56,503 nucleotides of DNA from a virus (IMGVR_UViG_3300034180_000036:1-56503), one strand, 5' to 3'. Positions 1-56,503 are shown, counted from the stretch's first letter. Numbers and translations are program-made. Notes: a model not told the origin generated them from the letters alone.

Positions 1-759
1 CGAGAACGACCAGGTGCGTCCGCCGGTGTTGCCGGCCAGGTCGTCGACCGAGACCGTGATCGACGTCGTGTCATTCATCGGCAGATCGCCGACGCGATCG
101 ATCACGACATCGATGAAGCCAGCCCCGGGCGTGATCGACGACCCCGCGCCGTTGTAGGGCGCCTGGAACACCCCGCCAGTGATCGCCGCTGCGGGGCTTC
201 CAAGCACGCCCTCGGTGAGGGTCACGTCCAGCGTGCTCGAGTCGACCCCCGAGCCGCCATCCGTGACGCGGAAGCTGACGTTCGTCGATTCTGAGACCCC
301 CGTCGCACCGTTGACGGGGCTCAAGTTCACGACCGACGGAGCGGTCTCGTCAGCCGTCGTGAACGAATAGGTGACGTCTGCGGCGTTGAGGAGCGCGCTC
401 AGGTCGGTCGCGCGCACGCGGACCGAGATCGCCGTGAGCTCGGGAAGGGCGACGGCCGGCGTGATGCTGAATCGATACCCGTTGGCGATCGCTGTGACCG
501 ATCCGGTCCACGTGCCCTGAAACGCACTGCCGCTGTAGGCGGCCTCGGGGGTGCCGGCGCCGATCGTCACATCGATGATGATGGAGCCGAGGTTGACGCC
601 CGATCCGACGTCGACGATGTCGAGGCCGATTGTCGTGTTCGTCGGAATGCCCGTCGCGGCCGGCGCCGGAGCCTGGTTGAGCACCTGTGGCGCAGCGGTG
701 TCCGCGGGCGCGGCGCCGCTCGCAGCCGGAACGATCGTCTCGATGAGGACGCGCGCCAT
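1..759 (-). CDS. Virion-associated protein with tandem Ig-like (Big/SbsA-type) domains; partial, runs off the window edge
   Basis: Not in the ORF track. Manual translation from ATG at 759 gives MARVLIETIVPAASGAAPADTAAPQVLNQAPAPAATGIPTNTTI...ADETAPSVVNLSPVNGATGVSESTNVSF...DLAGN, open to position 1. Two D-T-AP-V...P..GATGV repeats are typical of Ig-like domains. Confidence 0.7.
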   Translation of the reverse strand, partial: MARVLIETIVPAASGAAPADTAAPQVLNQAPAPAATGIPTNTTIGLDIVDVGSGVNLGSIIIDVTIGAGTPEAAYSGSAFQGTWTGSVTAIANGYRFSITPAVALPELTAISVRVRATDLSALLNAADVTYSFTTADETAPSVVNLSPVNGATGVSESTNVSFRVTDGGSGVDSSTLDVTLTEGVLGSPAAAITGGVFQAPYNGAGSSITPGAGFIDVVIDRVGDLPMNDTTSITVSVDDLAGNTGGRTWSFS

Positions 760-768
760 GAGGGCACC

Positions 769-1962
769 TTACAGCGGCATCGGGCCGAGCGCGTAGTAAT
801 CGGGGCTCGTCGACGTGAAGCGCTGAGGAGAGGCCTGGACCACCGGCGAAGCGCGCTGATCGTCGAACCAGTCGTGAGGGAAGAGCGTCGGCGTCCCCGC
901 GTACTGCCACAGGCCAGGAACGCGGCCCATCTGCCCGGGATGATCTGTCGTCGCCGAGCCCATGACCGCCGCGCGCGCGAGGAAACGGAGGTTGGCTTCG
1001 GCCGGCGAGCCGCCCGAACCGAACTCGCCACCAGACGCCGCGCCGGGCGCAGCAACGCCACCCGACAGCGCCCACACCGTGCGATATGCGTGGTCGTTCC
1101 CGCTCGAGCCGGCGCCGGTGTTCTGAAGGTCTTGGTCGCGGACGTTGTCCCAATGGAACGGGCTCGTCCAATTCGAGACGAGGTCGAGATCGTTGTTCGT
1201 TCCGACCCAGCGGAAGAGCGGTTGCGCGAGCATTCCGATTCGGGCGTCGACGTAGCTGTTCGCGAGACGCACGAAGGTGATGCTCGTCGTGGTGACGGCA
1301 GCGACGACCGCGCGTTCGGCAGCGGGGGACGTGCTCGCGTCGAACTCGGCGAGCTGAAGGACGTCGCCGGGCGTGAGGCCTGCCGTCAGGGGGTTGCCCG
1401 TCACCGTCACCGTGACGAAGCGCCCCGCCGTGATGCCCGCCGTCGGTGTGAAGACGTCGGGCACCACGCCAACGCCGTCGCGGATCATTCGACCCATGAA
1501 CATCGAGAAGACCGATCCGGTGTGCGCCGTGTTCTGGAAGAAGGCCCAGATCGAATCGAGGTCGGCACGGATCTGAAAGTCCATCGCTTCTTCCGTCGCG
1601 ATGTTCCAGTTGTCGAGCGTCCCGACTCCCGCCCCTGTCGTGACGCCGATTTCGCCCTCGAGCGCGTTCGACGCATCGAGCTTCGCGCCCAAGAGGAATT
1701 GGATCCGAGTCGAATCGAGGATGATGCGCATGCCGATCTGTTCGGCAGCGGACTCGCCGGTCGAGTAGAAGACCGAGTCACGCGTCGCGAGGCTGTTTTC
1801 GCTCCATCCGGCCGCGAGCAACGCCGTTTGCAGCGCATCCCACATTCCCGCGCGAGTCGACGGCGCCGCGCGCTGCGTCGTTCCTGTGCGCGTCGTGTCG
1901 AACACGGTCCCTGACGGCGAAGCGTCGGGGACGTTGGGCGTGTACTCGTAGATCAGCGTCAT
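769..1962 (-). CDS. Putative tail/baseplate-associated structural protein (397 aa), paralogous to 2244..4649
   Basis: G/T/S-rich ORF downstream of baseplate J; shares collinear motifs with the C-terminal part of 2244..4649. Confidence 0.6.
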   Translation of the reverse strand: MTLIYEYTPNVPDASPSGTVFDTTRTGTTQRAAPSTRAGMWDALQTALLAAGWSENSLATRDSVFYSTGESAAEQIGMRIILDSTRIQFLLGAKLDASNALEGEIGVTTGAGVGTLDNWNIATEEAMDFQIRADLDSIWAFFQNTAHTGSVFSMFMGRMIRDGVGVVPDVFTPTAGITAGRFVTVTVTGNPLTAGLTPGDVLQLAEFDASTSPAAERAVVAAVTTTSITFVRLANSYVDARIGMLAQPLFRWVGTNNDLDLVSNWTSPFHWDNVRDQDLQNTGAGSSGNDHAYRTVWALSGGVAAPGAASGGEFGSGGSPAEANLRFLARAAVMGSATTDHPGQMGRVPGLWQYAGTPTLFPHDWFDDQRASPVVQASPQRFTSTSPDYYALGPMPL

Positions 1963-1965
1963 GGC

Positions 1966-2247
1966 CTACCCCTGATTCACGATCGGCACGAGGTCGGGGA
2001 TGAACGTCGGCGGATGCGTCTCTTGCGGAACGAGATCCCGAAGTTCGTCTTCGCCGTCGGCTGCCACTACCAGAGCGCCGCCCGACAAGACACCTTGATC
2101 GAGCGGAACGAGAATGAACGTCGCGAGGTCGTCGAAGGTGGGCTCATAGGTCTCGACGACCTCCCCGAGCTCAAGAACGTCATGAGGCACGAGCTCGAGC
2201 AGGGTGTCGACGGCCGGAATGACCGTTTCGATCACCCGACGGGTCAT
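1966..2247 (-). CDS. Small acidic hypothetical protein (93 aa)
   Basis: ATG at 2247 overlaps the upstream stop (ATGA) and reads MTRRVIETVIPAVDTLLELVP...; it is the plausible C-terminal part of tracked ORF 1966..3660. Confidence 0.6.
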   Translation of the reverse strand: MTRRVIETVIPAVDTLLELVPHDVLELGEVVETYEPTFDDLATFILVPLDQGVLSGGALVVAADGEDELRDLVPQETHPPTFIPDLVPIVNQG

Positions 2248-4649
2248 GCCGGCCTCGCCATTGCGGCCGGCATAGGACCCAGCAACATCGTGATGGGCGG
2301 CAACGTCGTGACCGCGAGGTCGCCGTCTGGATCGTTGAATGGAGACGGAAGCGCGAGATACCACTCGCCCGCCCGATTCGCGATTACGCCGCCGCTGCCC
2401 GCTCGTGCCGACGCAATCGCGAAGTGCGGGATGTAGCCGCGCGTCGCGTCGCCGTTCGGATCCGTCACCACCACGCGATGCGCACCCATGTGACCGCTCG
2501 ACTGATTCGGCTGTGACGTCGAGACGTTCGTGTCCGCCCCCTCGAGACGGCACGCCATGTCGAAGCCCGAGTTCACGAGCGTCGGGCTGTTCACGTCGTG
2601 ATAGGTCGCATCGCTGAACGCGTGACGGTTCCCGACGCGGACACTTCCGTTCGTGATCGACGTCCACGGGTTCGTGGCATGGGGGAACTTCGAAACGTAG
2701 ATCGGTTGCGGGTCTTCGCCCACGAGCGCGCCCGCGAGGTAGTCCTCGCTGAGGTTGGCGACCGTGATTCCATAGCCGCCGCCACCCATACCCGTCGCGA
2801 CGAAGCCGCTGTCGCCGACCGTTTCCGTCATCGAGACGTTGCCGACCCCGCCAGCGGTCCCATGAACGAGATCGACACGCGCCGTGTCGCCGATGGACGG
2901 CGTGATGTTCACCGTCCCGGTGCCGATCGCGGTGATCAGACGATCGCGCATCGTCGTCGCGCTCGGAGCGCCGGACGTGTCGACGAGGATGTTCCCGCCG
3001 GTGGGCGTCGCGTCGTCGCGGAATTCGTACGTGTCCGTGTTCCCTTCGCCGTCGTTGATGACGAGGGTCTCGCCGTTCACGTGAGAGGCGCCGGCGATCG
3101 TCGTGACGGTGCCGATGGCCGGCAGTAGGCCGGGGAGTGCCGTGATCGTCGTGCTTTCGATGAACTCGCCGCTGTGCGAGGTCTCCGCCGTGATGCCGGC
3201 GCGGACGTCCTGCCCGACGATCTGGAGACGATCGCCGACGGCGTAGGCCGTGCCCGAGCTCGGCGAAGCCGGGTTCTCGCCGTTCGCGGTGCCGGGCCCG
3301 CCGATGCGCAGCGTGACGCTCGTGCCGTTCGTCACGGGCCACGACAGCCGCCAATTCGTGACGGGCGTCTGTCCGCGCGGCGCGAGCTGACCGAAGCTCA
3401 CGTAGCTCGAACCGTACCCTTCGAGGTCGAACCAGATGTGCATGGCGTCGAGGTCGCCGAAGATCGCGTAGTTGTAGGTGCAGAGCTGGCCGCCGCGCGT
3501 GGTCACCTTCGCGTTCTCGCGAGCGAACTGCGAAGCGGCCGTGCCGTGATAGGGCGTCGCCCACGCAAGGAAGTCGGGGATCGCGCTGCCGTTGAGCATG
3601 TCGGGATGCCACAGCGGCCCGTTCGTGTTCGTGTTTGCTCCGTCGAACGAAGTCGCCCAACTGTTGTTGGTTGCATTGCCTCCGCGGCAGATGTTCACCC
3701 CGTTGCCTTCGTTCGTGCCTCCGTTCACGAACGAACGGTCATAGGCTGAGATCATCGAGAAGTCCCAGCCGTGTTGACCCGACGTACCCACGCCGACACC
3801 GTTGGCGTTGTTGCCGCCGAGCACACGCGCGTAGAGCTCTTTTTGTCCATCCTCGCCCTGCGAGTAGTAGATCCGATCCCAGACGATCCGGCGTCCGGCG
3901 CCGGCGCCGTCGTTCTTCCCGCGATCGTGGTGGATGGCCCAGCCGCACAAGAGCATCGCCTTGTGGATCGCGTGCCCGATATCTTCCGGCGTGAAGACCG
4001 GCGGGTCGCGCATCTCCCACGCGAGGCTCGAGGCCGTCGGGAACGTGCTGATCGCGTCAGGGTGTGGCGACGAGATCGTGACGACGGTCCCGGACGTGCG
4101 CCCGCTGATCTCCCACGGCAGCCATCGGAGCTGAAGATCCGAAGCGGTCGGGAAGAAGATTGCACGACCCACCGTCGGCCCGTTGTTGGTGCGAACCGCC
4201 GGGAAGGGGCCACCGCCGCCGCCGAGCGGACCTTCGTCCGTGGGGAACGTGTTCGCGGTGCCGACCGTGAACGTCGCGCTCGCGTGGATGATGTACGTGA
4301 CGCCGGTCCCAGCGACGGACGCGCGGAAGCCTTCGACCGTCGCCCAGGCGCCGCCACCGTCGACCGCGGTGATGCGCCCCGTGAAGTTCTCGTGTCGCCG
4401 CGTACCCGAACCCGCGGGCGATGCCGACGCCGGCGGAGTTGTTCGGAACGTTACGAGCCGCCCCACGTCCGCCGCCGTGAACGGCGTATCGACGTTGTTG
4501 TAGATCCGCCCGCGCTCCGCCTCTGAGCCGATCTGGAAGGCGCCGTTCGTGTTCTCGACGCGCGCCGCGGGCGCCGAGACGGCGCCGTCGGGAGCGCCGA
4601 AGGGGCTTCGACGCCAAAGGGTGCGGGTGTTGATCAAGGTCGCGGTCAT
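2244..4649 (-). CDS. Large tail fibre/baseplate-associated structural protein (~801 aa)
   Basis: Start MTATLINTRTLW at 4649 overlaps the baseplate J stop (ATGA); G/T/N-rich beta-type sequence; position after baseplate J. Confidence 0.65.
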   Translation of the reverse strand: MTATLINTRTLWRRSPFGAPDGAVSAPAARVENTNGAFQIGSEAERGRIYNNVDTPFTAADVGRLVTFRTTPPASASPAGSGTRRHENFTGRITAVDGGGAWATVEGFRASVAGTGVTYIIHASATFTVGTANTFPTDEGPLGGGGGPFPAVRTNNGPTVGRAIFFPTASDLQLRWLPWEISGRTSGTVVTISSPHPDAISTFPTASSLAWEMRDPPVFTPEDIGHAIHKAMLLCGWAIHHDRGKNDGAGAGRRIVWDRIYYSQGEDGQKELYARVLGGNNANGVGVGTSGQHGWDFSMISAYDRSFVNGGTNEGNGVNICRGGNATNNSWATSFDGANTNTNGPLWHPDMLNGSAIPDFLAWATPYHGTAASQFARENAKVTTRGGQLCTYNYAIFGDLDAMHIWFDLEGYGSSYVSFGQLAPRGQTPVTNWRLSWPVTNGTSVTLRIGGPGTANGENPASPSSGTAYAVGDRLQIVGQDVRAGITAETSHSGEFIESTTITALPGLLPAIGTVTTIAGASHVNGETLVINDGEGNTDTYEFRDDATPTGGNILVDTSGAPSATTMRDRLITAIGTGTVNITPSIGDTARVDLVHGTAGGVGNVSMTETVGDSGFVATGMGGGGYGITVANLSEDYLAGALVGEDPQPIYVSKFPHATNPWTSITNGSVRVGNRHAFSDATYHDVNSPTLVNSGFDMACRLEGADTNVSTSQPNQSSGHMGAHRVVVTDPNGDATRGYIPHFAIASARAGSGGVIANRAGEWYLALPSPFNDPDGDLAVTTLPPITMLLGPMPAAMARPA

Positions 4650-6823
4650 GGGTTCACCGAAAGCGAGAACGTTCCCGCAACGGGGAGCTCTCGGGGTTGA
4701 AGGGTGAGATCCGTCGCCGGCGTCGAGATGTCGACGTCGGTGGCGGTCGGATCGGCGGCGAAGATCTCGTGCGTCAGGCGCGAAACAGGGACCCGCCCGC
4801 CGAAGTCCCACGTGAAGGTGACGCCGTCATCTTCCACGGCTTCGGGGAGCAGGATGCGCGCGAGAGCGTTTCCGATCGTCGTTGCGGTCGAGTTGCGGCC
4901 CGCCTGAATCACCGCCGTGATATCGATGACGCGCGGGACGTAGTTCACCGCAACGACCTGCGAGTTCGCGACGAAGCGCTTCGGAATGGGCGGGTCTGCG
5001 AAGGGATCGCCGTTGAAGAAGCTCGAGATGGCGTCGAGCTGTGCTTGCGTGAGCAGCGCCCCGCCGGCGGCAACCACGACGAGCTCGACAGTCTTCGGCC
5101 CGAAGCCTTCTTCGATCGCCGCGGCGCGAGTGATCAGCGGAAGCGTCGCGTCGTAGTTTCGCGCACGAAGCACCAGGTCGATCGCGTCGTCGGGACCGAT
5201 CGCAACGCCGCGCGTTCGAAGAGAGGCCGGCCCCGCGATCTTCGCGCGGGCGAGCGACTCGGGCGTCGAACCTTCGGGCGCGGCCCATCCGGTCGCCCGT
5301 CGCGCGTTGAAGATCGTTCCGACGTACGTCAGGCCCGTCTTGTCGACGATGATGGTCCGGGCGCCGACGTTCCCATCGAGCTCGCCGCCGTATCGATACT
5401 CGGTTCGGATGTTGGCCGAACCGGTCGCGGGGATCGCCCCGGTCACGCCGTCGCCGAACTGAACGATCATGCGGCCGTCGTCGTCCGTGTCGATCGTGAA
5501 GTGCCGATCGGTCGGCGCGCTGGAAAGCAAGCTCTCTTGCCGCGTCCATTCGACGTCGTCGACCCACACACGCGCGGTGTCGTCGAGGTAGTTCTTCCGC
5601 GCGCCCACGAACTGTTGGTTGACCGAGCCGTCGCTTGAGCCGAGCGGATTCTCGGCCTGTGTCTGCCCCTGAGTCACAAGCCGCTTCACGTACTGGTTGC
5701 GCTGTGCGATGTCGATCAGATCGATGATCGGAGCCGTCGGCGCGCTCACCGTGATGATGCGGTATCGCATCCAATAGCCCGACGTCGAGTTGATGGTGCC
5801 CGGATCCCAATTCTCGGTGATCGACTGCGGAAGGTCGAAGTCGACGTTCCCCGACGCTTGAAGATCGATGGTCCCGTCGGTGAGGTTCGTGAACCTCACC
5901 CAGGGGCCGCCCACGGTGTAGTCGTCGACGAGCGTCGAAGGCGAGCTTTGCCCGAGCAAGCCGGTCGTCGTCACGACGTTCACGCCGCCGACGAAATCGC
6001 TGAAGAGGTCTTCGAACGCACCTGTCGAGTTGAGCCGCACACGGATCGGCGTGCCGCGCAGATCCGTCGTGCCGAGATAGTCGGTCAGGTCGAAGGTCAG
6101 CGTCGTCCCGTTGTCCGTGACGAGCGTCGGGTTCGCCTTGTCGAAGCGGCCGTCGTAGTATTCCCAAACGCCGGTCAGGCCAGCGCCGGGCGTGTCGAAC
6201 GTGAGCGCGACGCGATCCCACATCGCTTCGGGATGCGAGAAGAGGAGCGAGTCGCCTTCACGCGCGGCACTGCCGCCCACCGGCGTCACCCACGGGGTGA
6301 TCTCGTTCCCCGCCGTCCCCAGATTTGCGAGCGCCGTGACGTCGGTGTAGACGCCATCTTCCACAGCAAACGCGGACCCGACCTGATCGGTTCGCGTGAC
6401 AGAGAGCGCGACGAGGGCTTCGAAGACCCGAGCCGGATCCGTCGGCGTCGAGCGCGTTGCCACCTGCGCAGCCAGCGGGATCACTTCGACCGTCGCAGAA
6501 AGCACTTGCGCGAGCTGATACACGACTTCGGTCTGAGCAGGGCTCGCGGTGGCGAGCCGGTAGTCGATCAGCTCGAGCAGGTTCGCCACCGACGCGCGAA
6601 GCTGGGCCGTCGGAAGCGTGCTCTCGTTCGCCGCCATGTCGACGCGCACGGCGTTGATGTGACCGACGAGCCCGAGCATGCGCTCGAGCTGGATCATCGG
6701 CTCTTGGTCGCTCTCGTCGGTCAGCTCGGGGACGTTGCGCCGGCCGTACTCGCGAAGCGCCTCGATGAGGTCCGCGTAGTAGAAGGCGCCGAAGCGAAAG
6801 CTGGGAATGTCGATAGTCGCCAC
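4646..6823 (-). CDS. Baseplate J/wedge protein (T4 gp6/gpJ-like, 725 aa)
   Basis: N-terminal PELTDESDQEP..QLERM, ANESTLPTAQLRASV..L..LIDYRL; later LGSSDGSVNQQF, VQFGDGVTGAIP, YRYGG..DGNV, ES..RAK..GP. Confidence 0.9.
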   Translation of the reverse strand: MATIDIPSFRFGAFYYADLIEALREYGRRNVPELTDESDQEPMIQLERMLGLVGHINAVRVDMAANESTLPTAQLRASVANLLELIDYRLATASPAQTEVVYQLAQVLSATVEVIPLAAQVATRSTPTDPARVFEALVALSVTRTDQVGSAFAVEDGVYTDVTALANLGTAGNEITPWVTPVGGSAAREGDSLLFSHPEAMWDRVALTFDTPGAGLTGVWEYYDGRFDKANPTLVTDNGTTLTFDLTDYLGTTDLRGTPIRVRLNSTGAFEDLFSDFVGGVNVVTTTGLLGQSSPSTLVDDYTVGGPWVRFTNLTDGTIDLQASGNVDFDLPQSITENWDPGTINSTSGYWMRYRIITVSAPTAPIIDLIDIAQRNQYVKRLVTQGQTQAENPLGSSDGSVNQQFVGARKNYLDDTARVWVDDVEWTRQESLLSSAPTDRHFTIDTDDDGRMIVQFGDGVTGAIPATGSANIRTEYRYGGELDGNVGARTIIVDKTGLTYVGTIFNARRATGWAAPEGSTPESLARAKIAGPASLRTRGVAIGPDDAIDLVLRARNYDATLPLITRAAAIEEGFGPKTVELVVVAAGGALLTQAQLDAISSFFNGDPFADPPIPKRFVANSQVVAVNYVPRVIDITAVIQAGRNSTATTIGNALARILLPEAVEDDGVTFTWDFGGRVPVSRLTHEIFAADPTATDVDISTPATDLTLQPRELPVAGTFSLSVNP

Positions 6824-6826
6824 GTC

Positions 6827-7216
6827 TCACGCTCCGAATTGGCTGATCGCGGACAGCTTACGCCGAAACGTCTCGGGTCTGTCGGTCTCGAGGTCGATGT
6901 AACGGAAGCTGAGCACGAGCTCGCCTTCGGTCTCGCGCGTGAACGCGATCGATTCGGGCACGAGACGAAACCGCTTGTCGGTCTCGAACCGCGAGAAGAT
7001 CACGATGAGCCGTCGACGGATCAGCGCTTGCTGAACCGGATCCGACAGCCCGAAGACGTGGCCATATCCGAGATTCCTGTCGAGCTCGAAGGCGTTCTCG
7101 GTCTCGTCGGCCCCGAGCGCGACGAGGAGCAGCTTGATCGCCTGGTCGGCCCCGGAGAGCAACGGCGTGCCGCCCGAGGGGCCAGGACGAACAGGAAGCG
7201 GAAGGCCGGTCGACAT
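6827..7216 (-). CDS. Baseplate wedge subunit, GPW/gp25-like (129 aa)
   Basis: Size, position directly upstream of baseplate J, GLPLP N-terminus and ELVLSFRYIDLET C-terminal pattern. Confidence 0.7.
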   Translation of the reverse strand: MSTGLPLPVRPGPSGGTPLLSGADQAIKLLLVALGADETENAFELDRNLGYGHVFGLSDPVQQALIRRRLIVIFSRFETDKRFRLVPESIAFTRETEGELVLSFRYIDLETDRPETFRRKLSAISQFGA

Positions 7217-7219
7217 CGT

Positions 7220-7543
7220 TCACTCAAAGGGGCACGCAGGGAGCTCAGGAAGCGCCGGGAGTGCCGGACCCGAAGGTAGCGCGATCGTCGGGACGGGGAG
7301 GGAGATCGTCGGGAGTGTCGGCAAGACGCCCAATTCTATGCTTGGCAATGCTGGCAATGTTGGAAGCGCGGGGCCGGCCGGCACCGCGATCGTCGGGACG
7401 GGGAGGGAGATCGAAGGCAGCGACGGAAGAGACACGTCCGCGCTCAGCGAGGGGAGAGCAGGAAGCGCCGGCCCGGCCGGCGGCGCGATCGTCGGAACGG
7501 GCAACGCAGGAACCGGAAGCGCTGGGAAGTTGCACGACGGCAT
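7220..7543 (-). CDS. Pro/Leu-rich repeat protein (107 aa)
   Basis: ATG at 7543 overlaps the upstream stop; three copies of LPVPTIAxPxGPALPxLP; Cys near both ends. Confidence 0.6.
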   Translation of the reverse strand: MPSCNFPALPVPALPVPTIAPPAGPALPALPSLSADVSLPSLPSISLPVPTIAVPAGPALPTLPALPSIELGVLPTLPTISLPVPTIALPSGPALPALPELPACPFE

Positions 7544-7983
7544 CAGGACCAGGGTACAGGGCTCGCCGGCGGGATCGTCACCGTTCCCGTGATCGCCCAT
7601 GCGACGGTCGTCGCCGCGATCGAAGCGGCGGGGATGTTCGGGTCGTTGATCGGCGGGAGCGGCGGGGGCACGTAGAGCGCCGGAGGCGGGACCACAGCCT
7701 GTGGGGGCGTGGCGGCCACCATGAGCGCTGTGAAGGCCGCGTAGCCGGCGCCCAGCGCGACGGCGCCGACACCAGGCACCGGAGAGACCAACGGCGCCAT
7801 GGCGGCGCTCATGGCCGCCTCGGCGGCGCTGAGAACGCCAGGGAGCGGGGTGGGGAGCGCGACCGGGGCGAAGAAGGCGCCCAAGGCGGCGGCCCAGCGG
7901 TCCGCTGTCTCTTGCGCGTCAGCCGGCGGGTTCACCGACAGGTCGACGATGGCCGCCGTGAATCCACCTACATCGAAAGGCAT
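7543..7983 (-). CDS. Hypothetical baseplate-region protein (146 aa, Ala/Pro-rich)
   Basis: Translationally coupled to the spike gene (TGATG overlap). Confidence 0.6.
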   Translation of the reverse strand: MPFDVGGFTAAIVDLSVNPPADAQETADRWAAALGAFFAPVALPTPLPGVLSAAEAAMSAAMAPLVSPVPGVGAVALGAGYAAFTALMVAATPPQAVVPPPALYVPPPLPPINDPNIPAASIAATTVAWAITGTVTIPPASPVPWS

Positions 7984-8981
7984 CAGGACACCGTGACCGT
8001 CGCGGACGCAACCGCCGGGAGCAAGGGCACGACGGGCGGCGAGCTCGGGCCGAAGGCCGTCAGGTGGATGTGCGTGTCGAAGCTCGCTTGAAGCTCAACG
8101 AAGCGCGCGACGGGTGACGATGGCGCGGCCCCGAGCGTGGTCTGAGCTCCGCGCACGTTCACGGTCGCGCCGTCGACGTTCACGGTCCCGCCCTGCGAGT
8201 TGACGTTGACGGTGCGTGCGGCGCCCGACTGGACCGTGACGTCCGCGCCGGCCTGCACCGTGACGTTCGAGCCAGCGTTGATGAGCGTGTCACCCTGCGC
8301 ATTCACAGAGATCGATGCGCTCGTCGTCTCGATCGTGTTCCCGTGGCGGTCGATGATCGCCACGCCGGCTGAGCGAGTCGTGATCACGTTCCCGTGCTCG
8401 TCGATGATCATGAACTCGCCGGCTTCCGCGTTGAAGAAGATCGTCGAGCCGGTCCGGTTCTGAATCACGATCGAGCCGTTCGGCTGGAAGTCGAGGAAGG
8501 CCGTTCCGCCGTCGCTCGGGCGCGTCCATGCGAGAAGAATCCGCTCGGCGCCTTCGGTGTCGTCGAACACGAGGAAGTGACCGGTCGGCGTGGCGAAGCC
8601 GCGGCGCTTGCCATGGTTCGTCGCGGTGAAGATCGCGTTCGGCGGGCGAGGAGCCTCACCCTCTTCGCTCGCGAAGCGACGCCCGGTCCATCGGAATCGA
8701 GGTTCGTCGATGAACGCTTGGTTCGGCACGTCTTCGGTCGTCTCGTCCGAGGTCACCGCTTCGATCTCAATCTCTTCGCCGACATCAGGAACGGTGAACC
8801 ATCCCCATTGCCAAACAGGCTCGATCGCATCCGGAAGCTCTTGCTCGTCGTCGCCAGTGATGTCGGCGCACTTCACGAACACGCGCCCGCGCGGGGGTGA
8901 ATCGTCCGCGAGCCGAGTGACGATCGCGGAGAAGCGTTCGACGATGACGGTCACAGCACCTTCCTCGCGGAGAACTCGCAT
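7983..8981 (-). CDS. Baseplate central spike (gpV/gp5/VgrG-like)
   Basis: N-terminal OB-like GRVFV...WGWFTVPDVGEEIEIE; TPTGHFLVFDDTEGAERI; beta-helix repeats; C-terminal FDTHIH metal-binding tip motif. The true start may be slightly downstream. Confidence 0.85.
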   Translation of the reverse strand: MRVLREEGAVTVIVERFSAIVTRLADDSPPRGRVFVKCADITGDDEQELPDAIEPVWQWGWFTVPDVGEEIEIEAVTSDETTEDVPNQAFIDEPRFRWTGRRFASEEGEAPRPPNAIFTATNHGKRRGFATPTGHFLVFDDTEGAERILLAWTRPSDGGTAFLDFQPNGSIVIQNRTGSTIFFNAEAGEFMIIDEHGNVITTRSAGVAIIDRHGNTIETTSASISVNAQGDTLINAGSNVTVQAGADVTVQSGAARTVNVNSQGGTVNVDGATVNVRGAQTTLGAAPSSPVARFVELQASFDTHIHLTAFGPSSPPVVPLLPAVASATVTVS

Positions 8982-10102
8982 CGGTATCCGCTGTCCGCGA
9001 ACTTGTGCCGCACGCGAACGAATTCGTATTGGTCATCGAAGAGGCGGCCGAGCCCGAGGATCTCGTGCGTCTGACGCGCGCGCAGATCGCTCACGCCGAT
9101 CACTTCGCCGCGCCCGACCACGAAGTTGTCACGCTGTCGCCGGAACCAGTTTCGAGCCCAGAGCTTGACCTCGGCGGCGTTCGAGAAGGCCTTCCGCGTC
9201 ATGGTCGTCACGCTGTACTCGCCGACGATGATCTTCGCGAAGGTCGGCGGCGGCAAGGGGCCTTCAACCTCGTCGTCGACGTCGCCGGCGAAGACCGTGT
9301 CGATCTCTTCCGAAGAGTCGTCGGTGACCTCTTCGTCGAACGTCTTCCCCGTGAGCGGATTCCGAACGATCACCTTGAGCGCGGTGCGGTAGCCTCGAAA
9401 CTTGTACGTCGGTGAGAACGAGAGAAGCGTCGAGAGCGAGCTCGTGCTGTAGCGGAAGCGGTATGCCTTGTCCTGGTAGGAAGGCAACGACTCGGGCTTT
9501 TTGAAGTGCAGCGTCGCAGTGCCGAGCGGATCGTGGTCGACCCAGAAGACGAAGCCCGTCAGGTTGGCGAGCCCTTTCACGAGGTCGTAGTCCGACATGC
9601 CCGTCTTCTGCGTGACCGACTTCCCGATGCTGAAGTCGTCCGCGTCGAGGTCCATCCCGTAGACGTTGGCCTTCTCTTCGAGGATCTCGCGGATTTGAGC
9701 GTTGCGCCACGTGCGCTTGTTCTTCTGTTTGCGCGTCTTGCCGTCGGTGAGCTTCGCCGGTCCGTCATCCATCATCGCGTGGTCGCGCGTGTAGCCGACG
9801 ATTTCGATGGTCGGCATCGCGTCCGCCGGGAAGAAGAACTTCGGCTCGACGATCTGGACCCCGCCGATGAACTCGGTACGATCGCCATACCCGCCGAAGA
9901 GCGAGACCTCGTTTCCTGCCGTCCAGAGCTTGGACGAGCTCAGCTTCGCGTCGACGTTCGCGATCTTGATCTTCAGAAGGTCCGCGATCCCGTCGCTGCT
10001 CTCGTACTCGACCGACGTGACCGCGCGCATGATGTCGGGACCGAGATTGATCCCGTTGACCTGAAGGTCGAACGCTGGCGCGAGGTCCCGCCCTTCCATC
10101 AC
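8951..10102 (-). CDS. Baseplate hub protein (late control gpD/gp27-like)
   Basis: APAFDLQVNG, GNEVSLFGGY, QKTGMSDYDLVKGLA..GFVFWV, and G..DLRA..T.EI.GLG..FD.QY..V.H motifs. Confidence 0.85.
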   Translation of the reverse strand: MMEGRDLAPAFDLQVNGINLGPDIMRAVTSVEYESSDGIADLLKIKIANVDAKLSSSKLWTAGNEVSLFGGYGDRTEFIGGVQIVEPKFFFPADAMPTIEIVGYTRDHAMMDDGPAKLTDGKTRKQKNKRTWRNAQIREILEEKANVYGMDLDADDFSIGKSVTQKTGMSDYDLVKGLANLTGFVFWVDHDPLGTATLHFKKPESLPSYQDKAYRFRYSTSSLSTLLSFSPTYKFRGYRTALKVIVRNPLTGKTFDEEVTDDSSEEIDTVFAGDVDDEVEGPLPPPTFAKIIVGEYSVTTMTRKAFSNAAEVKLWARNWFRRQRDNFVVGRGEVIGVSDLRARQTHEILGLGRLFDDQYEFVRVRHKFADSGYRCEFSARKVL

Positions 10103-10851
10103 AGCACCGTGCTGGTACGCGACACGTTGAGCCGATCGAGCACGGTCTCGAACAGCGTCCGTTGCGCGGTCACCTTCTTCGACGTGGCGCCGGCGAAGAC
10201 GTGCGAACTCGGAGCGATCACCTCACTTCGGATCGCCTCAAGCGAAGGGAGCTTCACGATTGACCCTGCCGCGATCGGGAAGGTGAGGGCGGGTTGCCGA
10301 CGCGCGAGCACCACGCCAAGCTCGGCGCGTCCATACTCGGTCGCTGCGAGGAGCTCGAGGTAGTCGCCAGCGGCGGCCGGATGGTAGCGGGTCTCGGGCG
10401 GGTCCCCGGTCTCGAGGTTGTAAGACGTGTATTGTCGAAGCGAGACGGTGAATGCGGCGCCGCGCACCCCGCCGTCCCATTTCGGCGGGTCATACACGAT
10501 GTCCGTGACGCCCGAGATCACCGATTCTTGGCTGATCTCGCCGTTGCCGATCCAGAACAGCACACGCGGGGGACGGCCGAGGCCAGGCGTCACGCGCACC
10601 CACTCGATCAGGCGGTCGAGCTTCTCTCGAACGTCTTGGAAGCCGTGCCACGCGAAGACGCGCGCTGAGAAGCTGATCGTGTCGCTGTTGCCGTGAAGGA
10701 ACTGAAGGATCGGCTCTTGTCGGCCGACGGCGAAGGCTTCGCTGTATTCGGCCGTGACGTTTCTCGTCACGCCCTGCGCTTCGAAGTCGCCCTCGATCTC
10801 GTCTCCGCTATCGAGGTTCGCGATGTGCCAGTTGCGATCGAAGAGGCTCAC
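10099..10851 (-). CDS. Tail tube initiator (gpU/CIS-tube-like) with C-terminal LysM-like gpX domain
   Basis: PILQFLHGNSDTISF, GRPPRVLFWIG, then GDYLELLAATEYG...GSIVKLPS; follows the tape measure gene. Confidence 0.75.
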   Translation of the reverse strand: MSLFDRNWHIANLDSGDEIEGDFEAQGVTRNVTAEYSEAFAVGRQEPILQFLHGNSDTISFSARVFAWHGFQDVREKLDRLIEWVRVTPGLGRPPRVLFWIGNGEISQESVISGVTDIVYDPPKWDGGVRGAAFTVSLRQYTSYNLETGDPPETRYHPAAAGDYLELLAATEYGRAELGVVLARRQPALTFPIAAGSIVKLPSLEAIRSEVIAPSSHVFAGATSKKVTAQRTLFETVLDRLNVSRTSTVL

Positions 10852-10855
10852 CGGA

Positions 10856-13324
10856 TCACCTCACCACCGCGCCGTGCTCGAGCGCAAGCCGACGCTGCCA
10901 TGGCGTCGCCTTGAAGCCTGCACGGTCCGTGACCTCGGTCTGGTTCTCGGCGACAGCGAACGCGATCTCACGACCGTCGACGGTCAGGGCCGACTTCACG
11001 TTGATCGTGCGCTTGTCCTCGACCACGACGTCGGCCGAAAGTTCGGGCGGGGCCGCCGCTTCCGCTGCCGTGTTGGTGTTCGTCTGCACTGCCCGCGCGC
11101 CGGCGGCGCCGGGCTCGTCCTTCGGCTCGATCCGAATGGGCTCGAAGCCCGACTCGGCAAACTTCCGAAGCGCGTCCGGGATCGGGATGTTCACGGCGTC
11201 GGCGAGCGTGATCGCGGCGAGAACGATCGACCGGAGCGGCGCGAGAAGCGAATCGAGGAGCGCCGAGCCGATCTTCTTCAGGCCGGACAAGATGTTGCCG
11301 TTGAAGAGGTCGGCGAGACCGTCTCGCGTCTTCTGCACGATCGCGATCACCCGCAGGAACGGGTTGACCATGTTCGCATAGACCGCCTTGTAGATGCGCA
11401 GCGCGGTCGTCACGGCGAAGATCCCGACCCTGATCACCCATGCCGCCAACGTCGCGACCGCCGAGATCACGGCCGCAAGCGCCGAACCAATCGTTCGCCC
11501 GACCTCGAGCCAATCCGTCTTCCCGCTCATCGCGGTGAGGCCCATCAGCCGACCGATCTCCGTGAAGCCGAAGAGGAAGCTCTCGACGACGTTGAAGAAG
11601 GATGCCTTGAGGTCGTCGAAGACAGGCGCGAAGCCTTGCGCGATCCCTTGGATCAGCGGCCACAGACCGGTCGTCCAGATCTGTTTGAGCCACGCGATCG
11701 CGACGCCGCCCAGGCGCACGAAGGCCTGCGTCAGCGATTCGTTCTCGCGCTTGAAGTAGGCGACGAGCCCCGTGACGATGAGGAGCGCGGCCCCGACCGG
11801 GCCGACGAGCACGCTCGCGACGGCACTCAGCACCGCCCACAGGCCGCTCACCAGCGGGACCACCACGGTCGAGATCACCAGACCGATCGCGGCGAGCGCG
11901 CCGACCACAGGGGCGGCAGCGCCGGCCACAACGAAGAAGATCGTCGCAAGTCGAGAGATCCGTTCGATCCCGTCGGGCCCGAGGAAGGCCTTCACGCGCT
12001 TGCGAATCGACGAGAAGCGATCGCCGAGCCGCTCGACGGCGCCGACGATCCAGTCGATCCCGGCTGACACGCCCTTCGCGATCGACTTTGCGGTCGTGCC
12101 GAGCTTGGCGAACTGCGCACGAGCTTCCTTCCCCGCCTTCGTGCTCGAGTCGAGGAGCCCCGATCGAAGAAGCTGAATCGCCTGCGCGACTTCGCCGATC
12201 CCGGTCGCCCCTGCCGTGATGAACTTCCGAACCGCTCCGAGGATCGGCCCGAAGAGCTCGATCGCGAGACCCTCGGCCGCGCTCTTCAGAATCGTCATCT
12301 GACCGATGAACGAGTCGAGGCGCGTCTTCGCCATGCGATCGGCCGCGCCCTTCGCTTCCTCGAGCTCTTTGATCAGCGCCGCGATCGCCGGCGGCCCTGC
12401 ATTCCGAAGCGCAGCGAAGGCCTTTTGCCCACGGACGCCGAAGAGCTCGGTCATCATCCGCGCTTGCTTGACCGGATCCTTGATCGTCCCGAGCGCCTTC
12501 GAGAACTGCTCGACGATCCGCGGAAGAGGGACCATCTCGCCCGACGTCGTCGAGAGCGCGATCCCGAAGTTCTGCATGAACTTCCCCGCCGCCTTGGACG
12601 GCTTCGCCAGCTTCACGAGCATGTTCGTGAAGCTCGTGCCGCCGATCGACCCCTGAAGGCCTGAGTCCGCGATCTTGCCGAGCGCGGCGGCGGTCGTCTC
12701 GAGGGAGAAGCCCATCGTGCGCGACTGCGCCGCCGCATACTGGAAGCCCGAGCCGAGCTGAGAGATGTTCGTGTTCGACCTCGCGCTCGTGAGCGCGAGA
12801 ACATCCGCGACGCGAGTCGCCTCCCCGAACGAGAGGCCCATCCCCTTGACGACCTGCGCGACGAAGTTGGTCGCGTCGGCGAGCGACATGCCGTCCGCCG
12901 CCGCCGCCGCCATGGTGCCATCGAGCGCGGAGATGATCTCGTCGGTGTTGGCGCCGGCCCGCGCGAGGAACTCCATCCCCTGACCGGCCTGCGAAGCGCT
13001 GAAGGCCGTCGTGGCCCCCATGAGCTTCGCTTTGTTCGTGAGCCTCGTCAGGTCTTCACCGGACGCACCGGTGATGGCCTGAACGGCCTTCATCTGATTT
13101 TCGAACGAGGCGGCTTGGCCGGCGCCCACCGCCATCGCGGCCGTGAGCGGAAGAAGCGCGAGGGACGCGCCGCCCACGGCCATGCCGATCGATCGAACGC
13201 CAGACGCGGCGCCCTTCGCGCTCTTCTGGAGGTTGCGGAAGAGGCCGGCGGAACGCTTCATCGCGGAGTCGGCCGCCGCGCTGTTGAACGTCAGGGTCCC
13301 GCCAAGGCCAATCCGCTGGAACAT
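10856..13324 (-). CDS. Phage tail tape measure protein (TP901 family core)
   Basis: FENQMKAVQAITGA, AKLMGATTAFSASQAGQGMEFLARAG, ADVLA.TS..SNT.I.QLG, GLQGSIGGT; hydrophobic central segment. Confidence 0.95.
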   Translation of the reverse strand: MFQRIGLGGTLTFNSAAADSAMKRSAGLFRNLQKSAKGAASGVRSIGMAVGGASLALLPLTAAMAVGAGQAASFENQMKAVQAITGASGEDLTRLTNKAKLMGATTAFSASQAGQGMEFLARAGANTDEIISALDGTMAAAAADGMSLADATNFVAQVVKGMGLSFGEATRVADVLALTSARSNTNISQLGSGFQYAAAQSRTMGFSLETTAAALGKIADSGLQGSIGGTSFTNMLVKLAKPSKAAGKFMQNFGIALSTTSGEMVPLPRIVEQFSKALGTIKDPVKQARMMTELFGVRGQKAFAALRNAGPPAIAALIKELEEAKGAADRMAKTRLDSFIGQMTILKSAAEGLAIELFGPILGAVRKFITAGATGIGEVAQAIQLLRSGLLDSSTKAGKEARAQFAKLGTTAKSIAKGVSAGIDWIVGAVERLGDRFSSIRKRVKAFLGPDGIERISRLATIFFVVAGAAAPVVGALAAIGLVISTVVVPLVSGLWAVLSAVASVLVGPVGAALLIVTGLVAYFKRENESLTQAFVRLGGVAIAWLKQIWTTGLWPLIQGIAQGFAPVFDDLKASFFNVVESFLFGFTEIGRLMGLTAMSGKTDWLEVGRTIGSALAAVISAVATLAAWVIRVGIFAVTTALRIYKAVYANMVNPFLRVIAIVQKTRDGLADLFNGNILSGLKKIGSALLDSLLAPLRSIVLAAITLADAVNIPIPDALRKFAESGFEPIRIEPKDEPGAAGARAVQTNTNTAAEAAAPPELSADVVVEDKRTINVKSALTVDGREIAFAVAENQTEVTDRAGFKATPWQRRLALEHGAVVR

Positions 13325-13328
13325 CTCG

Positions 13329-13529
13329 TCACCTCTTGCCGGCCCGACCTCGCTTGAAGGCCGCAGCTTCGTCGCGCTTCTGTCGCTCGAGCCGCTTCAC
13401 CAGCCACGCGCGATCGTCGGCGTCGAGTCCATCGTACGGGAACGCGACGCCGGGCGTGAGGTAGACGATCGCGAACATCTCTTCCCTCAGATCGTCCAGC
13501 CGCCTTACCGGGAAGAAGTGCCGAAAAAA
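13329..13529 (-). CDS. Tail assembly chaperone -1 frameshift extension (gpGT-like second frame)
   Basis: Open -1 frame from the slippery T TTT TTC (13529-13523) to the stop at 13329, directly before the tape measure gene; ...REEMFAIVY...DRAWLVKRL. Confidence 0.7.
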   Translation of the reverse strand, partial: FFRHFFPVRRLDDLREEMFAIVYLTPGVAFPYDGLDADDRAWLVKRLERQKRDEAAAFKRGRAGKR

Positions 13530-14407
13530 CCGTCGTACCCCCAATCGAGGGGGAAGCGGTTCTCGTGTTCGCACTTCGCGCAGTCATGCTCGATCGACAT
13601 GTCGGGGCCCGGCTGATGCGAATCGATCTCCGACGCGATCGCTTCGATGTCGCGCTTCGCCATGGGGGCGAGATCTGCCTCGCTCGGCTTCACCTCGAGC
13701 TCGGTCCCGTCTTCCGTGATGACCGCTCGAACGGAATCGCGGATGAACGACATCTTCGCGCCCGCGACCACGCCGGCCGACGTCACATCCACGCCCATCA
13801 GCGACGACCACCGCATCGGCCCGAAGCCGAACGCCACGGCCTTCTTTCCCGCGACCTCGAGCGGCTTCTCGAGGGTGTACCGCCAGATCAGCGGCTCGAG
13901 TGAATCGGCGATCCGCACCTCGGCGCTCTCGAGATCGACGGGGAGCTCGTACGACGTTTTGCAATTCACGCAACGGAACCGCATGCGCAGCGTCGGCCCG
14001 ATCGCGTGGATGCGAAGCATCAGATACGCGAAGTAGACGTCGCCCATGAGCATCGACGCGATGCGCGTCTGTCGCTCCGTGAAGGCGGCGCTCTTCCCCT
14101 TCCCCTTCGACAGCGCGACGAAGTCGTAAGGCCCGAGAACGCTGACCGTCTCGGCGAGCACCACCGACACGAAGGTCGGCAGGTCCGCCGTCTGCATCTT
14201 GTCGCGGCGTTTCGAGAGCCGCTTCTCGGTCTCGAAGGTCCAGTCTTCGAAGGCGATTCGACGGCTGATCTCGCCGGTCGCATCGTCACGAATGCCGAAG
14301 GGAAGGCGCGGGCCGAGCTCGCGAATGAGCTTGGTCTCGAGCACGGGGGCGGCGACGACATCCTCGTCGTCATCTTGGGTGGCGAAGGGATCGAAGTCGA
14401 TTCGCAC
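13505..14407 (-). CDS. Tail assembly chaperone / hub-assembly-like protein with two CxxC motifs (300 aa)
   Basis: Lies between tube and tape measure genes; GD.YF.YLMLRI..IG, CVNC, PGPDMSIEHDCAKCEHE, FFG end. Confidence 0.75.
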   Translation of the reverse strand: MRIDFDPFATQDDDEDVVAAPVLETKLIRELGPRLPFGIRDDATGEISRRIAFEDWTFETEKRLSKRRDKMQTADLPTFVSVVLAETVSVLGPYDFVALSKGKGKSAAFTERQTRIASMLMGDVYFAYLMLRIHAIGPTLRMRFRCVNCKTSYELPVDLESAEVRIADSLEPLIWRYTLEKPLEVAGKKAVAFGFGPMRWSSLMGVDVTSAGVVAGAKMSFIRDSVRAVITEDGTELEVKPSEADLAPMAKRDIEAIASEIDSHQPGPDMSIEHDCAKCEHENRFPLDWGYDGFFGTSSR

Positions 14408-14462
14408 GGGTCACCTCCAACCGGCCGAACCTTGATAGGTCGAGCCGTGCGGGTTTGGGGGG

Positions 14463-14906
14463 CTAGAGACCGATCGGAAGCACCTGAGAGCACGCCATGC
14501 CCCAGGTGACGACCGAGAGCTCGCCCTCGTTGTCCATCTCGAAGTCGGGCAGGGCCCGACGGCGGGGGAAGAGCCCCACCAACGTGTAGGAGCGCTCGCG
14601 CGACTGGCTCAGCGAGGGCAGGACCAGCATGCCGACCTTGCGGTAGGTCGGCGGGGCCGGATCCTGCGACTCGCGGAACCACGCCTCCATCGCGAGGTAC
14701 TCCGCCGTGTGGTGGAGCGGCTGCATGATGTCGAACTCGACGGGCCCCGTCCGGCCGCCCGAAGCGATCGTGCGGTCGGGAAGGTTCGTCACGTCGAGCT
14801 CTTCCTCGAGCCCGCTGACGCCCGTCAGGACGAGATCGGGAAGTCCGACGATCACGAGCCGGAAGCTGTTGAGCGGAATGTGATCCGCCTGAAGGACGCC
14901 TTTCAC
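14463..14906 (-). CDS. Tail tube protein (T4 gp19-like, 147 aa)
   Basis: GTG start at 14906 after GGAG; FRLVIVG...VSGLEEE, AWF..SQDP...YRKVG.L, LFP...LPDFEM. Confidence 0.85.
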   Translation of the reverse strand: MKGVLQADHIPLNSFRLVIVGLPDLVLTGVSGLEEELDVTNLPDRTIASGGRTGPVEFDIMQPLHHTAEYLAMEAWFRESQDPAPPTYRKVGMLVLPSLSQSRERSYTLVGLFPRRRALPDFEMDNEGELSVVTWGMACSQVLPIGL

Positions 14907-14917
14907 TTCATCGCTCC

Positions 14918-15274
14918 TTACTGCCGCGTCGCGGGGCTGACCGGGAGCACGAACCAGCGCACGACGGTGTTCGCCGTGGCCGCCGCGTCGCCGACGATCG
15001 TCAGGCGGCCTTGCGTGGCCGCCGCCCAGAACACGCGCGTGATGTACGTGAGCGTGCCGTCCGCGGTCGCCTGCTCGATGACCGCCCACGCGGGCGAGCC
15101 GTGAAGAGCCGCGTCGAGGTCGACGTTCACGGACGCCGCCGCGGCGAGGATCGTGGCCTGCCCCGATTGGACGTTGAGGAGCTCGGCGAACCGATCGGCC
15201 ACCCGCCGGAAGTGCGGATGATCGATCGAGATGCCGAGGCCCTCGAGCTGATCTCGGTTGAACGGAAGAGTCAT
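14918..15274 (-). CDS. Hypothetical virion protein (118 aa)
   Basis: ORF filling the gap between sheath and tube genes, with typical codon usage. Confidence 0.6.
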   Translation of the reverse strand: MTLPFNRDQLEGLGISIDHPHFRRVADRFAELLNVQSGQATILAAAASVNVDLDAALHGSPAWAVIEQATADGTLTYITRVFWAAATQGRLTIVGDAAATANTVVRWFVLPVSPATRQ

Positions 15275-15325
15275 CGCGAAGAACCCCTTTCGAGCCCCCT
15301 TCGGGCCCTGGTCAAGTGCGCCCTA

Positions 15326-17632
15326 TCAGGCCGCGGAATCGAACACGCCTTGCTTCGACATGCGGATCTTCAGCCGCTCGACGACGTCGGTGATCTTCAC
15401 CTTCACGTCGACGACCGCGTCGCCCGCGGCGCGCACGGCCGCCGGGTTGTTCGCGAGATCCGACTGAATGATCGCCGCGTCCTCGAACGCGAGGTTGTTG
15501 TCGAGCGCGCGTCGACGATACGCCCCGAGGAAGAACTCCTTGAGCGCGCCGACGACCTGCGCGCGGGTCTGCGGATCGTTGAAGCCGAAGATCACCCAAT
15601 CGAGGTTCTCGGAGAGCGTTTGCTCCCAATAGCTCATGACCTCGCGCGCGTGCGCGAAGCGCCACTCGGAGTTGACGGCGAGCATCCGGTCGCCCCACAG
15701 GATGAAGTTGCCTCGCCGTTTGCGGATCACGTTGATCCCGCGCGGGTTGAGGAACTCTTCGTTGAGCACCGTGTCGCCCGTCGCGAGTCGCGTGATGCCC
15801 GGAAGCGTGGCGTCGATCCCGGCCTCGGCCTTCGCGTAGGTCTCGTAATCGGCGGCGATCCGCGCCTCGCGACCGTGGATCTTGCCCGTCAGCGGGACGA
15901 GCTTCTCGGCGCCTTCGCCGTCGGGATCGACGATGTAGCCGAACGACGGGAAGCTCACCTTCGCGTAGTCGCTTCGGCCGAGCGTGTTGTCGAGGTACGT
16001 CGCCGCTGCGTCCGCGGTCACGGTGGCGGCCGGCACCTCGTAACGGAACTGGTGATTCCGCGCCGCGGCGTAGGCGCGCCCCGCTTGCTGCACCGCCGTC
16101 GCCGTCTGGCCGGGCGAGGCGAACTTGACGAGGCCGTAGCCCCCGAGAAGCGGAAGCTGATCGAACGGGCTCGACCCGACCGTGAAGGCCTGGTTCACGA
16201 AGTCCGCATCGACGAGATCCGCGATCCCGTCACGCCCGCCCGCGAGCTGATCGCGGTACTGCGCGCGCCACTGATCCGCGATCGCGGCGACGGCGGTCAT
16301 GTCCGACCCGGCCGCGACGGTGATCGCCGAGTGCGTGTTCGCGACGATGCGGAACGACGTCGTCGGGAAGTTGACGATGTCGGGGAAGAGCAGCCCGTCG
16401 ACGAGATCGCCGGCGCGAAGCCCCTTGTAGACGAGGCGCAGCACGTTGCCCGTCGCCAGGATGGTCGCACCGTTCGTGATCGTGAACGGCGGCGCGCGGT
16501 TGTTCGCCGGCGTGAAGAGCGTCGCTTCCGTTCCGGACCCGAGAGCCCCGAAGACGTCCGACACGACATCGAACGCGCTCGCGCTCGTCATCGTGATCGT
16601 GAGCACCTGAGCGACCATGAGATCGGTCGTCGTGCCGAGCGTGTGCGTCGGGTTCGCGCCCGTCGGGCTCGTCACGACCGTGAACTCGGAGAGGACCGGC
16701 GTCAGCACCGTCGCGGTGACGGTGCCGATCTCGCCGACCTGGTTCGCGGGGCGAGCGGTCGCGTCGCGCGTGCCCGTGAACGTGTCGGCGGCCGTCACGT
16801 AGAAGTTGCCGCCGTCGTTGTTGATGAGCGGCGCCCAATAGCGCGCCGAGTTCGTGTCCACGGAGAGGTTCGGCCACGCCTTCACGAGGTCGCCGTCGAG
16901 GTACACGTAGACGCCGAACTCGCTGGTCGGGTTCTCGGCGCCGTCTCGGATCTCGACGCTCAGTGCGCGCTCGTTGCCGCGCTCGTCCACGTTCGCACGC
17001 TCGAGGTAGTACCCGAAGTTGGTCGGCGCCGCCGCGGCCGTCCACGCCGCGAGGATGTCCGCGTCCGCGACGACGGTGATGATGCCCGCGGCCGTGTTGC
17101 CGACGATCTCCCACGACTGGTTCGTGACCGCGTCGAGGTAGAGCGTCCCGCCCGCCCACTCGTCCGTCGTGAACGTGGCGAGGCCGGTGTCGAGGGTGAT
17201 CGTGGTGAGGTCGCCGCCGGCCGTGAAGTTGCCCCAGAACGTTCGGCGGCGACCGCCCCACGTGCCGCCGTTCTGCGCGCTCAGCGTTCCGAGCTGCGTG
17301 CGCGCCGCGGCGTTGCGGTTGTAGAGGGGGATCGACGCGGCGAGCTCGTTGCCGTCGGTGACGCGCACCGCGAGGACCCCACCGGCGCCGGCGGCGATCT
17401 CGAAGTAGTGCTCGATCACGTCGGGAAGCGTGGAGGCCGCGATCCGACCGCCGATCTTCAGCGTCTTGTCGTCGCGGCTCGTGAGGATGATCAGCTCGCC
17501 GATCGGCCCTCGGTCCAGCACGCCCGCGTACGCGACCCAGCCGAGAGCGCCGGGAACGATGGGGTTGCCGTTGCTCTGTTCCTCGATGCGCGTTCCCGCG
17601 CCTTGGGTCGGACCGAAGCTCCTCGTCGCCAT
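15326..17632 (-). CDS. Contractile tail sheath protein (768 aa)
   Basis: G.LDRGPIGE, LAVRVTDG, LSAQNGGTWG, LAGGRDG, LNPRGINVIR...ILWGDRML, WVIFGFNDP. Confidence 0.95.
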   Translation of the reverse strand: MATRSFGPTQGAGTRIEEQSNGNPIVPGALGWVAYAGVLDRGPIGELIILTSRDDKTLKIGGRIAASTLPDVIEHYFEIAAGAGGVLAVRVTDGNELAASIPLYNRNAAARTQLGTLSAQNGGTWGGRRRTFWGNFTAGGDLTTITLDTGLATFTTDEWAGGTLYLDAVTNQSWEIVGNTAAGIITVVADADILAAWTAAAAPTNFGYYLERANVDERGNERALSVEIRDGAENPTSEFGVYVYLDGDLVKAWPNLSVDTNSARYWAPLINNDGGNFYVTAADTFTGTRDATARPANQVGEIGTVTATVLTPVLSEFTVVTSPTGANPTHTLGTTTDLMVAQVLTITMTSASAFDVVSDVFGALGSGTEATLFTPANNRAPPFTITNGATILATGNVLRLVYKGLRAGDLVDGLLFPDIVNFPTTSFRIVANTHSAITVAAGSDMTAVAAIADQWRAQYRDQLAGGRDGIADLVDADFVNQAFTVGSSPFDQLPLLGGYGLVKFASPGQTATAVQQAGRAYAAARNHQFRYEVPAATVTADAAATYLDNTLGRSDYAKVSFPSFGYIVDPDGEGAEKLVPLTGKIHGREARIAADYETYAKAEAGIDATLPGITRLATGDTVLNEEFLNPRGINVIRKRRGNFILWGDRMLAVNSEWRFAHAREVMSYWEQTLSENLDWVIFGFNDPQTRAQVVGALKEFFLGAYRRRALDNNLAFEDAAIIQSDLANNPAAVRAAGDAVVDVKVKITDVVERLKIRMSKQGVFDSAA

Positions 17633-17650
17633 TTTCTTCCTCTTGGTCGG

Positions 17651-18982
17651 CTATGTGCCGACGATGTCAAAGGGATTCTGTTCACCGTCGACCCTCAACC
17701 GGAGGCGAGAGACACCGACCTCATCGGAGGCCGAACGCACGAAGCGGACGACGGAGTAGACCACGAAGGCCCCGTCGCTCTCGAGGATGCCCTCGAGCCC
17801 CGGATCGCGTGCGGATGAGAACTCGTCCACGAGCTGCACTGTATAGCTTCGATCGAGGCCCGCGGAGCGGATCAGCGCGTTCTCGTCGAAGAAGCAACAA
17901 ATTTCGTCACTAAGACGAGCACGATCTTGCGTTCTTTCTGCCTCGATTCGAAACCCGAACCTGATGTCGCCCTGACGCGGCGAGGGAAGCCGAACGGCCG
18001 TCCCTGTCGCGCGATCGACGATCAGATCGGCGCCCTGAACCTTCTGCGTCTCGCCCTCGTGCGTGATCGTCGTGATGATGACCGCGGGGATGTACGCCGG
18101 TTTGATGTCGTCGCGATGGCGATCGACCGCGACCTCGGGGCGATAGACGAAGTGGATCTCGAGGTCGCCAGGCGCCGTGACCGGCCCGGTCAGCGTCACG
18201 GTGCCCGACGTCGTCGACGTCGCGGTGAAAGCGCTTGCGAGGTTCGCGAGACGATTCGGATCTGTCGCGAGATCGAAGACAGCTTCGATCCCGATCACGT
18301 CATACCCGCCTTCGATCGTGGCGGCGCCTGTGGGGACCGTCGAATCGTGCGTCACGCGCCAGTGAAGTGCGAAGCTCGAGGCCGTGGCTGCGAGCTGGTG
18401 CTTCGCGCGCGCGACCGGCGCCAGACCGGCGCGAAGAGCCCGAATGACGGTGCGGTACACGACGTCTTCTTCCCATGCGACGTCAGAGCGCCAGAGGAGC
18501 TTGATCCCGTGGAGCTCGGGCGCGACGCGGCCGTCGGTCGTCTGGAGGTTCACGACGATCCGAAGCGCGCGCGCGGTGAACGGAAACGTCGCGAGGTTCG
18601 CGTTGATCTCGGCCTCCGTGTTCCACTCGGCCGGCGCGGCAGCCACCGCCCATGCTGCGCCGTCCCACCACCACGCCGAAGCGCCATCGTTCACGCGAAA
18701 GCGAGCCGCCGTCACGAGCGCGTTGGTGCGCGGGGCGCGCTTGTGAACGATGTCCGATTCGATCATGAGCCAGCCGCGGCAGGTCGTCGGGGTGAAGAGA
18801 CGCGTCGCGACCTGTGCTTCGTCGACGCCGTCAGCAACGGTCGGGAAGAGCCCCGTGACTGGATCGGCGACGAGCGACACGAACGAGCCGACCGTGTCGA
18901 GCTCGGTGTTCGCGTCGGTGACGGTCGCTTCGAAGTCGCCCTCGCGAAAGGTGAAGCGTTCGATGAGTCGATTCGTCGGCAT
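17651..18982 (-). CDS. Putative tail terminator/completion protein with an extra N-terminal domain (443 aa)
   Basis: Position immediately before the sheath gene; C-terminal PAVIIT...DI.F.F.I pattern; function inferred mainly from synteny. Confidence 0.5.
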   Translation of the reverse strand: MPTNRLIERFTFREGDFEATVTDANTELDTVGSFVSLVADPVTGLFPTVADGVDEAQVATRLFTPTTCRGWLMIESDIVHKRAPRTNALVTAARFRVNDGASAWWWDGAAWAVAAAPAEWNTEAEINANLATFPFTARALRIVVNLQTTDGRVAPELHGIKLLWRSDVAWEEDVVYRTVIRALRAGLAPVARAKHQLAATASSFALHWRVTHDSTVPTGAATIEGGYDVIGIEAVFDLATDPNRLANLASAFTATSTTSGTVTLTGPVTAPGDLEIHFVYRPEVAVDRHRDDIKPAYIPAVIITTITHEGETQKVQGADLIVDRATGTAVRLPSPRQGDIRFGFRIEAERTQDRARLSDEICCFFDENALIRSAGLDRSYTVQLVDEFSSARDPGLEGILESDGAFVVYSVVRFVRSASDEVGVSRLRLRVDGEQNPFDIVGT

Positions 18983-18983
18983 G

Positions 18984-19616
18984 CTACCCCCGCGCGGCGA
19001 TCTGTTGGAACGTGCGCGTGATCGCGTCTTCCCACAGCTTCTTCACCGTCGCTTTGAATTCGTTCGTGTCGAGCGGCTCGCGAATGAAGGGGCGCGCGGG
19101 GATCTCGATGAAGTCCGTCGCGTCGCTCAGAGGAAGCCATCCCGCCGAAGGACGTCGAGCCCAGAGCTCCGCAGCGCGCCCCTTCAGCTTGCCGGCGTCC
19201 ATCTTGCCTTCGCTCACCATCCACAGCGCGCGGAACATCGCACGCATGTTCTCGGTGACACGGATCCGCCCGCCTTCATGCAAGAGCTCAGCGATGTTGG
19301 CGGCCTCGTCGCGCTGAAGCACGCCGATGAAGACCGTGTGCCATGACGGCTGTTTGAAGGTGATCGCCTGCCACAGGTCGCTTCGGTCGATCAGCGGCTT
19401 CGTCGAGCCTTTGATGAACACCGTCAGAGGTTTGTTCTGCGCGAGCTTCCCCTCTTTGATGGTCTTTCGGACGAGCTTCTTCCCGAACGAGCCGATCTTC
19501 GCGTTCGCCGCGGACACGTTCGAACGAAGCTGGCGCCGGAACTTCTCGGGGTCAGTCGCACGCGCGAAGCGCTTCCACCCGCGATCGAAATCGAGGCTGA
19601 TTCGAATCCCCGCCAT
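18984..19616 (-). CDS. Neck/virion morphogenesis protein (HK97 gp10-like)
   Basis: KGSTKPLIDRSDLWQAI, IAELLHEGG, IEIPARPFI motifs. Confidence 0.75.
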   Translation of the reverse strand: MAGIRISLDFDRGWKRFARATDPEKFRRQLRSNVSAANAKIGSFGKKLVRKTIKEGKLAQNKPLTVFIKGSTKPLIDRSDLWQAITFKQPSWHTVFIGVLQRDEAANIAELLHEGGRIRVTENMRAMFRALWMVSEGKMDAGKLKGRAAELWARRPSAGWLPLSDATDFIEIPARPFIREPLDTNEFKATVKKLWEDAITRTFQQIAARG

Positions 19617-19655
19617 GTCGCAGAGCGTAGCCGATCCGGGCCCGGTCGCGCGCCC

Positions 19656-20057
19656 CTACGTCGGAGCCTTGGCCGGCTCTCGGTCGTTGAAGTGCGCCTT
19701 GAGCAGCGTCGCGCCGCCCTGGTCGGGGTAGTGGCCGAGCGGCTCGAGACCGACGATCCACCACCGTCCGCGCTCGTGTCCGAGCCGCGTGAAGCGATCG
19801 TTGTCAGCGAGCGAGACGCCCAACGTCTCGAGGTCGGCGTAACGGAAGAGCGCGTAGCCGCTGGCCTCGAACTGGCGACCGCTGCGATCGACGAAGAGCT
19901 GACGAGACCGGAACCACTGCACCTGGCCCGAAAGTCGGACCGGCGTCACGTGCTCGACGCTGCCGATCGGCTCTTCGAGATCGGGATCGAACGTGGTCGT
20001 GCTCGTCGAGACCTGCTCGTAATCGATCGGCACGGGGTGGATCAGGTTCGGGCGCAT
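19656..20057 (-). CDS. Head-tail joining (stopper/adaptor) protein
   Basis: 133 aa; PNLIHPVPI, D.D..EPIG, L.GQV.W; synteny. Confidence 0.6.
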   Translation of the reverse strand: MRPNLIHPVPIDYEQVSTSTTTFDPDLEEPIGSVEHVTPVRLSGQVQWFRSRQLFVDRSGRQFEASGYALFRYADLETLGVSLADNDRFTRLGHERGRWWIVGLEPLGHYPDQGGATLLKAHFNDREPAKAPT

Positions 20058-21127
20058 CAGATGTGCCAGTCCGTCGGCGCGCCGACGCCCTTCGGAGCTC
20101 GATACATTCGGAGGATGTCTCGGATGTACGGGTCTTTGGTGATGCCGTCGAGGCCGGCCGGCCGCTCGCTCGTTTCGCTCGCGACGCGATACTCGTGCCC
20201 GTCGGTCTTCTCCATGATGATGGTCCCGGCGATCCCGGTGTTCGCGACGATCGGCGCGGCGCCATAGGGCGGATTCGAAAGACGGTCGATCACGAGCCGC
20301 TCGACCGCGTCGATGATCGGTGCCGGCGTCGAGCCGTCGGCTTCGGTGTACCCGAAGACGCCGCGCACGTGTTGGTTCTGCCGCCCCTTCAAGAACTTGG
20401 GGTAGACGCCCGTGAACGGCAGCCGGTAGATCGCATCGCTCGTCGAACGATCGAGCACGATCTTCGGGTTGTGGCGGTCATCGTTCGGCGCCGCGCGCCC
20501 GTTGTAGACCCTGAAGAAGTCCGTCCCGAGGTCTTGGGTCGAATCGTTGATTCGAAGGAACTCGACCGAGATGACGGGCAGCGGGAGAAAGAGCGTGTCG
20601 GCGTTGTTGCCGTCGAGACGGAACTCGAGGGTGCGCGGGTTGAAGTGCTGACGGCAGTATCGCTCGACGAGCTGATGCACGATCCGCATCGTGAGCGTGA
20701 GCGTCGCGTCGTCCACGTCGAGAGCCGAAACGCCGAGTCCGCGGAACGCGCCGATCGTCGTGTAGAACGGATCACCGACGGCCGCGGGGTTGTAGACCTC
20801 GAACTCTTCCGTCGTGGTGAACTCGGGGCCAGCGATCACTTCGGTGAAGAACCAATCGATCCGATGGGTGCCCACGTTGAGCGTCGTCGGCGCCGTCCAC
20901 GGCGCGAAGAAGTGACCGGTCGCGATCTGCGAACCCGTCGGCGGCGCGGCGATCACGATCGCTTGCCGGCCCGAGACCGGAAAGACCTGCACCGGCGAAC
21001 CCGAGGTCAGATCGTAGATGACGAACTCGAGCGTCGCGGGATCCGTGAGGACGCCGCCGCTGGAGATCTGCACGTCGAGAATTGGCGTGACGTCGTCTGA
21101 GCTGTCGCCGAGCGCAATGCGGACCAT
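20057..21127 (-). CDS. Head-tail connector (gp6/gp15-like) with an N-terminal beta-sandwich extension
   Basis: YTT...R, VERYCRQHF, LDGN...LFLPLPVISV, GRQN..V.GVFGY....P..I..AV; an extra ~115-aa N-terminal domain. Confidence 0.75.
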   Translation of the reverse strand: MVRIALGDSSDDVTPILDVQISSGGVLTDPATLEFVIYDLTSGSPVQVFPVSGRQAIVIAAPPTGSQIATGHFFAPWTAPTTLNVGTHRIDWFFTEVIAGPEFTTTEEFEVYNPAAVGDPFYTTIGAFRGLGVSALDVDDATLTLTMRIVHQLVERYCRQHFNPRTLEFRLDGNNADTLFLPLPVISVEFLRINDSTQDLGTDFFRVYNGRAAPNDDRHNPKIVLDRSTSDAIYRLPFTGVYPKFLKGRQNQHVRGVFGYTEADGSTPAPIIDAVERLVIDRLSNPPYGAAPIVANTGIAGTIIMEKTDGHEYRVASETSERPAGLDGITKDPYIRDILRMYRAPKGVGAPTDWHI

Positions 21128-21131
21128 CGGA

Positions 21132-21482
21132 CTACCCCTTTCGGTGTCGGCGCCATCCTGGTCGGTGGAGCTCGACGCGCACCGCGAGCTGCGACTTGTG
21201 GCGCCCGTTGAGTGTAACGCGGACCTCGACCTCGCCGACGAACATCCGGATCCGCTCGAACGTGAAACGCTCGTCGCGAACGAACTCGGCTTCGAAGGTG
21301 GGTTGGTCGGGCCCGAACTCGCGCGCGCGGATCAGGTTCGCAGACGCGCCGCCGCCGCGATCCAAACCGATCGCGCTGATCGTCTCAGGGGCCTTTGCGA
21401 GAGCGGTCCAGCGCGCGAGATGCTCGGGGTTCTCGAGGTCGAAACGGAGCGTCTCGCCTGCCGTCGTGTTGACCACGAGCAT
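21132..21482 (-). CDS. Hypothetical protein (116 aa)
   Basis: In operon order, with an AAGGAAGG SD-like sequence upstream. Confidence 0.55.
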   Translation of the reverse strand: MLVVNTTAGETLRFDLENPEHLARWTALAKAPETISAIGLDRGGGASANLIRAREFGPDQPTFEAEFVRDERFTFERIRMFVGEVEVRVTLNGRHKSQLAVRVELHRPGWRRHRKG

Positions 21483-21498
21483 TCCGCGCGCCTTCCTT

Positions 21499-21972
21499 TC
21501 AGGACGAGGAGCGCTTCGACTTGGAGGGCGCGGGCTCGGGGGCGGGGGCGGGCTCGGCCGCGACTTCGGATCGGGCGGGCTTGGACGGCGGCTTCAGCGC
21601 TTCGCTCACTGCCGCGCGGATCTCGACGGGGACGCTCTCGATCTTGAGAGAGCCGGACCGAACGAGCTCCGCGATGCGCGGGACCTGCGCGTCGCTCACC
21701 TTCTTCCGCGGCTTCGCTTCGGCCGCCTTGGCCGCCGCCTTCTTCATGCGTGCGTCCGCCGCGTGAGCGGGCGCCTGCGCAGCCGCCGGCACGGTGAAGT
21801 GCCGGTAGAGCGCCGGGTGATGTTGCTGGATGTGCGCGAGCTCCTCTTCGGTCACGACCATCGTGCCGAGCGGGCGCACCAGAAGCGATCCCTCGCGGGA
21901 ACGCTCGATGCCCGCCGGGAAGTCGTCGACCGGCGTCGGCGGGCAATTCGGGTTGACGATCACGAGCGGCAT
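21499..21972 (-). CDS. Hypothetical protein with a low-complexity C-terminus (157 aa)
   Basis: AAGGAGG SD upstream of the ATG; follows the capsid cluster. Confidence 0.65.
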   Translation of the reverse strand: MPLVIVNPNCPPTPVDDFPAGIERSREGSLLVRPLGTMVVTEEELAHIQQHHPALYRHFTVPAAAQAPAHAADARMKKAAAKAAEAKPRKKVSDAQVPRIAELVRSGSLKIESVPVEIRAAVSEALKPPSKPARSEVAAEPAPAPEPAPSKSKRSSS

Positions 21973-21983
21973 CGAGGCCTCCT

Positions 21984-22310
21984 TTAGCCGGCCGACCCCT
22001 CGGAGCCGCCGGCCTTCGCCTTGGTCTTCGTCTTCTTCGAGCTCGTCGCGGAGGCCGGCGGCGCCGCCTCCGCATCGCCCGAGGCCTTCGACCTCGTCTT
22101 CCGCTTCGACGTCGGTTTCGGCGTGGGGTTCTTCGGCTTCGCCTTCGAACCTCGACCATCTTCGATGACGCTGACCCCGAAGCCCTGTCGCTTGGACAGG
22201 TACGCGATCAGACGCTCGTTCGTGATCGTGCGCGTTTCACCGCGCGCCCACGTTTCGCCGCCGACTTCCTGCGACGCGCTCTCTCCGTTGTAAGTCACTC
22301 GTGCTTTCAC
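21984..22310 (-). CDS. Small capsid-adjacent protein with a Lys-rich tail (108 aa)
   Basis: AAGGAG SD, GTG start; directly downstream of the major capsid gene. Confidence 0.65.
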   Translation of the reverse strand: MKARVTYNGESASQEVGGETWARGETRTITNERLIAYLSKRQGFGVSVIEDGRGSKAKPKNPTPKPTSKRKTRSKASGDAEAAPPASATSSKKTKTKAKAGGSEGSAG

Positions 22311-22349
22311 CTTGATGTTCTCCTTTCAAACCCAATCGGTGAGCGCGAA

Positions 22350-23552
22350 CTACAGCGCGAGACCCAGGTTCCGGGCCTTGGCGACCGCGGTGATCTCCTC
22401 GAACTTGCAGTCGACCTTGAGCGTGATCGCGTACTGGTTCACGCGCTTGAAGATGTCCCGATCCTTCTCGATCCGGATGTCCCGACCGATCGCGATGAGG
22501 AGGTTCTGCATGGGCGTGAGGATGATCTGCGGCTGCGCGTTGTACGTGACCTTCACCGTCTGGCCGTCGGTGATGCCCGCGAGCGCGATGCGCGCGATCG
22601 TGCCGGCCGTCGCGTCGAGCGTGTAGTCGGTCGACTCCACGTACGGCGTGGTCGGCGTGTCGAGGCCGATCGTCGTCGGCGTCACCACCACGCTGGACAC
22701 CGGCGAGTGACGGAGCGCGACGGCCGTGGTGGCGTTGAGCGTGACGTGCTCGACCACCGGCGGCTGGAACGGCCACAGCGGGACCTCGACGGCCTTGATC
22801 CCCTGCGGGTTCGGCGCCATGCCCTCGATCGCACGGTCGCCGGCGCCCGTGGCGCGCGCGGCGAGCCGCTCGACGTACAGCGACCACAGGTCGCTGGACA
22901 TGTACCAGCGCAGCGCCGCCTTGTTCCGGCGGAACTTCGTCGGCAGAGCGCGGAGCAACCGCGAGAAGATGTTGTGACCGATCGCGGCGCCCTGCGCGTC
23001 GACGATCGCGCCGCTGTCGGCCTGGCGCGACCAGCCCGAGATGAGCGCGAGATACGTGTCGAGCACGTACTGAGTCGAGCTCGCCGGGCCGCCCGGGAGG
23101 TTCGACGCGAGCGTCGCCGGACCGACGGTGTCGCCGAGCACGTAGAGCTCTTCGAGGTTGTTCGCGACCACCGTCGCCATCAGGCGGATGATCGTGTCCT
23201 CGATGTCGTCGCCCTCGATGTTGTGCTCTTTGAACGAGTCGCCGATCTCGAAGGGCACGATGATCTCGTGCGGGGTCAGCGTGATCTTCGAGGTCGTGAT
23301 CCCGACCCGTCGGCCCGGATCCTGCGCCTCGGCCGCCGGCATCGCGACGCGAGAGCCAACGCCGATCTTGTCGACGTCGAGCGTCTCGTTGCGGAAGCGG
23401 ACGATGCGCGCGTTGTTCTTCATCGAGGTCTCGTCGATGACGTAGTCGATGAACTTGTCGCTCTGCGCCGCGTTGAGCTTGCCCGAAGCCGCGATCGCAT
23501 CCGTGGTGATCGCGGCCTTGTTGACGAGCTCCTGGTTGGTGATGCCACTCAT
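22350..23552 (-). CDS. Major capsid protein (HK97 fold)
   Basis: GKLNAAQSDKFIDYVIDE, NIEGDDIEDTII.LMA...ANNLEEL...GD, ALPTKFR, LTPMQNL.I.IGRDIRIEKDRDI. Confidence 0.92.
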   Translation of the reverse strand: MSGITNQELVNKAAITTDAIAASGKLNAAQSDKFIDYVIDETSMKNNARIVRFRNETLDVDKIGVGSRVAMPAAEAQDPGRRVGITTSKITLTPHEIIVPFEIGDSFKEHNIEGDDIEDTIIRLMATVVANNLEELYVLGDTVGPATLASNLPGGPASSTQYVLDTYLALISGWSRQADSGAIVDAQGAAIGHNIFSRLLRALPTKFRRNKAALRWYMSSDLWSLYVERLAARATGAGDRAIEGMAPNPQGIKAVEVPLWPFQPPVVEHVTLNATTAVALRHSPVSSVVVTPTTIGLDTPTTPYVESTDYTLDATAGTIARIALAGITDGQTVKVTYNAQPQIILTPMQNLLIAIGRDIRIEKDRDIFKRVNQYAITLKVDCKFEEITAVAKARNLGLAL

Positions 23553-23602
23553 CTTGGTTCTTCCCTTTCGTGTCGAATCTTCAGAGGGGTGTCAGCTCGG
23601 GC

Positions 23603-24460
23603 CTACAGCCCGATCCCGTTCCAGAAGCCCTCGTTCTTCTTGACCTCGGTCGTGGTTTCGTCCCCGCCGTTGGGGCTCGCGTTGGCCGGCTCGCCGCGGG
23701 CCTTCTCGATCTTCTCGAGCCGCGCGCCCTGATCGTCGATGCTCTTCTTGAGCTCGACGACCCACGCGGGCGGGGTGTCGTCTTCGGCCTTCTTGATCGG
23801 CGAGTCCTCGCCCATCTTCGGCTTGTCGGGCGTGCCGCCGGCGCCCTGCGGACGGACCGCCGAGCGAACCGTCGCGTTCGACGGGAGCATCGCCATCTTC
23901 TCGAGGTAGGCGGCGAACGAGACCGGGTCCATCTCGAAGGCGGCTTCGCTCATCTTCTCGAGGCCGTCGAAGAGCGACTTCGCGCGAGCCTCGGTCACGA
24001 CCTGGCCCTTCGACACGGCGATCGCCGTCTGCCCCATGTCCGCGAGCACCTCGTGCAGCGACTTCGCGACGGGCTCGGCCTTCTCGGTCTTCGCCTTCTC
24101 GGCCGCCGCCGCTGCCGCCGCCTTCTCGGCCTCGGCCTTCTCGGTCGCGAGGGCCTCCATGGCCTTCTCGATGTCGGCGCCCGCTTTCGCGATCTCCTCG
24201 GCGGTCTTCGCCGTCTTGGCGCGCTGCAACGCCTCGGCCAGCGCGGGCGGCATCTTGCCGCCGCCCTTGGCCTTCTCGGTGTCGACAGCATCGGCGCCGT
24301 CGGCGCCGGCGTTCTTCGTGATCGTCTCGAAAGCGCTCATCAAAGGATTCCTCCGTTTGGTTACCAGGAACCGACGCCGGTTCGCGGCTTTGTCCACGAG
24401 CGAGACCTCTTCGACGTCGGTGTCGAGGAGCTCACGCGGTTTTTTGGGGCGAGTGCCCAT
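23603..24460 (-). CDS. Capsid scaffolding protein carrying an N-terminal XkdF-like PREL...EVSLVDKAAN segment
   Basis: Ala/Glu/Lys-rich coiled coil before the capsid gene; ends FWNGIGL; a second, SD-led (GGAGG) in-frame ATG at 24340. Confidence 0.75.
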   Translation of the reverse strand: MGTRPKKPRELLDTDVEEVSLVDKAANRRRFLVTKRRNPLMSAFETITKNAGADGADAVDTEKAKGGGKMPPALAEALQRAKTAKTAEEIAKAGADIEKAMEALATEKAEAEKAAAAAAAEKAKTEKAEPVAKSLHEVLADMGQTAIAVSKGQVVTEARAKSLFDGLEKMSEAAFEMDPVSFAAYLEKMAMLPSNATVRSAVRPQGAGGTPDKPKMGEDSPIKKAEDDTPPAWVVELKKSIDDQGARLEKIEKARGEPANASPNGGDETTTEVKKNEGFWNGIGL

Positions 24461-24494
24461 GTGGGCGAGGTTATGGATCTGCGAGGTCGGAGGT

Positions 24495-27400
24495 CTACCC
24501 TTCGCGATCGTCGTCGTCTTCCGCCGGCACCGTCGCGATCCCGCCGATCGAGAAACCGGTGATCGACCCGTTCTTCACGCGGCGCCACAGGTCGTCGGAA
24601 AGGACCCGAACGGTCATGACCCAAGAGCCCTTTTTGACGTCCTGGCCGCCGAGCTTCATGTCGACCGGCGCGATGTAGCTCTCTACGAGTTCGATGCCCA
24701 GCTCGCCGAAAACGGCATGCATGACACCCATACGGGTCCGACGGTTGTACGCCGCAAGGAAACGGTGCGCCGCGCGCTCGATGGCCGGCGCCCGGATGAA
24801 GTCGTTGTGCGCGTCCGTCTCCATGGGGGTGCCGGGCTCGAGCACGATCCCCGTGACGAGCCGCTTCTCGCCTTCGGCTTTCTCGAGAGCGACCAGCCGG
24901 AGATCTCCGACCGGCCCGTCTTCTTCCTCGATGATCGCTTTCGTCAGCCGCCGGAAGCGCCATGAGTCATCGCGCTTGATCAGGTCGAACGTGCCCGCCA
25001 TCGACGAGCCTTTCAGCACAAACCGAGCGAGCGTGTCCTCGTCAGCAAGCACGTCGAGCGCGCCGACGGCGAGTCGCGACATCGACTCGGCGCCCGCCCA
25101 ATGCCCTTCGGGAAGCTCGCCGTCAATGTCGATGACATCCGGCCCCGCCGCCTTGGTGATCGTCACCGCGTGCTCGCCGCCTTCGATCGCTTCGCCGACC
25201 TCGATCGCGATCGGATCGCGCGCACCGCCGAAGTCCAGATGAAGCACCTGGTGACCGCCCACGTCGTGAAGCGCGAAGCGCGCCGGACGGCCGCCGGTTC
25301 GGTCTTCGTCGAAGCTCGCGGACCATCCATCATCGGCCCGCTTCAGGATCAGGGCGCGGTCGCCGAGGTCGAATCGGATCCCGTCCTCGTCTTCGAGCTC
25401 GGTCCGCTTCGCGATTCCGTGTGCCGCGAGACGATACGTCGGGCTGTCTTCCGTTTCCCCGTGCGTGTCCAACCAGAGTCCCGGCTCCCAACCGAGCCGC
25501 ACCGCAGGGCCCGGATCGGACCAGGCGACCGGGAGCTCGGCGGCCTTCGCGAGACGCACGCGACCACCAACATCGACCGATTCGAGCGACCACGCTTCGA
25601 CGACGTCGCGGTCACCGACTCGGAACTCGAGGCGCGCGCGCGTTCCGTCGAAGACCTGGTGAAGCGCCCATCGCTCCCACCCGACGGCCTTCTTCACCGG
25701 GAGCGGGCGCACGCCGTCGACGTCTTCCCCGTTCGACGCGAGACGATCCTCAGCGTTCTCCATGTGCGCGTCACACACCGGGATGAACGCCTTTCCCTCA
25801 GCCCACAGCACCGCCTTCTGCGCGGGGGCATCACAGAACTTGCACCGGTGCGCCCGCTCGAGCGGCTTGGCGCGGAACTCGACTGCGAGACTCTCGTCGA
25901 GCGCCTTCTCTGTGTCCTCATCGAGCCGCGGGCCCGCCTTGCCCTTGCCCCGGAGGTCGACGTCAACGGCCGCCCCTGCGAGGAAGGAATCGACGCGCGC
26001 GCGCGCCCATGAGCGCGCATCGACTCCGGCTCTCTGAACGGGTGAGAGCATTGCGGCGCCGCGGTGCCATGCGACACGGAGAGCGCCGAGTTCGGCTTTG
26101 TGCTCTTCCGCCTTCGCCGCGAGCTCAGCTTCGACGTCCAGGCCCAGAGTGCGATCGCCGGCACGCAACGCGGCTTCGACCTTCGCCTTGTGTCGTCGCC
26201 ACACCTTCGTCGCCCATGCGCGTCCCGCTTCGCCGCCGCGCAGAAGATACGAGACCCACTGCGGAGACGGCGCCGACGGGTCGCCCCAGCCCGCCGCGCG
26301 TGGCGCGCGTGCGTTCTGCGCGAAGAACGCGACCATCTGTCCGACAGCGTCGACCGGCACAGCACGACCAGCGTCCAGGTCGTACGCGCGCGCGATCGCG
26401 ACCGGCGAGCCACCACGCGCGAAAGACTCGAAGAGCTCGAGCCCACGGCGCGCCGCGGCGGCAACATCCTTCGGAGGCGTCACGCCATGCGTTTCGGACT
26501 TCGCGATCTTCACCCCGAAGTTGTTGAAGATCTTGATCTCGGACGACCCCGAAAAGCCGCCGGTCCGCGCCGACATCGTCGACTCGACGAAGCGCGAACC
26601 GAGGTCGAGTTCGCCTTGAAACGCGACGATCGCCTTGCCCTTCAGATCCTTCACGGCCTGCTCGAACTTCACGACGTCGAAGTTGGTCCACGCCTCGCCG
26701 ATGCCCGGGATCACCTTGCCGGGCGCGCGCCCGCCCGACAGCCACGGCGGATCGAAGAAGAAGACCGTCCGTGGTCCGTCGTACTTCGCCAGCTTCTTCA
26801 GCGCATCGCCTTCGACGAGCTCGACGTTCGCCAAGCGCTCGCGCCACTTCTCAAGGTTGCGCAGGAAGACAGACGCATCGCGTGCCTGAACCGATGCGGA
26901 GAAGTCGGGCCCGACGCCGGCGCCACGCACGGAGAAGTGATTGAGGTACTTCGCGCGATACGCCTGGCGCCGCGGATCGCCCTTGAACTTCATCGCCTTG
27001 AGCCGCGCGAAGTTGGACGGCGACCAGCGCCAGAACTGCTTTCGCATCCACGCGAAGTCGCTGTCGTCGCCGGTCTTCAGAAAACGCAGAACGGCCATGA
27101 CGTCGGGATCGATGTCGATGATGACCTCTCGATCGCTGGGCTCCTTCGCGAAGAGCACGGCCGCGCCGCCGGCGTACGCCTCGACGTACGTGTCGTGTTC
27201 CGGGAGCATGTCGACGAGCTGTCGCGCGAAGGCTGACTTGCCCCCAGGGCTCTTGAGCGGCTTCGGGATGCCGGTCGCCTTCTCGACCGCGACAACGGCC
27301 CACGGATCGCCGTCGATCGCGAAGCGTTGGGCTTTCGCCACCTCCGCAAGTTCAACGTCTTCCGCAAGGTCGAACTCGAGCACGCGAGGATCCACGTCGC

Positions 27401-28262
27401 CGATCGCGCTGTACGGGTCCAGGTCTGCGCTCTTCAGAACCGGCGCGCTGAGCGCGTCGAGTTCGGACGGGGCGCTTGGGTGCTCGAGGCCGCGCCGTCC
27501 GAGCTCGGCAACGATGAGAGCGTGTCGGTTCACGTCGGCGCGCAGATCGTCGGACGCCTCGGCATGAACGCGCGCGTGCTCGATCAGAAGCGCCGACGTC
27601 CGCTCGGTGCGCGGGTCGACCGACTTGCGGATCTTCTGACCGCCCAGGCTCGGCAGCACCCGCTTTTTGAAGTCGGCCATCGGGACAACGAGCACCGGCC
27701 CAAGGTGCTCGGCCGCCATGTGCTCGAGGTAGCTGTCGATCGCTTCGGCGCGCGAAGCGTAGCCGAGCATCACCTTCCACTCGTCGAACTGGCCCGGCTC
27801 CATGCCGAGGTTTTCGATCTCCCATTCGCCGGCGAGCTGCGCGATCACGAAGGCATGACTCGCGTCTTCCACCGGCCCGACGTACACGTCGAGCTCCTCG
27901 CCGTCCGCTCCGGTCGTCCCGCGGATGTAGCCGTAATCGGCCTTCATCTCGCGCCGAAAGTCGCTGTCTTCGTACTCGCGGACGGAGCCCGCCGGCCACT
28001 CGACCATGACCGGGATCCCTTGGAACGTCCGCTTCGTCTGCACCTCGTCGTTCTTGAGCAGTCGACGGAGCTTCGCTTGTCCGACTTCGCCGAGAAGATT
28101 CCACTGATCACGGACAGCGCGCAGGAACGGATCGGCGTCTCGGATCGCGCCCGCGATTCCGTCGCCGAGTCCGCGCTCGGGGGGCGTCTCGGTCTTCTTG
28201 GTGAGCGCCTTCCGGCGCGCGCGCGACGTGCGCGGGGCGATGAAGGGCGACGGCCTCGTCAT
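24495..28262 (-). CDS. Polyvalent head protein (~1255 aa): PPase-like domain, Dam-like (D12) DNA adenine methyltransferase, several small domains and a C-terminal XkdF-type prohead serine protease
   Basis: YGYIRGTTGADGEELDVYVGP / FDEWKVMLGY; PGGKS...YVEAYAGGAAVLFAK...DID, FFFDPPW; KRLVTGIVLEP..DAHND...GVMH..ESYIAP..KGSWV...GFSIGG. Start placed at ATG 28262 because 28291..28524 occupies the upstream region. Confidence 0.85.
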   Translation of the reverse strand: MTRPSPFIAPRTSRARRKALTKKTETPPERGLGDGIAGAIRDADPFLRAVRDQWNLLGEVGQAKLRRLLKNDEVQTKRTFQGIPVMVEWPAGSVREYEDSDFRREMKADYGYIRGTTGADGEELDVYVGPVEDASHAFVIAQLAGEWEIENLGMEPGQFDEWKVMLGYASRAEAIDSYLEHMAAEHLGPVLVVPMADFKKRVLPSLGGQKIRKSVDPRTERTSALLIEHARVHAEASDDLRADVNRHALIVAELGRRGLEHPSAPSELDALSAPVLKSADLDPYSAIGDVDPRVLEFDLAEDVELAEVAKAQRFAIDGDPWAVVAVEKATGIPKPLKSPGGKSAFARQLVDMLPEHDTYVEAYAGGAAVLFAKEPSDREVIIDIDPDVMAVLRFLKTGDDSDFAWMRKQFWRWSPSNFARLKAMKFKGDPRRQAYRAKYLNHFSVRGAGVGPDFSASVQARDASVFLRNLEKWRERLANVELVEGDALKKLAKYDGPRTVFFFDPPWLSGGRAPGKVIPGIGEAWTNFDVVKFEQAVKDLKGKAIVAFQGELDLGSRFVESTMSARTGGFSGSSEIKIFNNFGVKIAKSETHGVTPPKDVAAAARRGLELFESFARGGSPVAIARAYDLDAGRAVPVDAVGQMVAFFAQNARAPRAAGWGDPSAPSPQWVSYLLRGGEAGRAWATKVWRRHKAKVEAALRAGDRTLGLDVEAELAAKAEEHKAELGALRVAWHRGAAMLSPVQRAGVDARSWARARVDSFLAGAAVDVDLRGKGKAGPRLDEDTEKALDESLAVEFRAKPLERAHRCKFCDAPAQKAVLWAEGKAFIPVCDAHMENAEDRLASNGEDVDGVRPLPVKKAVGWERWALHQVFDGTRARLEFRVGDRDVVEAWSLESVDVGGRVRLAKAAELPVAWSDPGPAVRLGWEPGLWLDTHGETEDSPTYRLAAHGIAKRTELEDEDGIRFDLGDRALILKRADDGWSASFDEDRTGGRPARFALHDVGGHQVLHLDFGGARDPIAIEVGEAIEGGEHAVTITKAAGPDVIDIDGELPEGHWAGAESMSRLAVGALDVLADEDTLARFVLKGSSMAGTFDLIKRDDSWRFRRLTKAIIEEEDGPVGDLRLVALEKAEGEKRLVTGIVLEPGTPMETDAHNDFIRAPAIERAAHRFLAAYNRRTRMGVMHAVFGELGIELVESYIAPVDMKLGGQDVKKGSWVMTVRVLSDDLWRRVKNGSITGFSIGGIATVPAEDDDDREG

Positions 28263-28290
28263 GCGCGGGAGGTTACCGCGCGGGCGATCG

Positions 28291-28524
28291 TCAGCGACGC
28301 GCTTTGGCCTGAGCTGCGAGAGCCCGCGCTTTGTCACGCATCGATGCGCGCGTCTTTGCTTTCACTTTGACGCCGGCCTTGGCCAGCGCAGGAGCGAGCT
28401 CGTCAGCGCGAGAACCCATCGTCAGCTTCAAGGCCTCGACCTCATCGCCCGTGATCTCGCCCTTGGCCTTCGCCCACGTCACGGCCGCCTCGATATCTTT
28501 GGGGGCTATGTCGCGCATCCGCAT
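28291..28524 (-). CDS. Small basic hypothetical protein (77 aa); candidate partner/immunity protein of the MuF protein
   Basis: ATG at 28524, about 10 nt after the MuF stop; helical sequence. The role is inferred from position only. Confidence 0.55.
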   Translation of the reverse strand: MRMRDIAPKDIEAAVTWAKAKGEITGDEVEALKLTMGSRADELAPALAKAGVKVKAKTRASMRDKARALAAQAKARR

Positions 28525-28534
28525 GCTTGTCTTT

Positions 28535-30952
28535 TTACTCCGCCATCTCGAAGCCGTCAAGCTGTGCCTTCAGGTCCCGACGTAGCTTGCCGGACAGGGC
28601 AGCCTTCGCCTTCCCCTTGGCGCCGGCTTCCTTCAGCGGCAGCGACTTGACGAAGTGCGCCACGTATTCATCCGAATCAGCGAATATCTTCACGGACTTG
28701 CGCATCTCGAACGCCGCCGTTTCGACCATCCCTCGAGCGACATCATCGCCGACCTGAGCCGCACGCGCCACGACCCCGATCAGGATCTCGATCGGCTCGT
28801 CGTAGTTTCCAGCCGCGTCAGCAAGCGCGAGGGGAACCCCGAATTTGTCGGCGATGATCCGGCGGGCCGCGAGCTCGGTCGTCGCCTCTTCAACCCACAG
28901 CGCCGCGCCCGTCGGCGCCGTCTCGATGATCGGCGACGTCGAGTGGACGGTCTCGTGAACGAGGGTCTTGAACCCCCACATGTCGAGGATGTCTTCGCCG
29001 TCGTTCGCGGCCTCGTCCCACTGCCCCCGAGCCGTCTTCCGCGCGAATGCGACCGCCGACTCGTGCGTCTCGTCGGTCACGCCGATGCGGCCCGTCAAGT
29101 CGTTGAAGCCGCCGGCGTCCGGCGGGTGGTCGGGCGGATCGACCTGATAGAGCCCGCGCCCCGCCTTCCGCGTTCGGTCTTGGATCAGGTCGTGGTTCAC
29201 CATGCCGCGCTCGTCGACGAGGTTGTTGAGCTGTCGACGCACAGCCGCCTCGTCACCGCTCTCGAGCGCTTCGGCCAGCGCCTCGATGTCGAGGGGGCCA
29301 TCCGGCGTCACGTCGCTCTTCGGGTAGCCTGCGAACGCAGGGGCGTGGTTCGGCTCGGCGACCTCCGAAGGCGCCTTCGCTTTGTCTCGAGCGCCGCGCG
29401 CGCGCGGAAGGTTCTCTCGACCAGACTTGCCCTTCGAATAGAGCGGCTCATCGATCGGCGGACCGGGGTCGAACATCGCGTCGTCAGAGACGTCGACCGT
29501 GCATCGACACCGGAAGTGGAACGGCGGGAGGCAGAAGCCGGCCGCGGCAAGATTGCGCGCGTCCGCTCCGCCTTGCGGTCCCGGCTTCGGCGAGATGTCG
29601 CGCAGCGCGCCGGCGCGGAGCCATGGATGCGCAACGCGGACCTCGTCCGGATCCTTGGCGTCCGCCACCGCGCCAGCGACCGCTTCACCCTGACTCACGG
29701 TGAAGACCTTCCCGTCCATGTGGCCACAGACCGGGCACGTGCGCTCGTCGCGCGGGTTGGTGATCTCGTATCGCGTGATCCCCGCGCGGCGGAAAGAGGT
29801 CAGAGAGCCGTTCACGCGAGCGACCGTCGCGGTGTTCGCCGCCAACGACTCGAAGTAGGCCGCCTGAGATCCGCGCCAGCCCGACGGCGTCGTTGCGTGT
29901 CCGAGCTCGTTCTCGATGGCTTCGCGAATCGATCGCCCCGCTCTCGTCCTGTCCTGGCCCCCGCGAATCATCACGTCGTCGACGGTCTTCCTCAGCGCCG
30001 CCCGGACGTTCTTCTCGTAGTGGGTGCCGGTCCAGAAGACGACGTCGCGCCGCAACGCACGGATCGCCGCTTGGTCTTCGACGTTGAACGAAGTCGCCAC
30101 GCGAAACTTCGGCGTCCGGCCGCCGCCGCCGCTTCTCCCGCTCGACGGTGGCGGCGCGGGCGGGGGAGATGCCGCCGCGATCGCCTTCTTCGACGCTCCG
30201 AACTTCGCGGCGAACTCGGCCGCATCGTCCGGATGTACCTCGACCGGAATCACGTTGTTGCCGAACTGGCGCCACGCCTCCGTTCTGTGGCGGCCATCGA
30301 CGATGCTCGGCGTGCCGTCCCAAATGCTCATGCGCGGCATGTGGACGGCCTGCTTTCCTTTCGCCTCCGAGATGAACGCCTTCGCTTGAGGGAGCCGCCC
30401 CTTGATTGGCTCCGCAGTCCCGCCCGGACCGATCAGGTAGCCGCGCTCGCTCGGGCTCGCGGCCATCGCACGATACATTCGATCGACGTCGACGAGCACG
30501 ACGGTCCCCTTGCGTGTGGGGTCGGCGCGCTCCCAGACGATCCCCCCGATCGTCTTCGCTGCGCTGTCTTGCGAGAGGCCCTTCTTGATCGGGGCGAAGA
30601 CGAAGTGCCCCGTATCGTACTGAAGCGAGCCGCGCACCTGGCGCGTCGCTTTCAGCCAAGCGATCTCGCGCGACAAGCGATAGATCCGTTCGACGATGTT
30701 CCCCGAGATCGGTTCGATCTCAGAACCCCACGCCCTCATCTCGCCGTCAACAGCCTTCATCACCGCGTCGGTAGACGTGGCGCCGGCGCCGGCCTCGAGC
30801 GCGGCGCGCGCGCGCTTCCGCCATGTCGTCCACCAGATGTCGCGTAGCTGTGTTTCGAGCCTCGCGATCTGCGCGACCTGGCTGACGCCGGCGACCTTGG
30901 CGATCGCCGCGTCGACGACGATCAGTCGCTCAATCGTCGCGAGAGAGCTCAT
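28535..30952 (-). CDS. MuF/SPP1 gp7 minor head protein with an inserted ParB/Srx-like domain and a C-terminal zincin-like domain
   Basis: D.RTCPVCGHMDGKVF and PPFHFRCRC (MuF); IVDGRHR (ParB-like); LVHETVH...EEATTE (HExxH plus downstream Glu). Confidence 0.85.
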   Translation of the reverse strand: MSSLATIERLIVVDAAIAKVAGVSQVAQIARLETQLRDIWWTTWRKRARAALEAGAGATSTDAVMKAVDGEMRAWGSEIEPISGNIVERIYRLSREIAWLKATRQVRGSLQYDTGHFVFAPIKKGLSQDSAAKTIGGIVWERADPTRKGTVVLVDVDRMYRAMAASPSERGYLIGPGGTAEPIKGRLPQAKAFISEAKGKQAVHMPRMSIWDGTPSIVDGRHRTEAWRQFGNNVIPVEVHPDDAAEFAAKFGASKKAIAAASPPPAPPPSSGRSGGGGRTPKFRVATSFNVEDQAAIRALRRDVVFWTGTHYEKNVRAALRKTVDDVMIRGGQDRTRAGRSIREAIENELGHATTPSGWRGSQAAYFESLAANTATVARVNGSLTSFRRAGITRYEITNPRDERTCPVCGHMDGKVFTVSQGEAVAGAVADAKDPDEVRVAHPWLRAGALRDISPKPGPQGGADARNLAAAGFCLPPFHFRCRCTVDVSDDAMFDPGPPIDEPLYSKGKSGRENLPRARGARDKAKAPSEVAEPNHAPAFAGYPKSDVTPDGPLDIEALAEALESGDEAAVRRQLNNLVDERGMVNHDLIQDRTRKAGRGLYQVDPPDHPPDAGGFNDLTGRIGVTDETHESAVAFARKTARGQWDEAANDGEDILDMWGFKTLVHETVHSTSPIIETAPTGAALWVEEATTELAARRIIADKFGVPLALADAAGNYDEPIEILIGVVARAAQVGDDVARGMVETAAFEMRKSVKIFADSDEYVAHFVKSLPLKEAGAKGKAKAALSGKLRRDLKAQLDGFEMAE

Positions 30953-32732
30953 AGCTGAGACCCGTGACCTCGTCCTTCCAGGTCCGCTCGAGCCGCTTCT
31001 GAATCGACTCGAGGCGTTCGACGATCAGGCCGTCGAGCTCGAGGGCGCCTTCGTCGTCGAAACCGGTCAGCGACTTCACGAGTTCGAGCCGTTTCAGCGC
31101 CGTGACTTGCTGGCCTGGTTCCGCCGGATCGGCCTGGTTCTTCACGGCTTCCGCCATCGTGAGCGAGAACGGCACGTCCGCCGGGAAGTCTGGCGGGAGG
31201 GGCGGGAGCTCTTGCCCGAGGATGTCGGTCATGACCAGTCGCGCGATCCGCGGGGTCATGCCGCCCGTCTTCTCGGACCCCGCGAGGATCTTCACGAGCT
31301 CCGCGTTGTCGGTCGTGTTCGGCGAATTGCTCTTGAACTTGAAGAAGCGCACGCCCATCCGAGGGAAGATCGACCGGTTCACGAGCTCGTCGAAGTGCAT
31401 GCGCTCGGGCGCGAAGATCTGTTCGTCGCCGAGCCGCCGACTCGTGTCCGCCGTCGAACGCGTGTAGTCGTCCGACGCGCCAACGAAGATCGGCGGCATG
31501 CGGTAGAGGCGATGCGCGAGCCGCTCGCCCGCCTCGACGTACTTCTGAAACATGGCGTCGCGGATCTGGGCCTGGTTGAGGGGCTCGACTTCGATCTTCA
31601 TCTGCCCGCCGTCTTCGCCGTCTTCATCGATCGGCTCGGCTTCGACGACGAGGAACTTGCTGTAGTTCTGGCCTTCGGCGATCACGCTCTCGGTGAAGTC
31701 GGTGATTCGCTGAATCGAACCATCGGTGAGCTGCCCGTTGCTCACGAGGAGCATCATCGACGGGATGTTGTTCGACGTGAGCGTCTTGTAGTTCACCTCT
31801 TCGGCCGCACGCATGCCGTACAGCTTCAGAAGGCCGCCGATGTAACGCGGGATCCCGTACGGCGATCGCGCGCTGTAGATCGAGAAGTGGATGATCTCGT
31901 GCGCGAGCTCGCTCGGGTCGACCTTCTTCCCCTCCGGGATCACCTTGCCGGTCTTCCGCGAAATCCGCCGCGGGTCCCCGAACTCTTTGAAGAAGACGAA
32001 GCCCGGCTCGCTGACGGCCTGTGCGCCGAAGGTGCCCGCGAGGTAGCGCGCTTGAAGAAAGCGACGAAAGCGTTTCCGCCGCTGAATCTTCGAGACCTCC
32101 CACGAGCCATCTTCCTTGAGCTCGAGGATCGGCACGTCCGCGGTGATCGCTTCCCCATCTTGCGCACAAAGCCGCATCTGGTACGCGCGAATGTGCTCGA
32201 AGCCCTGAATCTCGCCGTTCTCGCCCGGCAGTACCTCCCAATACGCGTTGCCTGTGCGCTCGAGATCTTGCCGCGTTCGCTTTCGGATCTCCGTGAAGGG
32301 GTGGTCGAGCGAGGCGTAGTTGAAGAAGTTCTCGAGGCGCACGCGCTCGGCGCGGATCTGCCCGAGCATGACCTCGGCGATCTGTCGCTTCGCCGCGTCG
32401 CTTCCACCTCGAGCCGCCGTCTCAAGATCGGGAACGTTCGCGCGAGCGACGTAGGCGTGCCCGAAGCCGTCGATGTTCTGCGCCATCGCGTCGATGACCT
32501 GACCGAGCTCGTGGTTCTGTTCTGCGAGCACGGTGAGCGCAAGCGGATCGAACGGCGGAACGATCGCCTGACCTTCCCCCATCGAGTGGAACGGATCATC
32601 GGTGAGTGCGGCCGATGCTTCGGTGGCCTTCTCGATCGGGACGACGATCGCGCGCGCTTTCGCTTGGCGAAGCGTCCTCTTCGCTGCCTTCTCGGCATCA
32701 CGCGCCTGCTCGCTCGCTACTGCATTCGACAT
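30930..32732 (-). CDS. Phage portal protein (PBSX/XkdE-like)
   Basis: PPFDP..L, DLERTGNAYWEV, FKEFGD.R, EIIHF...SPYGIPRY, D..F..Y, PPIFVG...DYTRSTA. Confidence 0.93.
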   Translation of the reverse strand: MSNAVASEQARDAEKAAKRTLRQAKARAIVVPIEKATEASAALTDDPFHSMGEGQAIVPPFDPLALTVLAEQNHELGQVIDAMAQNIDGFGHAYVARANVPDLETAARGGSDAAKRQIAEVMLGQIRAERVRLENFFNYASLDHPFTEIRKRTRQDLERTGNAYWEVLPGENGEIQGFEHIRAYQMRLCAQDGEAITADVPILELKEDGSWEVSKIQRRKRFRRFLQARYLAGTFGAQAVSEPGFVFFKEFGDPRRISRKTGKVIPEGKKVDPSELAHEIIHFSIYSARSPYGIPRYIGGLLKLYGMRAAEEVNYKTLTSNNIPSMMLLVSNGQLTDGSIQRITDFTESVIAEGQNYSKFLVVEAEPIDEDGEDGGQMKIEVEPLNQAQIRDAMFQKYVEAGERLAHRLYRMPPIFVGASDDYTRSTADTSRRLGDEQIFAPERMHFDELVNRSIFPRMGVRFFKFKSNSPNTTDNAELVKILAGSEKTGGMTPRIARLVMTDILGQELPPLPPDFPADVPFSLTMAEAVKNQADPAEPGQQVTALKRLELVKSLTGFDDEGALELDGLIVERLESIQKRLERTWKDEVTGLSYELSRDD

Positions 32733-34225
32733 CAGATCACCCCAAAATCGCGACGTTGCCGACGGCGGCGCCGCTTCTTTCGCGTTGCGTTGGCCAGGTC
32801 GAGAGCGTCGAAGCCGTCGACTGGTTTCTTCGGGAAGCCGACGAGCTGATCGATCAAGCGGTGCATCGTCGGGTGCTCACGCCGAAAGAACACGCGCTGT
32901 TGCTCGAAGAGCGGAGAGATCTTCCACGCGCGCGTCGTCTTGTCCTTCACGGTCTGGATGCCGACGACCTTCAGGTCGGGCCGCTCGTCCTTCACGTTCT
33001 GAACCTGCGAGTCCTGATATGCGTTGTTCTCGCAGCCGACGAGGTTCACCTTCCATTCGTCGTGATGGTAGATGATCCGCTTCGTTTGCTTCGAAAAGCG
33101 GTAGTGGCCCCACTCGAAATCGACCACGTAGATCGTCACGTCGTCCGAGCGAATGTTCCGCCCCTTCACGCCGATCGTCACGATCGAGAATCCGTCGGGC
33201 TCTGACTCGCCTTCCTTCACTTCGCCGATCGCGAGATCGACGCCCGAGAAGTAGACGAGATCGTCCCACGGGATTTCGGAGTCATCGAGCTGTTGGCAGT
33301 CGTCCCACTGGAAGATCTCGCCACGCATCGCCTCCGTGTCGCACTGGTACTGTGCGAGGAAGATAATGCGGCCGGAGTTCTCGCGGATCTTCTGAAAGTG
33401 CTCGGACGAATACTTCTCGGGCCAAGGGCTTCGATCGTCATCGTCGAGAGCAGGAATCACTTGCGTCGTCTTCGCGCAGTCCTTCTTGCGAAGGTGCCCA
33501 TAGAGATCGTCATGGTGGTAGCGCGTGCCGAGCCGATGGATCTCGCCGCGGTGAGGAACCTCCGGATCCGGAGGTTCGAGCGTGGGCATGAGCGTCTGGT
33601 AATACCAGGTCTTGGTGCGCTCGCGCGACTTCGGCGTGCGCGCGTTGTCTTCGTCGACGAGGTCGTCCGCGAAGATCACGTCGTAGTGCTTCGACACGAT
33701 CGCCGAGTCGACGCCGCCGCACGAGATCGAGGCTTCCTTCGTGACCTTCGTGCGCCCCAGAACGTCGATCTCTTCGGTCGTCCACTTCGTGGTGACGCGC
33801 GGATCGTAGAAGTCGCCGAAGACCTCGATCAGGCGATCGTTGTTCTCGAGATGCGCCTTGATCTCCGCGAGCATGTCCTCGGCGTTGCCCTTCGTCTTGG
33901 ACGCGATCAGAATGCGCAGATCGCGGTTCTTGCATAGCAGCCAAATCGCGCGCGAAACGGTCAACGTCGTCGTCTTGCCGGCGCCGCGGAACGCGAGCTG
34001 AAGGTTGTCGGGGTGGCGAAACTGCCACTGCATCATGCGCAGGTGGAACGGCTGGACTTGGTAGCCGAGGATCTCTTGCGCGAGGATGTCGATCCGACCG
34101 TCGTTGATGATCCGCCGGCGTAGGAACTCGTTTTGAGCGTCCCGCGTCTGGGCGAGCAAGCGCGCGAGCTCGTCGCGATCGTCTATCGCGTCGAGGTCAC
34201 GGATCGGGATGAGGTCGGTGGCCAT
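32732..34225 (-). CDS. terL: Terminase large subunit
   Basis: Walker A-like FRGAGKTT, HYDVIFADDLVD Walker B, GTRYHHDDLYG, WPE, F.AQYQC, nuclease GVDLA and DGFDA. Confidence 0.95.
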   Translation of the reverse strand: MATDLIPIRDLDAIDDRDELARLLAQTRDAQNEFLRRRIINDGRIDILAQEILGYQVQPFHLRMMQWQFRHPDNLQLAFRGAGKTTTLTVSRAIWLLCKNRDLRILIASKTKGNAEDMLAEIKAHLENNDRLIEVFGDFYDPRVTTKWTTEEIDVLGRTKVTKEASISCGGVDSAIVSKHYDVIFADDLVDEDNARTPKSRERTKTWYYQTLMPTLEPPDPEVPHRGEIHRLGTRYHHDDLYGHLRKKDCAKTTQVIPALDDDDRSPWPEKYSSEHFQKIRENSGRIIFLAQYQCDTEAMRGEIFQWDDCQQLDDSEIPWDDLVYFSGVDLAIGEVKEGESEPDGFSIVTIGVKGRNIRSDDVTIYVVDFEWGHYRFSKQTKRIIYHHDEWKVNLVGCENNAYQDSQVQNVKDERPDLKVVGIQTVKDKTTRAWKISPLFEQQRVFFRREHPTMHRLIDQLVGFPKKPVDGFDALDLANATRKKRRRRRQRRDFGVI

Positions 34226-34254
34226 AGCGGGGGGCGCTGCGTCCCCCCGCTATG
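34223..34254 (-). promoter_or_regulatory. 12-bp perfect hairpin sequestering the terL start codon
   Basis: Minus strand reads CATAGCGGGGGG-ACGCAGCG-CCCCCCGCTATG, where the final ATG is the terL start. Confidence 0.6.
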
Positions 34255-34288
34255 ATGCAACAGGTGGGGGTGGGGCGCCGAGCGCCTT

Positions 34289-34597
34289 CTACTCGGTCGC
34301 TTCCCAGACGACGTTTTCGCCGGCCGCGTTGAGGTCGGCGTCGGTCCCGAGCGAGAAGCCCGTCGCCGTCGGCGTGACCCCGCCGGTCGTCACCGTCGAG
34401 ATGTCGGTCGCCCCCGCGCCCGAATCCACGGTCTTCTGCATCGACGCGTCGGCCATCGGGTACTGCCACACCGCGGTCGCGTTGCCGCCGATGTTCCTCA
34501 GCTCGACCTTGCGAGGCCGGAAGCCGACCTCCACCGCGATCGCGGCACCGGTCCCGGTGAACTGGCCGCGCATGCTCCTCATGACGCCACTGGACAT
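34289..34597 (-). CDS. Small beta-rich virion-type protein (102 aa)
   Basis: GQFTGTGAAIAVEVGFRPRKV...GF.LGTDADLN.AGE.V.WEA; GGGAG SD upstream. Confidence 0.6.
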   Translation of the reverse strand: MSSGVMRSMRGQFTGTGAAIAVEVGFRPRKVELRNIGGNATAVWQYPMADASMQKTVDSGAGATDISTVTTGGVTPTATGFSLGTDADLNAAGENVVWEATE

Positions 34598-34648
34598 TCG
34601 TAATCTCCCTTCGTCGTTCGGCCAATGGGGCCGGTTCGGGGCCTAGTG

Positions 34649-35305
34649 TTACCTGGACCTCTTCTCGCGGACCACCCTTCGGCCTCCCGCGACCTTCGTT
34701 CGCGCATGCGGCTTCGGGCGCCCGCCGGCGTTCGAGCCCGGACCGGGCCCCAACGCCTTGGGGGCGGCGGGCCCGTGATGGATCGGTCCCGGATCCACGT
34801 CGAGGATCGTCCCGCCGCCGTAGCGGTCGAGCATCGCCTGTCCGACCAGCGCGGCTTTCGCGATGAGCTGTCGAATCTCGATCGTCTCGAGGTTCGCTAT
34901 CGCGATGCCGCCGACGATCTCGTGTTGCTGTGGCTTCCGTGAGATCAGCCCGAGCGTTTGGCCGGTCTCGATCATGTCCTTCCAGATCGCCGCGCGCGCG
35001 CGCACCGCGCCAACGACAGCGGTCAGTTGCTTCGTGCCCTTCTCGCGCGCGAGGTCGATGACCATGTCGAGGTCGCGCATGTTCGCTTCTTGCGCGAGAC
35101 GATACTCGGCGAACCACTCTTGATCGGTGCGCCCCTTGAGGATCTCCGTCTCGTGCCGGATCACCTGTCGTCGAAAGTCGCGAACGTCCGACAGGCTCAG
35201 CCCGGTCTTCTTCGCGATCTGATCGTCGTCGAGGCCCGTCGCGATGTGCGTCCGGATCTGCGCGATCACCTCGCGCCTGCGAGCCGCCGTCAGCTTGAGG
35301 GCCAT
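34649..35305 (-). CDS. Putative terminase small subunit / HTH protein (218 aa)
   Basis: ATG at 35305 after AAGGAAG; N-terminal HTH-like GLDDDQIAKKTGLS; helical body; lies upstream of terL. Confidence 0.55.
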   Translation of the reverse strand: MALKLTAARRREVIAQIRTHIATGLDDDQIAKKTGLSLSDVRDFRRQVIRHETEILKGRTDQEWFAEYRLAQEANMRDLDMVIDLAREKGTKQLTAVVGAVRARAAIWKDMIETGQTLGLISRKPQQHEIVGGIAIANLETIEIRQLIAKAALVGQAMLDRYGGGTILDVDPGPIHHGPAAPKALGPGPGSNAGGRPKPHARTKVAGGRRVVREKRSR

Positions 35306-35544
35306 CAGCTCTTCCTTGGCCGATCGGCACGTCGCCGCGCGAGCACGCCCGCGCGCGTGAGGCGAATGCACGACGCGTCACGCGCCGCCCGAACCACGCG
35401 CCGGCGACGGTCGGCGACTTCGACGAAGCCCTTCGAGACGAGCACCTGAGCAGTCGGACGCGTCACGCCGTCCAGCGGCAGAGGCGTCCAGTGCGTCGAG
35501 AGGAGCCACAGGGCGCGCCCTTGAACCGTCGACAGGTCAGCCAT
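35305..35544 (-). CDS. Hypothetical protein (79 aa)
   Basis: GGAGG SD; overlaps its neighbours at both ends. Confidence 0.5.
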   Translation of the reverse strand: MADLSTVQGRALWLLSTHWTPLPLDGVTRPTAQVLVSKGFVEVADRRRRVVRAARDASCIRLTRAGVLARRRADRPRKS

Positions 35545-36076
35545 TCCCGCGGCCTCCCAGGGAACTCAGAAGACGGAGCAGCGCTCCGAGGTCGACCGTG
35601 TTCCCTTGGGGGGCGTGAGCGGGCGCCGCGGGCGCCGGCCCCACGCGTGGTTCGGGACGCAGCGCCCGCGCGAGCTCGCGGAGCTTGGCGCCCGGACGGT
35701 GCTCCGCGATCGATGGGTGGTTCTCTTCGTCCCCCGGCATCACGGGAACGCGACGCCCACAAACGCAGATCACGGACGTGACCGATTCGTCGACGTCCTC
35801 GAGCGGCTGGCCGCCGGCCGGGCACAGCACGTGGTCCCGCTCGAGCGGGAAGACGAGCTCGCCATCGACGTCACGGACCTCGGCCCCAAGATCGAGCAAC
35901 AGGTCGCGCAAGTCGGGGTTTTCTTCCGCAAGAATCGCGAGAGCGAAGCCGAACAGGATGTCCGGCCCCGCCGGCCAAGGGAGGCGTCGGACCTCGCCGC
36001 GAATCAGAACTTCGCGACCAGCGGGTCCGATTGTGTGCTCTTGGGCGTGGGGGGTTTCGAGGGTGTCGTCAGCCAT
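35537..36076 (-). CDS. Hypothetical protein with Cys/His motifs (179 aa)
   Basis: CPAGG...CVCGR...EH motifs; typical codon usage. Confidence 0.6.
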   Translation of the reverse strand: MADDTLETPHAQEHTIGPAGREVLIRGEVRRLPWPAGPDILFGFALAILAEENPDLRDLLLDLGAEVRDVDGELVFPLERDHVLCPAGGQPLEDVDESVTSVICVCGRRVPVMPGDEENHPSIAEHRPGAKLRELARALRPEPRVGPAPAAPAHAPQGNTVDLGALLRLLSSLGGRGNG

Positions 36077-36314
36077 CGCGCCCTTATGCGTAGCACAAGG
36101 ATCGTCGACATCGCCAGAGGATGGCGGGCGTTAGTACCGGTCGTGTCGGCACGAGAAGCAGTCGGATGCCTTTTCGTACTCCTCGACGCTCCCACACGCG
36201 CAACCGGTCCAGGTGCCACGGCTGCGCGACGAACCCGATGACGTTCCCGCACGACGTCCCCCGCCACACCGCTGTGCGCGCGCGACCGAGAAGACAGCGC
36301 CGTCGGCGCGGTTC

Positions 36315-36590
36315 TCAACGAGCTTTCGTGGGGACCAACACGCACCACGCGTCCCCCACCTTCACGTACCGACCAAAGACGGCCGCGCGCGCCACCGCCG
36401 CCTGAGCGCCGGCCAGAACAGCCTCGGCTTCTGCGCGGCGCTGACTGCCCATCCACCAGGCACGCTCGTCGCGGTCCCATTTGGCGCCGGCATCGCGGAG
36501 GGCGTCCTTTGCCGCATACGGCGCGTTCCGGAAGTAGAGCCGCCGCCCGACCTGCTCGATGGTGATGTTCGTCGTGTTCGTCGTCGTCAT
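36315..36590 (-). CDS. Small protein with a PY..KD.L...GAKWD...AWW (DUF5710-like) motif; leaderless start
   Basis: Starts MTTTNTTN directly after repeat P1. Confidence 0.6.
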   Translation of the reverse strand: MTTTNTTNITIEQVGRRLYFRNAPYAAKDALRDAGAKWDRDERAWWMGSQRRAEAEAVLAGAQAAVARAAVFGRYVKVGDAWCVLVPTKAR

Positions 36591-36638
36591 GCCCCTGTTT
36601 GTACGGCTGACCGTCGCGCAAGTCAAGCGTCAAAACGC
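36588..36638 (-). promoter_or_regulatory. Repeat element P1 (box + promoter + leaderless ATG)
   Basis: GCGT-TTTG-ACGC TTGACT N17 TACAAA N7 ATG(36590). Confidence 0.8.
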
Positions 36639-36700
36639 TTGTCTTTCGGTCCTCCCACGGAGACGGAACAGATCGGCCGCATACGGCGCTTAGGATACGC

Positions 36701-36991
36701 GTGATGGAGGTCGACGTTCTGAAGCGGGTCTTCGCCGCGATCGTCCGCGAGCACACCCTCGCCGTCGAACAGCTTGAACGTCGGACCGCGGACCTCGCCG
36801 ATGCGCGGAAGAAGATCGCGGCTCAGGAGACGGAGATCATGCGGCTCCGTCGCGAGCTCCTCGCCGCCTACGACCAAGAGGCGATGCGAGACGCGTTCGA
36901 TTCTGACGATGGGCTCTTGGCGATCCTCGAGCCCGAAGAAGCTCAGCCGGCCGCCGGCTCGAACACGAAGCGCCAAGACGATCCCGCCTGA
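36701..36991 (+). CDS. Coiled-coil hypothetical protein (~96 aa)
   Basis: Heptad-like helical sequence; divergent from P1. Confidence 0.55.
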   Translation: MMEVDVLKRVFAAIVREHTLAVEQLERRTADLADARKKIAAQETEIMRLRRELLAAYDQEAMRDAFDSDDGLLAILEPEEAQPAAGSNTKRQDDPA

Positions 36992-37431
36992 TGGCGGATG
37001 AACGCGGAGAGCGCCGCCTCGACGAAGGGGGCCCACGCTTCTTCGTTGTCGATCCTCAGCTTCATCGTGCCGTCGCGCATTGCGTGCTCACGGCTCCACG
37101 GAAGGTAGAAGCTCACCTCGATGTAGCCGTCGCCGATCGCGACCTGGCTCAGCTTCCAGAACCGTTCCCCGTCGGGCACGTCGTCGACCCGTTCCATGTG
37201 GACCTTGACGCAACCGTTCGGCCTGAACGGCGCGGCCCCTTCGTGCTTCAAGTCGAGCTCGCCGCTCGGACTCGCCTTCCAGAACCGTTCGTTCTCGGCG
37301 CTGCCGTCTTCCTCGATACGATCGGCAATCCGCCGCGGCTTGACCGGATAGAAGTCGAGCAGGAAGAGCCCTTCCCACGTCTCGTTCGAATGCATGCAAC
37401 GCAGCTTCGCGGTGATGATCTTGTCGTTCAT
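36943..37431 (-). CDS. Hypothetical phage protein (162 aa)
   Basis: GGAGG SD before ATG 37431; AKLRC...ENERFWKASPSGELDL motif. Confidence 0.6.
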   Translation of the reverse strand: MNDKIITAKLRCMHSNETWEGLFLLDFYPVKPRRIADRIEEDGSAENERFWKASPSGELDLKHEGAAPFRPNGCVKVHMERVDDVPDGERFWKLSQVAIGDGYIEVSFYLPWSREHAMRDGTMKLRIDNEEAWAPFVEAALSAFIRHQAGSSWRFVFEPAAG

Positions 37432-37523
37432 GTGGCCTCCATCCGGCGCGCGGGCCGGCGTGATGTTCGGTTTGGAGGCCACGCGATTGCCCCGGCCCGT
37501 GGCACTGCGCCGGTTCGAAGAAC

Positions 37524-38237
37524 CTACCGCTCTTCGGCCGACCGTGGCAAGCGCGCCGCGACGAAGGCCCGCTCGGGCGGATCGAGCATGCGACGGATCT
37601 GCGTCGGGTCGAAACGACGTCCGGTCCGAGAGCGACGGCCGAGCGCATCGAGGCGATCAGCGATCTTCCGGAACGAAGTCCCCGTCGCGCGAAGCGACTG
37701 AACGTGTGCGACGACCGTTTGCTCTTCCGCGTCGCGAACGAGCGACCCGTCGCACGCGCGCCACCCATACGGAGGCTCGCCACCGACGTAGCCGCCCCGG
37801 CGAGACTTCGAAGCGAGAGCGCTCGACGTTCGCGACGCGCCCTCTTCGCGCTCCCACTGGACGACGCTCGCCATGATGTTGATGACGAGCCGTCCCATCG
37901 GTGAGGCCGTGTCGAGCGACTCGACGACAGAGAAGAGCCGGCGCCGCTTCGCGAAGGTCTCGTCGAGCAACGCGTTGAGGTCGAGCAACGAACGCGTCAG
38001 CCGATCGAGTTTGTAGACGATCAGCGCGTCGGCACGCTCTTCGAGCGCGGCCAACGCGGCCTGAACGCCAGGACGTTCGAGCGTCTTTGCCGACCAGCCA
38101 GCGTCCTCGAAGATCTCGACGAGCTCGAGGCCTTGCGCCACGGCGTAGGCCGTCACGCGCTCCCGTTGCATGTCGAGACTGATCCCGTCGTCAGCCTGTC
38201 CCGCTGTTGAAACGCGGACGTATGCGACCGCTTTCAT
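37524..38237 (-). CDS. Serine recombinase (resolvase/invertase catalytic domain plus C-terminal DNA-binding domain, 237 aa)
   Basis: YVRVST catalytic Ser motif, EDAGWSA...RPG, VYKLDRLTRS, DT.SPMGR, QWERE, GGEPPYGW, SFRKIA..L. Confidence 0.92.
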   Translation of the reverse strand: MKAVAYVRVSTAGQADDGISLDMQRERVTAYAVAQGLELVEIFEDAGWSAKTLERPGVQAALAALEERADALIVYKLDRLTRSLLDLNALLDETFAKRRRLFSVVESLDTASPMGRLVINIMASVVQWEREEGASRTSSALASKSRRGGYVGGEPPYGWRACDGSLVRDAEEQTVVAHVQSLRATGTSFRKIADRLDALGRRSRTGRRFDPTQIRRMLDPPERAFVAARLPRSAEER

Positions 38238-38470
38238 CGACCACCACCCGCGATCAGCGTCAGGGTCGGCGGGGCCCCGGAGGTCTCCCACGCGTCGAAG
38301 ACTTCGCGTGCGATCCGTTCGTAGAGCTCGAACTTCGGCGTCGCGCCGAAGCGTGCGTGGTAGGCGCGCGCGGCGATCGCGAGCGCGCGCGGCGACGGAT
38401 GCCCGTCCGGACAGAACTTCGGACCGACGCGCGCCTTCATCCACGCGCGGATCCGCGCGGGCGCGATCAC
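38234..38470 (-). CDS. Hypothetical protein (78 aa)
   Basis: GTG start overlaps the upstream stop (GTGA), and its own stop overlaps the recombinase ATG (ATGA). Confidence 0.55.
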   Translation of the reverse strand: MIAPARIRAWMKARVGPKFCPDGHPSPRALAIAARAYHARFGATPKFELYERIAREVFDAWETSGAPPTLTLIAGGGR

Positions 38471-39901
38471 GCGAAGCCCTGCGCGAACGACATCGAGAAG
38501 ATCAGCGGCATCATCATGAAGGCGCGATCCAGCTTCACGATGTGCATCTCCCCGTGCTGAAGGCCGCGAACGACCACGCCCCATTCGCCGAACGGCAGGT
38601 CGTCCGGCGTCAACGTCGCCGCCCATCCGGTCCTGACCTTCCGCGGCTCGAGGTCGCCCAGGAACGCGCTCGACAGCGCTTGCGTCAGGAGCTCGCGATT
38701 GTTCGCCTTCGCGAAGAGCGTGTCCGGCTCCCGAGTCGAACGCACGATGCGGACGTTGTTCTCTCGCTTCGTCTCGGGCACTTGCTCGAGCACCGTCGCA
38801 AAGCACATGTGACCTCGGCTCAAGACCAGGAAGTAGGGGCGCATCGTCAGACTCCTCAGAGAAGACCGCGCGCACCGCTCGGCGCTTGCGCTCCGAACCG
38901 GTCTCGCGGTGATGAAAGTGCGCCCACGCGCGTTCGAGCGCGAGCTCGACCAACGGATCGAGCGCCCACTCGATGCCGTTCGGCGCATCGGTGATCAACC
39001 ACGCGTCGAGGTCAGCGCGCGCGGCGACGACATCGTCGGTCGTGGCGTAGGGGATCGAAGCGAGCTCGTCAAGGAACGCGGTCCGCGCGCGCCCACGCAA
39101 CCACGACGACGGCTCAGAGATCGAATCCGTGAAGTCGATCGGATCCATCCCGTCGGTTGCGGCCCAGCACTCGCCGGCGAGCTCGTCGGTGGCTTCGTCG
39201 AGCGCGAGCGTCAGCGGGCGCGGGCCGCCCCCGCGTCCGTTGCGACGCCCGACCAGCGCCTTCAGGCGCACGCTGTCACAGGTCAAGAGGGCGCCGGCGC
39301 GCTCGACTGCCGCGGCAGCCGCGCCGTACCGCGGAGATTCCGGCCCCAGCCCGAGCAGGTGAACGGCCGCCGGCCGCCACTCCGCGAGGAAGGCGCGGAG
39401 CTCACCGATCGACGTCGCATCCTTCTTCATCGGCACGCCACAAACGAACGGCAACGCGAGGAGCTCGGCCGCACGGTCGGCGAAGGCCGCCATCGAAAGC
39501 TCGCCCTTCTGGATCGGGACGATGATCCGCGCTCCCGCGCGATGAAGCTGTCGAAGCTCGGAGGCATACCGCTCGAGCCGCTCGAGCGTGACGACCTGAT
39601 TCCCGACCATGTCGGGCGCCACAAGCCACGCACCGGCCTCGAGCCCCGCGAGCGCGCGGTAGACGCCGAAGACGCGCGACCAGTGCTCAGCGCCCAACGG
39701 GCGCACGACGTTCGGCCCCGTCGGCCCGAACTCGACTTCGCTGAACGCGCCCGAGTCGACGAACACCGGCACACGAACGGAGGCGAGTTCCGTCATGGCC
39801 CGCGGCGAGAGCTCCGGCACGGCGACGCCGAGCGCCTGACCGGCATCGTCGAGGCCGCGAACGTCACCAGGGCGGTTCGAGCCGCTCGCGAAGTAGATCA
39901 T
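38234..39901 (-). CDS. TGT/DpdA-like (tRNA-guanine transglycosylase fold) protein; the recognisable part is ~38850..39901 and the 3' end is uncertain
   Basis: VFVDSGAFS, APDMVGN...TL, IVPIQ.G, VHLLGLG, CDS motifs; no in-frame stop until 38234. Confidence 0.65.
   Translation of the reverse strand: MIYFASGSNRPGDVRGLDDAGQALGVAVPELSPRAMTELASVRVPVFVDSGAFSEVEFGPTGPNVVRPLGAEHWSRVFGVYRALAGLEAGAWLVAPDMVGNQVVTLERLERYASELRQLHRAGARIIVPIQKGELSMAAFADRAAELLALPFVCGVPMKKDATSIGELRAFLAEWRPAAVHLLGLGPESPRYGAAAAAVERAGALLTCDSVRLKALVGRRNGRGGGPRPLTLALDEATDELAGECWAATDGMDPIDFTDSISEPSSWLRGRARTAFLDELASIPYATTDDVVAARADLDAWLITDAPNGIEWALDPLVELALERAWAHFHHRETGSERKRRAVRAVFSEESDDAPLLPGLEPRSHVLCDGARASARDEAREQRPHRAFDSGAGHALREGEQSRAPDASAVERVPGRPRAAEGQDRMGGDVDAGRPAVRRMGRGRSRPSARGDAHREAGSRLHDDAADLLDVVRAGLRVIAPARIRAWMKARVGPKFCPDGHPSPRALAIAARAYHARFGATPKFELYERIAREVFDAWETSGAPPTLTLIAGGGR
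38467..38844 (-). CDS. Hypothetical protein (125 aa)
   Basis: GAGGAG SD before ATG 38844 (MRPYFLVLSRG); coupled to the downstream gene. Confidence 0.55.
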   Translation of the reverse strand: MRPYFLVLSRGHMCFATVLEQVPETKRENNVRIVRSTREPDTLFAKANNRELLTQALSSAFLGDLEPRKVRTGWAATLTPDDLPFGEWGVVVRGLQHGEMHIVKLDRAFMMMPLIFSMSFAQGFA

Positions 39902-40089
39902 CGCGTGTACCGCCGCACGCCGCCGAAGACGGACCAGGACGCGACGACGTCGCCGTCGCTGTTGCGAATCGACGCCTCGAACCCCGCGCCCTTCGCGGCC
40001 TCGAGCGCCGCATCGACGGTCGGGAAGACGCCGTCTTTGGTGTACCCGAAGTTGGTGAAGAAGACCGTGAAGCCCGTCGTCGTCGTCAT
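39898..40089 (-). CDS. Small hypothetical protein (63 aa), leaderless
   Basis: MTTTTGF after P2; stop overlaps the next ATG. Confidence 0.65.
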   Translation of the reverse strand: MTTTTGFTVFFTNFGYTKDGVFPTVDAALEAAKGAGFEASIRNSDGDVVASWSVFGGVRRYTR

Positions 40090-40136
40090 GCTCTTGTTGT
40101 ACGGCCGCCCGTCCGCAAAGTCAAGCATCGAAATGC
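40087..40136 (-). promoter_or_regulatory. Repeat element P2
   Basis: GCAT-TTCG-ATGC TTGACT N17 TACAAC N6 ATG(40089). Confidence 0.85.
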
Positions 40137-40140
40137 ACGA

Positions 40141-40575
40141 TTATCGATCGGCCGTTAGCCGGCGCCGGATCGCGGCCACGTCTTCCGCGATGGCGCCGTC
40201 GTAGGCTTCGCCTCGCACGATCTCGTCGAGATCGACCGGCATCGCGCGACTGGCCAGCTCGCCACGCGACCAGGCGTCTCGCATCGCCCAGGCGTAGACG
40301 GCCGCCGCCTGACGCGTCAACGGCGCCTTGAGACTCGTCATGCTCATCACGGCGGCGATTTCGGCAGCCGTCCCCGGCCCCAACGCCGTGCCCGACTTCG
40401 CGCGCTCGGCGAGCTCGAGCAGGTGCGCGAGGTAGAGGGGCGTCGAAGCGATCGCGAGCAACGGCGCCGTCGGCGTGCAGGCCGGAAACGAGAGCTCAGG
40501 CGTGGCGGCGAGCACGTCCTCGGCGATCCCCATGCACTCGATCAGCCAGCCGGCCGGCTCCGGAATCGGGATCAC
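40141..40575 (-). CDS. Hypothetical protein (144 aa)
   Basis: GTG start overlaps the upstream stop (GTGA); LYLAH..EL.ER...T.AEI. Confidence 0.55.
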   Translation of the reverse strand: MIPIPEPAGWLIECMGIAEDVLAATPELSFPACTPTAPLLAIASTPLYLAHLLELAERAKSGTALGPGTAAEIAAVMSMTSLKAPLTRQAAAVYAWAMRDAWSRGELASRAMPVDLDEIVRGEAYDGAIAEDVAAIRRRLTADR

Positions 40576-40919
40576 TCTGACCACCCGTCGATGCGGATCG
40601 GCCGATTGCCTTCGGTCTCCCACCCACGTTCGCACGAGCGGCACATGCCGGTTTCGTCGCTTCGCGGGAAAGAGCCGCACGCCGCTTCTTCGACGGTCTG
40701 CCCGCCGCTGAACTCGGTTTCGCCGGTCGCGAGGTTCATGGTCCCGTGCGTCACGATGAAGCGGCGAAGCACCCGACAGCTCCCGCCGCTTCCGCGCGGA
40801 TCGTCTCGCGGCGCCAACCGATACCCGCGCTTCGCGAGGAGCTCGGTCAACCGAGCGTCTTCCTCGGCCTGGCGCTTGCGCTCCCGCCTGATCGCGGCGG
40901 CCTCGCCCCGGCCACTCAC
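40572..40919 (-). CDS. Hypothetical protein with Cys motifs (115 aa)
   Basis: Coupled to both neighbours; CGS...CRSC. Confidence 0.55.
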   Translation of the reverse strand: MSGRGEAAAIRRERKRQAEEDARLTELLAKRGYRLAPRDDPRGSGGSCRVLRRFIVTHGTMNLATGETEFSGGQTVEEAACGSFPRSDETGMCRSCERGWETEGNRPIRIDGWSE

Positions 40920-41128
40920 GAGAGCTCCGCCACCGCGAAGGTGCGGCGCGAGTCGCAGAGGAACCAGGCGCCCGACTTCACGTTGCGAACGAGGCCGCGC
41001 TCGCCGCCGCGGGGGCCGCGAACCGAGAGAACGCCCTTCTCGAGGGTCCCGCTCACGACGGTGAAGGTCTTCGCCTTCAGGTGCCCGTCGAGGCGGATGG
41101 TCAGCGTCGTGTTCGTCGTCGTCGTCAT
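40916..41128 (-). CDS. Small hypothetical protein (70 aa), leaderless
   Basis: MTTTTNTTLT after P3; GPRGG motif. Confidence 0.65.
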   Translation of the reverse strand: MTTTTNTTLTIRLDGHLKAKTFTVVSGTLEKGVLSVRGPRGGERGLVRNVKSGAWFLCDSRRTFAVAELS

Positions 41129-41175
41129 GCTTCTCTTGTACGGTCGCCCGTCGGCAAAGTCAAGCATCGAAGTGC
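41126..41175 (-). promoter_or_regulatory. Repeat element P3
   Basis: GCAC-TTCG-ATGC TTGACT N17 TACAAG N6 ATG(41128). Confidence 0.85.
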
Positions 41176-41181
41176 ATTATT

Positions 41182-41925
41182 TTAGACGGCGCGACGCCAT
41201 CGACGCTTTCGGCAGATCGGAGCCCGATCCAGGCGGCGCCGGCTCGGTCGATCGCGCGTGCCGCCTCGACTCAAGGCCTCTTCCACGAAGCCCGCCGCTC
41301 GCAGGCTTGCGCCGAGTTCGGTCTCGAGCGTGTAGGTGATCAGAGCATCGGCGATCCCGAGAGCTCGCGCCTTCCGCACACATGCCCCATAGAGCGCGCT
41401 CGCGATGTTCCGGCGAAGAGCCGGATGGCCCCACGCGCACACGCGCGTGACCTCGAGCGTGCGCGGCTCAGCCGCCTCGAGCAGCCGCGAGACCGGCCGC
41501 CCGACGACCGCCACGCCGACCAGCACCCCGCCGTTGTAGGCCGCGACCGAGAACTTGTGCGAGGTCGGCGCGTCCGGCATGTGTCGGTGATGGGCCTCGA
41601 CAGCGCTGAAGACGAAGTCGCGCCAGCCGGCCGGCGACCGAACGGCCGGCCGCCCACGGCGCTCCCAGAGCTCGCCAGGCGCCTCCGTCTCGATCCGCCC
41701 GCGGACGGTGCCATCGTCCGTCACCTCGCGCACGTCGCAGCTCAGAAGCTCGCTCAGCATCGTCTCGAGAGGGAAGCCGGCGAAGGCTTCGAAGCCGAAG
41801 GCCGCGACCTCCGCTTCGGCGGCCTCGCAGCACGGCGCCCACTCGAGCCAGCGATCGCCGTCGCCGCGAAACACCTCGACGTGCTCGTCGAAGGGGGTCT
41901 CGCAGAACCCGCACTCGCCGAACAT
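41182..41925 (-). CDS. XF1762-family / Mom-like GNAT-fold protein with an N-terminal Cys cluster
   Basis: V.AHHRH, HKFSV, LVGVAVVGRPVSRLL, TLEVTRVC, S.LYGAC.R.ARALG, ITYTL..E.GASLRAAGF. Confidence 0.8.
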   Translation of the reverse strand: MFGECGFCETPFDEHVEVFRGDGDRWLEWAPCCEAAEAEVAAFGFEAFAGFPLETMLSELLSCDVREVTDDGTVRGRIETEAPGELWERRGRPAVRSPAGWRDFVFSAVEAHHRHMPDAPTSHKFSVAAYNGGVLVGVAVVGRPVSRLLEAAEPRTLEVTRVCAWGHPALRRNIASALYGACVRKARALGIADALITYTLETELGASLRAAGFVEEALSRGGTRDRPSRRRLDRAPICRKRRWRRAV

Positions 41926-42218
41926 CAGGCCGCCGCCTGAAGGCGCCCGCGAAGCTGAAGCGCGCGCGCCTGAAACAGGCTGATCGTGTCCGAGACCTGC
42001 GCGACGAGCTCGCCGTCGCGGTCGTCGAAGATGTCACGAAGTTCGACGTGAAGGCCGCCGAGCGCGACGTACGTGGCTTCCACGAGGGGGAGCGCGTCAC
42101 GCGCGTCGCCGCCGCGGGCCATGAAGCGGCAGACCTCGGGGAGGGCGCCGGCCAGATCGCCAGCGCGGGCGAGGAGAGCGGAGAGAGCGGCCGTCGGGTT
42201 CGTCGTCGTCGTCGTCAT
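41925..42218 (-). CDS. Hypothetical protein (97 aa), leaderless
   Basis: MTTTTTNP after P4; stop overlaps the next ATG. Confidence 0.6.
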   Translation of the reverse strand: MTTTTTNPTAALSALLARAGDLAGALPEVCRFMARGGDARDALPLVEATYVALGGLHVELRDIFDDRDGELVAQVSDTISLFQARALQLRGRLQAAA

Positions 42219-42265
42219 GCTCTTGTTGTACGGCTGCCCGTTTGGAATGTCAAGCATCGAAGTGC
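42216..42265 (-). promoter_or_regulatory. Repeat element P4
   Basis: GCAC-TTCG-ATGC TTGACA N17 TACAAC N6 ATG(42218). Confidence 0.85.
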
Positions 42266-42266
42266 A

Positions 42267-42297
42267 GAAAATTGACACGCGCACACGGCACGTGTCA
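42267..42297 (-). terminator. Possible intrinsic terminator upstream of P4
   Basis: Minus strand TGACACGTGC-CGTGT-GCGCGTGTCA (10-bp stem with one G-U pair) followed by ATTTT. Confidence 0.45.
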
Positions 42298-42412
42298 CGG
42301 TCCGTCATTGATAGAGGGGGAGGCGGGCTCACCGCGGCGGCGCGGAAGGGCGATCGGAGCTCGAGACGGGCGCGAGCACCCTGACGGGTGTGCGCCCGGT
42401 CCCTCCCCGCCT

Positions 42413-42826
42413 TCAGCGCCCAGCGCACTCGGGACCGAAGCCGCTCTCGACGCTCGAGGGGACCGTGAGGGCCCGTCCGCACTTGCCACATCGGCCTTCG
42501 TGGTACAGCTTCGCCGGGATGTCCGCGCCCGCCTGAAGGCGCCCGAAGACCCACCCGAAGCCCTTCACCGAAGGGGCGGACGCGCTGATCGTCGAGCGCT
42601 TCCCCGGCACGAAGCGCCGGCCGTCGAAGATCGTCCCGATGAAGGTGAAGTCGGTCGTGTTGCTCGGCCCCGTGAGCACCTTCACGAAGTGAACGCCCTG
42701 CGCGTCCTTCTTCGCGGACACCTTGTAGGTGAAGCGCCCGCCGCGCTCGCTCTCGACGGTGAAGACCGCTCGCCCTGCGAGCATGAAGCTGATCGGGTTG
42801 CCGTTGATCTCGTGTCGCGTCGTCAT
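42413..42826 (-). CDS. Protein with a C-terminal DUF6011-like zinc motif (137 aa), leaderless
   Basis: AG.A.FTV.S..G.RFTYKV, FVKVLTGP.N, HEGRCGKCGRALT.P.S...GFGPECA. Confidence 0.75.
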   Translation of the reverse strand: MTTRHEINGNPISFMLAGRAVFTVESERGGRFTYKVSAKKDAQGVHFVKVLTGPSNTTDFTFIGTIFDGRRFVPGKRSTISASAPSVKGFGWVFGRLQAGADIPAKLYHEGRCGKCGRALTVPSSVESGFGPECAGR

Positions 42827-42873
42827 GCCCCTGTTATACGGGCGGCCCGTCGCGAAGTCAAGCACCGATATGC
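42824..42873 (-). promoter_or_regulatory. Repeat element P5
   Basis: GCAT-ATCG-GTGC TTGACT N17 TATAAC N6 ATG(42826). Confidence 0.85.
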
Positions 42874-42879
42874 TGATTT

Positions 42880-43392
42880 TCAGACGGCGCGCGCGGGACG
42901 ACTGCGCGCGCGCTCGAGCAGGCCGGCGAGCTCGTCGGGGGGAATGGCGAGCCCGCCGGCCCGAGTCACCGCCTCGTCGAGCCGTTGGGGGGCCCGACCG
43001 ATGAACGCGAAGCCGCGCCGGATCGTTTCGACGTAGGCCGTCGACGGCTGTCCGCGCGCTTCGGGTCGGTTGTGGACGTAGACCCACAGATCCGCACCGC
43101 GCTGCGCGCCCTGCCGCACGCGAGCGGCCACGCGACTGTAGACGTGCGGCGCGCCCTCGAAGCGGTCCAGGATGTCGAGATCGGCCCTCGAGACCTCCCA
43201 AAGCACGCCGGTCGTCATCGCGCCGGCGCACTTCTCGATCGTCGCGACCGCGCCGCCCCATCCGGCCGACCGGCCGACGAAGGCGAGGCGGTGCCCGGCA
43301 AGGTCGTACACGCCACGGAAGGTGGCGGATCGGCAGCGCTGCCGCATTTGCTTGGGGTCCATGTTGGACCCGAAGGCGAAAACCAAAGGCAT
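42880..43392 (-). CDS. Gamma-glutamylcyclotransferase (GGCT/AIG2-like) family protein (170 aa)
   Basis: FAFGSNM...QM..RC, GVATI, GVLWEV...D...LD.FEG.P..Y, PS..Y...I..G; AAAGGGG SD. Confidence 0.88.
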   Translation of the reverse strand: MPLVFAFGSNMDPKQMRQRCRSATFRGVYDLAGHRLAFVGRSAGWGGAVATIEKCAGAMTTGVLWEVSRADLDILDRFEGAPHVYSRVAARVRQGAQRGADLWVYVHNRPEARGQPSTAYVETIRRGFAFIGRAPQRLDEAVTRAGGLAIPPDELAGLLERARSRPARAV

Positions 43393-43471
43393 TTCGAGCC
43401 CCTTTCTACCCCATCGGGTTTCGCGGCGGAAGGTGCGGCGGAAACTCTTCACACTTTCCGCCGCGTGCGGC

Positions 43472-43810
43472 TCACGCGAAGCACGCGAGAAGCCGCGCCG
43501 CCGCCCGCTGGTCCATCCAGACAGGGATCGCGGGAACGAGCGAACGCGTTTCCCACTTCCGCGGCTCGAGCTCGCCGCGCAGATCGAAGACGCGGTAAGC
43601 GCGCTCGGTCATCGTGGGGGTGCGGCCGTAGCGGCCGAACTCGACGAGGCCCTTGTCGTAGAGCCCCTGAAGGACGTTCGCCGCGATCTGAACGGTCCAC
43701 AGGCCGGCCGAAACGAAGATCTCCTCGAGCGCGAGGAACTCGTCGCGCGTCACGCGCACGAGGCCGGTGTCGATCACGTTCGGGATGCTGCGCTTCGTCG
43801 TCGTCGTCAT
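43472..43810 (-). CDS. Hypothetical protein (112 aa), leaderless
   Basis: MTTTTKR after P6. Confidence 0.6.
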   Translation of the reverse strand: MTTTTKRSIPNVIDTGLVRVTRDEFLALEEIFVSAGLWTVQIAANVLQGLYDKGLVEFGRYGRTPTMTERAYRVFDLRGELEPRKWETRSLVPAIPVWMDQRAAARLLACFA

Positions 43811-43857
43811 GCCCCTGTTATGCGGCCGCGCCGACGCGAAGTCAAGCACAAAAATGC
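43808..43857 (-). promoter_or_regulatory. Repeat element P6
   Basis: GCAT-TTTT-GTGC TTGACT N17 CATAAC N6 ATG(43810). Confidence 0.85.
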
Positions 43858-43957
43858 TGGCCTTTGTCGTTTTTCTCGTCTCGCGCCTGACGCGCCGTGC
43901 GCCGTTCTGACGGCCTCGAGCGCCCGCCCCCACGCGAGGCGCGCCGAGGTCGCTCGA

Positions 43958-44626
43958 TCACTTCACGCGCACGCCTGAGACGTCCTGAGCGTGCGAGAGC
44001 GCCACGAGCCCGAGGTCGGCCACGAGCTCGAGATAGGCCGCCGCCTGAGCGCCCTTCGTCTCGCCGTCGGGCACCGCGACGACGCCGCCGCTGACGCCGG
44101 CTATCATCGCCACCGACGCAACGATCCAGTCGGCGACCGTCGCGCCGTCGTGCTCGATCCCCCACGGCTCCGCGCGCATCCGCGCGACGACGTCGAGCGC
44201 ACGTCCGACGCGGATCCGCTTCGTGTGGACGTGCTCGACGACGAGGATAGGGCCGGCCGCCGGCTCACGCCACGCGCCGCTCTCAACCCTGCGCAGGCCG
44301 CCGAGCTCGCCTCCCCACACGTAGATCCACACCATGCGGCCGTCGAGCGTGTGGCGCGCTTCGCGGCGGTACATGCCGACGTCGACACCCTCGAGCCGGT
44401 CGAGCGTCGCGAGCTCGCGCGCCGTGACGCGGAAGACCTCGCCGTGAACGAGGCGCCGGCCACCCTCGACGACCATCGGGAAGCGAGCGTTTTCGTAGAG
44501 CTCGAAACCCTCGACTGCGGCTTCGCCCCTGAACTCGGCGCGCTCGATCAGATAGTGATTCCAATGAGTTCGCATGAGCGAGCCGTAAACGAAGACGAGG
44601 TCGGTGGTCTGAATGTCGGTGGTCAT
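43958..44626 (-). CDS. Gamma-glutamylcyclotransferase (GGACT-like) with a C-terminal extension (222 aa)
   Basis: VFVYGSLM....NH, FPMV, V.GEVF.V....L..LD.LEG...G.Y.R, WIY, V.SG.W. Confidence 0.88.
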   Translation of the reverse strand: MTTDIQTTDLVFVYGSLMRTHWNHYLIERAEFRGEAAVEGFELYENARFPMVVEGGRRLVHGEVFRVTARELATLDRLEGVDVGMYRREARHTLDGRMVWIYVWGGELGGLRRVESGAWREPAAGPILVVEHVHTKRIRVGRALDVVARMRAEPWGIEHDGATVADWIVASVAMIAGVSGGVVAVPDGETKGAQAAAYLELVADLGLVALSHAQDVSGVRVK

Positions 44627-44659
44627 GGCGATCTTTCCCTTCGATTTCAAGAGGTTGTG

Positions 44660-44681
44660 GGGGCCGGCCGAAGCCGGCCCC
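44660..44681 (-). other. C(UUCG)G tetraloop hairpin between the amidoligase and GGCT genes
   Basis: Minus strand GGGGCCGGC-TTCG-GCCGGCCCC, a 9-bp perfect stem with no U-tract. Confidence 0.65.
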
Positions 44682-44690
44682 GTGGATGCT

Positions 44691-45617
44691 TCACGCCGCG
44701 GCGCGGGCGCGGGGGGCGCGGGTCCCGCCCGGGCGATCCGACGTCCGGCTTCCGCCGCGGACCGAGCCGGGAAGCGCCGCGATCAGGTGGTCGCGAACGT
44801 TCTTGTAGTAGTCACCCGTAAGGCCGAGACGGTGGTAGAGGAACCGATACATCGTCCACTTGGCGTCGTCGTAGGAGACGGCCGCCTTCGCGACGCGGAT
44901 GTTCTTCGCGCTCTTCGCGTAGGCGACGAGGCCGAGGCAAAGCGCGATGTAGGAGCGGACCTTGCCCGCGTGCAAGGTGCCGTTAAACCAACGGAATTCG
45001 ACCGTGCCGCGGAACCACACGTTGTGGAGGTTGAGACCGGCGTAGCGCGTGCCGTCGTAGTGCGACGGCGCGGGGTTGTTGTGGCCGTACCACGCGACGT
45101 TCGCGTCGCTGAGCGTCTTCGCGCCCTTGAGAGCCTTCGCCTTCTCCTCGGTCGTGGCCTTGCAGTAGCGGGCCGCCCGCGAAGCGTGAACGCCGAGCGC
45201 GCGGGTGATCAGCTCTTCGCGGCTGTAGACCAGCGCGGCGAGGTTGCCGACCGCCTTCGCGGTGAGGCCCTGAGCGCCCACGTGGACGTGGATCCCGCAC
45301 TGCTCGTCGCAGCGCGCGCCGGCCCGACGAAGAGCGCGAACGACGCGCTGGACCGTTTCGACATCCTCGCGCCCCTGAAGGATCGGCGAGACGATCTCGG
45401 ACGAAACGCCCGAAAGCGAAGAGTCGTTCATGCAGCGCCACTTGCGGCCGTCGGCGAGGCGCACGTAGACCGACTGGTAGTAGTCGCGTCCGTGCTCGAG
45501 GATCCCGCCGAGCTCGGCCTGAATCGCCTGCGCGGCGCGGAGGTTGTTGATCCGCTTGGTCTCGATCTCGATGCCGAAGGTCAGGTTCTCAGTGGCCGCG
45601 TTGTTCGTCGTCGTCAT
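44691..45617 (-). CDS. Amidoligase (COOH-NH2 ligase, Amidoligase_2-like; 308 aa), leaderless
   Basis: TFGIEIE, W....DSSL, EIVSPIL, CGIHVHVG, RY.GLN, GTVEFRWFNGTL. Confidence 0.9.
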   Translation of the reverse strand: MTTTNNAATENLTFGIEIETKRINNLRAAQAIQAELGGILEHGRDYYQSVYVRLADGRKWRCMNDSSLSGVSSEIVSPILQGREDVETVQRVVRALRRAGARCDEQCGIHVHVGAQGLTAKAVGNLAALVYSREELITRALGVHASRAARYCKATTEEKAKALKGAKTLSDANVAWYGHNNPAPSHYDGTRYAGLNLHNVWFRGTVEFRWFNGTLHAGKVRSYIALCLGLVAYAKSAKNIRVAKAAVSYDDAKWTMYRFLYHRLGLTGDYYKNVRDHLIAALPGSVRGGSRTSDRPGGTRAPRARAAA

Positions 45618-45664
45618 GCTTTTGTTATACGGATTCTCTCCCGCGATATCAAGCATAAAAATGC
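45615..45664 (-). promoter_or_regulatory. Repeat element P7
   Basis: GCAT-TTTT-ATGC TTGATA N17 TATAAC N6 ATG(45617). Confidence 0.85.
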
Positions 45665-45741
45665 ACGACATCGAAGAAAGTTTATTCGCGCGTCGCGTCA
45701 TCGCGCGGACTTGAGGGCCATGGACCTTGGCTGATAGAGGG

Positions 45742-45767
45742 AAATGCCCCGCCTTGGGGGGCGGGGC
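45742..45767 (-). terminator. Possible terminator hairpin after 45778..46044
   Basis: Minus strand GCCCCGCC-CCCCAA-GGCGGGGC followed by ATTT. Confidence 0.4.
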
Positions 45768-45777
45768 CCGGCCCCTG

Positions 45778-46044
45778 TCAGGCGGCGAGCGGCTCGAGCC
45801 GCTCGAAGGCCGCCGCCGCCCGCGCGGCGACGCGCAGGATCACCCCGATGTAGTAGCGGCGATGGAAGGTGTCGGCGGTCGCGCGGTGCGCCCGGCGCTG
45901 AATCGCGCGGGCTCTTCGAGCGAGGCGCCGCGCTTCGTGGGCGTCGAGGTCGTCGAGGCGAAGCCAGGCGTCGATCAGGTCGGCCTCGGCGGCCAAACGT
46001 TCCAGTTTACGGGTGGATAGGCGTCGGATGTGCGTCGTCATCAT
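45778..46044 (-). CDS. Hypothetical helical protein (88 aa), leaderless
   Basis: MMTTHI after P8. Confidence 0.55.
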   Translation of the reverse strand: MMTTHIRRLSTRKLERLAAEADLIDAWLRLDDLDAHEARRLARRARAIQRRAHRATADTFHRRYYIGVILRVAARAAAAFERLEPLAA

Positions 46045-46092
46045 GCCGTCGGTTATCCCATGACGGCAACGCAAAGTCAAGCATTCAAGCGC
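46042..46092 (-). promoter_or_regulatory. Repeat element P8
   Basis: GCGC-TTGA-ATGC TTGACT N17 GATAAC N7 ATG(46044). Confidence 0.7.
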
Positions 46093-46340
46093 TTGTCTTT
46101 GCGCGATTCGACCTCGCGCCGTAGAAGGTGGCAGACGGCCGACTCGGTCACGCCGAGCTCATCGGCGATCATCGCGTGCGTGGCGCCCGCGCGCGAGCGC
46201 TCGCGCGCGTACATGGCGCGGACGCGCGCGAGCTCGGCCGTTGCCTCTTTCAGCTTGGCGGTTCGCTCGCGCGCGTTGGCTTCCGCGGCGCGGGTTCGCT
46301 CGCGCATGCGCGCGACCTCGGGGGTGTCGCCGTTCATCAC
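46077..46340 (-). CDS. Small coiled-coil plus HTH DNA-binding protein (87 aa)
   Basis: GATHAMIADELGVTESAVCHLL is a classic HTH pattern. Confidence 0.7.
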   Translation of the reverse strand: MMNGDTPEVARMRERTRAAEANARERTAKLKEATAELARVRAMYARERSRAGATHAMIADELGVTESAVCHLLRREVESRKDKRLNA

Positions 46341-46759
46341 AGAAGCCCGACTTCGCGCAGGCGCAAGGCCCCGCGCGCGCGCAGGCGATCGGTCGTGACC
46401 ATCATGTCCCGCAAGCGCGCACAGAACGGCTCGAGCTCCGCACGTGCGGCGTCGCCGCTGACACGCCCGAGGAGCGTCACGAGGGAGTCGAGGGCGCCCG
46501 CGAAGATCAGCGAGGTCGTATCGAGCCGCCCGCCGAGCATCTCCGATTCCGGGTTATCCTCGCGGATCGCGGTCGTCCGGATCATCCCCGTCGCCACGAA
46601 GATCCGGCTCGCGAGCCCGTTCACGTTCGCCCACAACGAACCGTCGGCGGCGGCCAAGTCGACGATCGTCTTTGTGCGCATGAGCTCGAAGGCGAGATCG
46701 TCGGCCTCGGCCGCGGTCGTGATCAGGTCCCCGAGGATGTCGGTCATCTTGTCGTTCAT
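46337..46759 (-). CDS. Hypothetical helical protein (140 aa)
   Basis: ATG 46759 after GAAAGGG; coupled to the HTH gene. Confidence 0.6.
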   Translation of the reverse strand: MNDKMTDILGDLITTAAEADDLAFELMRTKTIVDLAAADGSLWANVNGLASRIFVATGMIRTTAIREDNPESEMLGGRLDTTSLIFAGALDSLVTLLGRVSGDAARAELEPFCARLRDMMVTTDRLRARGALRLREVGLL

Positions 46760-46859
46760 GAAGAGCCCTTTCGGTAGGCGCCCCCGCGGGGCGCCCGGGT
46801 TTGAGGCATGGTCCCGGACCCGGCACAGAATCGCCCGAGCCCTTCGCTTCCCCGTTGCT

Positions 46860-46906
46860 GATTCTGTTGTACGGCCAACACGCGCCGAAGTCAAGCACTC
46901 GCATGC
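46860..46906 (-). promoter_or_regulatory. Repeat element P9 (not followed by ATG; ~100-nt leader)
   Basis: GCAT-GCGA-GTGC TTGACT N17 TACAAC AGAATC AGC. Confidence 0.8.
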
Positions 46907-46913
46907 TTGTTTT

Positions 46914-47840
46914 TCACGCGCGCGCCACGGCGCGGATCACCGCGGCGGCCAACGGCGGGGGGATTGCGTTTCCGACAAGACGGGTCCCCGGCGAGAGCGC
47001 ACGCGGGAGCTTGTAGTGGTCGCCGAAGCCCTGTCCTCGCGCGAGCTCGCGCACGGTCAAGGGGCGGATCCGATCGCCCTCGACCAGGTGCCAGTGCGAT
47101 CCCACGGTCGTGATCGTCCGCATGTGACCGTCGAGCGGCACGCCCGAGCACGATGTGACGTGCTGAACGAGGAAGGTCCGCCCGTGCCGTTTGCGGCCTC
47201 GCGCGACGCGCCGTCGCACGCCGATCGGCTTCGACGCGACGGGGGCCCAACCGCCCGCGCACGGCTCGAGGATCGTCCGCACCGGCGGCGCCGGCGACCG
47301 TTCGAAAGCGAGCTCGGGATGGGCCCCGAGGAACGCCGTCACCACAACGCGATGGCGACGTTGCGGCACGCCGAAGTCGTGCGCCCACAGCTTGTGGATC
47401 CGCGCTTCGTAGCCGAGCGCCTCAAGCGCGGCGAGCCATGGCCTGAAGAGGATCCAACGCGTGAACGGGATCGTGTTCTCGACGATCAGCGCACGCGGGC
47501 GGATGACCTCGGCCGCCGTCACGACAGCCCATGCGGTGTTGCGATCCGCGTCGTGACGCATCGCCACGCGACCGGACCGATCCGCCTTGCGCCCGGGCTG
47601 ACCGCACTCCGCGTGCCCGCGGCACGAAGGCGACGCGAGGATCAGATCGCAGCCGCCGACCAGGTGTCGAAAGTCGGCCTGGTGAAGGTCTTGCACGGCG
47701 TGCTCGACCTCGGGGTGGTTCCGCGCGTGGTATTCGACCGCGAGGCGGTTGTGATTCGCGGCCCATCGCACCGGCACGCCGGCGAGGCGCGCCCCTTCGG
47801 TGAAGCCGCCGGCGCCGGCGAAGAGGTCGATCGCTTTCAT
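46914..47840 (-). CDS. DNA (cytosine-5)-methyltransferase (308 aa)
   Basis: IDLFAGAGG (motif I), ASPSC (IV), IVEN (VI), FGVPQRRHR (VIII), R.LTVRELAR.QGF (IX), GNAIPP (X). Confidence 0.93.
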   Translation of the reverse strand: MKAIDLFAGAGGFTEGARLAGVPVRWAANHNRLAVEYHARNHPEVEHAVQDLHQADFRHLVGGCDLILASPSCRGHAECGQPGRKADRSGRVAMRHDADRNTAWAVVTAAEVIRPRALIVENTIPFTRWILFRPWLAALEALGYEARIHKLWAHDFGVPQRRHRVVVTAFLGAHPELAFERSPAPPVRTILEPCAGGWAPVASKPIGVRRRVARGRKRHGRTFLVQHVTSCSGVPLDGHMRTITTVGSHWHLVEGDRIRPLTVRELARGQGFGDHYKLPRALSPGTRLVGNAIPPPLAAAVIRAVARA

Positions 47841-48130
47841 CGGACCGGCTCCATCATCCACGCCATGAGGTAGTTTCGGCGACGGTTCGGGAGGCTGTGC
47901 GCCGAGAAGAAAGCGACGTCGATCGCGAGCTCGGTCAGGAAGCGCGCGTAGGAGCCGGCCGAATCCGACCCGGTGCCGTCGTCGTCCCCGGCGCGGCCGG
48001 TCGTGCCGTCGACGAAGCTCTCGTCGCCGATGCCGGCTTCACGGCAGACCGCGCGGGCGCGGGCGAAGACCTGGCGGAGGGCCGGGAGGGTGGCGTTGCG
48101 GGGCGTCGTGGGGGCCGTCGTCGTCGTCAT
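47837..48130 (-). CDS. Hypothetical protein (97 aa), leaderless
   Basis: MTTTTAP after P10; stop overlaps the MTase ATG. Confidence 0.6.
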   Translation of the reverse strand: MTTTTAPTTPRNATLPALRQVFARARAVCREAGIGDESFVDGTTGRAGDDDGTGSDSAGSYARFLTELAIDVAFFSAHSLPNRRRNYLMAWMMEPVR

Positions 48131-48177
48131 GCTTCTGTTGTACGGGCGTCCGGTCTCGAAGTCAAGCATCGAAGTGC
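48128..48177 (-). promoter_or_regulatory. Repeat element P10
   Basis: GCAC-TTCG-ATGC TTGACT N17 TACAAC N6 ATG(48130). Confidence 0.85.
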
Positions 48178-48208
48178 AAAACTTTTCGTCCGCCCCTCGA
48201 AGAATTGT

Positions 48209-48263
48209 GCATTTGCATGCTTGACTTCGCCGCGCGGTGGCCGTACAACACAACAGAAGCATG
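48209..48263 (+). promoter_or_regulatory. Repeat element P11 (divergent from P10; 5-bp ACAAC duplication)
   Basis: GCAT-TTGC-ATGC TTGACT N17 TACAAC ACAAC AGAAGC ATG(48261). Confidence 0.85.
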
Positions 48264-48425
48264 ACGACGACGGACATGACCGAGACCGACTTCGCGCCCT
48301 GGCCCGACCCCACCGACGGCGACGCCGCCGCCGCCGAAGACTTCATCGACCTCACCGCGTTTTACGCCGAGTTCCTCTCCCTCGCCTGCCGCGGCGACGA
48401 TGGGCTGTGGTATCTCGCCGACTGA
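48261..48425 (+). CDS. Small acidic protein (54 aa)
   Basis: MTTTDMTETDF after P11. Confidence 0.55.
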   Translation: MTTTDMTETDFAPWPDPTDGDAAAAEDFIDLTAFYAEFLSLACRGDDGLWYLAD

Positions 48426-48478
48426 GCGAGTGCGCCGAGGGCTTTGCGTCGCGCGACGCGACCTGAGACGATCGCGGG

Positions 48479-48937
48479 GTGTGGTTCGACCCCGCGTTTC
48501 GCGATCCTCGAGAGCTCTTCGCGACGGCGCGCCCGACGGAGCTCCGGCGCCACGTAGGCGAGCGCGGGAAGCTCGACGTCGACCGCATCGCCTACACGAC
48601 GAACGACGGCGCGCAAGTCGCGCTGCAACGCCTCAAGCCGGGCACCGCCGGGCATACCGTCTTCCACCCGCACCGCGCCCCGGTGATCGTCGCCGTCTTC
48701 CCCGGCGGCCTGTATCGTCACGGCGCCGGCGAAGGCACGTGGTACGAAACGCGAGCGCCGCACGTCTACGTGGTGAACCGCTCGCACTGGATCGAAGCGC
48801 TCGAGGGTGAGAGTTTCTCGTTTTCGGTGTGGGCGCCAGGCGGCGCCGCGGAGCTCGAGCCGTCCTTCCGGCTCCCCGAGCACGCGGACCCCCACGGGAT
48901 CCGGACGTGGCTCGAGGAGCGCTTCGCGGACGTCTAG
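48479..48937 (+). CDS. Hypothetical protein (~152 aa)
   Basis: Typical codon usage; converges on 48934..49176 with overlapping stops (CTAG). Confidence 0.55.
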   Translation: MWFDPAFRDPRELFATARPTELRRHVGERGKLDVDRIAYTTNDGAQVALQRLKPGTAGHTVFHPHRAPVIVAVFPGGLYRHGAGEGTWYETRAPHVYVVNRSHWIEALEGESFSFSVWAPGGAAELEPSFRLPEHADPHGIRTWLEERFADV

Positions 48938-49176
48938 TCGCGGACGCGGCCGATGATGTCGCCGGTCTCGACCCGCCGCTCGGATCCGAACGTGTCGCGA
49001 TACTCGCCCTTGGGGGTCACGTTCTGCATGCGCACGAGCGCGCCGACGATCTCGCCCTTGCGCTTCACGTGGCGCACGAACTTCGCGCGCCGTTTGTTCG
49101 TGCCGTTCGATGCACCTTGCCAGTGAATCTCGACGAGCTCGCCGTCGGTGAGGGTGGTGTCTGGGATCGCTGCCAT
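48934..49176 (-). CDS. Small hypothetical protein (80 aa)
   Basis: AAGGA SD before ATG 49176 (MAAIPDTT). Confidence 0.55.
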   Translation of the reverse strand: MAAIPDTTLTDGELVEIHWQGASNGTNKRRAKFVRHVKRKGEIVGALVRMQNVTPKGEYRDTFGSERRVETGDIIGRVRD

Positions 49177-49196
49177 TGCCTTCGTTTCCTTTCGTC

Positions 49197-49619
49197 TCAG
49201 AAGTCCTCGGGGAAGCCGATCGTCACGACGGGCTCGTGATCGTCGCCCGGCCCGATGTCGACCGTGAGGATCGTGTTGCGCTTGCGGCTGCCACGCCGCG
49301 GCATGATCACGACGAAGTTCCGCCGGCTCTGATCGCCACCCACCGCACGCGCGGCAAGGGAGGCCATCCACAGCACGTCGTGCGCGCGCCCGCGCACGTC
49401 CGCGAGGCCGTCGAGGCTCTTCGGAATCGCCTCGATCGCGGCCCACAGGGAACGCGTCAGGGCGACGGGGACCTTGAAGCCGCCCATCATCCCTTCGGGG
49501 CCCGCGCTCGCCCACTTCGTCACGTCGACGAGCTCGCCATCGGCGATCGCCTGCGCGCGGGTGTAGACGCTGATCGGAGCGCCGAAGAGGTCGGTGAGGG
49601 TCGTGTTCGTCGTCGTCAT
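49197..49619 (-). CDS. DUF6573-like protein (140 aa), leaderless
   Basis: ISVYTRAQAIADGELVDVT, GFKVPVALT, GR..DVLW, GPGDD.EPVVTI..PED. Confidence 0.8.
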   Translation of the reverse strand: MTTTNTTLTDLFGAPISVYTRAQAIADGELVDVTKWASAGPEGMMGGFKVPVALTRSLWAAIEAIPKSLDGLADVRGRAHDVLWMASLAARAVGGDQSRRNFVVIMPRRGSRKRNTILTVDIGPGDDHEPVVTIGFPEDF

Positions 49620-49666
49620 GCTTCTCTTGTACGGTCGCCCGTCCGCAAAGTCAAGCATCGAAATGC
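49617..49666 (-). promoter_or_regulatory. Repeat element P12
   Basis: GCAT-TTCG-ATGC TTGACT N17 TACAAG N6 ATG(49619). Confidence 0.85.
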
Positions 49667-49678
49667 TGTTTTTCTCGG

Positions 49679-49716
49679 TTGACTTTCTCGCCGTGCGGCC
49701 GTACAACAAGAGCATG
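49679..49716 (+). promoter_or_regulatory. Repeat element P13 (divergent from P12; no box of its own)
   Basis: TTGACT N17 TACAAC AAGAGC ATG(49714). Confidence 0.8.
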
Positions 49717-50007
49717 ACGAACGGCGCACTCATCAGCATCTTTCTCGGCGGCGCGACGGCCCCCTCGGCCGTTGCGGTCTCGCACCTCTTCGGCCGCGTC
49801 GCAGAGGTCCGCGATCGCGCCGTCAGGCTCGAGCTCGACCCCGAGGGCGGGGGCCGGCCCTGGACGATCTGGCTCCCCCGCAAGGCACTCGTCGCCCGCA
49901 AGGGCGGCTCGGGTGGATACGAGCTCGCCCGCTGGTTCAAGCCCGACGCGCGCCAGGCTCGCGCGATCGAGCGCTGCGCATGGGTCGCCGGCGTCTCGTG
50001 CGCGTAG
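49714..50007 (+). CDS. Hypothetical protein (97 aa), leaderless
   Basis: MTNGALISI after P13; IWLPRKAL...LARWF. Confidence 0.6.
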   Translation: MTNGALISIFLGGATAPSAVAVSHLFGRVAEVRDRAVRLELDPEGGGRPWTIWLPRKALVARKGGSGGYELARWFKPDARQARAIERCAWVAGVSCA

Positions 50008-50149
50008 CTCCGGAAGGGGGCTCGAGGGGCCCGACTCCCACGCGCGCAACATGGGGCCCGAGCTCGTGCTCGAGGATGTCGCGCAACATGCGCCACTGGC
50101 CTTCCCAGACGTGTTCGGTCCGCGCGTCCCATTCCGCGCCGTGGTCTGA

Positions 50150-50176
50150 CGCGCGCAAAGTCAAGCACGGGAACCG
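50150..50176 (-). repeat. Degenerate half-copy P14 (-35 half only)
   Basis: CGGTTCCCGTGC TTGACT TTGCG with no -10 or ATG; shares GTTCCCGTGCTTGACTT with P16. Confidence 0.45.
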
Positions 50177-50179
50177 TTG

Positions 50180-50989
50180 TCACCCGAAAGATTCGTCGTC
50201 GTCGAGCAAGTCGATCGCGCGCGTCAGACTGGTCATCGTCGTCTCGACGGTGCCAAGCAATCGCGGCCGATGGTGAAGCTCGCGCGCGGGCGAGACCGGC
50301 GGGAGCGCCGTCATCATGAGCGTCGGCGCATCGTCTTCCACGAACGCCAGGACGCCGGCGGGGCCGGTCGCGTCGGGCTCGTACCGAACCGGACCGTGAC
50401 CGGGCACGATCGTTTGCCAGATCCCGCCCTGATCTTCGACCTCGGTCCGCGGAACGAAACGCCCATCGAGCGGGCCGCCGGCGAGGCGCACGCCGTTGCG
50501 GAAGAGCTCGAGGTCGATCACCGCGCGCGGCGAGATCCATCCGGGGTGCTCGCCGGCGCCCGGATCGCCCACCGGTTGCTGACCTATGCGCGCCTCGCAC
50601 CGCTCGCATGAACCGGTGACGAAGCCGTCGTCGCCCTCGTGCCCCCACGGGGTGAGATGCGTCGTCGCGCCGCAGAACGGGCATGCGACTTCGGACGGCC
50701 ACGGCCCGAGCGTCGAAAGCGTCGAGAGCGTCGGCTCGGCGTTGGGTTCCCAGCTCTTCGCCTCGGTCTTCGTTTCGAACGGACCGAGACACCAGCCGCC
50801 GACGTCCACGAACCAACGCGAGATCAGAACGCTGTTCGTTCGGTCCGGGTCCCGCGGAGCCTCGCGCATCTCGCGCTCGCTCAGCCGTTCGACCAACACG
50901 CCGATCGGCACCGCCTCTTTTGCGAAAGGCCATGCAAGTTCGCTTGCATGATCCTTCTTCCTCCGCAGCAAACGCGACAGCACGCTCAT
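50180..50989 (-). CDS. Hypothetical protein with a CPFC/CERC zinc ribbon (269 aa)
   Basis: AAGGGGG SD and ATGA overlap; CPFCG...CERC; GGPLDG motif. Confidence 0.55.
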   Translation of the reverse strand: MSVLSRLLRRKKDHASELAWPFAKEAVPIGVLVERLSEREMREAPRDPDRTNSVLISRWFVDVGGWCLGPFETKTEAKSWEPNAEPTLSTLSTLGPWPSEVACPFCGATTHLTPWGHEGDDGFVTGSCERCEARIGQQPVGDPGAGEHPGWISPRAVIDLELFRNGVRLAGGPLDGRFVPRTEVEDQGGIWQTIVPGHGPVRYEPDATGPAGVLAFVEDDAPTLMMTALPPVSPARELHHRPRLLGTVETTMTSLTRAIDLLDDDESFG

Positions 50990-51330
50990 GCGTCGTTCCC
51001 CCTTCTCGCTCTTGCGAGCTCGTGCTTCAGGTCTTCGCAGAGATCCGCGCGATCGAGAAACGCCTCGAGCAACGCACCGTTCGTGAAGTTGCCGGCCGCA
51101 TCGAACTTGTCGACGTTCGACGTCGCGATCATGGCGAGGAGCTCGCGCGCGATGTTGCACGCGCCCGCCCCGTCGAAGTCGACGGCCGCCGGCGTCGCCG
51201 ACACGACGTCGATCGTGACACCGGCCTTCATCGCTTCACGCGCGACTCGGCGCCAATGCTCCATCAGCGCGCCGAGCGTCTCCATGTTCGCATCGCGCAT
51301 CGCGGGATCACCGTCTCGTAGCATACCCAC
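50986..51330 (-). CDS. Hypothetical protein (~114 aa)
   Basis: GGAGG SD upstream. Confidence 0.55.
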   Translation of the reverse strand: MGMLRDGDPAMRDANMETLGALMEHWRRVAREAMKAGVTIDVVSATPAAVDFDGAGACNIARELLAMIATSNVDKFDAAGNFTNGALLEAFLDRADLCEDLKHELARARRGNDA

Positions 51331-51419
51331 CTCCGTTCACGAGCGCGCCTGTCCGCGCACGTGACTTTCGACCGATGGGCCCATCCCACCGGCGTGATCT
51401 GTCGGGCGTGGCCGCACCT

Positions 51420-51770
51420 TCAGCGGCCGTGCAATCTCTTCGAGAGCGGGCGGGTCCTACGTTCGCGCCCGTACCACCGGCAGCCCAAGCGGTGCGGGAT
51501 CTGGCCGCCGATCACCGGACACCTGCAACCGTCCTTTCGATCAGGATGCGGAGCGACGAAGGAACGGTCGCCCTCGACGCGCGCCTTCGCTGCCTGTTCG
51601 GCGCTGCGCATGGCCGCCGCCGCGGACTTCGATTCGGCGCCGGCGACGAGCTTGTCGTCTGGCTGACGATGCACGCTCCACGTCCAATCGTCCGTGCCGA
51701 GCTCGCCCTCGACGGTGAGCACGAAGTCCTCGATCACCGCTGAATAGGTCACGTCCCACGCGGGCTTCAT
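51420..51770 (-). CDS. Hypothetical protein with a C-terminal Cys/His motif (116 aa)
   Basis: ATGA overlap; CRCP...PHRLGC. Confidence 0.5.
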   Translation of the reverse strand: MKPAWDVTYSAVIEDFVLTVEGELGTDDWTWSVHRQPDDKLVAGAESKSAAAAMRSAEQAAKARVEGDRSFVAPHPDRKDGCRCPVIGGQIPHRLGCRWYGRERRTRPLSKRLHGR

Positions 51771-52018
51771 GGCTCGACCACCGCGCGCACGGCCGCGATC
51801 ATCGCGTCCTCTTCCGCGCCCGCCTCGGGGCGTTCGTTGTGCTCGATCGCGAGCGGGAGCACCGACCGAAGCGCGGCCTCGAGCTGTACGATTCGCGCGC
51901 GCGCGTGACCGAGTTCGGCCGAGAGCTCCGCCAGATCGGCGAGCGCGCTCTTCGCGGCCGTCTCCCATTCGTCGCGCGCGCGACGAAGAATGAGCACGTC
52001 CATGCCCGACGCGCTCAC
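51767..52018 (-). CDS. Coiled-coil hypothetical protein (83 aa)
   Basis: GTGA overlap; heptad pattern. Confidence 0.5.
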   Translation of the reverse strand: MSASGMDVLILRRARDEWETAAKSALADLAELSAELGHARARIVQLEAALRSVLPLAIEHNERPEAGAEEDAMIAAVRAVVEP

Positions 52019-52542
52019 TTCGTCACCACCGCGATTCGGCCGGTCGACGTTGCGCACGCATGTTCGACGTCGTCGTCGAGAAAGCCGAGCAGGTGCCCGA
52101 GCTCGCTCTCGAGTTCCGCCTGTTGCTCGTCGTCGCTCTTCCACCAGAACGACGGCAGCGTTCGGATGATCCCGCCGGCGTAGGCGCACTCTTCGATCGC
52201 GATCGACGTCACCGTGAGCGCGCTCGTACCGCGCGTCGCGAAGGCGACCTCGATCTCTTCCTGTGTCGCGTCGACGAAGCGCACGAGCGGCTTGCGCCCG
52301 CTCAGATCGGCCGTGAACAACTGGCGATTCGCCGCGAGGTTCCAGCTCGTCCCCGCCGCGAAGGCGAGCGGGACGACCGCTTCAGATTCGCCGACGATCC
52401 GCCACGGCCATCGCGCACCGTCGAGGCGATAGGCCTCGCAGTCCGAGCCCGGCACCGGCCGCCGAAGCTGTGCGGTGTCCACGTCGACGCACGGCTCTCC
52501 GCACGCGCACAAGATGAAGAGACCAACGATCGCCCAACGCAT
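52015..52542 (-). CDS. Predicted lipoprotein with a degenerate matrixin/metzincin-like domain (175 aa)
   Basis: MRWAIVGLFILCACG lipobox-like signal; A...WN...; ESELGHLLGF. Confidence 0.55.
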   Translation of the reverse strand: MRWAIVGLFILCACGEPCVDVDTAQLRRPVPGSDCEAYRLDGARWPWRIVGESEAVVPLAFAAGTSWNLAANRQLFTADLSGRKPLVRFVDATQEEIEVAFATRGTSALTVTSIAIEECAYAGGIIRTLPSFWWKSDDEQQAELESELGHLLGFLDDDVEHACATSTGRIAVVTK

Positions 52543-52590
52543 TTTCTAACCCTCCCACGGAAGCACGCGCGATCGACGTCGACCAGTCGA

Positions 52591-53040
52591 TCACGACGCA
52601 AAACGAGGATCGTCGCGCTTCCGTGGACACGACAATCCGGTGATCCTTCGACGCTCTTCGAGCTTGAGCCACATCGCCTCGGTCCGAGCGGACTTCTTCT
52701 CGAGATGCAACGGGCGCTCTTCGAGCGGGGGCGGCGGGGGCGCGCTGTCGACCGGCGGACCGCGAGGTCGTGACGGCTTCTTCGAGGCGCGCTTCTTCTT
52801 CGGCGCGCTCGGCTTCTTCTTCGCCGCGCGCGCACCTTCACCCCACGGGGGCGTCGCGCGCGAGCTCAGCCCGGCACCGCCGGCCGCGTGATGCACGATC
52901 GTCGACAACGACCACCCCGTGACTTCGGCGAGCTCGACGAGCCCCCACCCCTGCGCGACCATGGTTCGCCACGCCTGATTTCGCGCGAGCCTGCGCGCGA
53001 CAGGTCCGTCGACGTGACGGGGCAACAGCCGCTCACCCAT
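52591..53040 (-). CDS. HTH-like DNA-binding protein with a Lys/Pro-rich linker (149 aa)
   Basis: GWGLVELAEVTGWSLSTIVHH. Confidence 0.55.
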   Translation of the reverse strand: MGERLLPRHVDGPVARRLARNQAWRTMVAQGWGLVELAEVTGWSLSTIVHHAAGGAGLSSRATPPWGEGARAAKKKPSAPKKKRASKKPSRPRGPPVDSAPPPPPLEERPLHLEKKSARTEAMWLKLEERRRITGLSCPRKRDDPRFAS

Positions 53041-53350
53041 CACGCCGCTTTCGTCGCGCCGGGCCGATGTCATCCGAGACCGGCGCCGCCGGCGGGGGCA
53101 TGTCTTCGCCGAGTACGGATCCGATCTCGCGCGCTGTCGCCCACCCCATCGAGTCGAGCACGTGGAAGACGCGCGGCGGGTAGACCGACGCGACGACGCC
53201 ACGCAACGCGAGATGCGGTTCCGGATCCGGGTTCGCGAGGAGCACGTGACCATCGCTGAACGCGACGATCGGCCAGCCGTCGATCGTCTGGCGAATCGCC
53301 ACCACGTGCGGCGCTGTCTCGCCGCATGGACACGTCGCGACGTCGTTCAC
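53033..53350 (-). CDS. Hypothetical protein (105 aa)
   Basis: GTGA overlap; CPCG...PH. Confidence 0.5.
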   Translation of the reverse strand: MNDVATCPCGETAPHVVAIRQTIDGWPIVAFSDGHVLLANPDPEPHLALRGVVASVYPPRVFHVLDSMGWATAREIGSVLGEDMPPPAAPVSDDIGPARRKRRDG

Positions 53351-53751
53351 AGCATCCCCAAGACGGCCGCTTCGACGTCGTCGGGCAAGAGCCACAGCCC
53401 GAGCATCCCTCGAGCGGGGACCGGTCGCGGGAGCGTGAGCACGTCACGAAGCAACCACCCGACGGGACCGAAGAACCACGCGCGCTGATCGGCGGGAAGG
53501 TCGGCGGCCGAACGCACGACGCGATCGAGCGTCGCCACGCCGATCACGCCGCCGAGCGCTTCCGCGCGCCGAAGATCGAAACCGCGCTCGGCGCACGCGA
53601 CCGCGCCCGAACGATCCCATCGCTTGCCGGCGTGAATCGCGAAGCGCTCGCCCGGCTTGATCAGCTTCGGGGCCCACGGCCGATTCTCGACGCGCTTCCG
53701 CCCGGACACGATCGCCGACGCCCACGGCTGCCACAGCGTGAGGGCGCGCAT
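53347..53751 (-). CDS. ASCH domain protein (134 aa)
   Basis: MRALTLWQPWASAIVSGRKRVENRPW, AIHAGK, G..IGV, WFFGPVGW.L, P.PARG.LGLW. Confidence 0.9.
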   Translation of the reverse strand: MRALTLWQPWASAIVSGRKRVENRPWAPKLIKPGERFAIHAGKRWDRSGAVACAERGFDLRRAEALGGVIGVATLDRVVRSAADLPADQRAWFFGPVGWLLRDVLTLPRPVPARGMLGLWLLPDDVEAAVLGML

Positions 53752-54173
53752 CACCCAAGGTGCCTTTCGATCCAGGGCCACGGGGTCGGCGATCGCATCG
53801 CGCGGAAGCGGTTCTCGGCCGCCGTGAAGAGCTGCGCCGAGAACCACCATCCCCACGTCGCGCCGGCGAGCGCGCGCGTGAGCCAGATCCCCGCGCGGCG
53901 CCACGCCGGCCACTCGGCCCACGTCGGCCGAGCCCAATCGGGGAGGTCGACGCCGGTCCGCCCGCGAACGATCGCGCGGAAGGTAGCCCACGGCCGATCG
54001 CGAGCGGGGGCCCCACAGACGTCGCACGTTCCGAGCGGCGGCGCGTGAACATCCATCCGGCGACGAGAGAGGCGCGCGACCGAGCCCCATCCCGCGTTGA
54101 CCCACACGTTTTGGCCGTCGGCGATCACTTCGAACAGCGCGCCATCGCCCATGAGCCAATCGCGTTCGGTCAC
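53751..54173 (-). CDS. Trp-rich hypothetical protein (140 aa)
   Basis: Coupled to both neighbours; DVH...CDVC. Confidence 0.5.
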   Translation of the reverse strand: MTERDWLMGDGALFEVIADGQNVWVNAGWGSVARLSRRRMDVHAPPLGTCDVCGAPARDRPWATFRAIVRGRTGVDLPDWARPTWAEWPAWRRAGIWLTRALAGATWGWWFSAQLFTAAENRFRAMRSPTPWPWIERHLG

Positions 54174-54601
54174 GGCGAAGGCTCCGACGAGACGACGACG
54201 CCGCCCTCGCCCCACTCGGTCTTGCAGTAGCAACACCCGTCGTGGCTCCACGAATGATTGCAGTGATGGCCGCACGCGCGCTCGCTCTTGGGGCAGAGCT
54301 CCGCGTCTTCGCGATGACAGTCCTCGCAACCGGGATCGCGAAGCGCGAGCTCGCCATCGTCGACCTCGACGACCTCGAGCGCGACGGCGGCGCGGATCGC
54401 CGCGAGACACTCGGCGGGGGTGAACTTGCGACGGTACTCTTGGCGGACGCCCGCGATCGCGCCGACAAGGAAGGCGCGCGCGGTTGCGGCGAGCTCGACG
54501 GCGCCGGCCTCTTCGATCATGCGATCGCGCTCGGCTCGACGCTCTTCGCCTTGCTCGCGGATCACGCGCGACCACCCGCCCACGAAGCCCTCGTCGCTCA
54601 T
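54170..54601 (-). CDS. Hypothetical protein with a C-terminal Cys/His cluster (143 aa)
   Basis: ATGA overlap; CEDCH...CPKS..ACGHHCNHSW.HD.CC.C. Confidence 0.6.
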   Translation of the reverse strand: MSDEGFVGGWSRVIREQGEERRAERDRMIEEAGAVELAATARAFLVGAIAGVRQEYRRKFTPAECLAAIRAAVALEVVEVDDGELALRDPGCEDCHREDAELCPKSERACGHHCNHSWSHDGCCYCKTEWGEGGVVVSSEPSP

Positions 54602-54918
54602 CCGTTGGCGACCAGTCCACGGCCGGCGAGGTAGAGCTCCGCCGCGTGCTCGAAGGTCTCGGCGACGCCGACCGCGTTCACGCCCTTGAGCGCCGGGCCC
54701 ATCGCACGGATCGCTTCGCGCGCGGCCTCGAGCTGAATCATCGCGTTCCACTCGTTCACAAGGAACGCGCCCGGATCGTCGCCGCACACGGCGAACAGGT
54801 CGCCGGGCACCTTGAGCTGCGCGAGCGCGCGCGCGCGATCGAAGCCGCTGAAGGCGGCGCTTTCGCGCACGGTCGTCATGGCTTCCTCGATGCGAGGGAT
54901 CGTCACCGCCGTCTTCAT
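54598..54918 (-). CDS. Hypothetical protein (106 aa), leaderless
   Basis: MKTAVTIPR after P15. Confidence 0.6.
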   Translation of the reverse strand: MKTAVTIPRIEEAMTTVRESAAFSGFDRARALAQLKVPGDLFAVCGDDPGAFLVNEWNAMIQLEAAREAIRAMGPALKGVNAVGVAETFEHAAELYLAGRGLVANG

Positions 54919-54966
54919 GCTGATCTTTGTGCGCTCATCCATAGGCACTGTCAAGCACCGTTATGC
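54916..54966 (-). promoter_or_regulatory. Repeat element P15
   Basis: GCAT-AACG-GTGC TTGACA N17 CACAAA N7 ATG(54918). Confidence 0.7.
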
Positions 54967-55049
54967 CGCGTGCCGCGTATCCTTTCGGAATCGCAGTGAA
55001 GAAAGCCAACGCTGCGCGCCCGCACCCCTTTCCCTCGCGACCCCTTTTG

Positions 55050-55238
55050 CTAGACGTCGATCGACTTCTCGAAGTCGCACCAGCGACAGGCCTTGCCGAT
55101 CACCAGGCCGCCGGCCTTGATCCTCACGAGCGCGTAGCCGCGCCCACAAGCCGGGCACCGACGGTCGGCGGCGATGTCGCGCATCCGCCGACGCAGGCCT
55201 GCTTTCCGTCGCCGTTGTGCGTCTGCGTCTCGGCTCAT
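55050..55238 (-). CDS. Small zinc-ribbon protein (62 aa)
   Basis: CPACG...CRWC; ATG 55238 follows P16. Confidence 0.6.
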   Translation of the reverse strand: MSRDADAQRRRKAGLRRRMRDIAADRRCPACGRGYALVRIKAGGLVIGKACRWCDFEKSIDV

Positions 55239-55281
55239 GCGCCCGACAGTGCGGGCCAACCGGGCCAGAAGTCAAGCACGG
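55236..55281 (-). promoter_or_regulatory. Divergent repeat element P16
   Basis: GTGC TTGACT N18 CACTGT N7 ATG(55238); only a half box. Confidence 0.5.
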
Positions 55282-55286
55282 GAACG

Positions 55287-55329
55287 GCGAGACGGGGCCG
55301 GGAGGAGGGCGAAACCGGCCCCGTCTCGC
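55287..55329. repeat. 15-bp perfect inverted repeat (hairpin)
   Basis: GCGAGACGGGGCCGG-GAGGAGGGCGAAA-CCGGCCCCGTCTCGC, intergenic. Confidence 0.8.
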
Positions 55330-55396
55330 TGACGTCGAAGACCGCCCCGTCCGTCGGGAGGGTGTCGATCATCCTGCGCGCGAACGGAAGCGCGCG

Positions 55397-55594
55397 TCAA
55401 CCCCGGCGCCGATTGGAGGCGAGGACCGCGGCGCGCGCGAGCTCCGCCGCCTGATCGGCGAGCCGCTCGAGGTCGACCTCTTCCTCGGGGACCTCGAGCT
55501 CGCGATGAATCACGAGCCGCGCCATCATCGAGCGCGGCGCGCCGTCGCGCCCGACGTACACGGAGATCCGCGCGACGCGACGTTCGTCCTTCAC
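55397..55594 (-). CDS. Hypothetical protein (65 aa)
   Basis: GTGA overlap with the upstream gene. Confidence 0.5.
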   Translation of the reverse strand: MKDERRVARISVYVGRDGAPRSMMARLVIHRELEVPEEEVDLERLADQAAELARAAVLASNRRRG

Positions 55595-55788
55595 CGGTTC
55601 TTCCGCCGCGCGAGACGGGCCCGCTTCGCGGCGGCGCGGCGGCGCGCGCGTTCCTTCGGGTCGAAGCGGGAGGGCTTCGACTGATCGCGCGGCGTTTCCT
55701 TCATCGGGGGCGGGACCAGGTGTTCGAGAAAGTCGAGCGGGTGCGGAACCATGGGGACCATCTTCCTCGGCGCGTGCGCCGTGTTCAA
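55591..55788 (-). CDS. Small basic hypothetical protein (~65 aa)
   Basis: Coupled ORF; C-terminus RRAAAKRARLARRKNR. Confidence 0.45.
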   Translation of the reverse strand: MNTAHAPRKMVPMVPHPLDFLEHLVPPPMKETPRDQSKPSRFDPKERARRRAAAKRARLARRKNR

Positions 55789-56060
55789 GTGCGAGCTCGC
55801 GCCCGCGGGTGAATGATCTCGACCTCGTTGAGGAACGCGGACCAGCGCCAGCCGTCGGCGAAGATCAGGTCGAGCCGCGGGTCCGCGCCCGTCTCGCCGA
55901 TCGGGCAGCCGTCCGGCTCCGCGCCGGTATTCGTGCCCCGCACGATCGCGGGGCGCCCGCGATGCGCCTCGATCTCCGCGAGCACCTCGGCGTCGCGCTC
56001 GGGGTCGAACATCCCGTAATCGTCATCGCCCATGTCGATGAAGCGCACGAAGATCGTCAC
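55785..56060 (-). CDS. Hypothetical protein (91 aa)
   Basis: AAGGGG SD and GTGA overlap; L.FADGW. Confidence 0.55.
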   Translation of the reverse strand: MTIFVRFIDMGDDDYGMFDPERDAEVLAEIEAHRGRPAIVRGTNTGAEPDGCPIGETGADPRLDLIFADGWRWSAFLNEVEIIHPRARART

Positions 56061-56275
56061 AGCGTCTTCCCCTTTCGCTCACGCCGGCGCACCGCGACGA
56101 AGAGCCACGCGACCGCGCCGAAGACACGGACGTCGACGCGCTTGACGCGCACCTGTTCACCCGGCGCCCGCCGCGTTCGCATCTTCGCGGCGGCGCGGCT
56201 CGCCTCGGACATGTCCGCGTGCCCCTCGATCTCGAGCACGGTCCACCGATCGCTGTTGAACGCACAGAGCCTCAC
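56057..56275 (-). CDS. Hypothetical protein (72 aa)
   Basis: GAGGA SD; GTG start overlapping the upstream stop. Confidence 0.45.
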   Translation of the reverse strand: MRLCAFNSDRWTVLEIEGHADMSEASRAAAKMRTRRAPGEQVRVKRVDVRVFGAVAWLFVAVRRRERKGKTL

Positions 56276-56503
56276 GACGGATCCTCGACGAAGACGGCGT
56301 TTCCGAGGTTCACCGAACCGCGGGTGCGGTTCGAGTAGGTCCCGATCGCGAGCGGGTCCAGCCCGAGCCGCCGTGCGAAGTCCGTCGCGACCGTCCAGAC
56401 GTGTTCGGTCTTCGACGGCGAGCCGCCGGCGAGAACCACGTGTCGGCCGGCCATCACGTGCGCGATGGCCAGGCACGCGGTGCGCGTCGTGCGGCCGGTG
56501 CCC
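56272..56503 (-). CDS. Hypothetical protein, probably partial (start beyond the window)
   Basis: Tracked ORF 56272..56457; the frame appears open to the window edge. Confidence 0.4.
   Translation of the reverse strand, partial: GTGRTTRTACLAIAHVMAGRHVVLAGGSPSKTEHVWTVATDFARRLGLDPLAIGTYSNRTRGSVNLGNAVFVEDPS

What the first reader, a model, noticed from the sequence alone, without database searches (positions are those of the whole stretch)
36588..55281. Array of 16 operator-promoter-leaderless-start elements dividing the accessory region into self-contained cassettes
Seen: a ~50-bp element recurs before ATGs at 36590, 40089, 41128, 42218, 42826, 43810, 45617, 46044, 48130, 49619, 54918, 55238 (minus) and 48261, 49714 (plus), plus one leadered copy (46860-46906) and one half copy (~50164). 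Consensus: GCRY-N4-RYGC TTGAC(T/A) N17 (ending CCG) TACAAC/TATAAC N6-7 ATG. In nine copies the first T of TTGA(C/T) is exactly 35 nt from the A of ATG, and the 6-7 nt gap leaves no room for a normal SD leader, so transcription should start at or next to the AUG. Each copy heads 1-5 unrelated genes (amidoligase, GGCT, Mom-like, TGT-like, C5-MTase, DUF6573-like). I saw no copy in the 35-kb structural module. Inference: a co-regulated, modular early/host-takeover gene-cassette system, conceptually like the repeated early-promoter modules of T4-like phages but leaderless and with a built-in operator.
Basis: partly seen in the sequence, partly recalled or inferred. Interest (0 to 1): 0.9.

Follow-up and report, generated by a model that had tools for sequence, protein, structure and literature searches.

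The report
Repeated leaderless promoter cassettes in phage
An uncultured high-GC tailed phage places the same bacterial-type promoter directly against the start codon of at least 14 accessory-gene units, so their messages probably have no leader; this is a tidy new variant of the repeated promoter cassettes already described in T4-type phages.

Summary
A profile built from the 14 start-codon-linked copies recovers all 14, plus the leadered copy and the half copy. All 16 lie in 36.5-55.3 kb and none in the 35-kb structural module. Shuffled sequence gives no match.

Each unit reads: A-rich tract, 12-bp dyad GCA-N6-TGC abutting the -35, TTGACT, 17 bp, TACAAC or TATAAC, 6-7 nt, then ATG followed by (ACG)2-5.

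Leaderless expression is inferred, not shown. The support:
- the -10-to-ATG spacing matches the usual -10-to-start distance;
- no Shine-Dalgarno site precedes these starts;
- 14 of 14 starts are ATG;
- the 5' coding ends are unusually unstructured.

No -10 hexamer carries T at -7. That fits alphaproteobacterial RpoD promoters, so such a host is likely but unproven.

The "operator" reading of the dyad is untested, and covariation is not significant. Cassette shuffling is also unshown. No relative carrying the array could be fetched. The one visible indel in a 92-97% relative is not at an element.

The closest known kind is the PeSL cassette of T4-type phages (PMC2839356). This scan has noted similar leaderless arrays in many other phages. 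Verdict: real, and a new variant of a known kind.

The parts
36579..36650 (-). Element copy 1. Dyad GCGTTTTGACGC, TTGACT, N17, TACAAA, 7 nt, ATG at 36590 (MTTTNTT...). The TGA inside TTGACT is the stop codon of the predicted upstream ORF 36623-36976.
   Evidence: (E 1.4e-17)
40078..40148 (-). Element copy 2. GCATTTCGATGC, TTGACT, N17, TACAAC, 6 nt, ATG at 40089. Heads about 5 genes, including the 555-aa DpdA/TGT-like lead and a serine recombinase.
   Evidence: (E 4.5e-22)
41117..41187 (-). Element copy 3, ATG at 41128. The upstream Mom-like gene stops (TAA) in the A-rich tract, 18 nt before the -35.
42207..42277 (-). Element copy 4, ATG at 42218 (MTTTTTN...). Heads a 97-aa ORF and the Mom-like/XF1762-family gene. 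Preceded by the terminator-like hairpin 42273-42297 with ATTTTCT.
42815..42885 (-). Element copy 5, ATG at 42826 (DUF6011 protein). The upstream GGACT gene stops (TGA) 18 nt before the -35. GC hairpin at 42887-42913.
43799..43869 (-). Element copy 6, ATG at 43810, -10 CATAAC. Heads a 112-aa ORF and GGACT gene 2.
45606..45676 (-). Element copy 7, ATG at 45617, -35 TTGATA, -10 TATAAC. Heads Amidoligase_2 (Pfam match starts at residue 10) and GGACT gene 1.
46033..46104 (-). Element copy 8, ATG at 46044 (MMTT...), -10 GATAAC. The TGA inside TTGACT is the stop of the upstream 87-aa ORF with a weak HTH match.
   Evidence: (E 1.1e-12)
46856..46918 (-). Leadered copy. Full dyad, TTGACT, N17, TACAAC, but no ATG at +1. 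The next ORF starts at 46759 behind a GAAAGGG Shine-Dalgarno site, giving a leader of about 100 nt.
   Evidence: (E 3.6e-8)
48119..48189 (-). Element copy 9, ATG at 48130. Heads a 97-aa ORF and the C5 cytosine methyltransferase. Divergent partner of the plus-strand copy at 48197-48272.
48197..48272 (+). Plus-strand copy, ATG at 48261, with 11 nt between -10 and ATG (a short leader is possible). Heads two plus-strand ORFs.
   Evidence: (E 2.4e-18)
49608..49678 (-). Element copy 10, ATG at 49619 (DUF6573 protein). Divergent partner of the plus-strand copy at 49655-49725.
   Evidence: E 5.2e-21
49655..49725 (+). Plus-strand copy, ATG at 49714. No dyad of its own; the partner's dyad lies at -59 to -48.
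   Evidence: (E 1.4e-14)
50138..50187 (-). Half copy. CGGTTCCCGTGC, TTGACT, no recognisable -10 and no ATG. Points antisense into the plus-strand ORF 49714-50007. Probably a relic.
   Evidence: (E 0.004)
54907..54978 (-). Divergent copy, ATG at 54918, GCATAACGGTGC, TTGACA, -10 CACAAA. Heads about 9 genes down to 50180.
   Evidence: (E 5.2e-12)
55227..55299 (-). Most divergent copy, ATG at 55238, poor -10. Preceded by a 13-bp-stem hairpin at 55289-55327. Heads a 62-aa CxxC...CxxC ORF.
   Evidence: (E 8.1e-8)
36297..36309 (-). Terminator-like hairpin with a T-rich tail after the gene of copy 1, between the array and the structural module.

Best explanation
Each unit is a compact expression cassette head read by the host's primary-sigma RNA polymerase.

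The parts, in order:
- an A-rich tract at about -58 to -48. It may act as an UP-like element, and it often holds the stop codon of the gene before;
- a 12-bp dyad GCA-N6-TGC at -47 to -36;
- a consensus -35 (TTGACT), a 17-bp spacer and a -10 of the type TANAWC without T at -7;
- 6-7 nt later, the A of ATG.

Transcription should therefore start on or within a base of the start codon. The mRNA would then be translated without a leader, helped by an obligatory AUG and by an unstructured (ACG)n / poly-Thr 5' coding end that belongs to the repeated unit.

Sixteen copies split 19 kb of DNA-modification and other accessory genes into co-expressed units of 1 to about 9 genes. Some units are separated by GC-rich hairpins.

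Shown: the repeat, its anatomy, its distribution, its orientation, the lack of Shine-Dalgarno sites, and the low 5' structure.

Inferred: promoter activity, +1 at the AUG, early timing, an alphaproteobacterial-type host, and the dyad as a regulator site.
For: Copy number and distribution: 16 copies in the accessory region, none in the structural module. None in shuffled sequence.

Geometry: the spacer is 17 bp. The -10-to-ATG gap is 6 nt in 9 copies and 7 nt in 3. Across nine species the commonest distances are 17 bp between -35 and -10 and 6 bp between -10 and the start site (PMC8407463, section 5 read).

Orientation: both plus-strand copies precede plus-strand ORFs in an otherwise minus-strand genome.

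Ribosome binding: the structural genes of this phage carry strong Shine-Dalgarno sites (GGAGG, AAGGAG). Two of the 14 starts (46044, 54918) contain one of my five loose 4-mers, and 12 contain none (re-read of the upstream sequences against the window).

Start codon: 14 of 14 are ATG, against 34 of 57 for my heuristic calls of the other genes.

5' structure: the first 42 nt fold at -4.8 kcal/mol against -10.1 for 57 other genes, at equal GC (Mann-Whitney p = 7e-6). This matches the determinants of leaderless translation measured in Caulobacter: accessibility, leader length and AUG (PMC8459731, abstract read).

The -10 hexamer: 0 of 15 has T at -7, and 8 of 15 fit TANAWC exactly. That is the Caulobacter RpoD -10 consensus GCtANAWC, which goes with the -35 consensus TTGaCgS (PMC8144410, passage read).

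N-terminal add-on: the Pfam domains of the amidoligase and the DUF6573 protein begin 5-9 residues after the poly-Thr start. An amidoligase homologue at 39% identity in another 67%-GC viral contig has a Shine-Dalgarno site and no MTTT (one sequence seen in two loci).
Against: There are no RNA data. No RNA run holds this DNA, so no start site is mapped.

A -10 without T at -7 would be weak on most non-alphaproteobacterial polymerases, and the host is unknown.

The 16 copies share descent, so the statistics on spacing, structure and start codon are not independent samples. The shared (ACG)n by itself lowers the folding energy.

Two copies have poor -10 hexamers (54918, 55238). One has 11 nt before the ATG (48261). 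One is leadered (46894).

The consensus scan that demands T at position 6 of the -10 finds 0 promoters in this region.
Confidence: 0.65

Rival explanations
1. Activator-dependent (middle-type) promoters. The dyad centred at -41.5 would bind a phage or host activator that contacts sigma region 4. The defective -10 (no T at -7) would make the promoters silent without it. This is the geometry recalled for lambda PRM, where cI at OR2 abuts the -35 and the cI mRNA is leaderless.
For: The dyad abuts the -35 in 12 of 16 copies, with GCA and TGC nearly invariant while the inner bases vary. 0 of 15 -10 hexamers has T at -7.
Against: The -35 is already consensus (TTGACT in 12 of 16), which is unusual for class II activated promoters. 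No DNA-binding protein was identified in the window beyond one weak HTH match below Pfam's cut-off. In an alphaproteobacterial host, lack of T at -7 is normal.
Confidence: 0.15
2. The dyad is an operator for a repressor, either an early shut-off protein or a lysogeny repressor, that silences all units at once.
For: The same conservation pattern of the dyad. GCAY-N4-RTGC occurs 14 times against a mean of 3.7 in 100 first-order Markov simulations, and 11 of those 14 abut a -35.
Against: No repressor candidate was found and no integrase of usual size is present. The serine recombinase is only 237 aa. A site at -47 to -36 only partly overlaps the polymerase footprint. Conservation may simply reflect common descent of the copies.
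Confidence: 0.25
3. The units are primarily recombination substrates. They would serve homologous exchange as in PeSL shuffling, or be sites for the 237-aa serine recombinase, with promoter activity secondary. The in-frame (ACG)n would let any ORF be joined without loss of frame.
For: Similarity between copies is confined to about -12 to +44 from the -35 T, and the flanks are unrelated. The downstream edge of similarity varies (+12 to about +27) and the ACG number varies from 2 to 5. Two copies share the last codons and the stop of their upstream genes. A serine recombinase lies within the array.
Against: No relative shows a swap at an element. A 92-97% relative is syntenic over the 7 pieces listed, and its one clear indel (424 bp, 53757-54180) is not at an element. 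No joint with both ends in elements was listed. The dyad (12 bp) is short for a serine-recombinase crossover site (recalled).
Confidence: 0.2
4. The promoters are real but not leaderless. Transcription would start a few bases upstream, or the units would mainly be read through from upstream promoters, and the ATGs would be translated by Shine-Dalgarno-independent initiation on an unstructured region.
For: One copy works with a 100-nt leader (46894) and one has 11 nt before the ATG (48261). Start-site choice can vary by 1-2 nt (general knowledge).
Against: Nine copies keep exactly 6 nt between the -10 and the ATG. The ATG and low-structure features match leaderless determinants.
Confidence: 0.15

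Closest known systems
PeSL (promoter-early stem-loop) cassettes of T4-type phages RB49 and phi1 (Arbiol et al. 2010, PMC2839356; abstract and section 13 read)
   Same: A repeated composite unit concentrated in the variable, accessory part of the genome, directly upstream of small genes of unknown function. It has an AT-rich tract upstream of the -35 that holds the stop codon of the gene before, a strong sigma-70-like promoter, and dyads or hairpins within or beside the promoter.
   Different: PeSLs end with a Shine-Dalgarno site and a start codon. Here there is no leader, and the unit continues into the ORF as ATG(ACG)n. The short dyads here are weak as stem-loops and show no significant covariation. 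Shuffling and mini-circles are not shown here. The phage is not T4-like by its terminase and capsid matches.
Leaderless gene architecture with the -10 next to the ORF, as in Deinococcus-Thermus (PMC12340547, abstract and passages read), Caulobacter (PMC8459731, abstract), and the predicted leaderless SigA promoters of Cluster O mycobacteriophages (PMC4351075, passage read)
   Same: The -10 lies 6-7 nt from the AUG, there is no Shine-Dalgarno site, the start is AUG, and the 5' end is accessible. Cluster O phages have 8-9 predicted SigA promoters, three of them predicted to be leaderless.
   Different: Here one stereotyped unit is repeated 16 times with a consensus -35, an abutting dyad and a conserved poly-Thr start. 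The -10 lacks T at -7, unlike TANNNT.
Alphaproteobacterial RpoD promoters (Caulobacter TTGaCgS / GCtANAWC, PMC8144410; lack of -7T, PMC8407463, and PMC7703639, search listing only)
   Same: TTGAC at the -35, and TANAWC at the -10 with C at -7.
   Different: The host is not identified. Phage copies are far more uniform than host promoters.
Lambda PRM (recalled, no call): operator OR2 abutting the -35 and a leaderless cI mRNA
   Same: A dyad adjacent to the -35, and transcription starting at the AUG.
   Different: PRM is a single weak promoter in an immunity switch. Here 16 copies with a consensus -35 drive unrelated accessory genes, and no repressor is known.

Membership tests
PeSL cassettes of T4-type phages | Repeated motif containing a sigma-70 consensus promoter | tested here: met
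   TTGACT-N17-TAYAAC in 16 profile hits. The -10 deviates at its last base.
PeSL cassettes of T4-type phages | AT-rich tract upstream of the -35 that holds the stop codon of the upstream gene | tested here: met
   An A-rich tract is present. The stop codon lies 15-19 nt before the -35 in 5 copies and inside TTGACT in 2 copies, out of 14 copies with an upstream co-directional gene.
PeSL cassettes of T4-type phages | Stable stem-loop in or beside the promoter that acts as terminator or attenuator | tested here: inconclusive
   Only 4-bp dyads lie inside the unit, with 76% of cells paired and no significant covariation. Strong GC hairpins lie upstream of several copies, but only 42273-42297 and 36297-36309 have T-rich tails.
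PeSL cassettes of T4-type phages | Shine-Dalgarno site and start codon at the 3' end of the unit | tested here: not met
   6-7 nt between the -10 and the ATG leave no room for a leader. Only the copy at 46894 is leadered.
PeSL cassettes of T4-type phages | Gene gain, loss and replacement between close relatives bounded by the units; mini-circles | tested here: inconclusive
   The only near relative is seen as short contigs, and its one clear indel is not at a unit. No other genome with the unit was found.
Leaderless genes with the -10 next to the ORF | The -10 element ends 5-8 nt before the start codon, with no Shine-Dalgarno site | tested here: met
   The gap is 6 nt in 9 copies, 7 nt in 3 and 8 nt in 1 of the 14 ATG-linked copies. 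12 of 14 contain none of my loose Shine-Dalgarno 4-mers.
Leaderless genes with the -10 next to the ORF | AUG start and an accessible 5' end | tested here: met
   14 of 14 are ATG. Folding energy is -4.8 against -10.1 kcal/mol.
Leaderless genes with the -10 next to the ORF | Primary 5' end of the mRNA at the start codon | not testable with these tools
   No RNA run holds the sequence.
Alphaproteobacterial RpoD-type promoter | TTGAC at the -35 together with a -10 of type TANAWC lacking T at -7 | tested here: met
   15 of 16 have TTGAC and 1 has TTGAT. 8 of 15 -10 hexamers fit TANAWC, and 0 of 15 has T at -7. The consensus comes from PMC8144410.
Alphaproteobacterial RpoD-type promoter | The host is an alphaproteobacterium | not testable with these tools
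   No tRNA gene. No close cultured phage. The only named prophage relative is in a Myxococcota MAG, at 55% terminase identity and 55% GC.
Operator/repressor-controlled promoter set | A dyad site bound by a cognate DNA-binding protein | not testable with these tools
   The dyad is conserved. No regulator was identified.

The most novel reading that the evidence does not exclude
The unit is a portable plug-in expression adaptor. A host-type promoter, a leaderless AUG and an in-frame (ACG)n poly-Thr linker would travel together. Recombination or slippage inside the trinucleotide run would then join any incoming ORF to ready-made transcription and translation signals without breaking the frame. 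A single dyad-binding factor would switch the whole set.

This would be a phage gene-capture system that supplies the N-terminus of the captured protein, which goes beyond what is described for PeSLs.
Probability: 0.12. Interest if true: 0.7.

Novelty: new variant of a known kind. Interest (0 to 1): 0.45.

Why it matters
If the start sites are where the geometry predicts, this phage expresses most of its DNA-modification and accessory genes through one stereotyped leaderless promoter. That would add a high-GC, non-T4 lineage to the phages that organise variable genes as promoter-headed cassettes.

It would also give a natural set of 14 matched leaderless 5' ends on unrelated proteins, useful for studying leaderless initiation. 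The -10 without T at -7 offers a sequence-only hint of the host class for an uncultured virus. The conserved poly-Thr start suggests that the cassette contributes coding sequence as well as signals.

The kind of system is not new. PeSLs are published, and this scan has already noted many leaderless promoter arrays in other uncultured phages.

Tried and rejected
The same element elsewhere. Exact-pattern scans of viral, metagenome and genome collections found no other DNA with the unit. A looser pattern gave 6 single-match contigs that I did not follow up.

Relatives by terminase:
- 283 viral stretches encode a relative at 45-58% identity; 80 were fetched.
- Six genome contigs match.
- None of the fetched loci shows the promoter-to-ATG pattern above chance.
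- 11-mer repeat counts found only unrelated motifs.

Expression. No RNA holder is listed for this DNA.

Deletion or circle junctions between units. None was listed with both ends in elements. The joints shown have sides of 20-29 letters and are unreliable. Contig breaks of the probable source run fall in elements at 4 of 7 internal breaks, which I read as an assembly effect of the repeats rather than as biology.

Structure in the unit. RNAalifold gives only a weak 6-pair pairing between ATGCTT and AAGCAT (-2.6 kcal/mol). My two named dyads show no significant covariation (29 of 500 and 74 of 500 shuffles reach the observed values).

Other negative results:
- Rfam: no match in the window.
- Regulator search: no confident DNA-binding domain in 20 small proteins scanned.
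- Host by homology: the best plasmid match of the serine recombinase is Azospirillum at 48% identity, too weak to use.
- The phiYS40 paper (leaderless middle and late genes, recalled) is not held. I saw only its title in a reference list.
- Supplementary files of papers were not consulted. Tables S1 and S2 of PMC8407463 may hold per-species -10 frequencies that bear on the host inference.

Full report
What the window is. It is a 56.5-kb linear IMG/VR virus record that CheckV rates 56% complete. It has about 67% GC and no tRNA gene. Nearly all genes lie on the minus strand.

Coordinates 1-35300 hold a myovirus structural module: large terminase, portal, MuF-like protein, a 1255-aa polyprotein, capsid, sheath, tape measure and baseplate. 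No cultured phage is close. A megablast of the first 20 kb finds nothing. The best tblastn identities are 28% for the terminase and 36% for the capsid.

The observation. A profile of the 14 copies recovers them at E 4.5e-22 to 8e-8. It also recovers the leadered copy at 46862-46914 (E 3.6e-8) and the half copy at 50144-50179 (E 0.004). The best hit in the structural 36 kb has E 4.6. Two patterns give 7 matches each against 0 in 100 shuffles.

Anatomy. Reading 5' to 3', each unit has:
- an A-rich tract;
- a 12-bp dyad with GCA and TGC nearly invariant and the inner bases variable, abutting the -35;
- TTGACT (12 of 16 copies);
- a 17-bp spacer that usually ends in CCG;
- a -10 hexamer: TACAAC in 6 copies, TATAAC in 2, TACAAG in 2, and TACAAA, CATAAC, GATAAC and CACAAA once each. 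One copy has no clear hexamer and the half copy has none;
- 6 nt (9 copies) or 7 nt (3 copies);
- ATG.

The unit does not stop at the ATG. Ten copies continue ATGACGACGACG. The ACG number varies from 2 to 5, and three copies share MTTT(T)NTT(L/N)(T/I), that is, similarity to about +27. Similarity between copies is limited to about -12 to +44 from the -35 T, pairwise identity is 27-82%, and the flanks are unrelated.

On the upstream side the previous gene often ends inside the unit. Its stop codon lies 15-19 nt before the -35 in five copies. In two copies the TGA of TTGACT is itself the stop codon. Longer junctions of 95-159 nt hold strong GC hairpins, but only 42273-42297 and 36297-36309 have T-rich tails.

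Why leaderless is the best reading:
- Across nine species the commonest promoter distances are 17 bp between -35 and -10 and 6 bp between -10 and the start site (PMC8407463, section 5). That puts +1 on the A of ATG in nine copies.
- The phage uses strong Shine-Dalgarno sites on its structural genes. Re-reading the sequences against the same window, 12 of the 14 element-headed starts contain none of my loose 4-mers. The two that do are 46044 and 54918.
- All 14 starts are ATG, against 34 of 57 for my heuristic calls of other genes.
- The first 42 nt fold at -4.8 against -10.1 kcal/mol at equal GC (p = 7e-6).
- These are the three determinants of leaderless initiation measured in Caulobacter (PMC8459731, abstract).
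- Pfam domains start 5-9 residues after the poly-Thr. An amidoligase homologue in another 67%-GC viral contig has a Shine-Dalgarno site and lacks MTTT. So the poly-Thr is an add-on supplied by the unit.

Caveats: the copies are not independent, the shared (ACG)n itself lowers structure, and no RNA data exist.

Host type. None of the 15 -10 hexamers has T at -7, and 8 fit TANAWC. The Caulobacter RpoD consensus is TTGaCgS / GCtANAWC (PMC8144410). Most alphaproteobacterial promoters lack T at -7, whereas more than 90% of promoters in the other groups analysed have it. Actinobacterial promoters lack the TTG of the -35 (PMC8407463). I therefore favour an alphaproteobacterial host, at about even odds. 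Phyla without start-site data, such as Myxococcota, are not excluded. One prophage relative at 55% terminase identity sits in a Myxococcota MAG of 55% GC.

The dyad. GCAY-N4-RTGC occurs 14 times against a mean of 3.7 in simulations, and 11 of the 14 abut a -35. Its centre is at -41.5. It could be a repressor or an activator site, but I found no regulator and covariation is not significant. A second, GC-rich dyad in the spacer is present in most copies with varying sequence but is paired in only 65% of cells.

Cargo:
- Amidoligase_2;
- two GGACT proteins;
- a Mom-like/XF1762 protein;
- a C5 methyltransferase;
- DUF6573, DUF6011 and ASCH proteins;
- a 237-aa serine recombinase;
- a 555-aa protein with only a weak DpdA/TGT-like lead.

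Units hold 1 to about 9 genes.

Cassette shuffling. This is not shown. No other genome with the unit could be found. Eighty terminase relatives lack it near the terminase gene. A soil run holds a relative at 92-97% identity that is syntenic over the 7 pieces listed. Its one clear difference, a 424-bp gap at 53757-54180, is not at an element.

Comparison with what is known. PeSLs of T4-type phages share the AT-rich tract with the upstream stop codon, the strong promoter, the nearby dyads and the location before small unknown genes, but they end in a Shine-Dalgarno site (PMC2839356). Cluster O mycobacteriophages have predicted leaderless SigA promoters (PMC4351075). This scan has already recorded many leaderless promoter arrays in other uncultured phages, including one high-GC phage with a dyad. 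None is a look-alike of this DNA.

Verdict. The feature is real, its mechanism is plausible but unmeasured, and it is a new variant of a known kind.

Noticed in passing
window 28524-28570 (minus): Inside the structural module, the 77-aa ORF after the MuF-like gene has the same geometry though it is not a family member: TTGACG, N17, TAAAAA, 7 nt, ATG. The TAA stop of the MuF-like gene lies inside the putative -10. It may be a separate leaderless promoter for a small gene that follows a possible toxin-like C-terminal domain.
   Followed up: partly
window 36621-36626 and 46075-46080 (minus): The -35 hexamer TTGACT supplies the TGA stop codon of the predicted upstream ORFs 36623-36976 and 46077-46340.
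   Followed up: yes
window 46760-46859 (minus): The roughly 100-nt leader of the leadered copy holds a strong GC hairpin (GGGCGCCCCGCGGGGGCGCC) and a 17-codon upstream ORF whose stop overlaps the ATG at 46759.
   Followed up: no
window 53757-54180: A 92-97% relative in a soil run lacks these 424 bases. One 1273-nt contig joins 53756 to 54181, removing the start of the ASCH-domain gene.
   Followed up: partly
window 32732-34225 (terminase) and loci L011-L090: The terminase belongs to a large uncultured family: 520 proteins at E <= 1e-20 and 283 matching viral stretches. Contigs reach about 120 kb and the 80 fetched loci span 31-66% GC. No cultured phage is above 28% identity. One prophage copy sits in a Myxococcota MAG (L091).
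   Followed up: partly
L024 and L026: The 11-mer CGGTTGAAGCG occurs 18 times in 21 kb and 11 times in 9.7 kb, on both strands, inside and between genes, with a cluster of four direct copies at L024 3197-3260. Its function is unknown.
   Followed up: no
L074 1258-2010: Long tandem array of 15-nt units (GAGCCGATTTGAGCG-like), possibly coding for a pentapeptide repeat.
   Followed up: no
L097 about 2545-2900: About three tandem copies of a roughly 96-nt repeat lie just upstream of the Shine-Dalgarno-led amidoligase gene of another 67%-GC viral contig.
   Followed up: no
window 38234-39901 (minus): This 555-aa protein has no Pfam, PHROG, NCBIfam or PDB sequence match. The ESM Atlas gives only weak leads: 'T4 beta protein family', DpdA in 17% of one cluster, and a TGT-fold row at TM 0.38.
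   Followed up: partly
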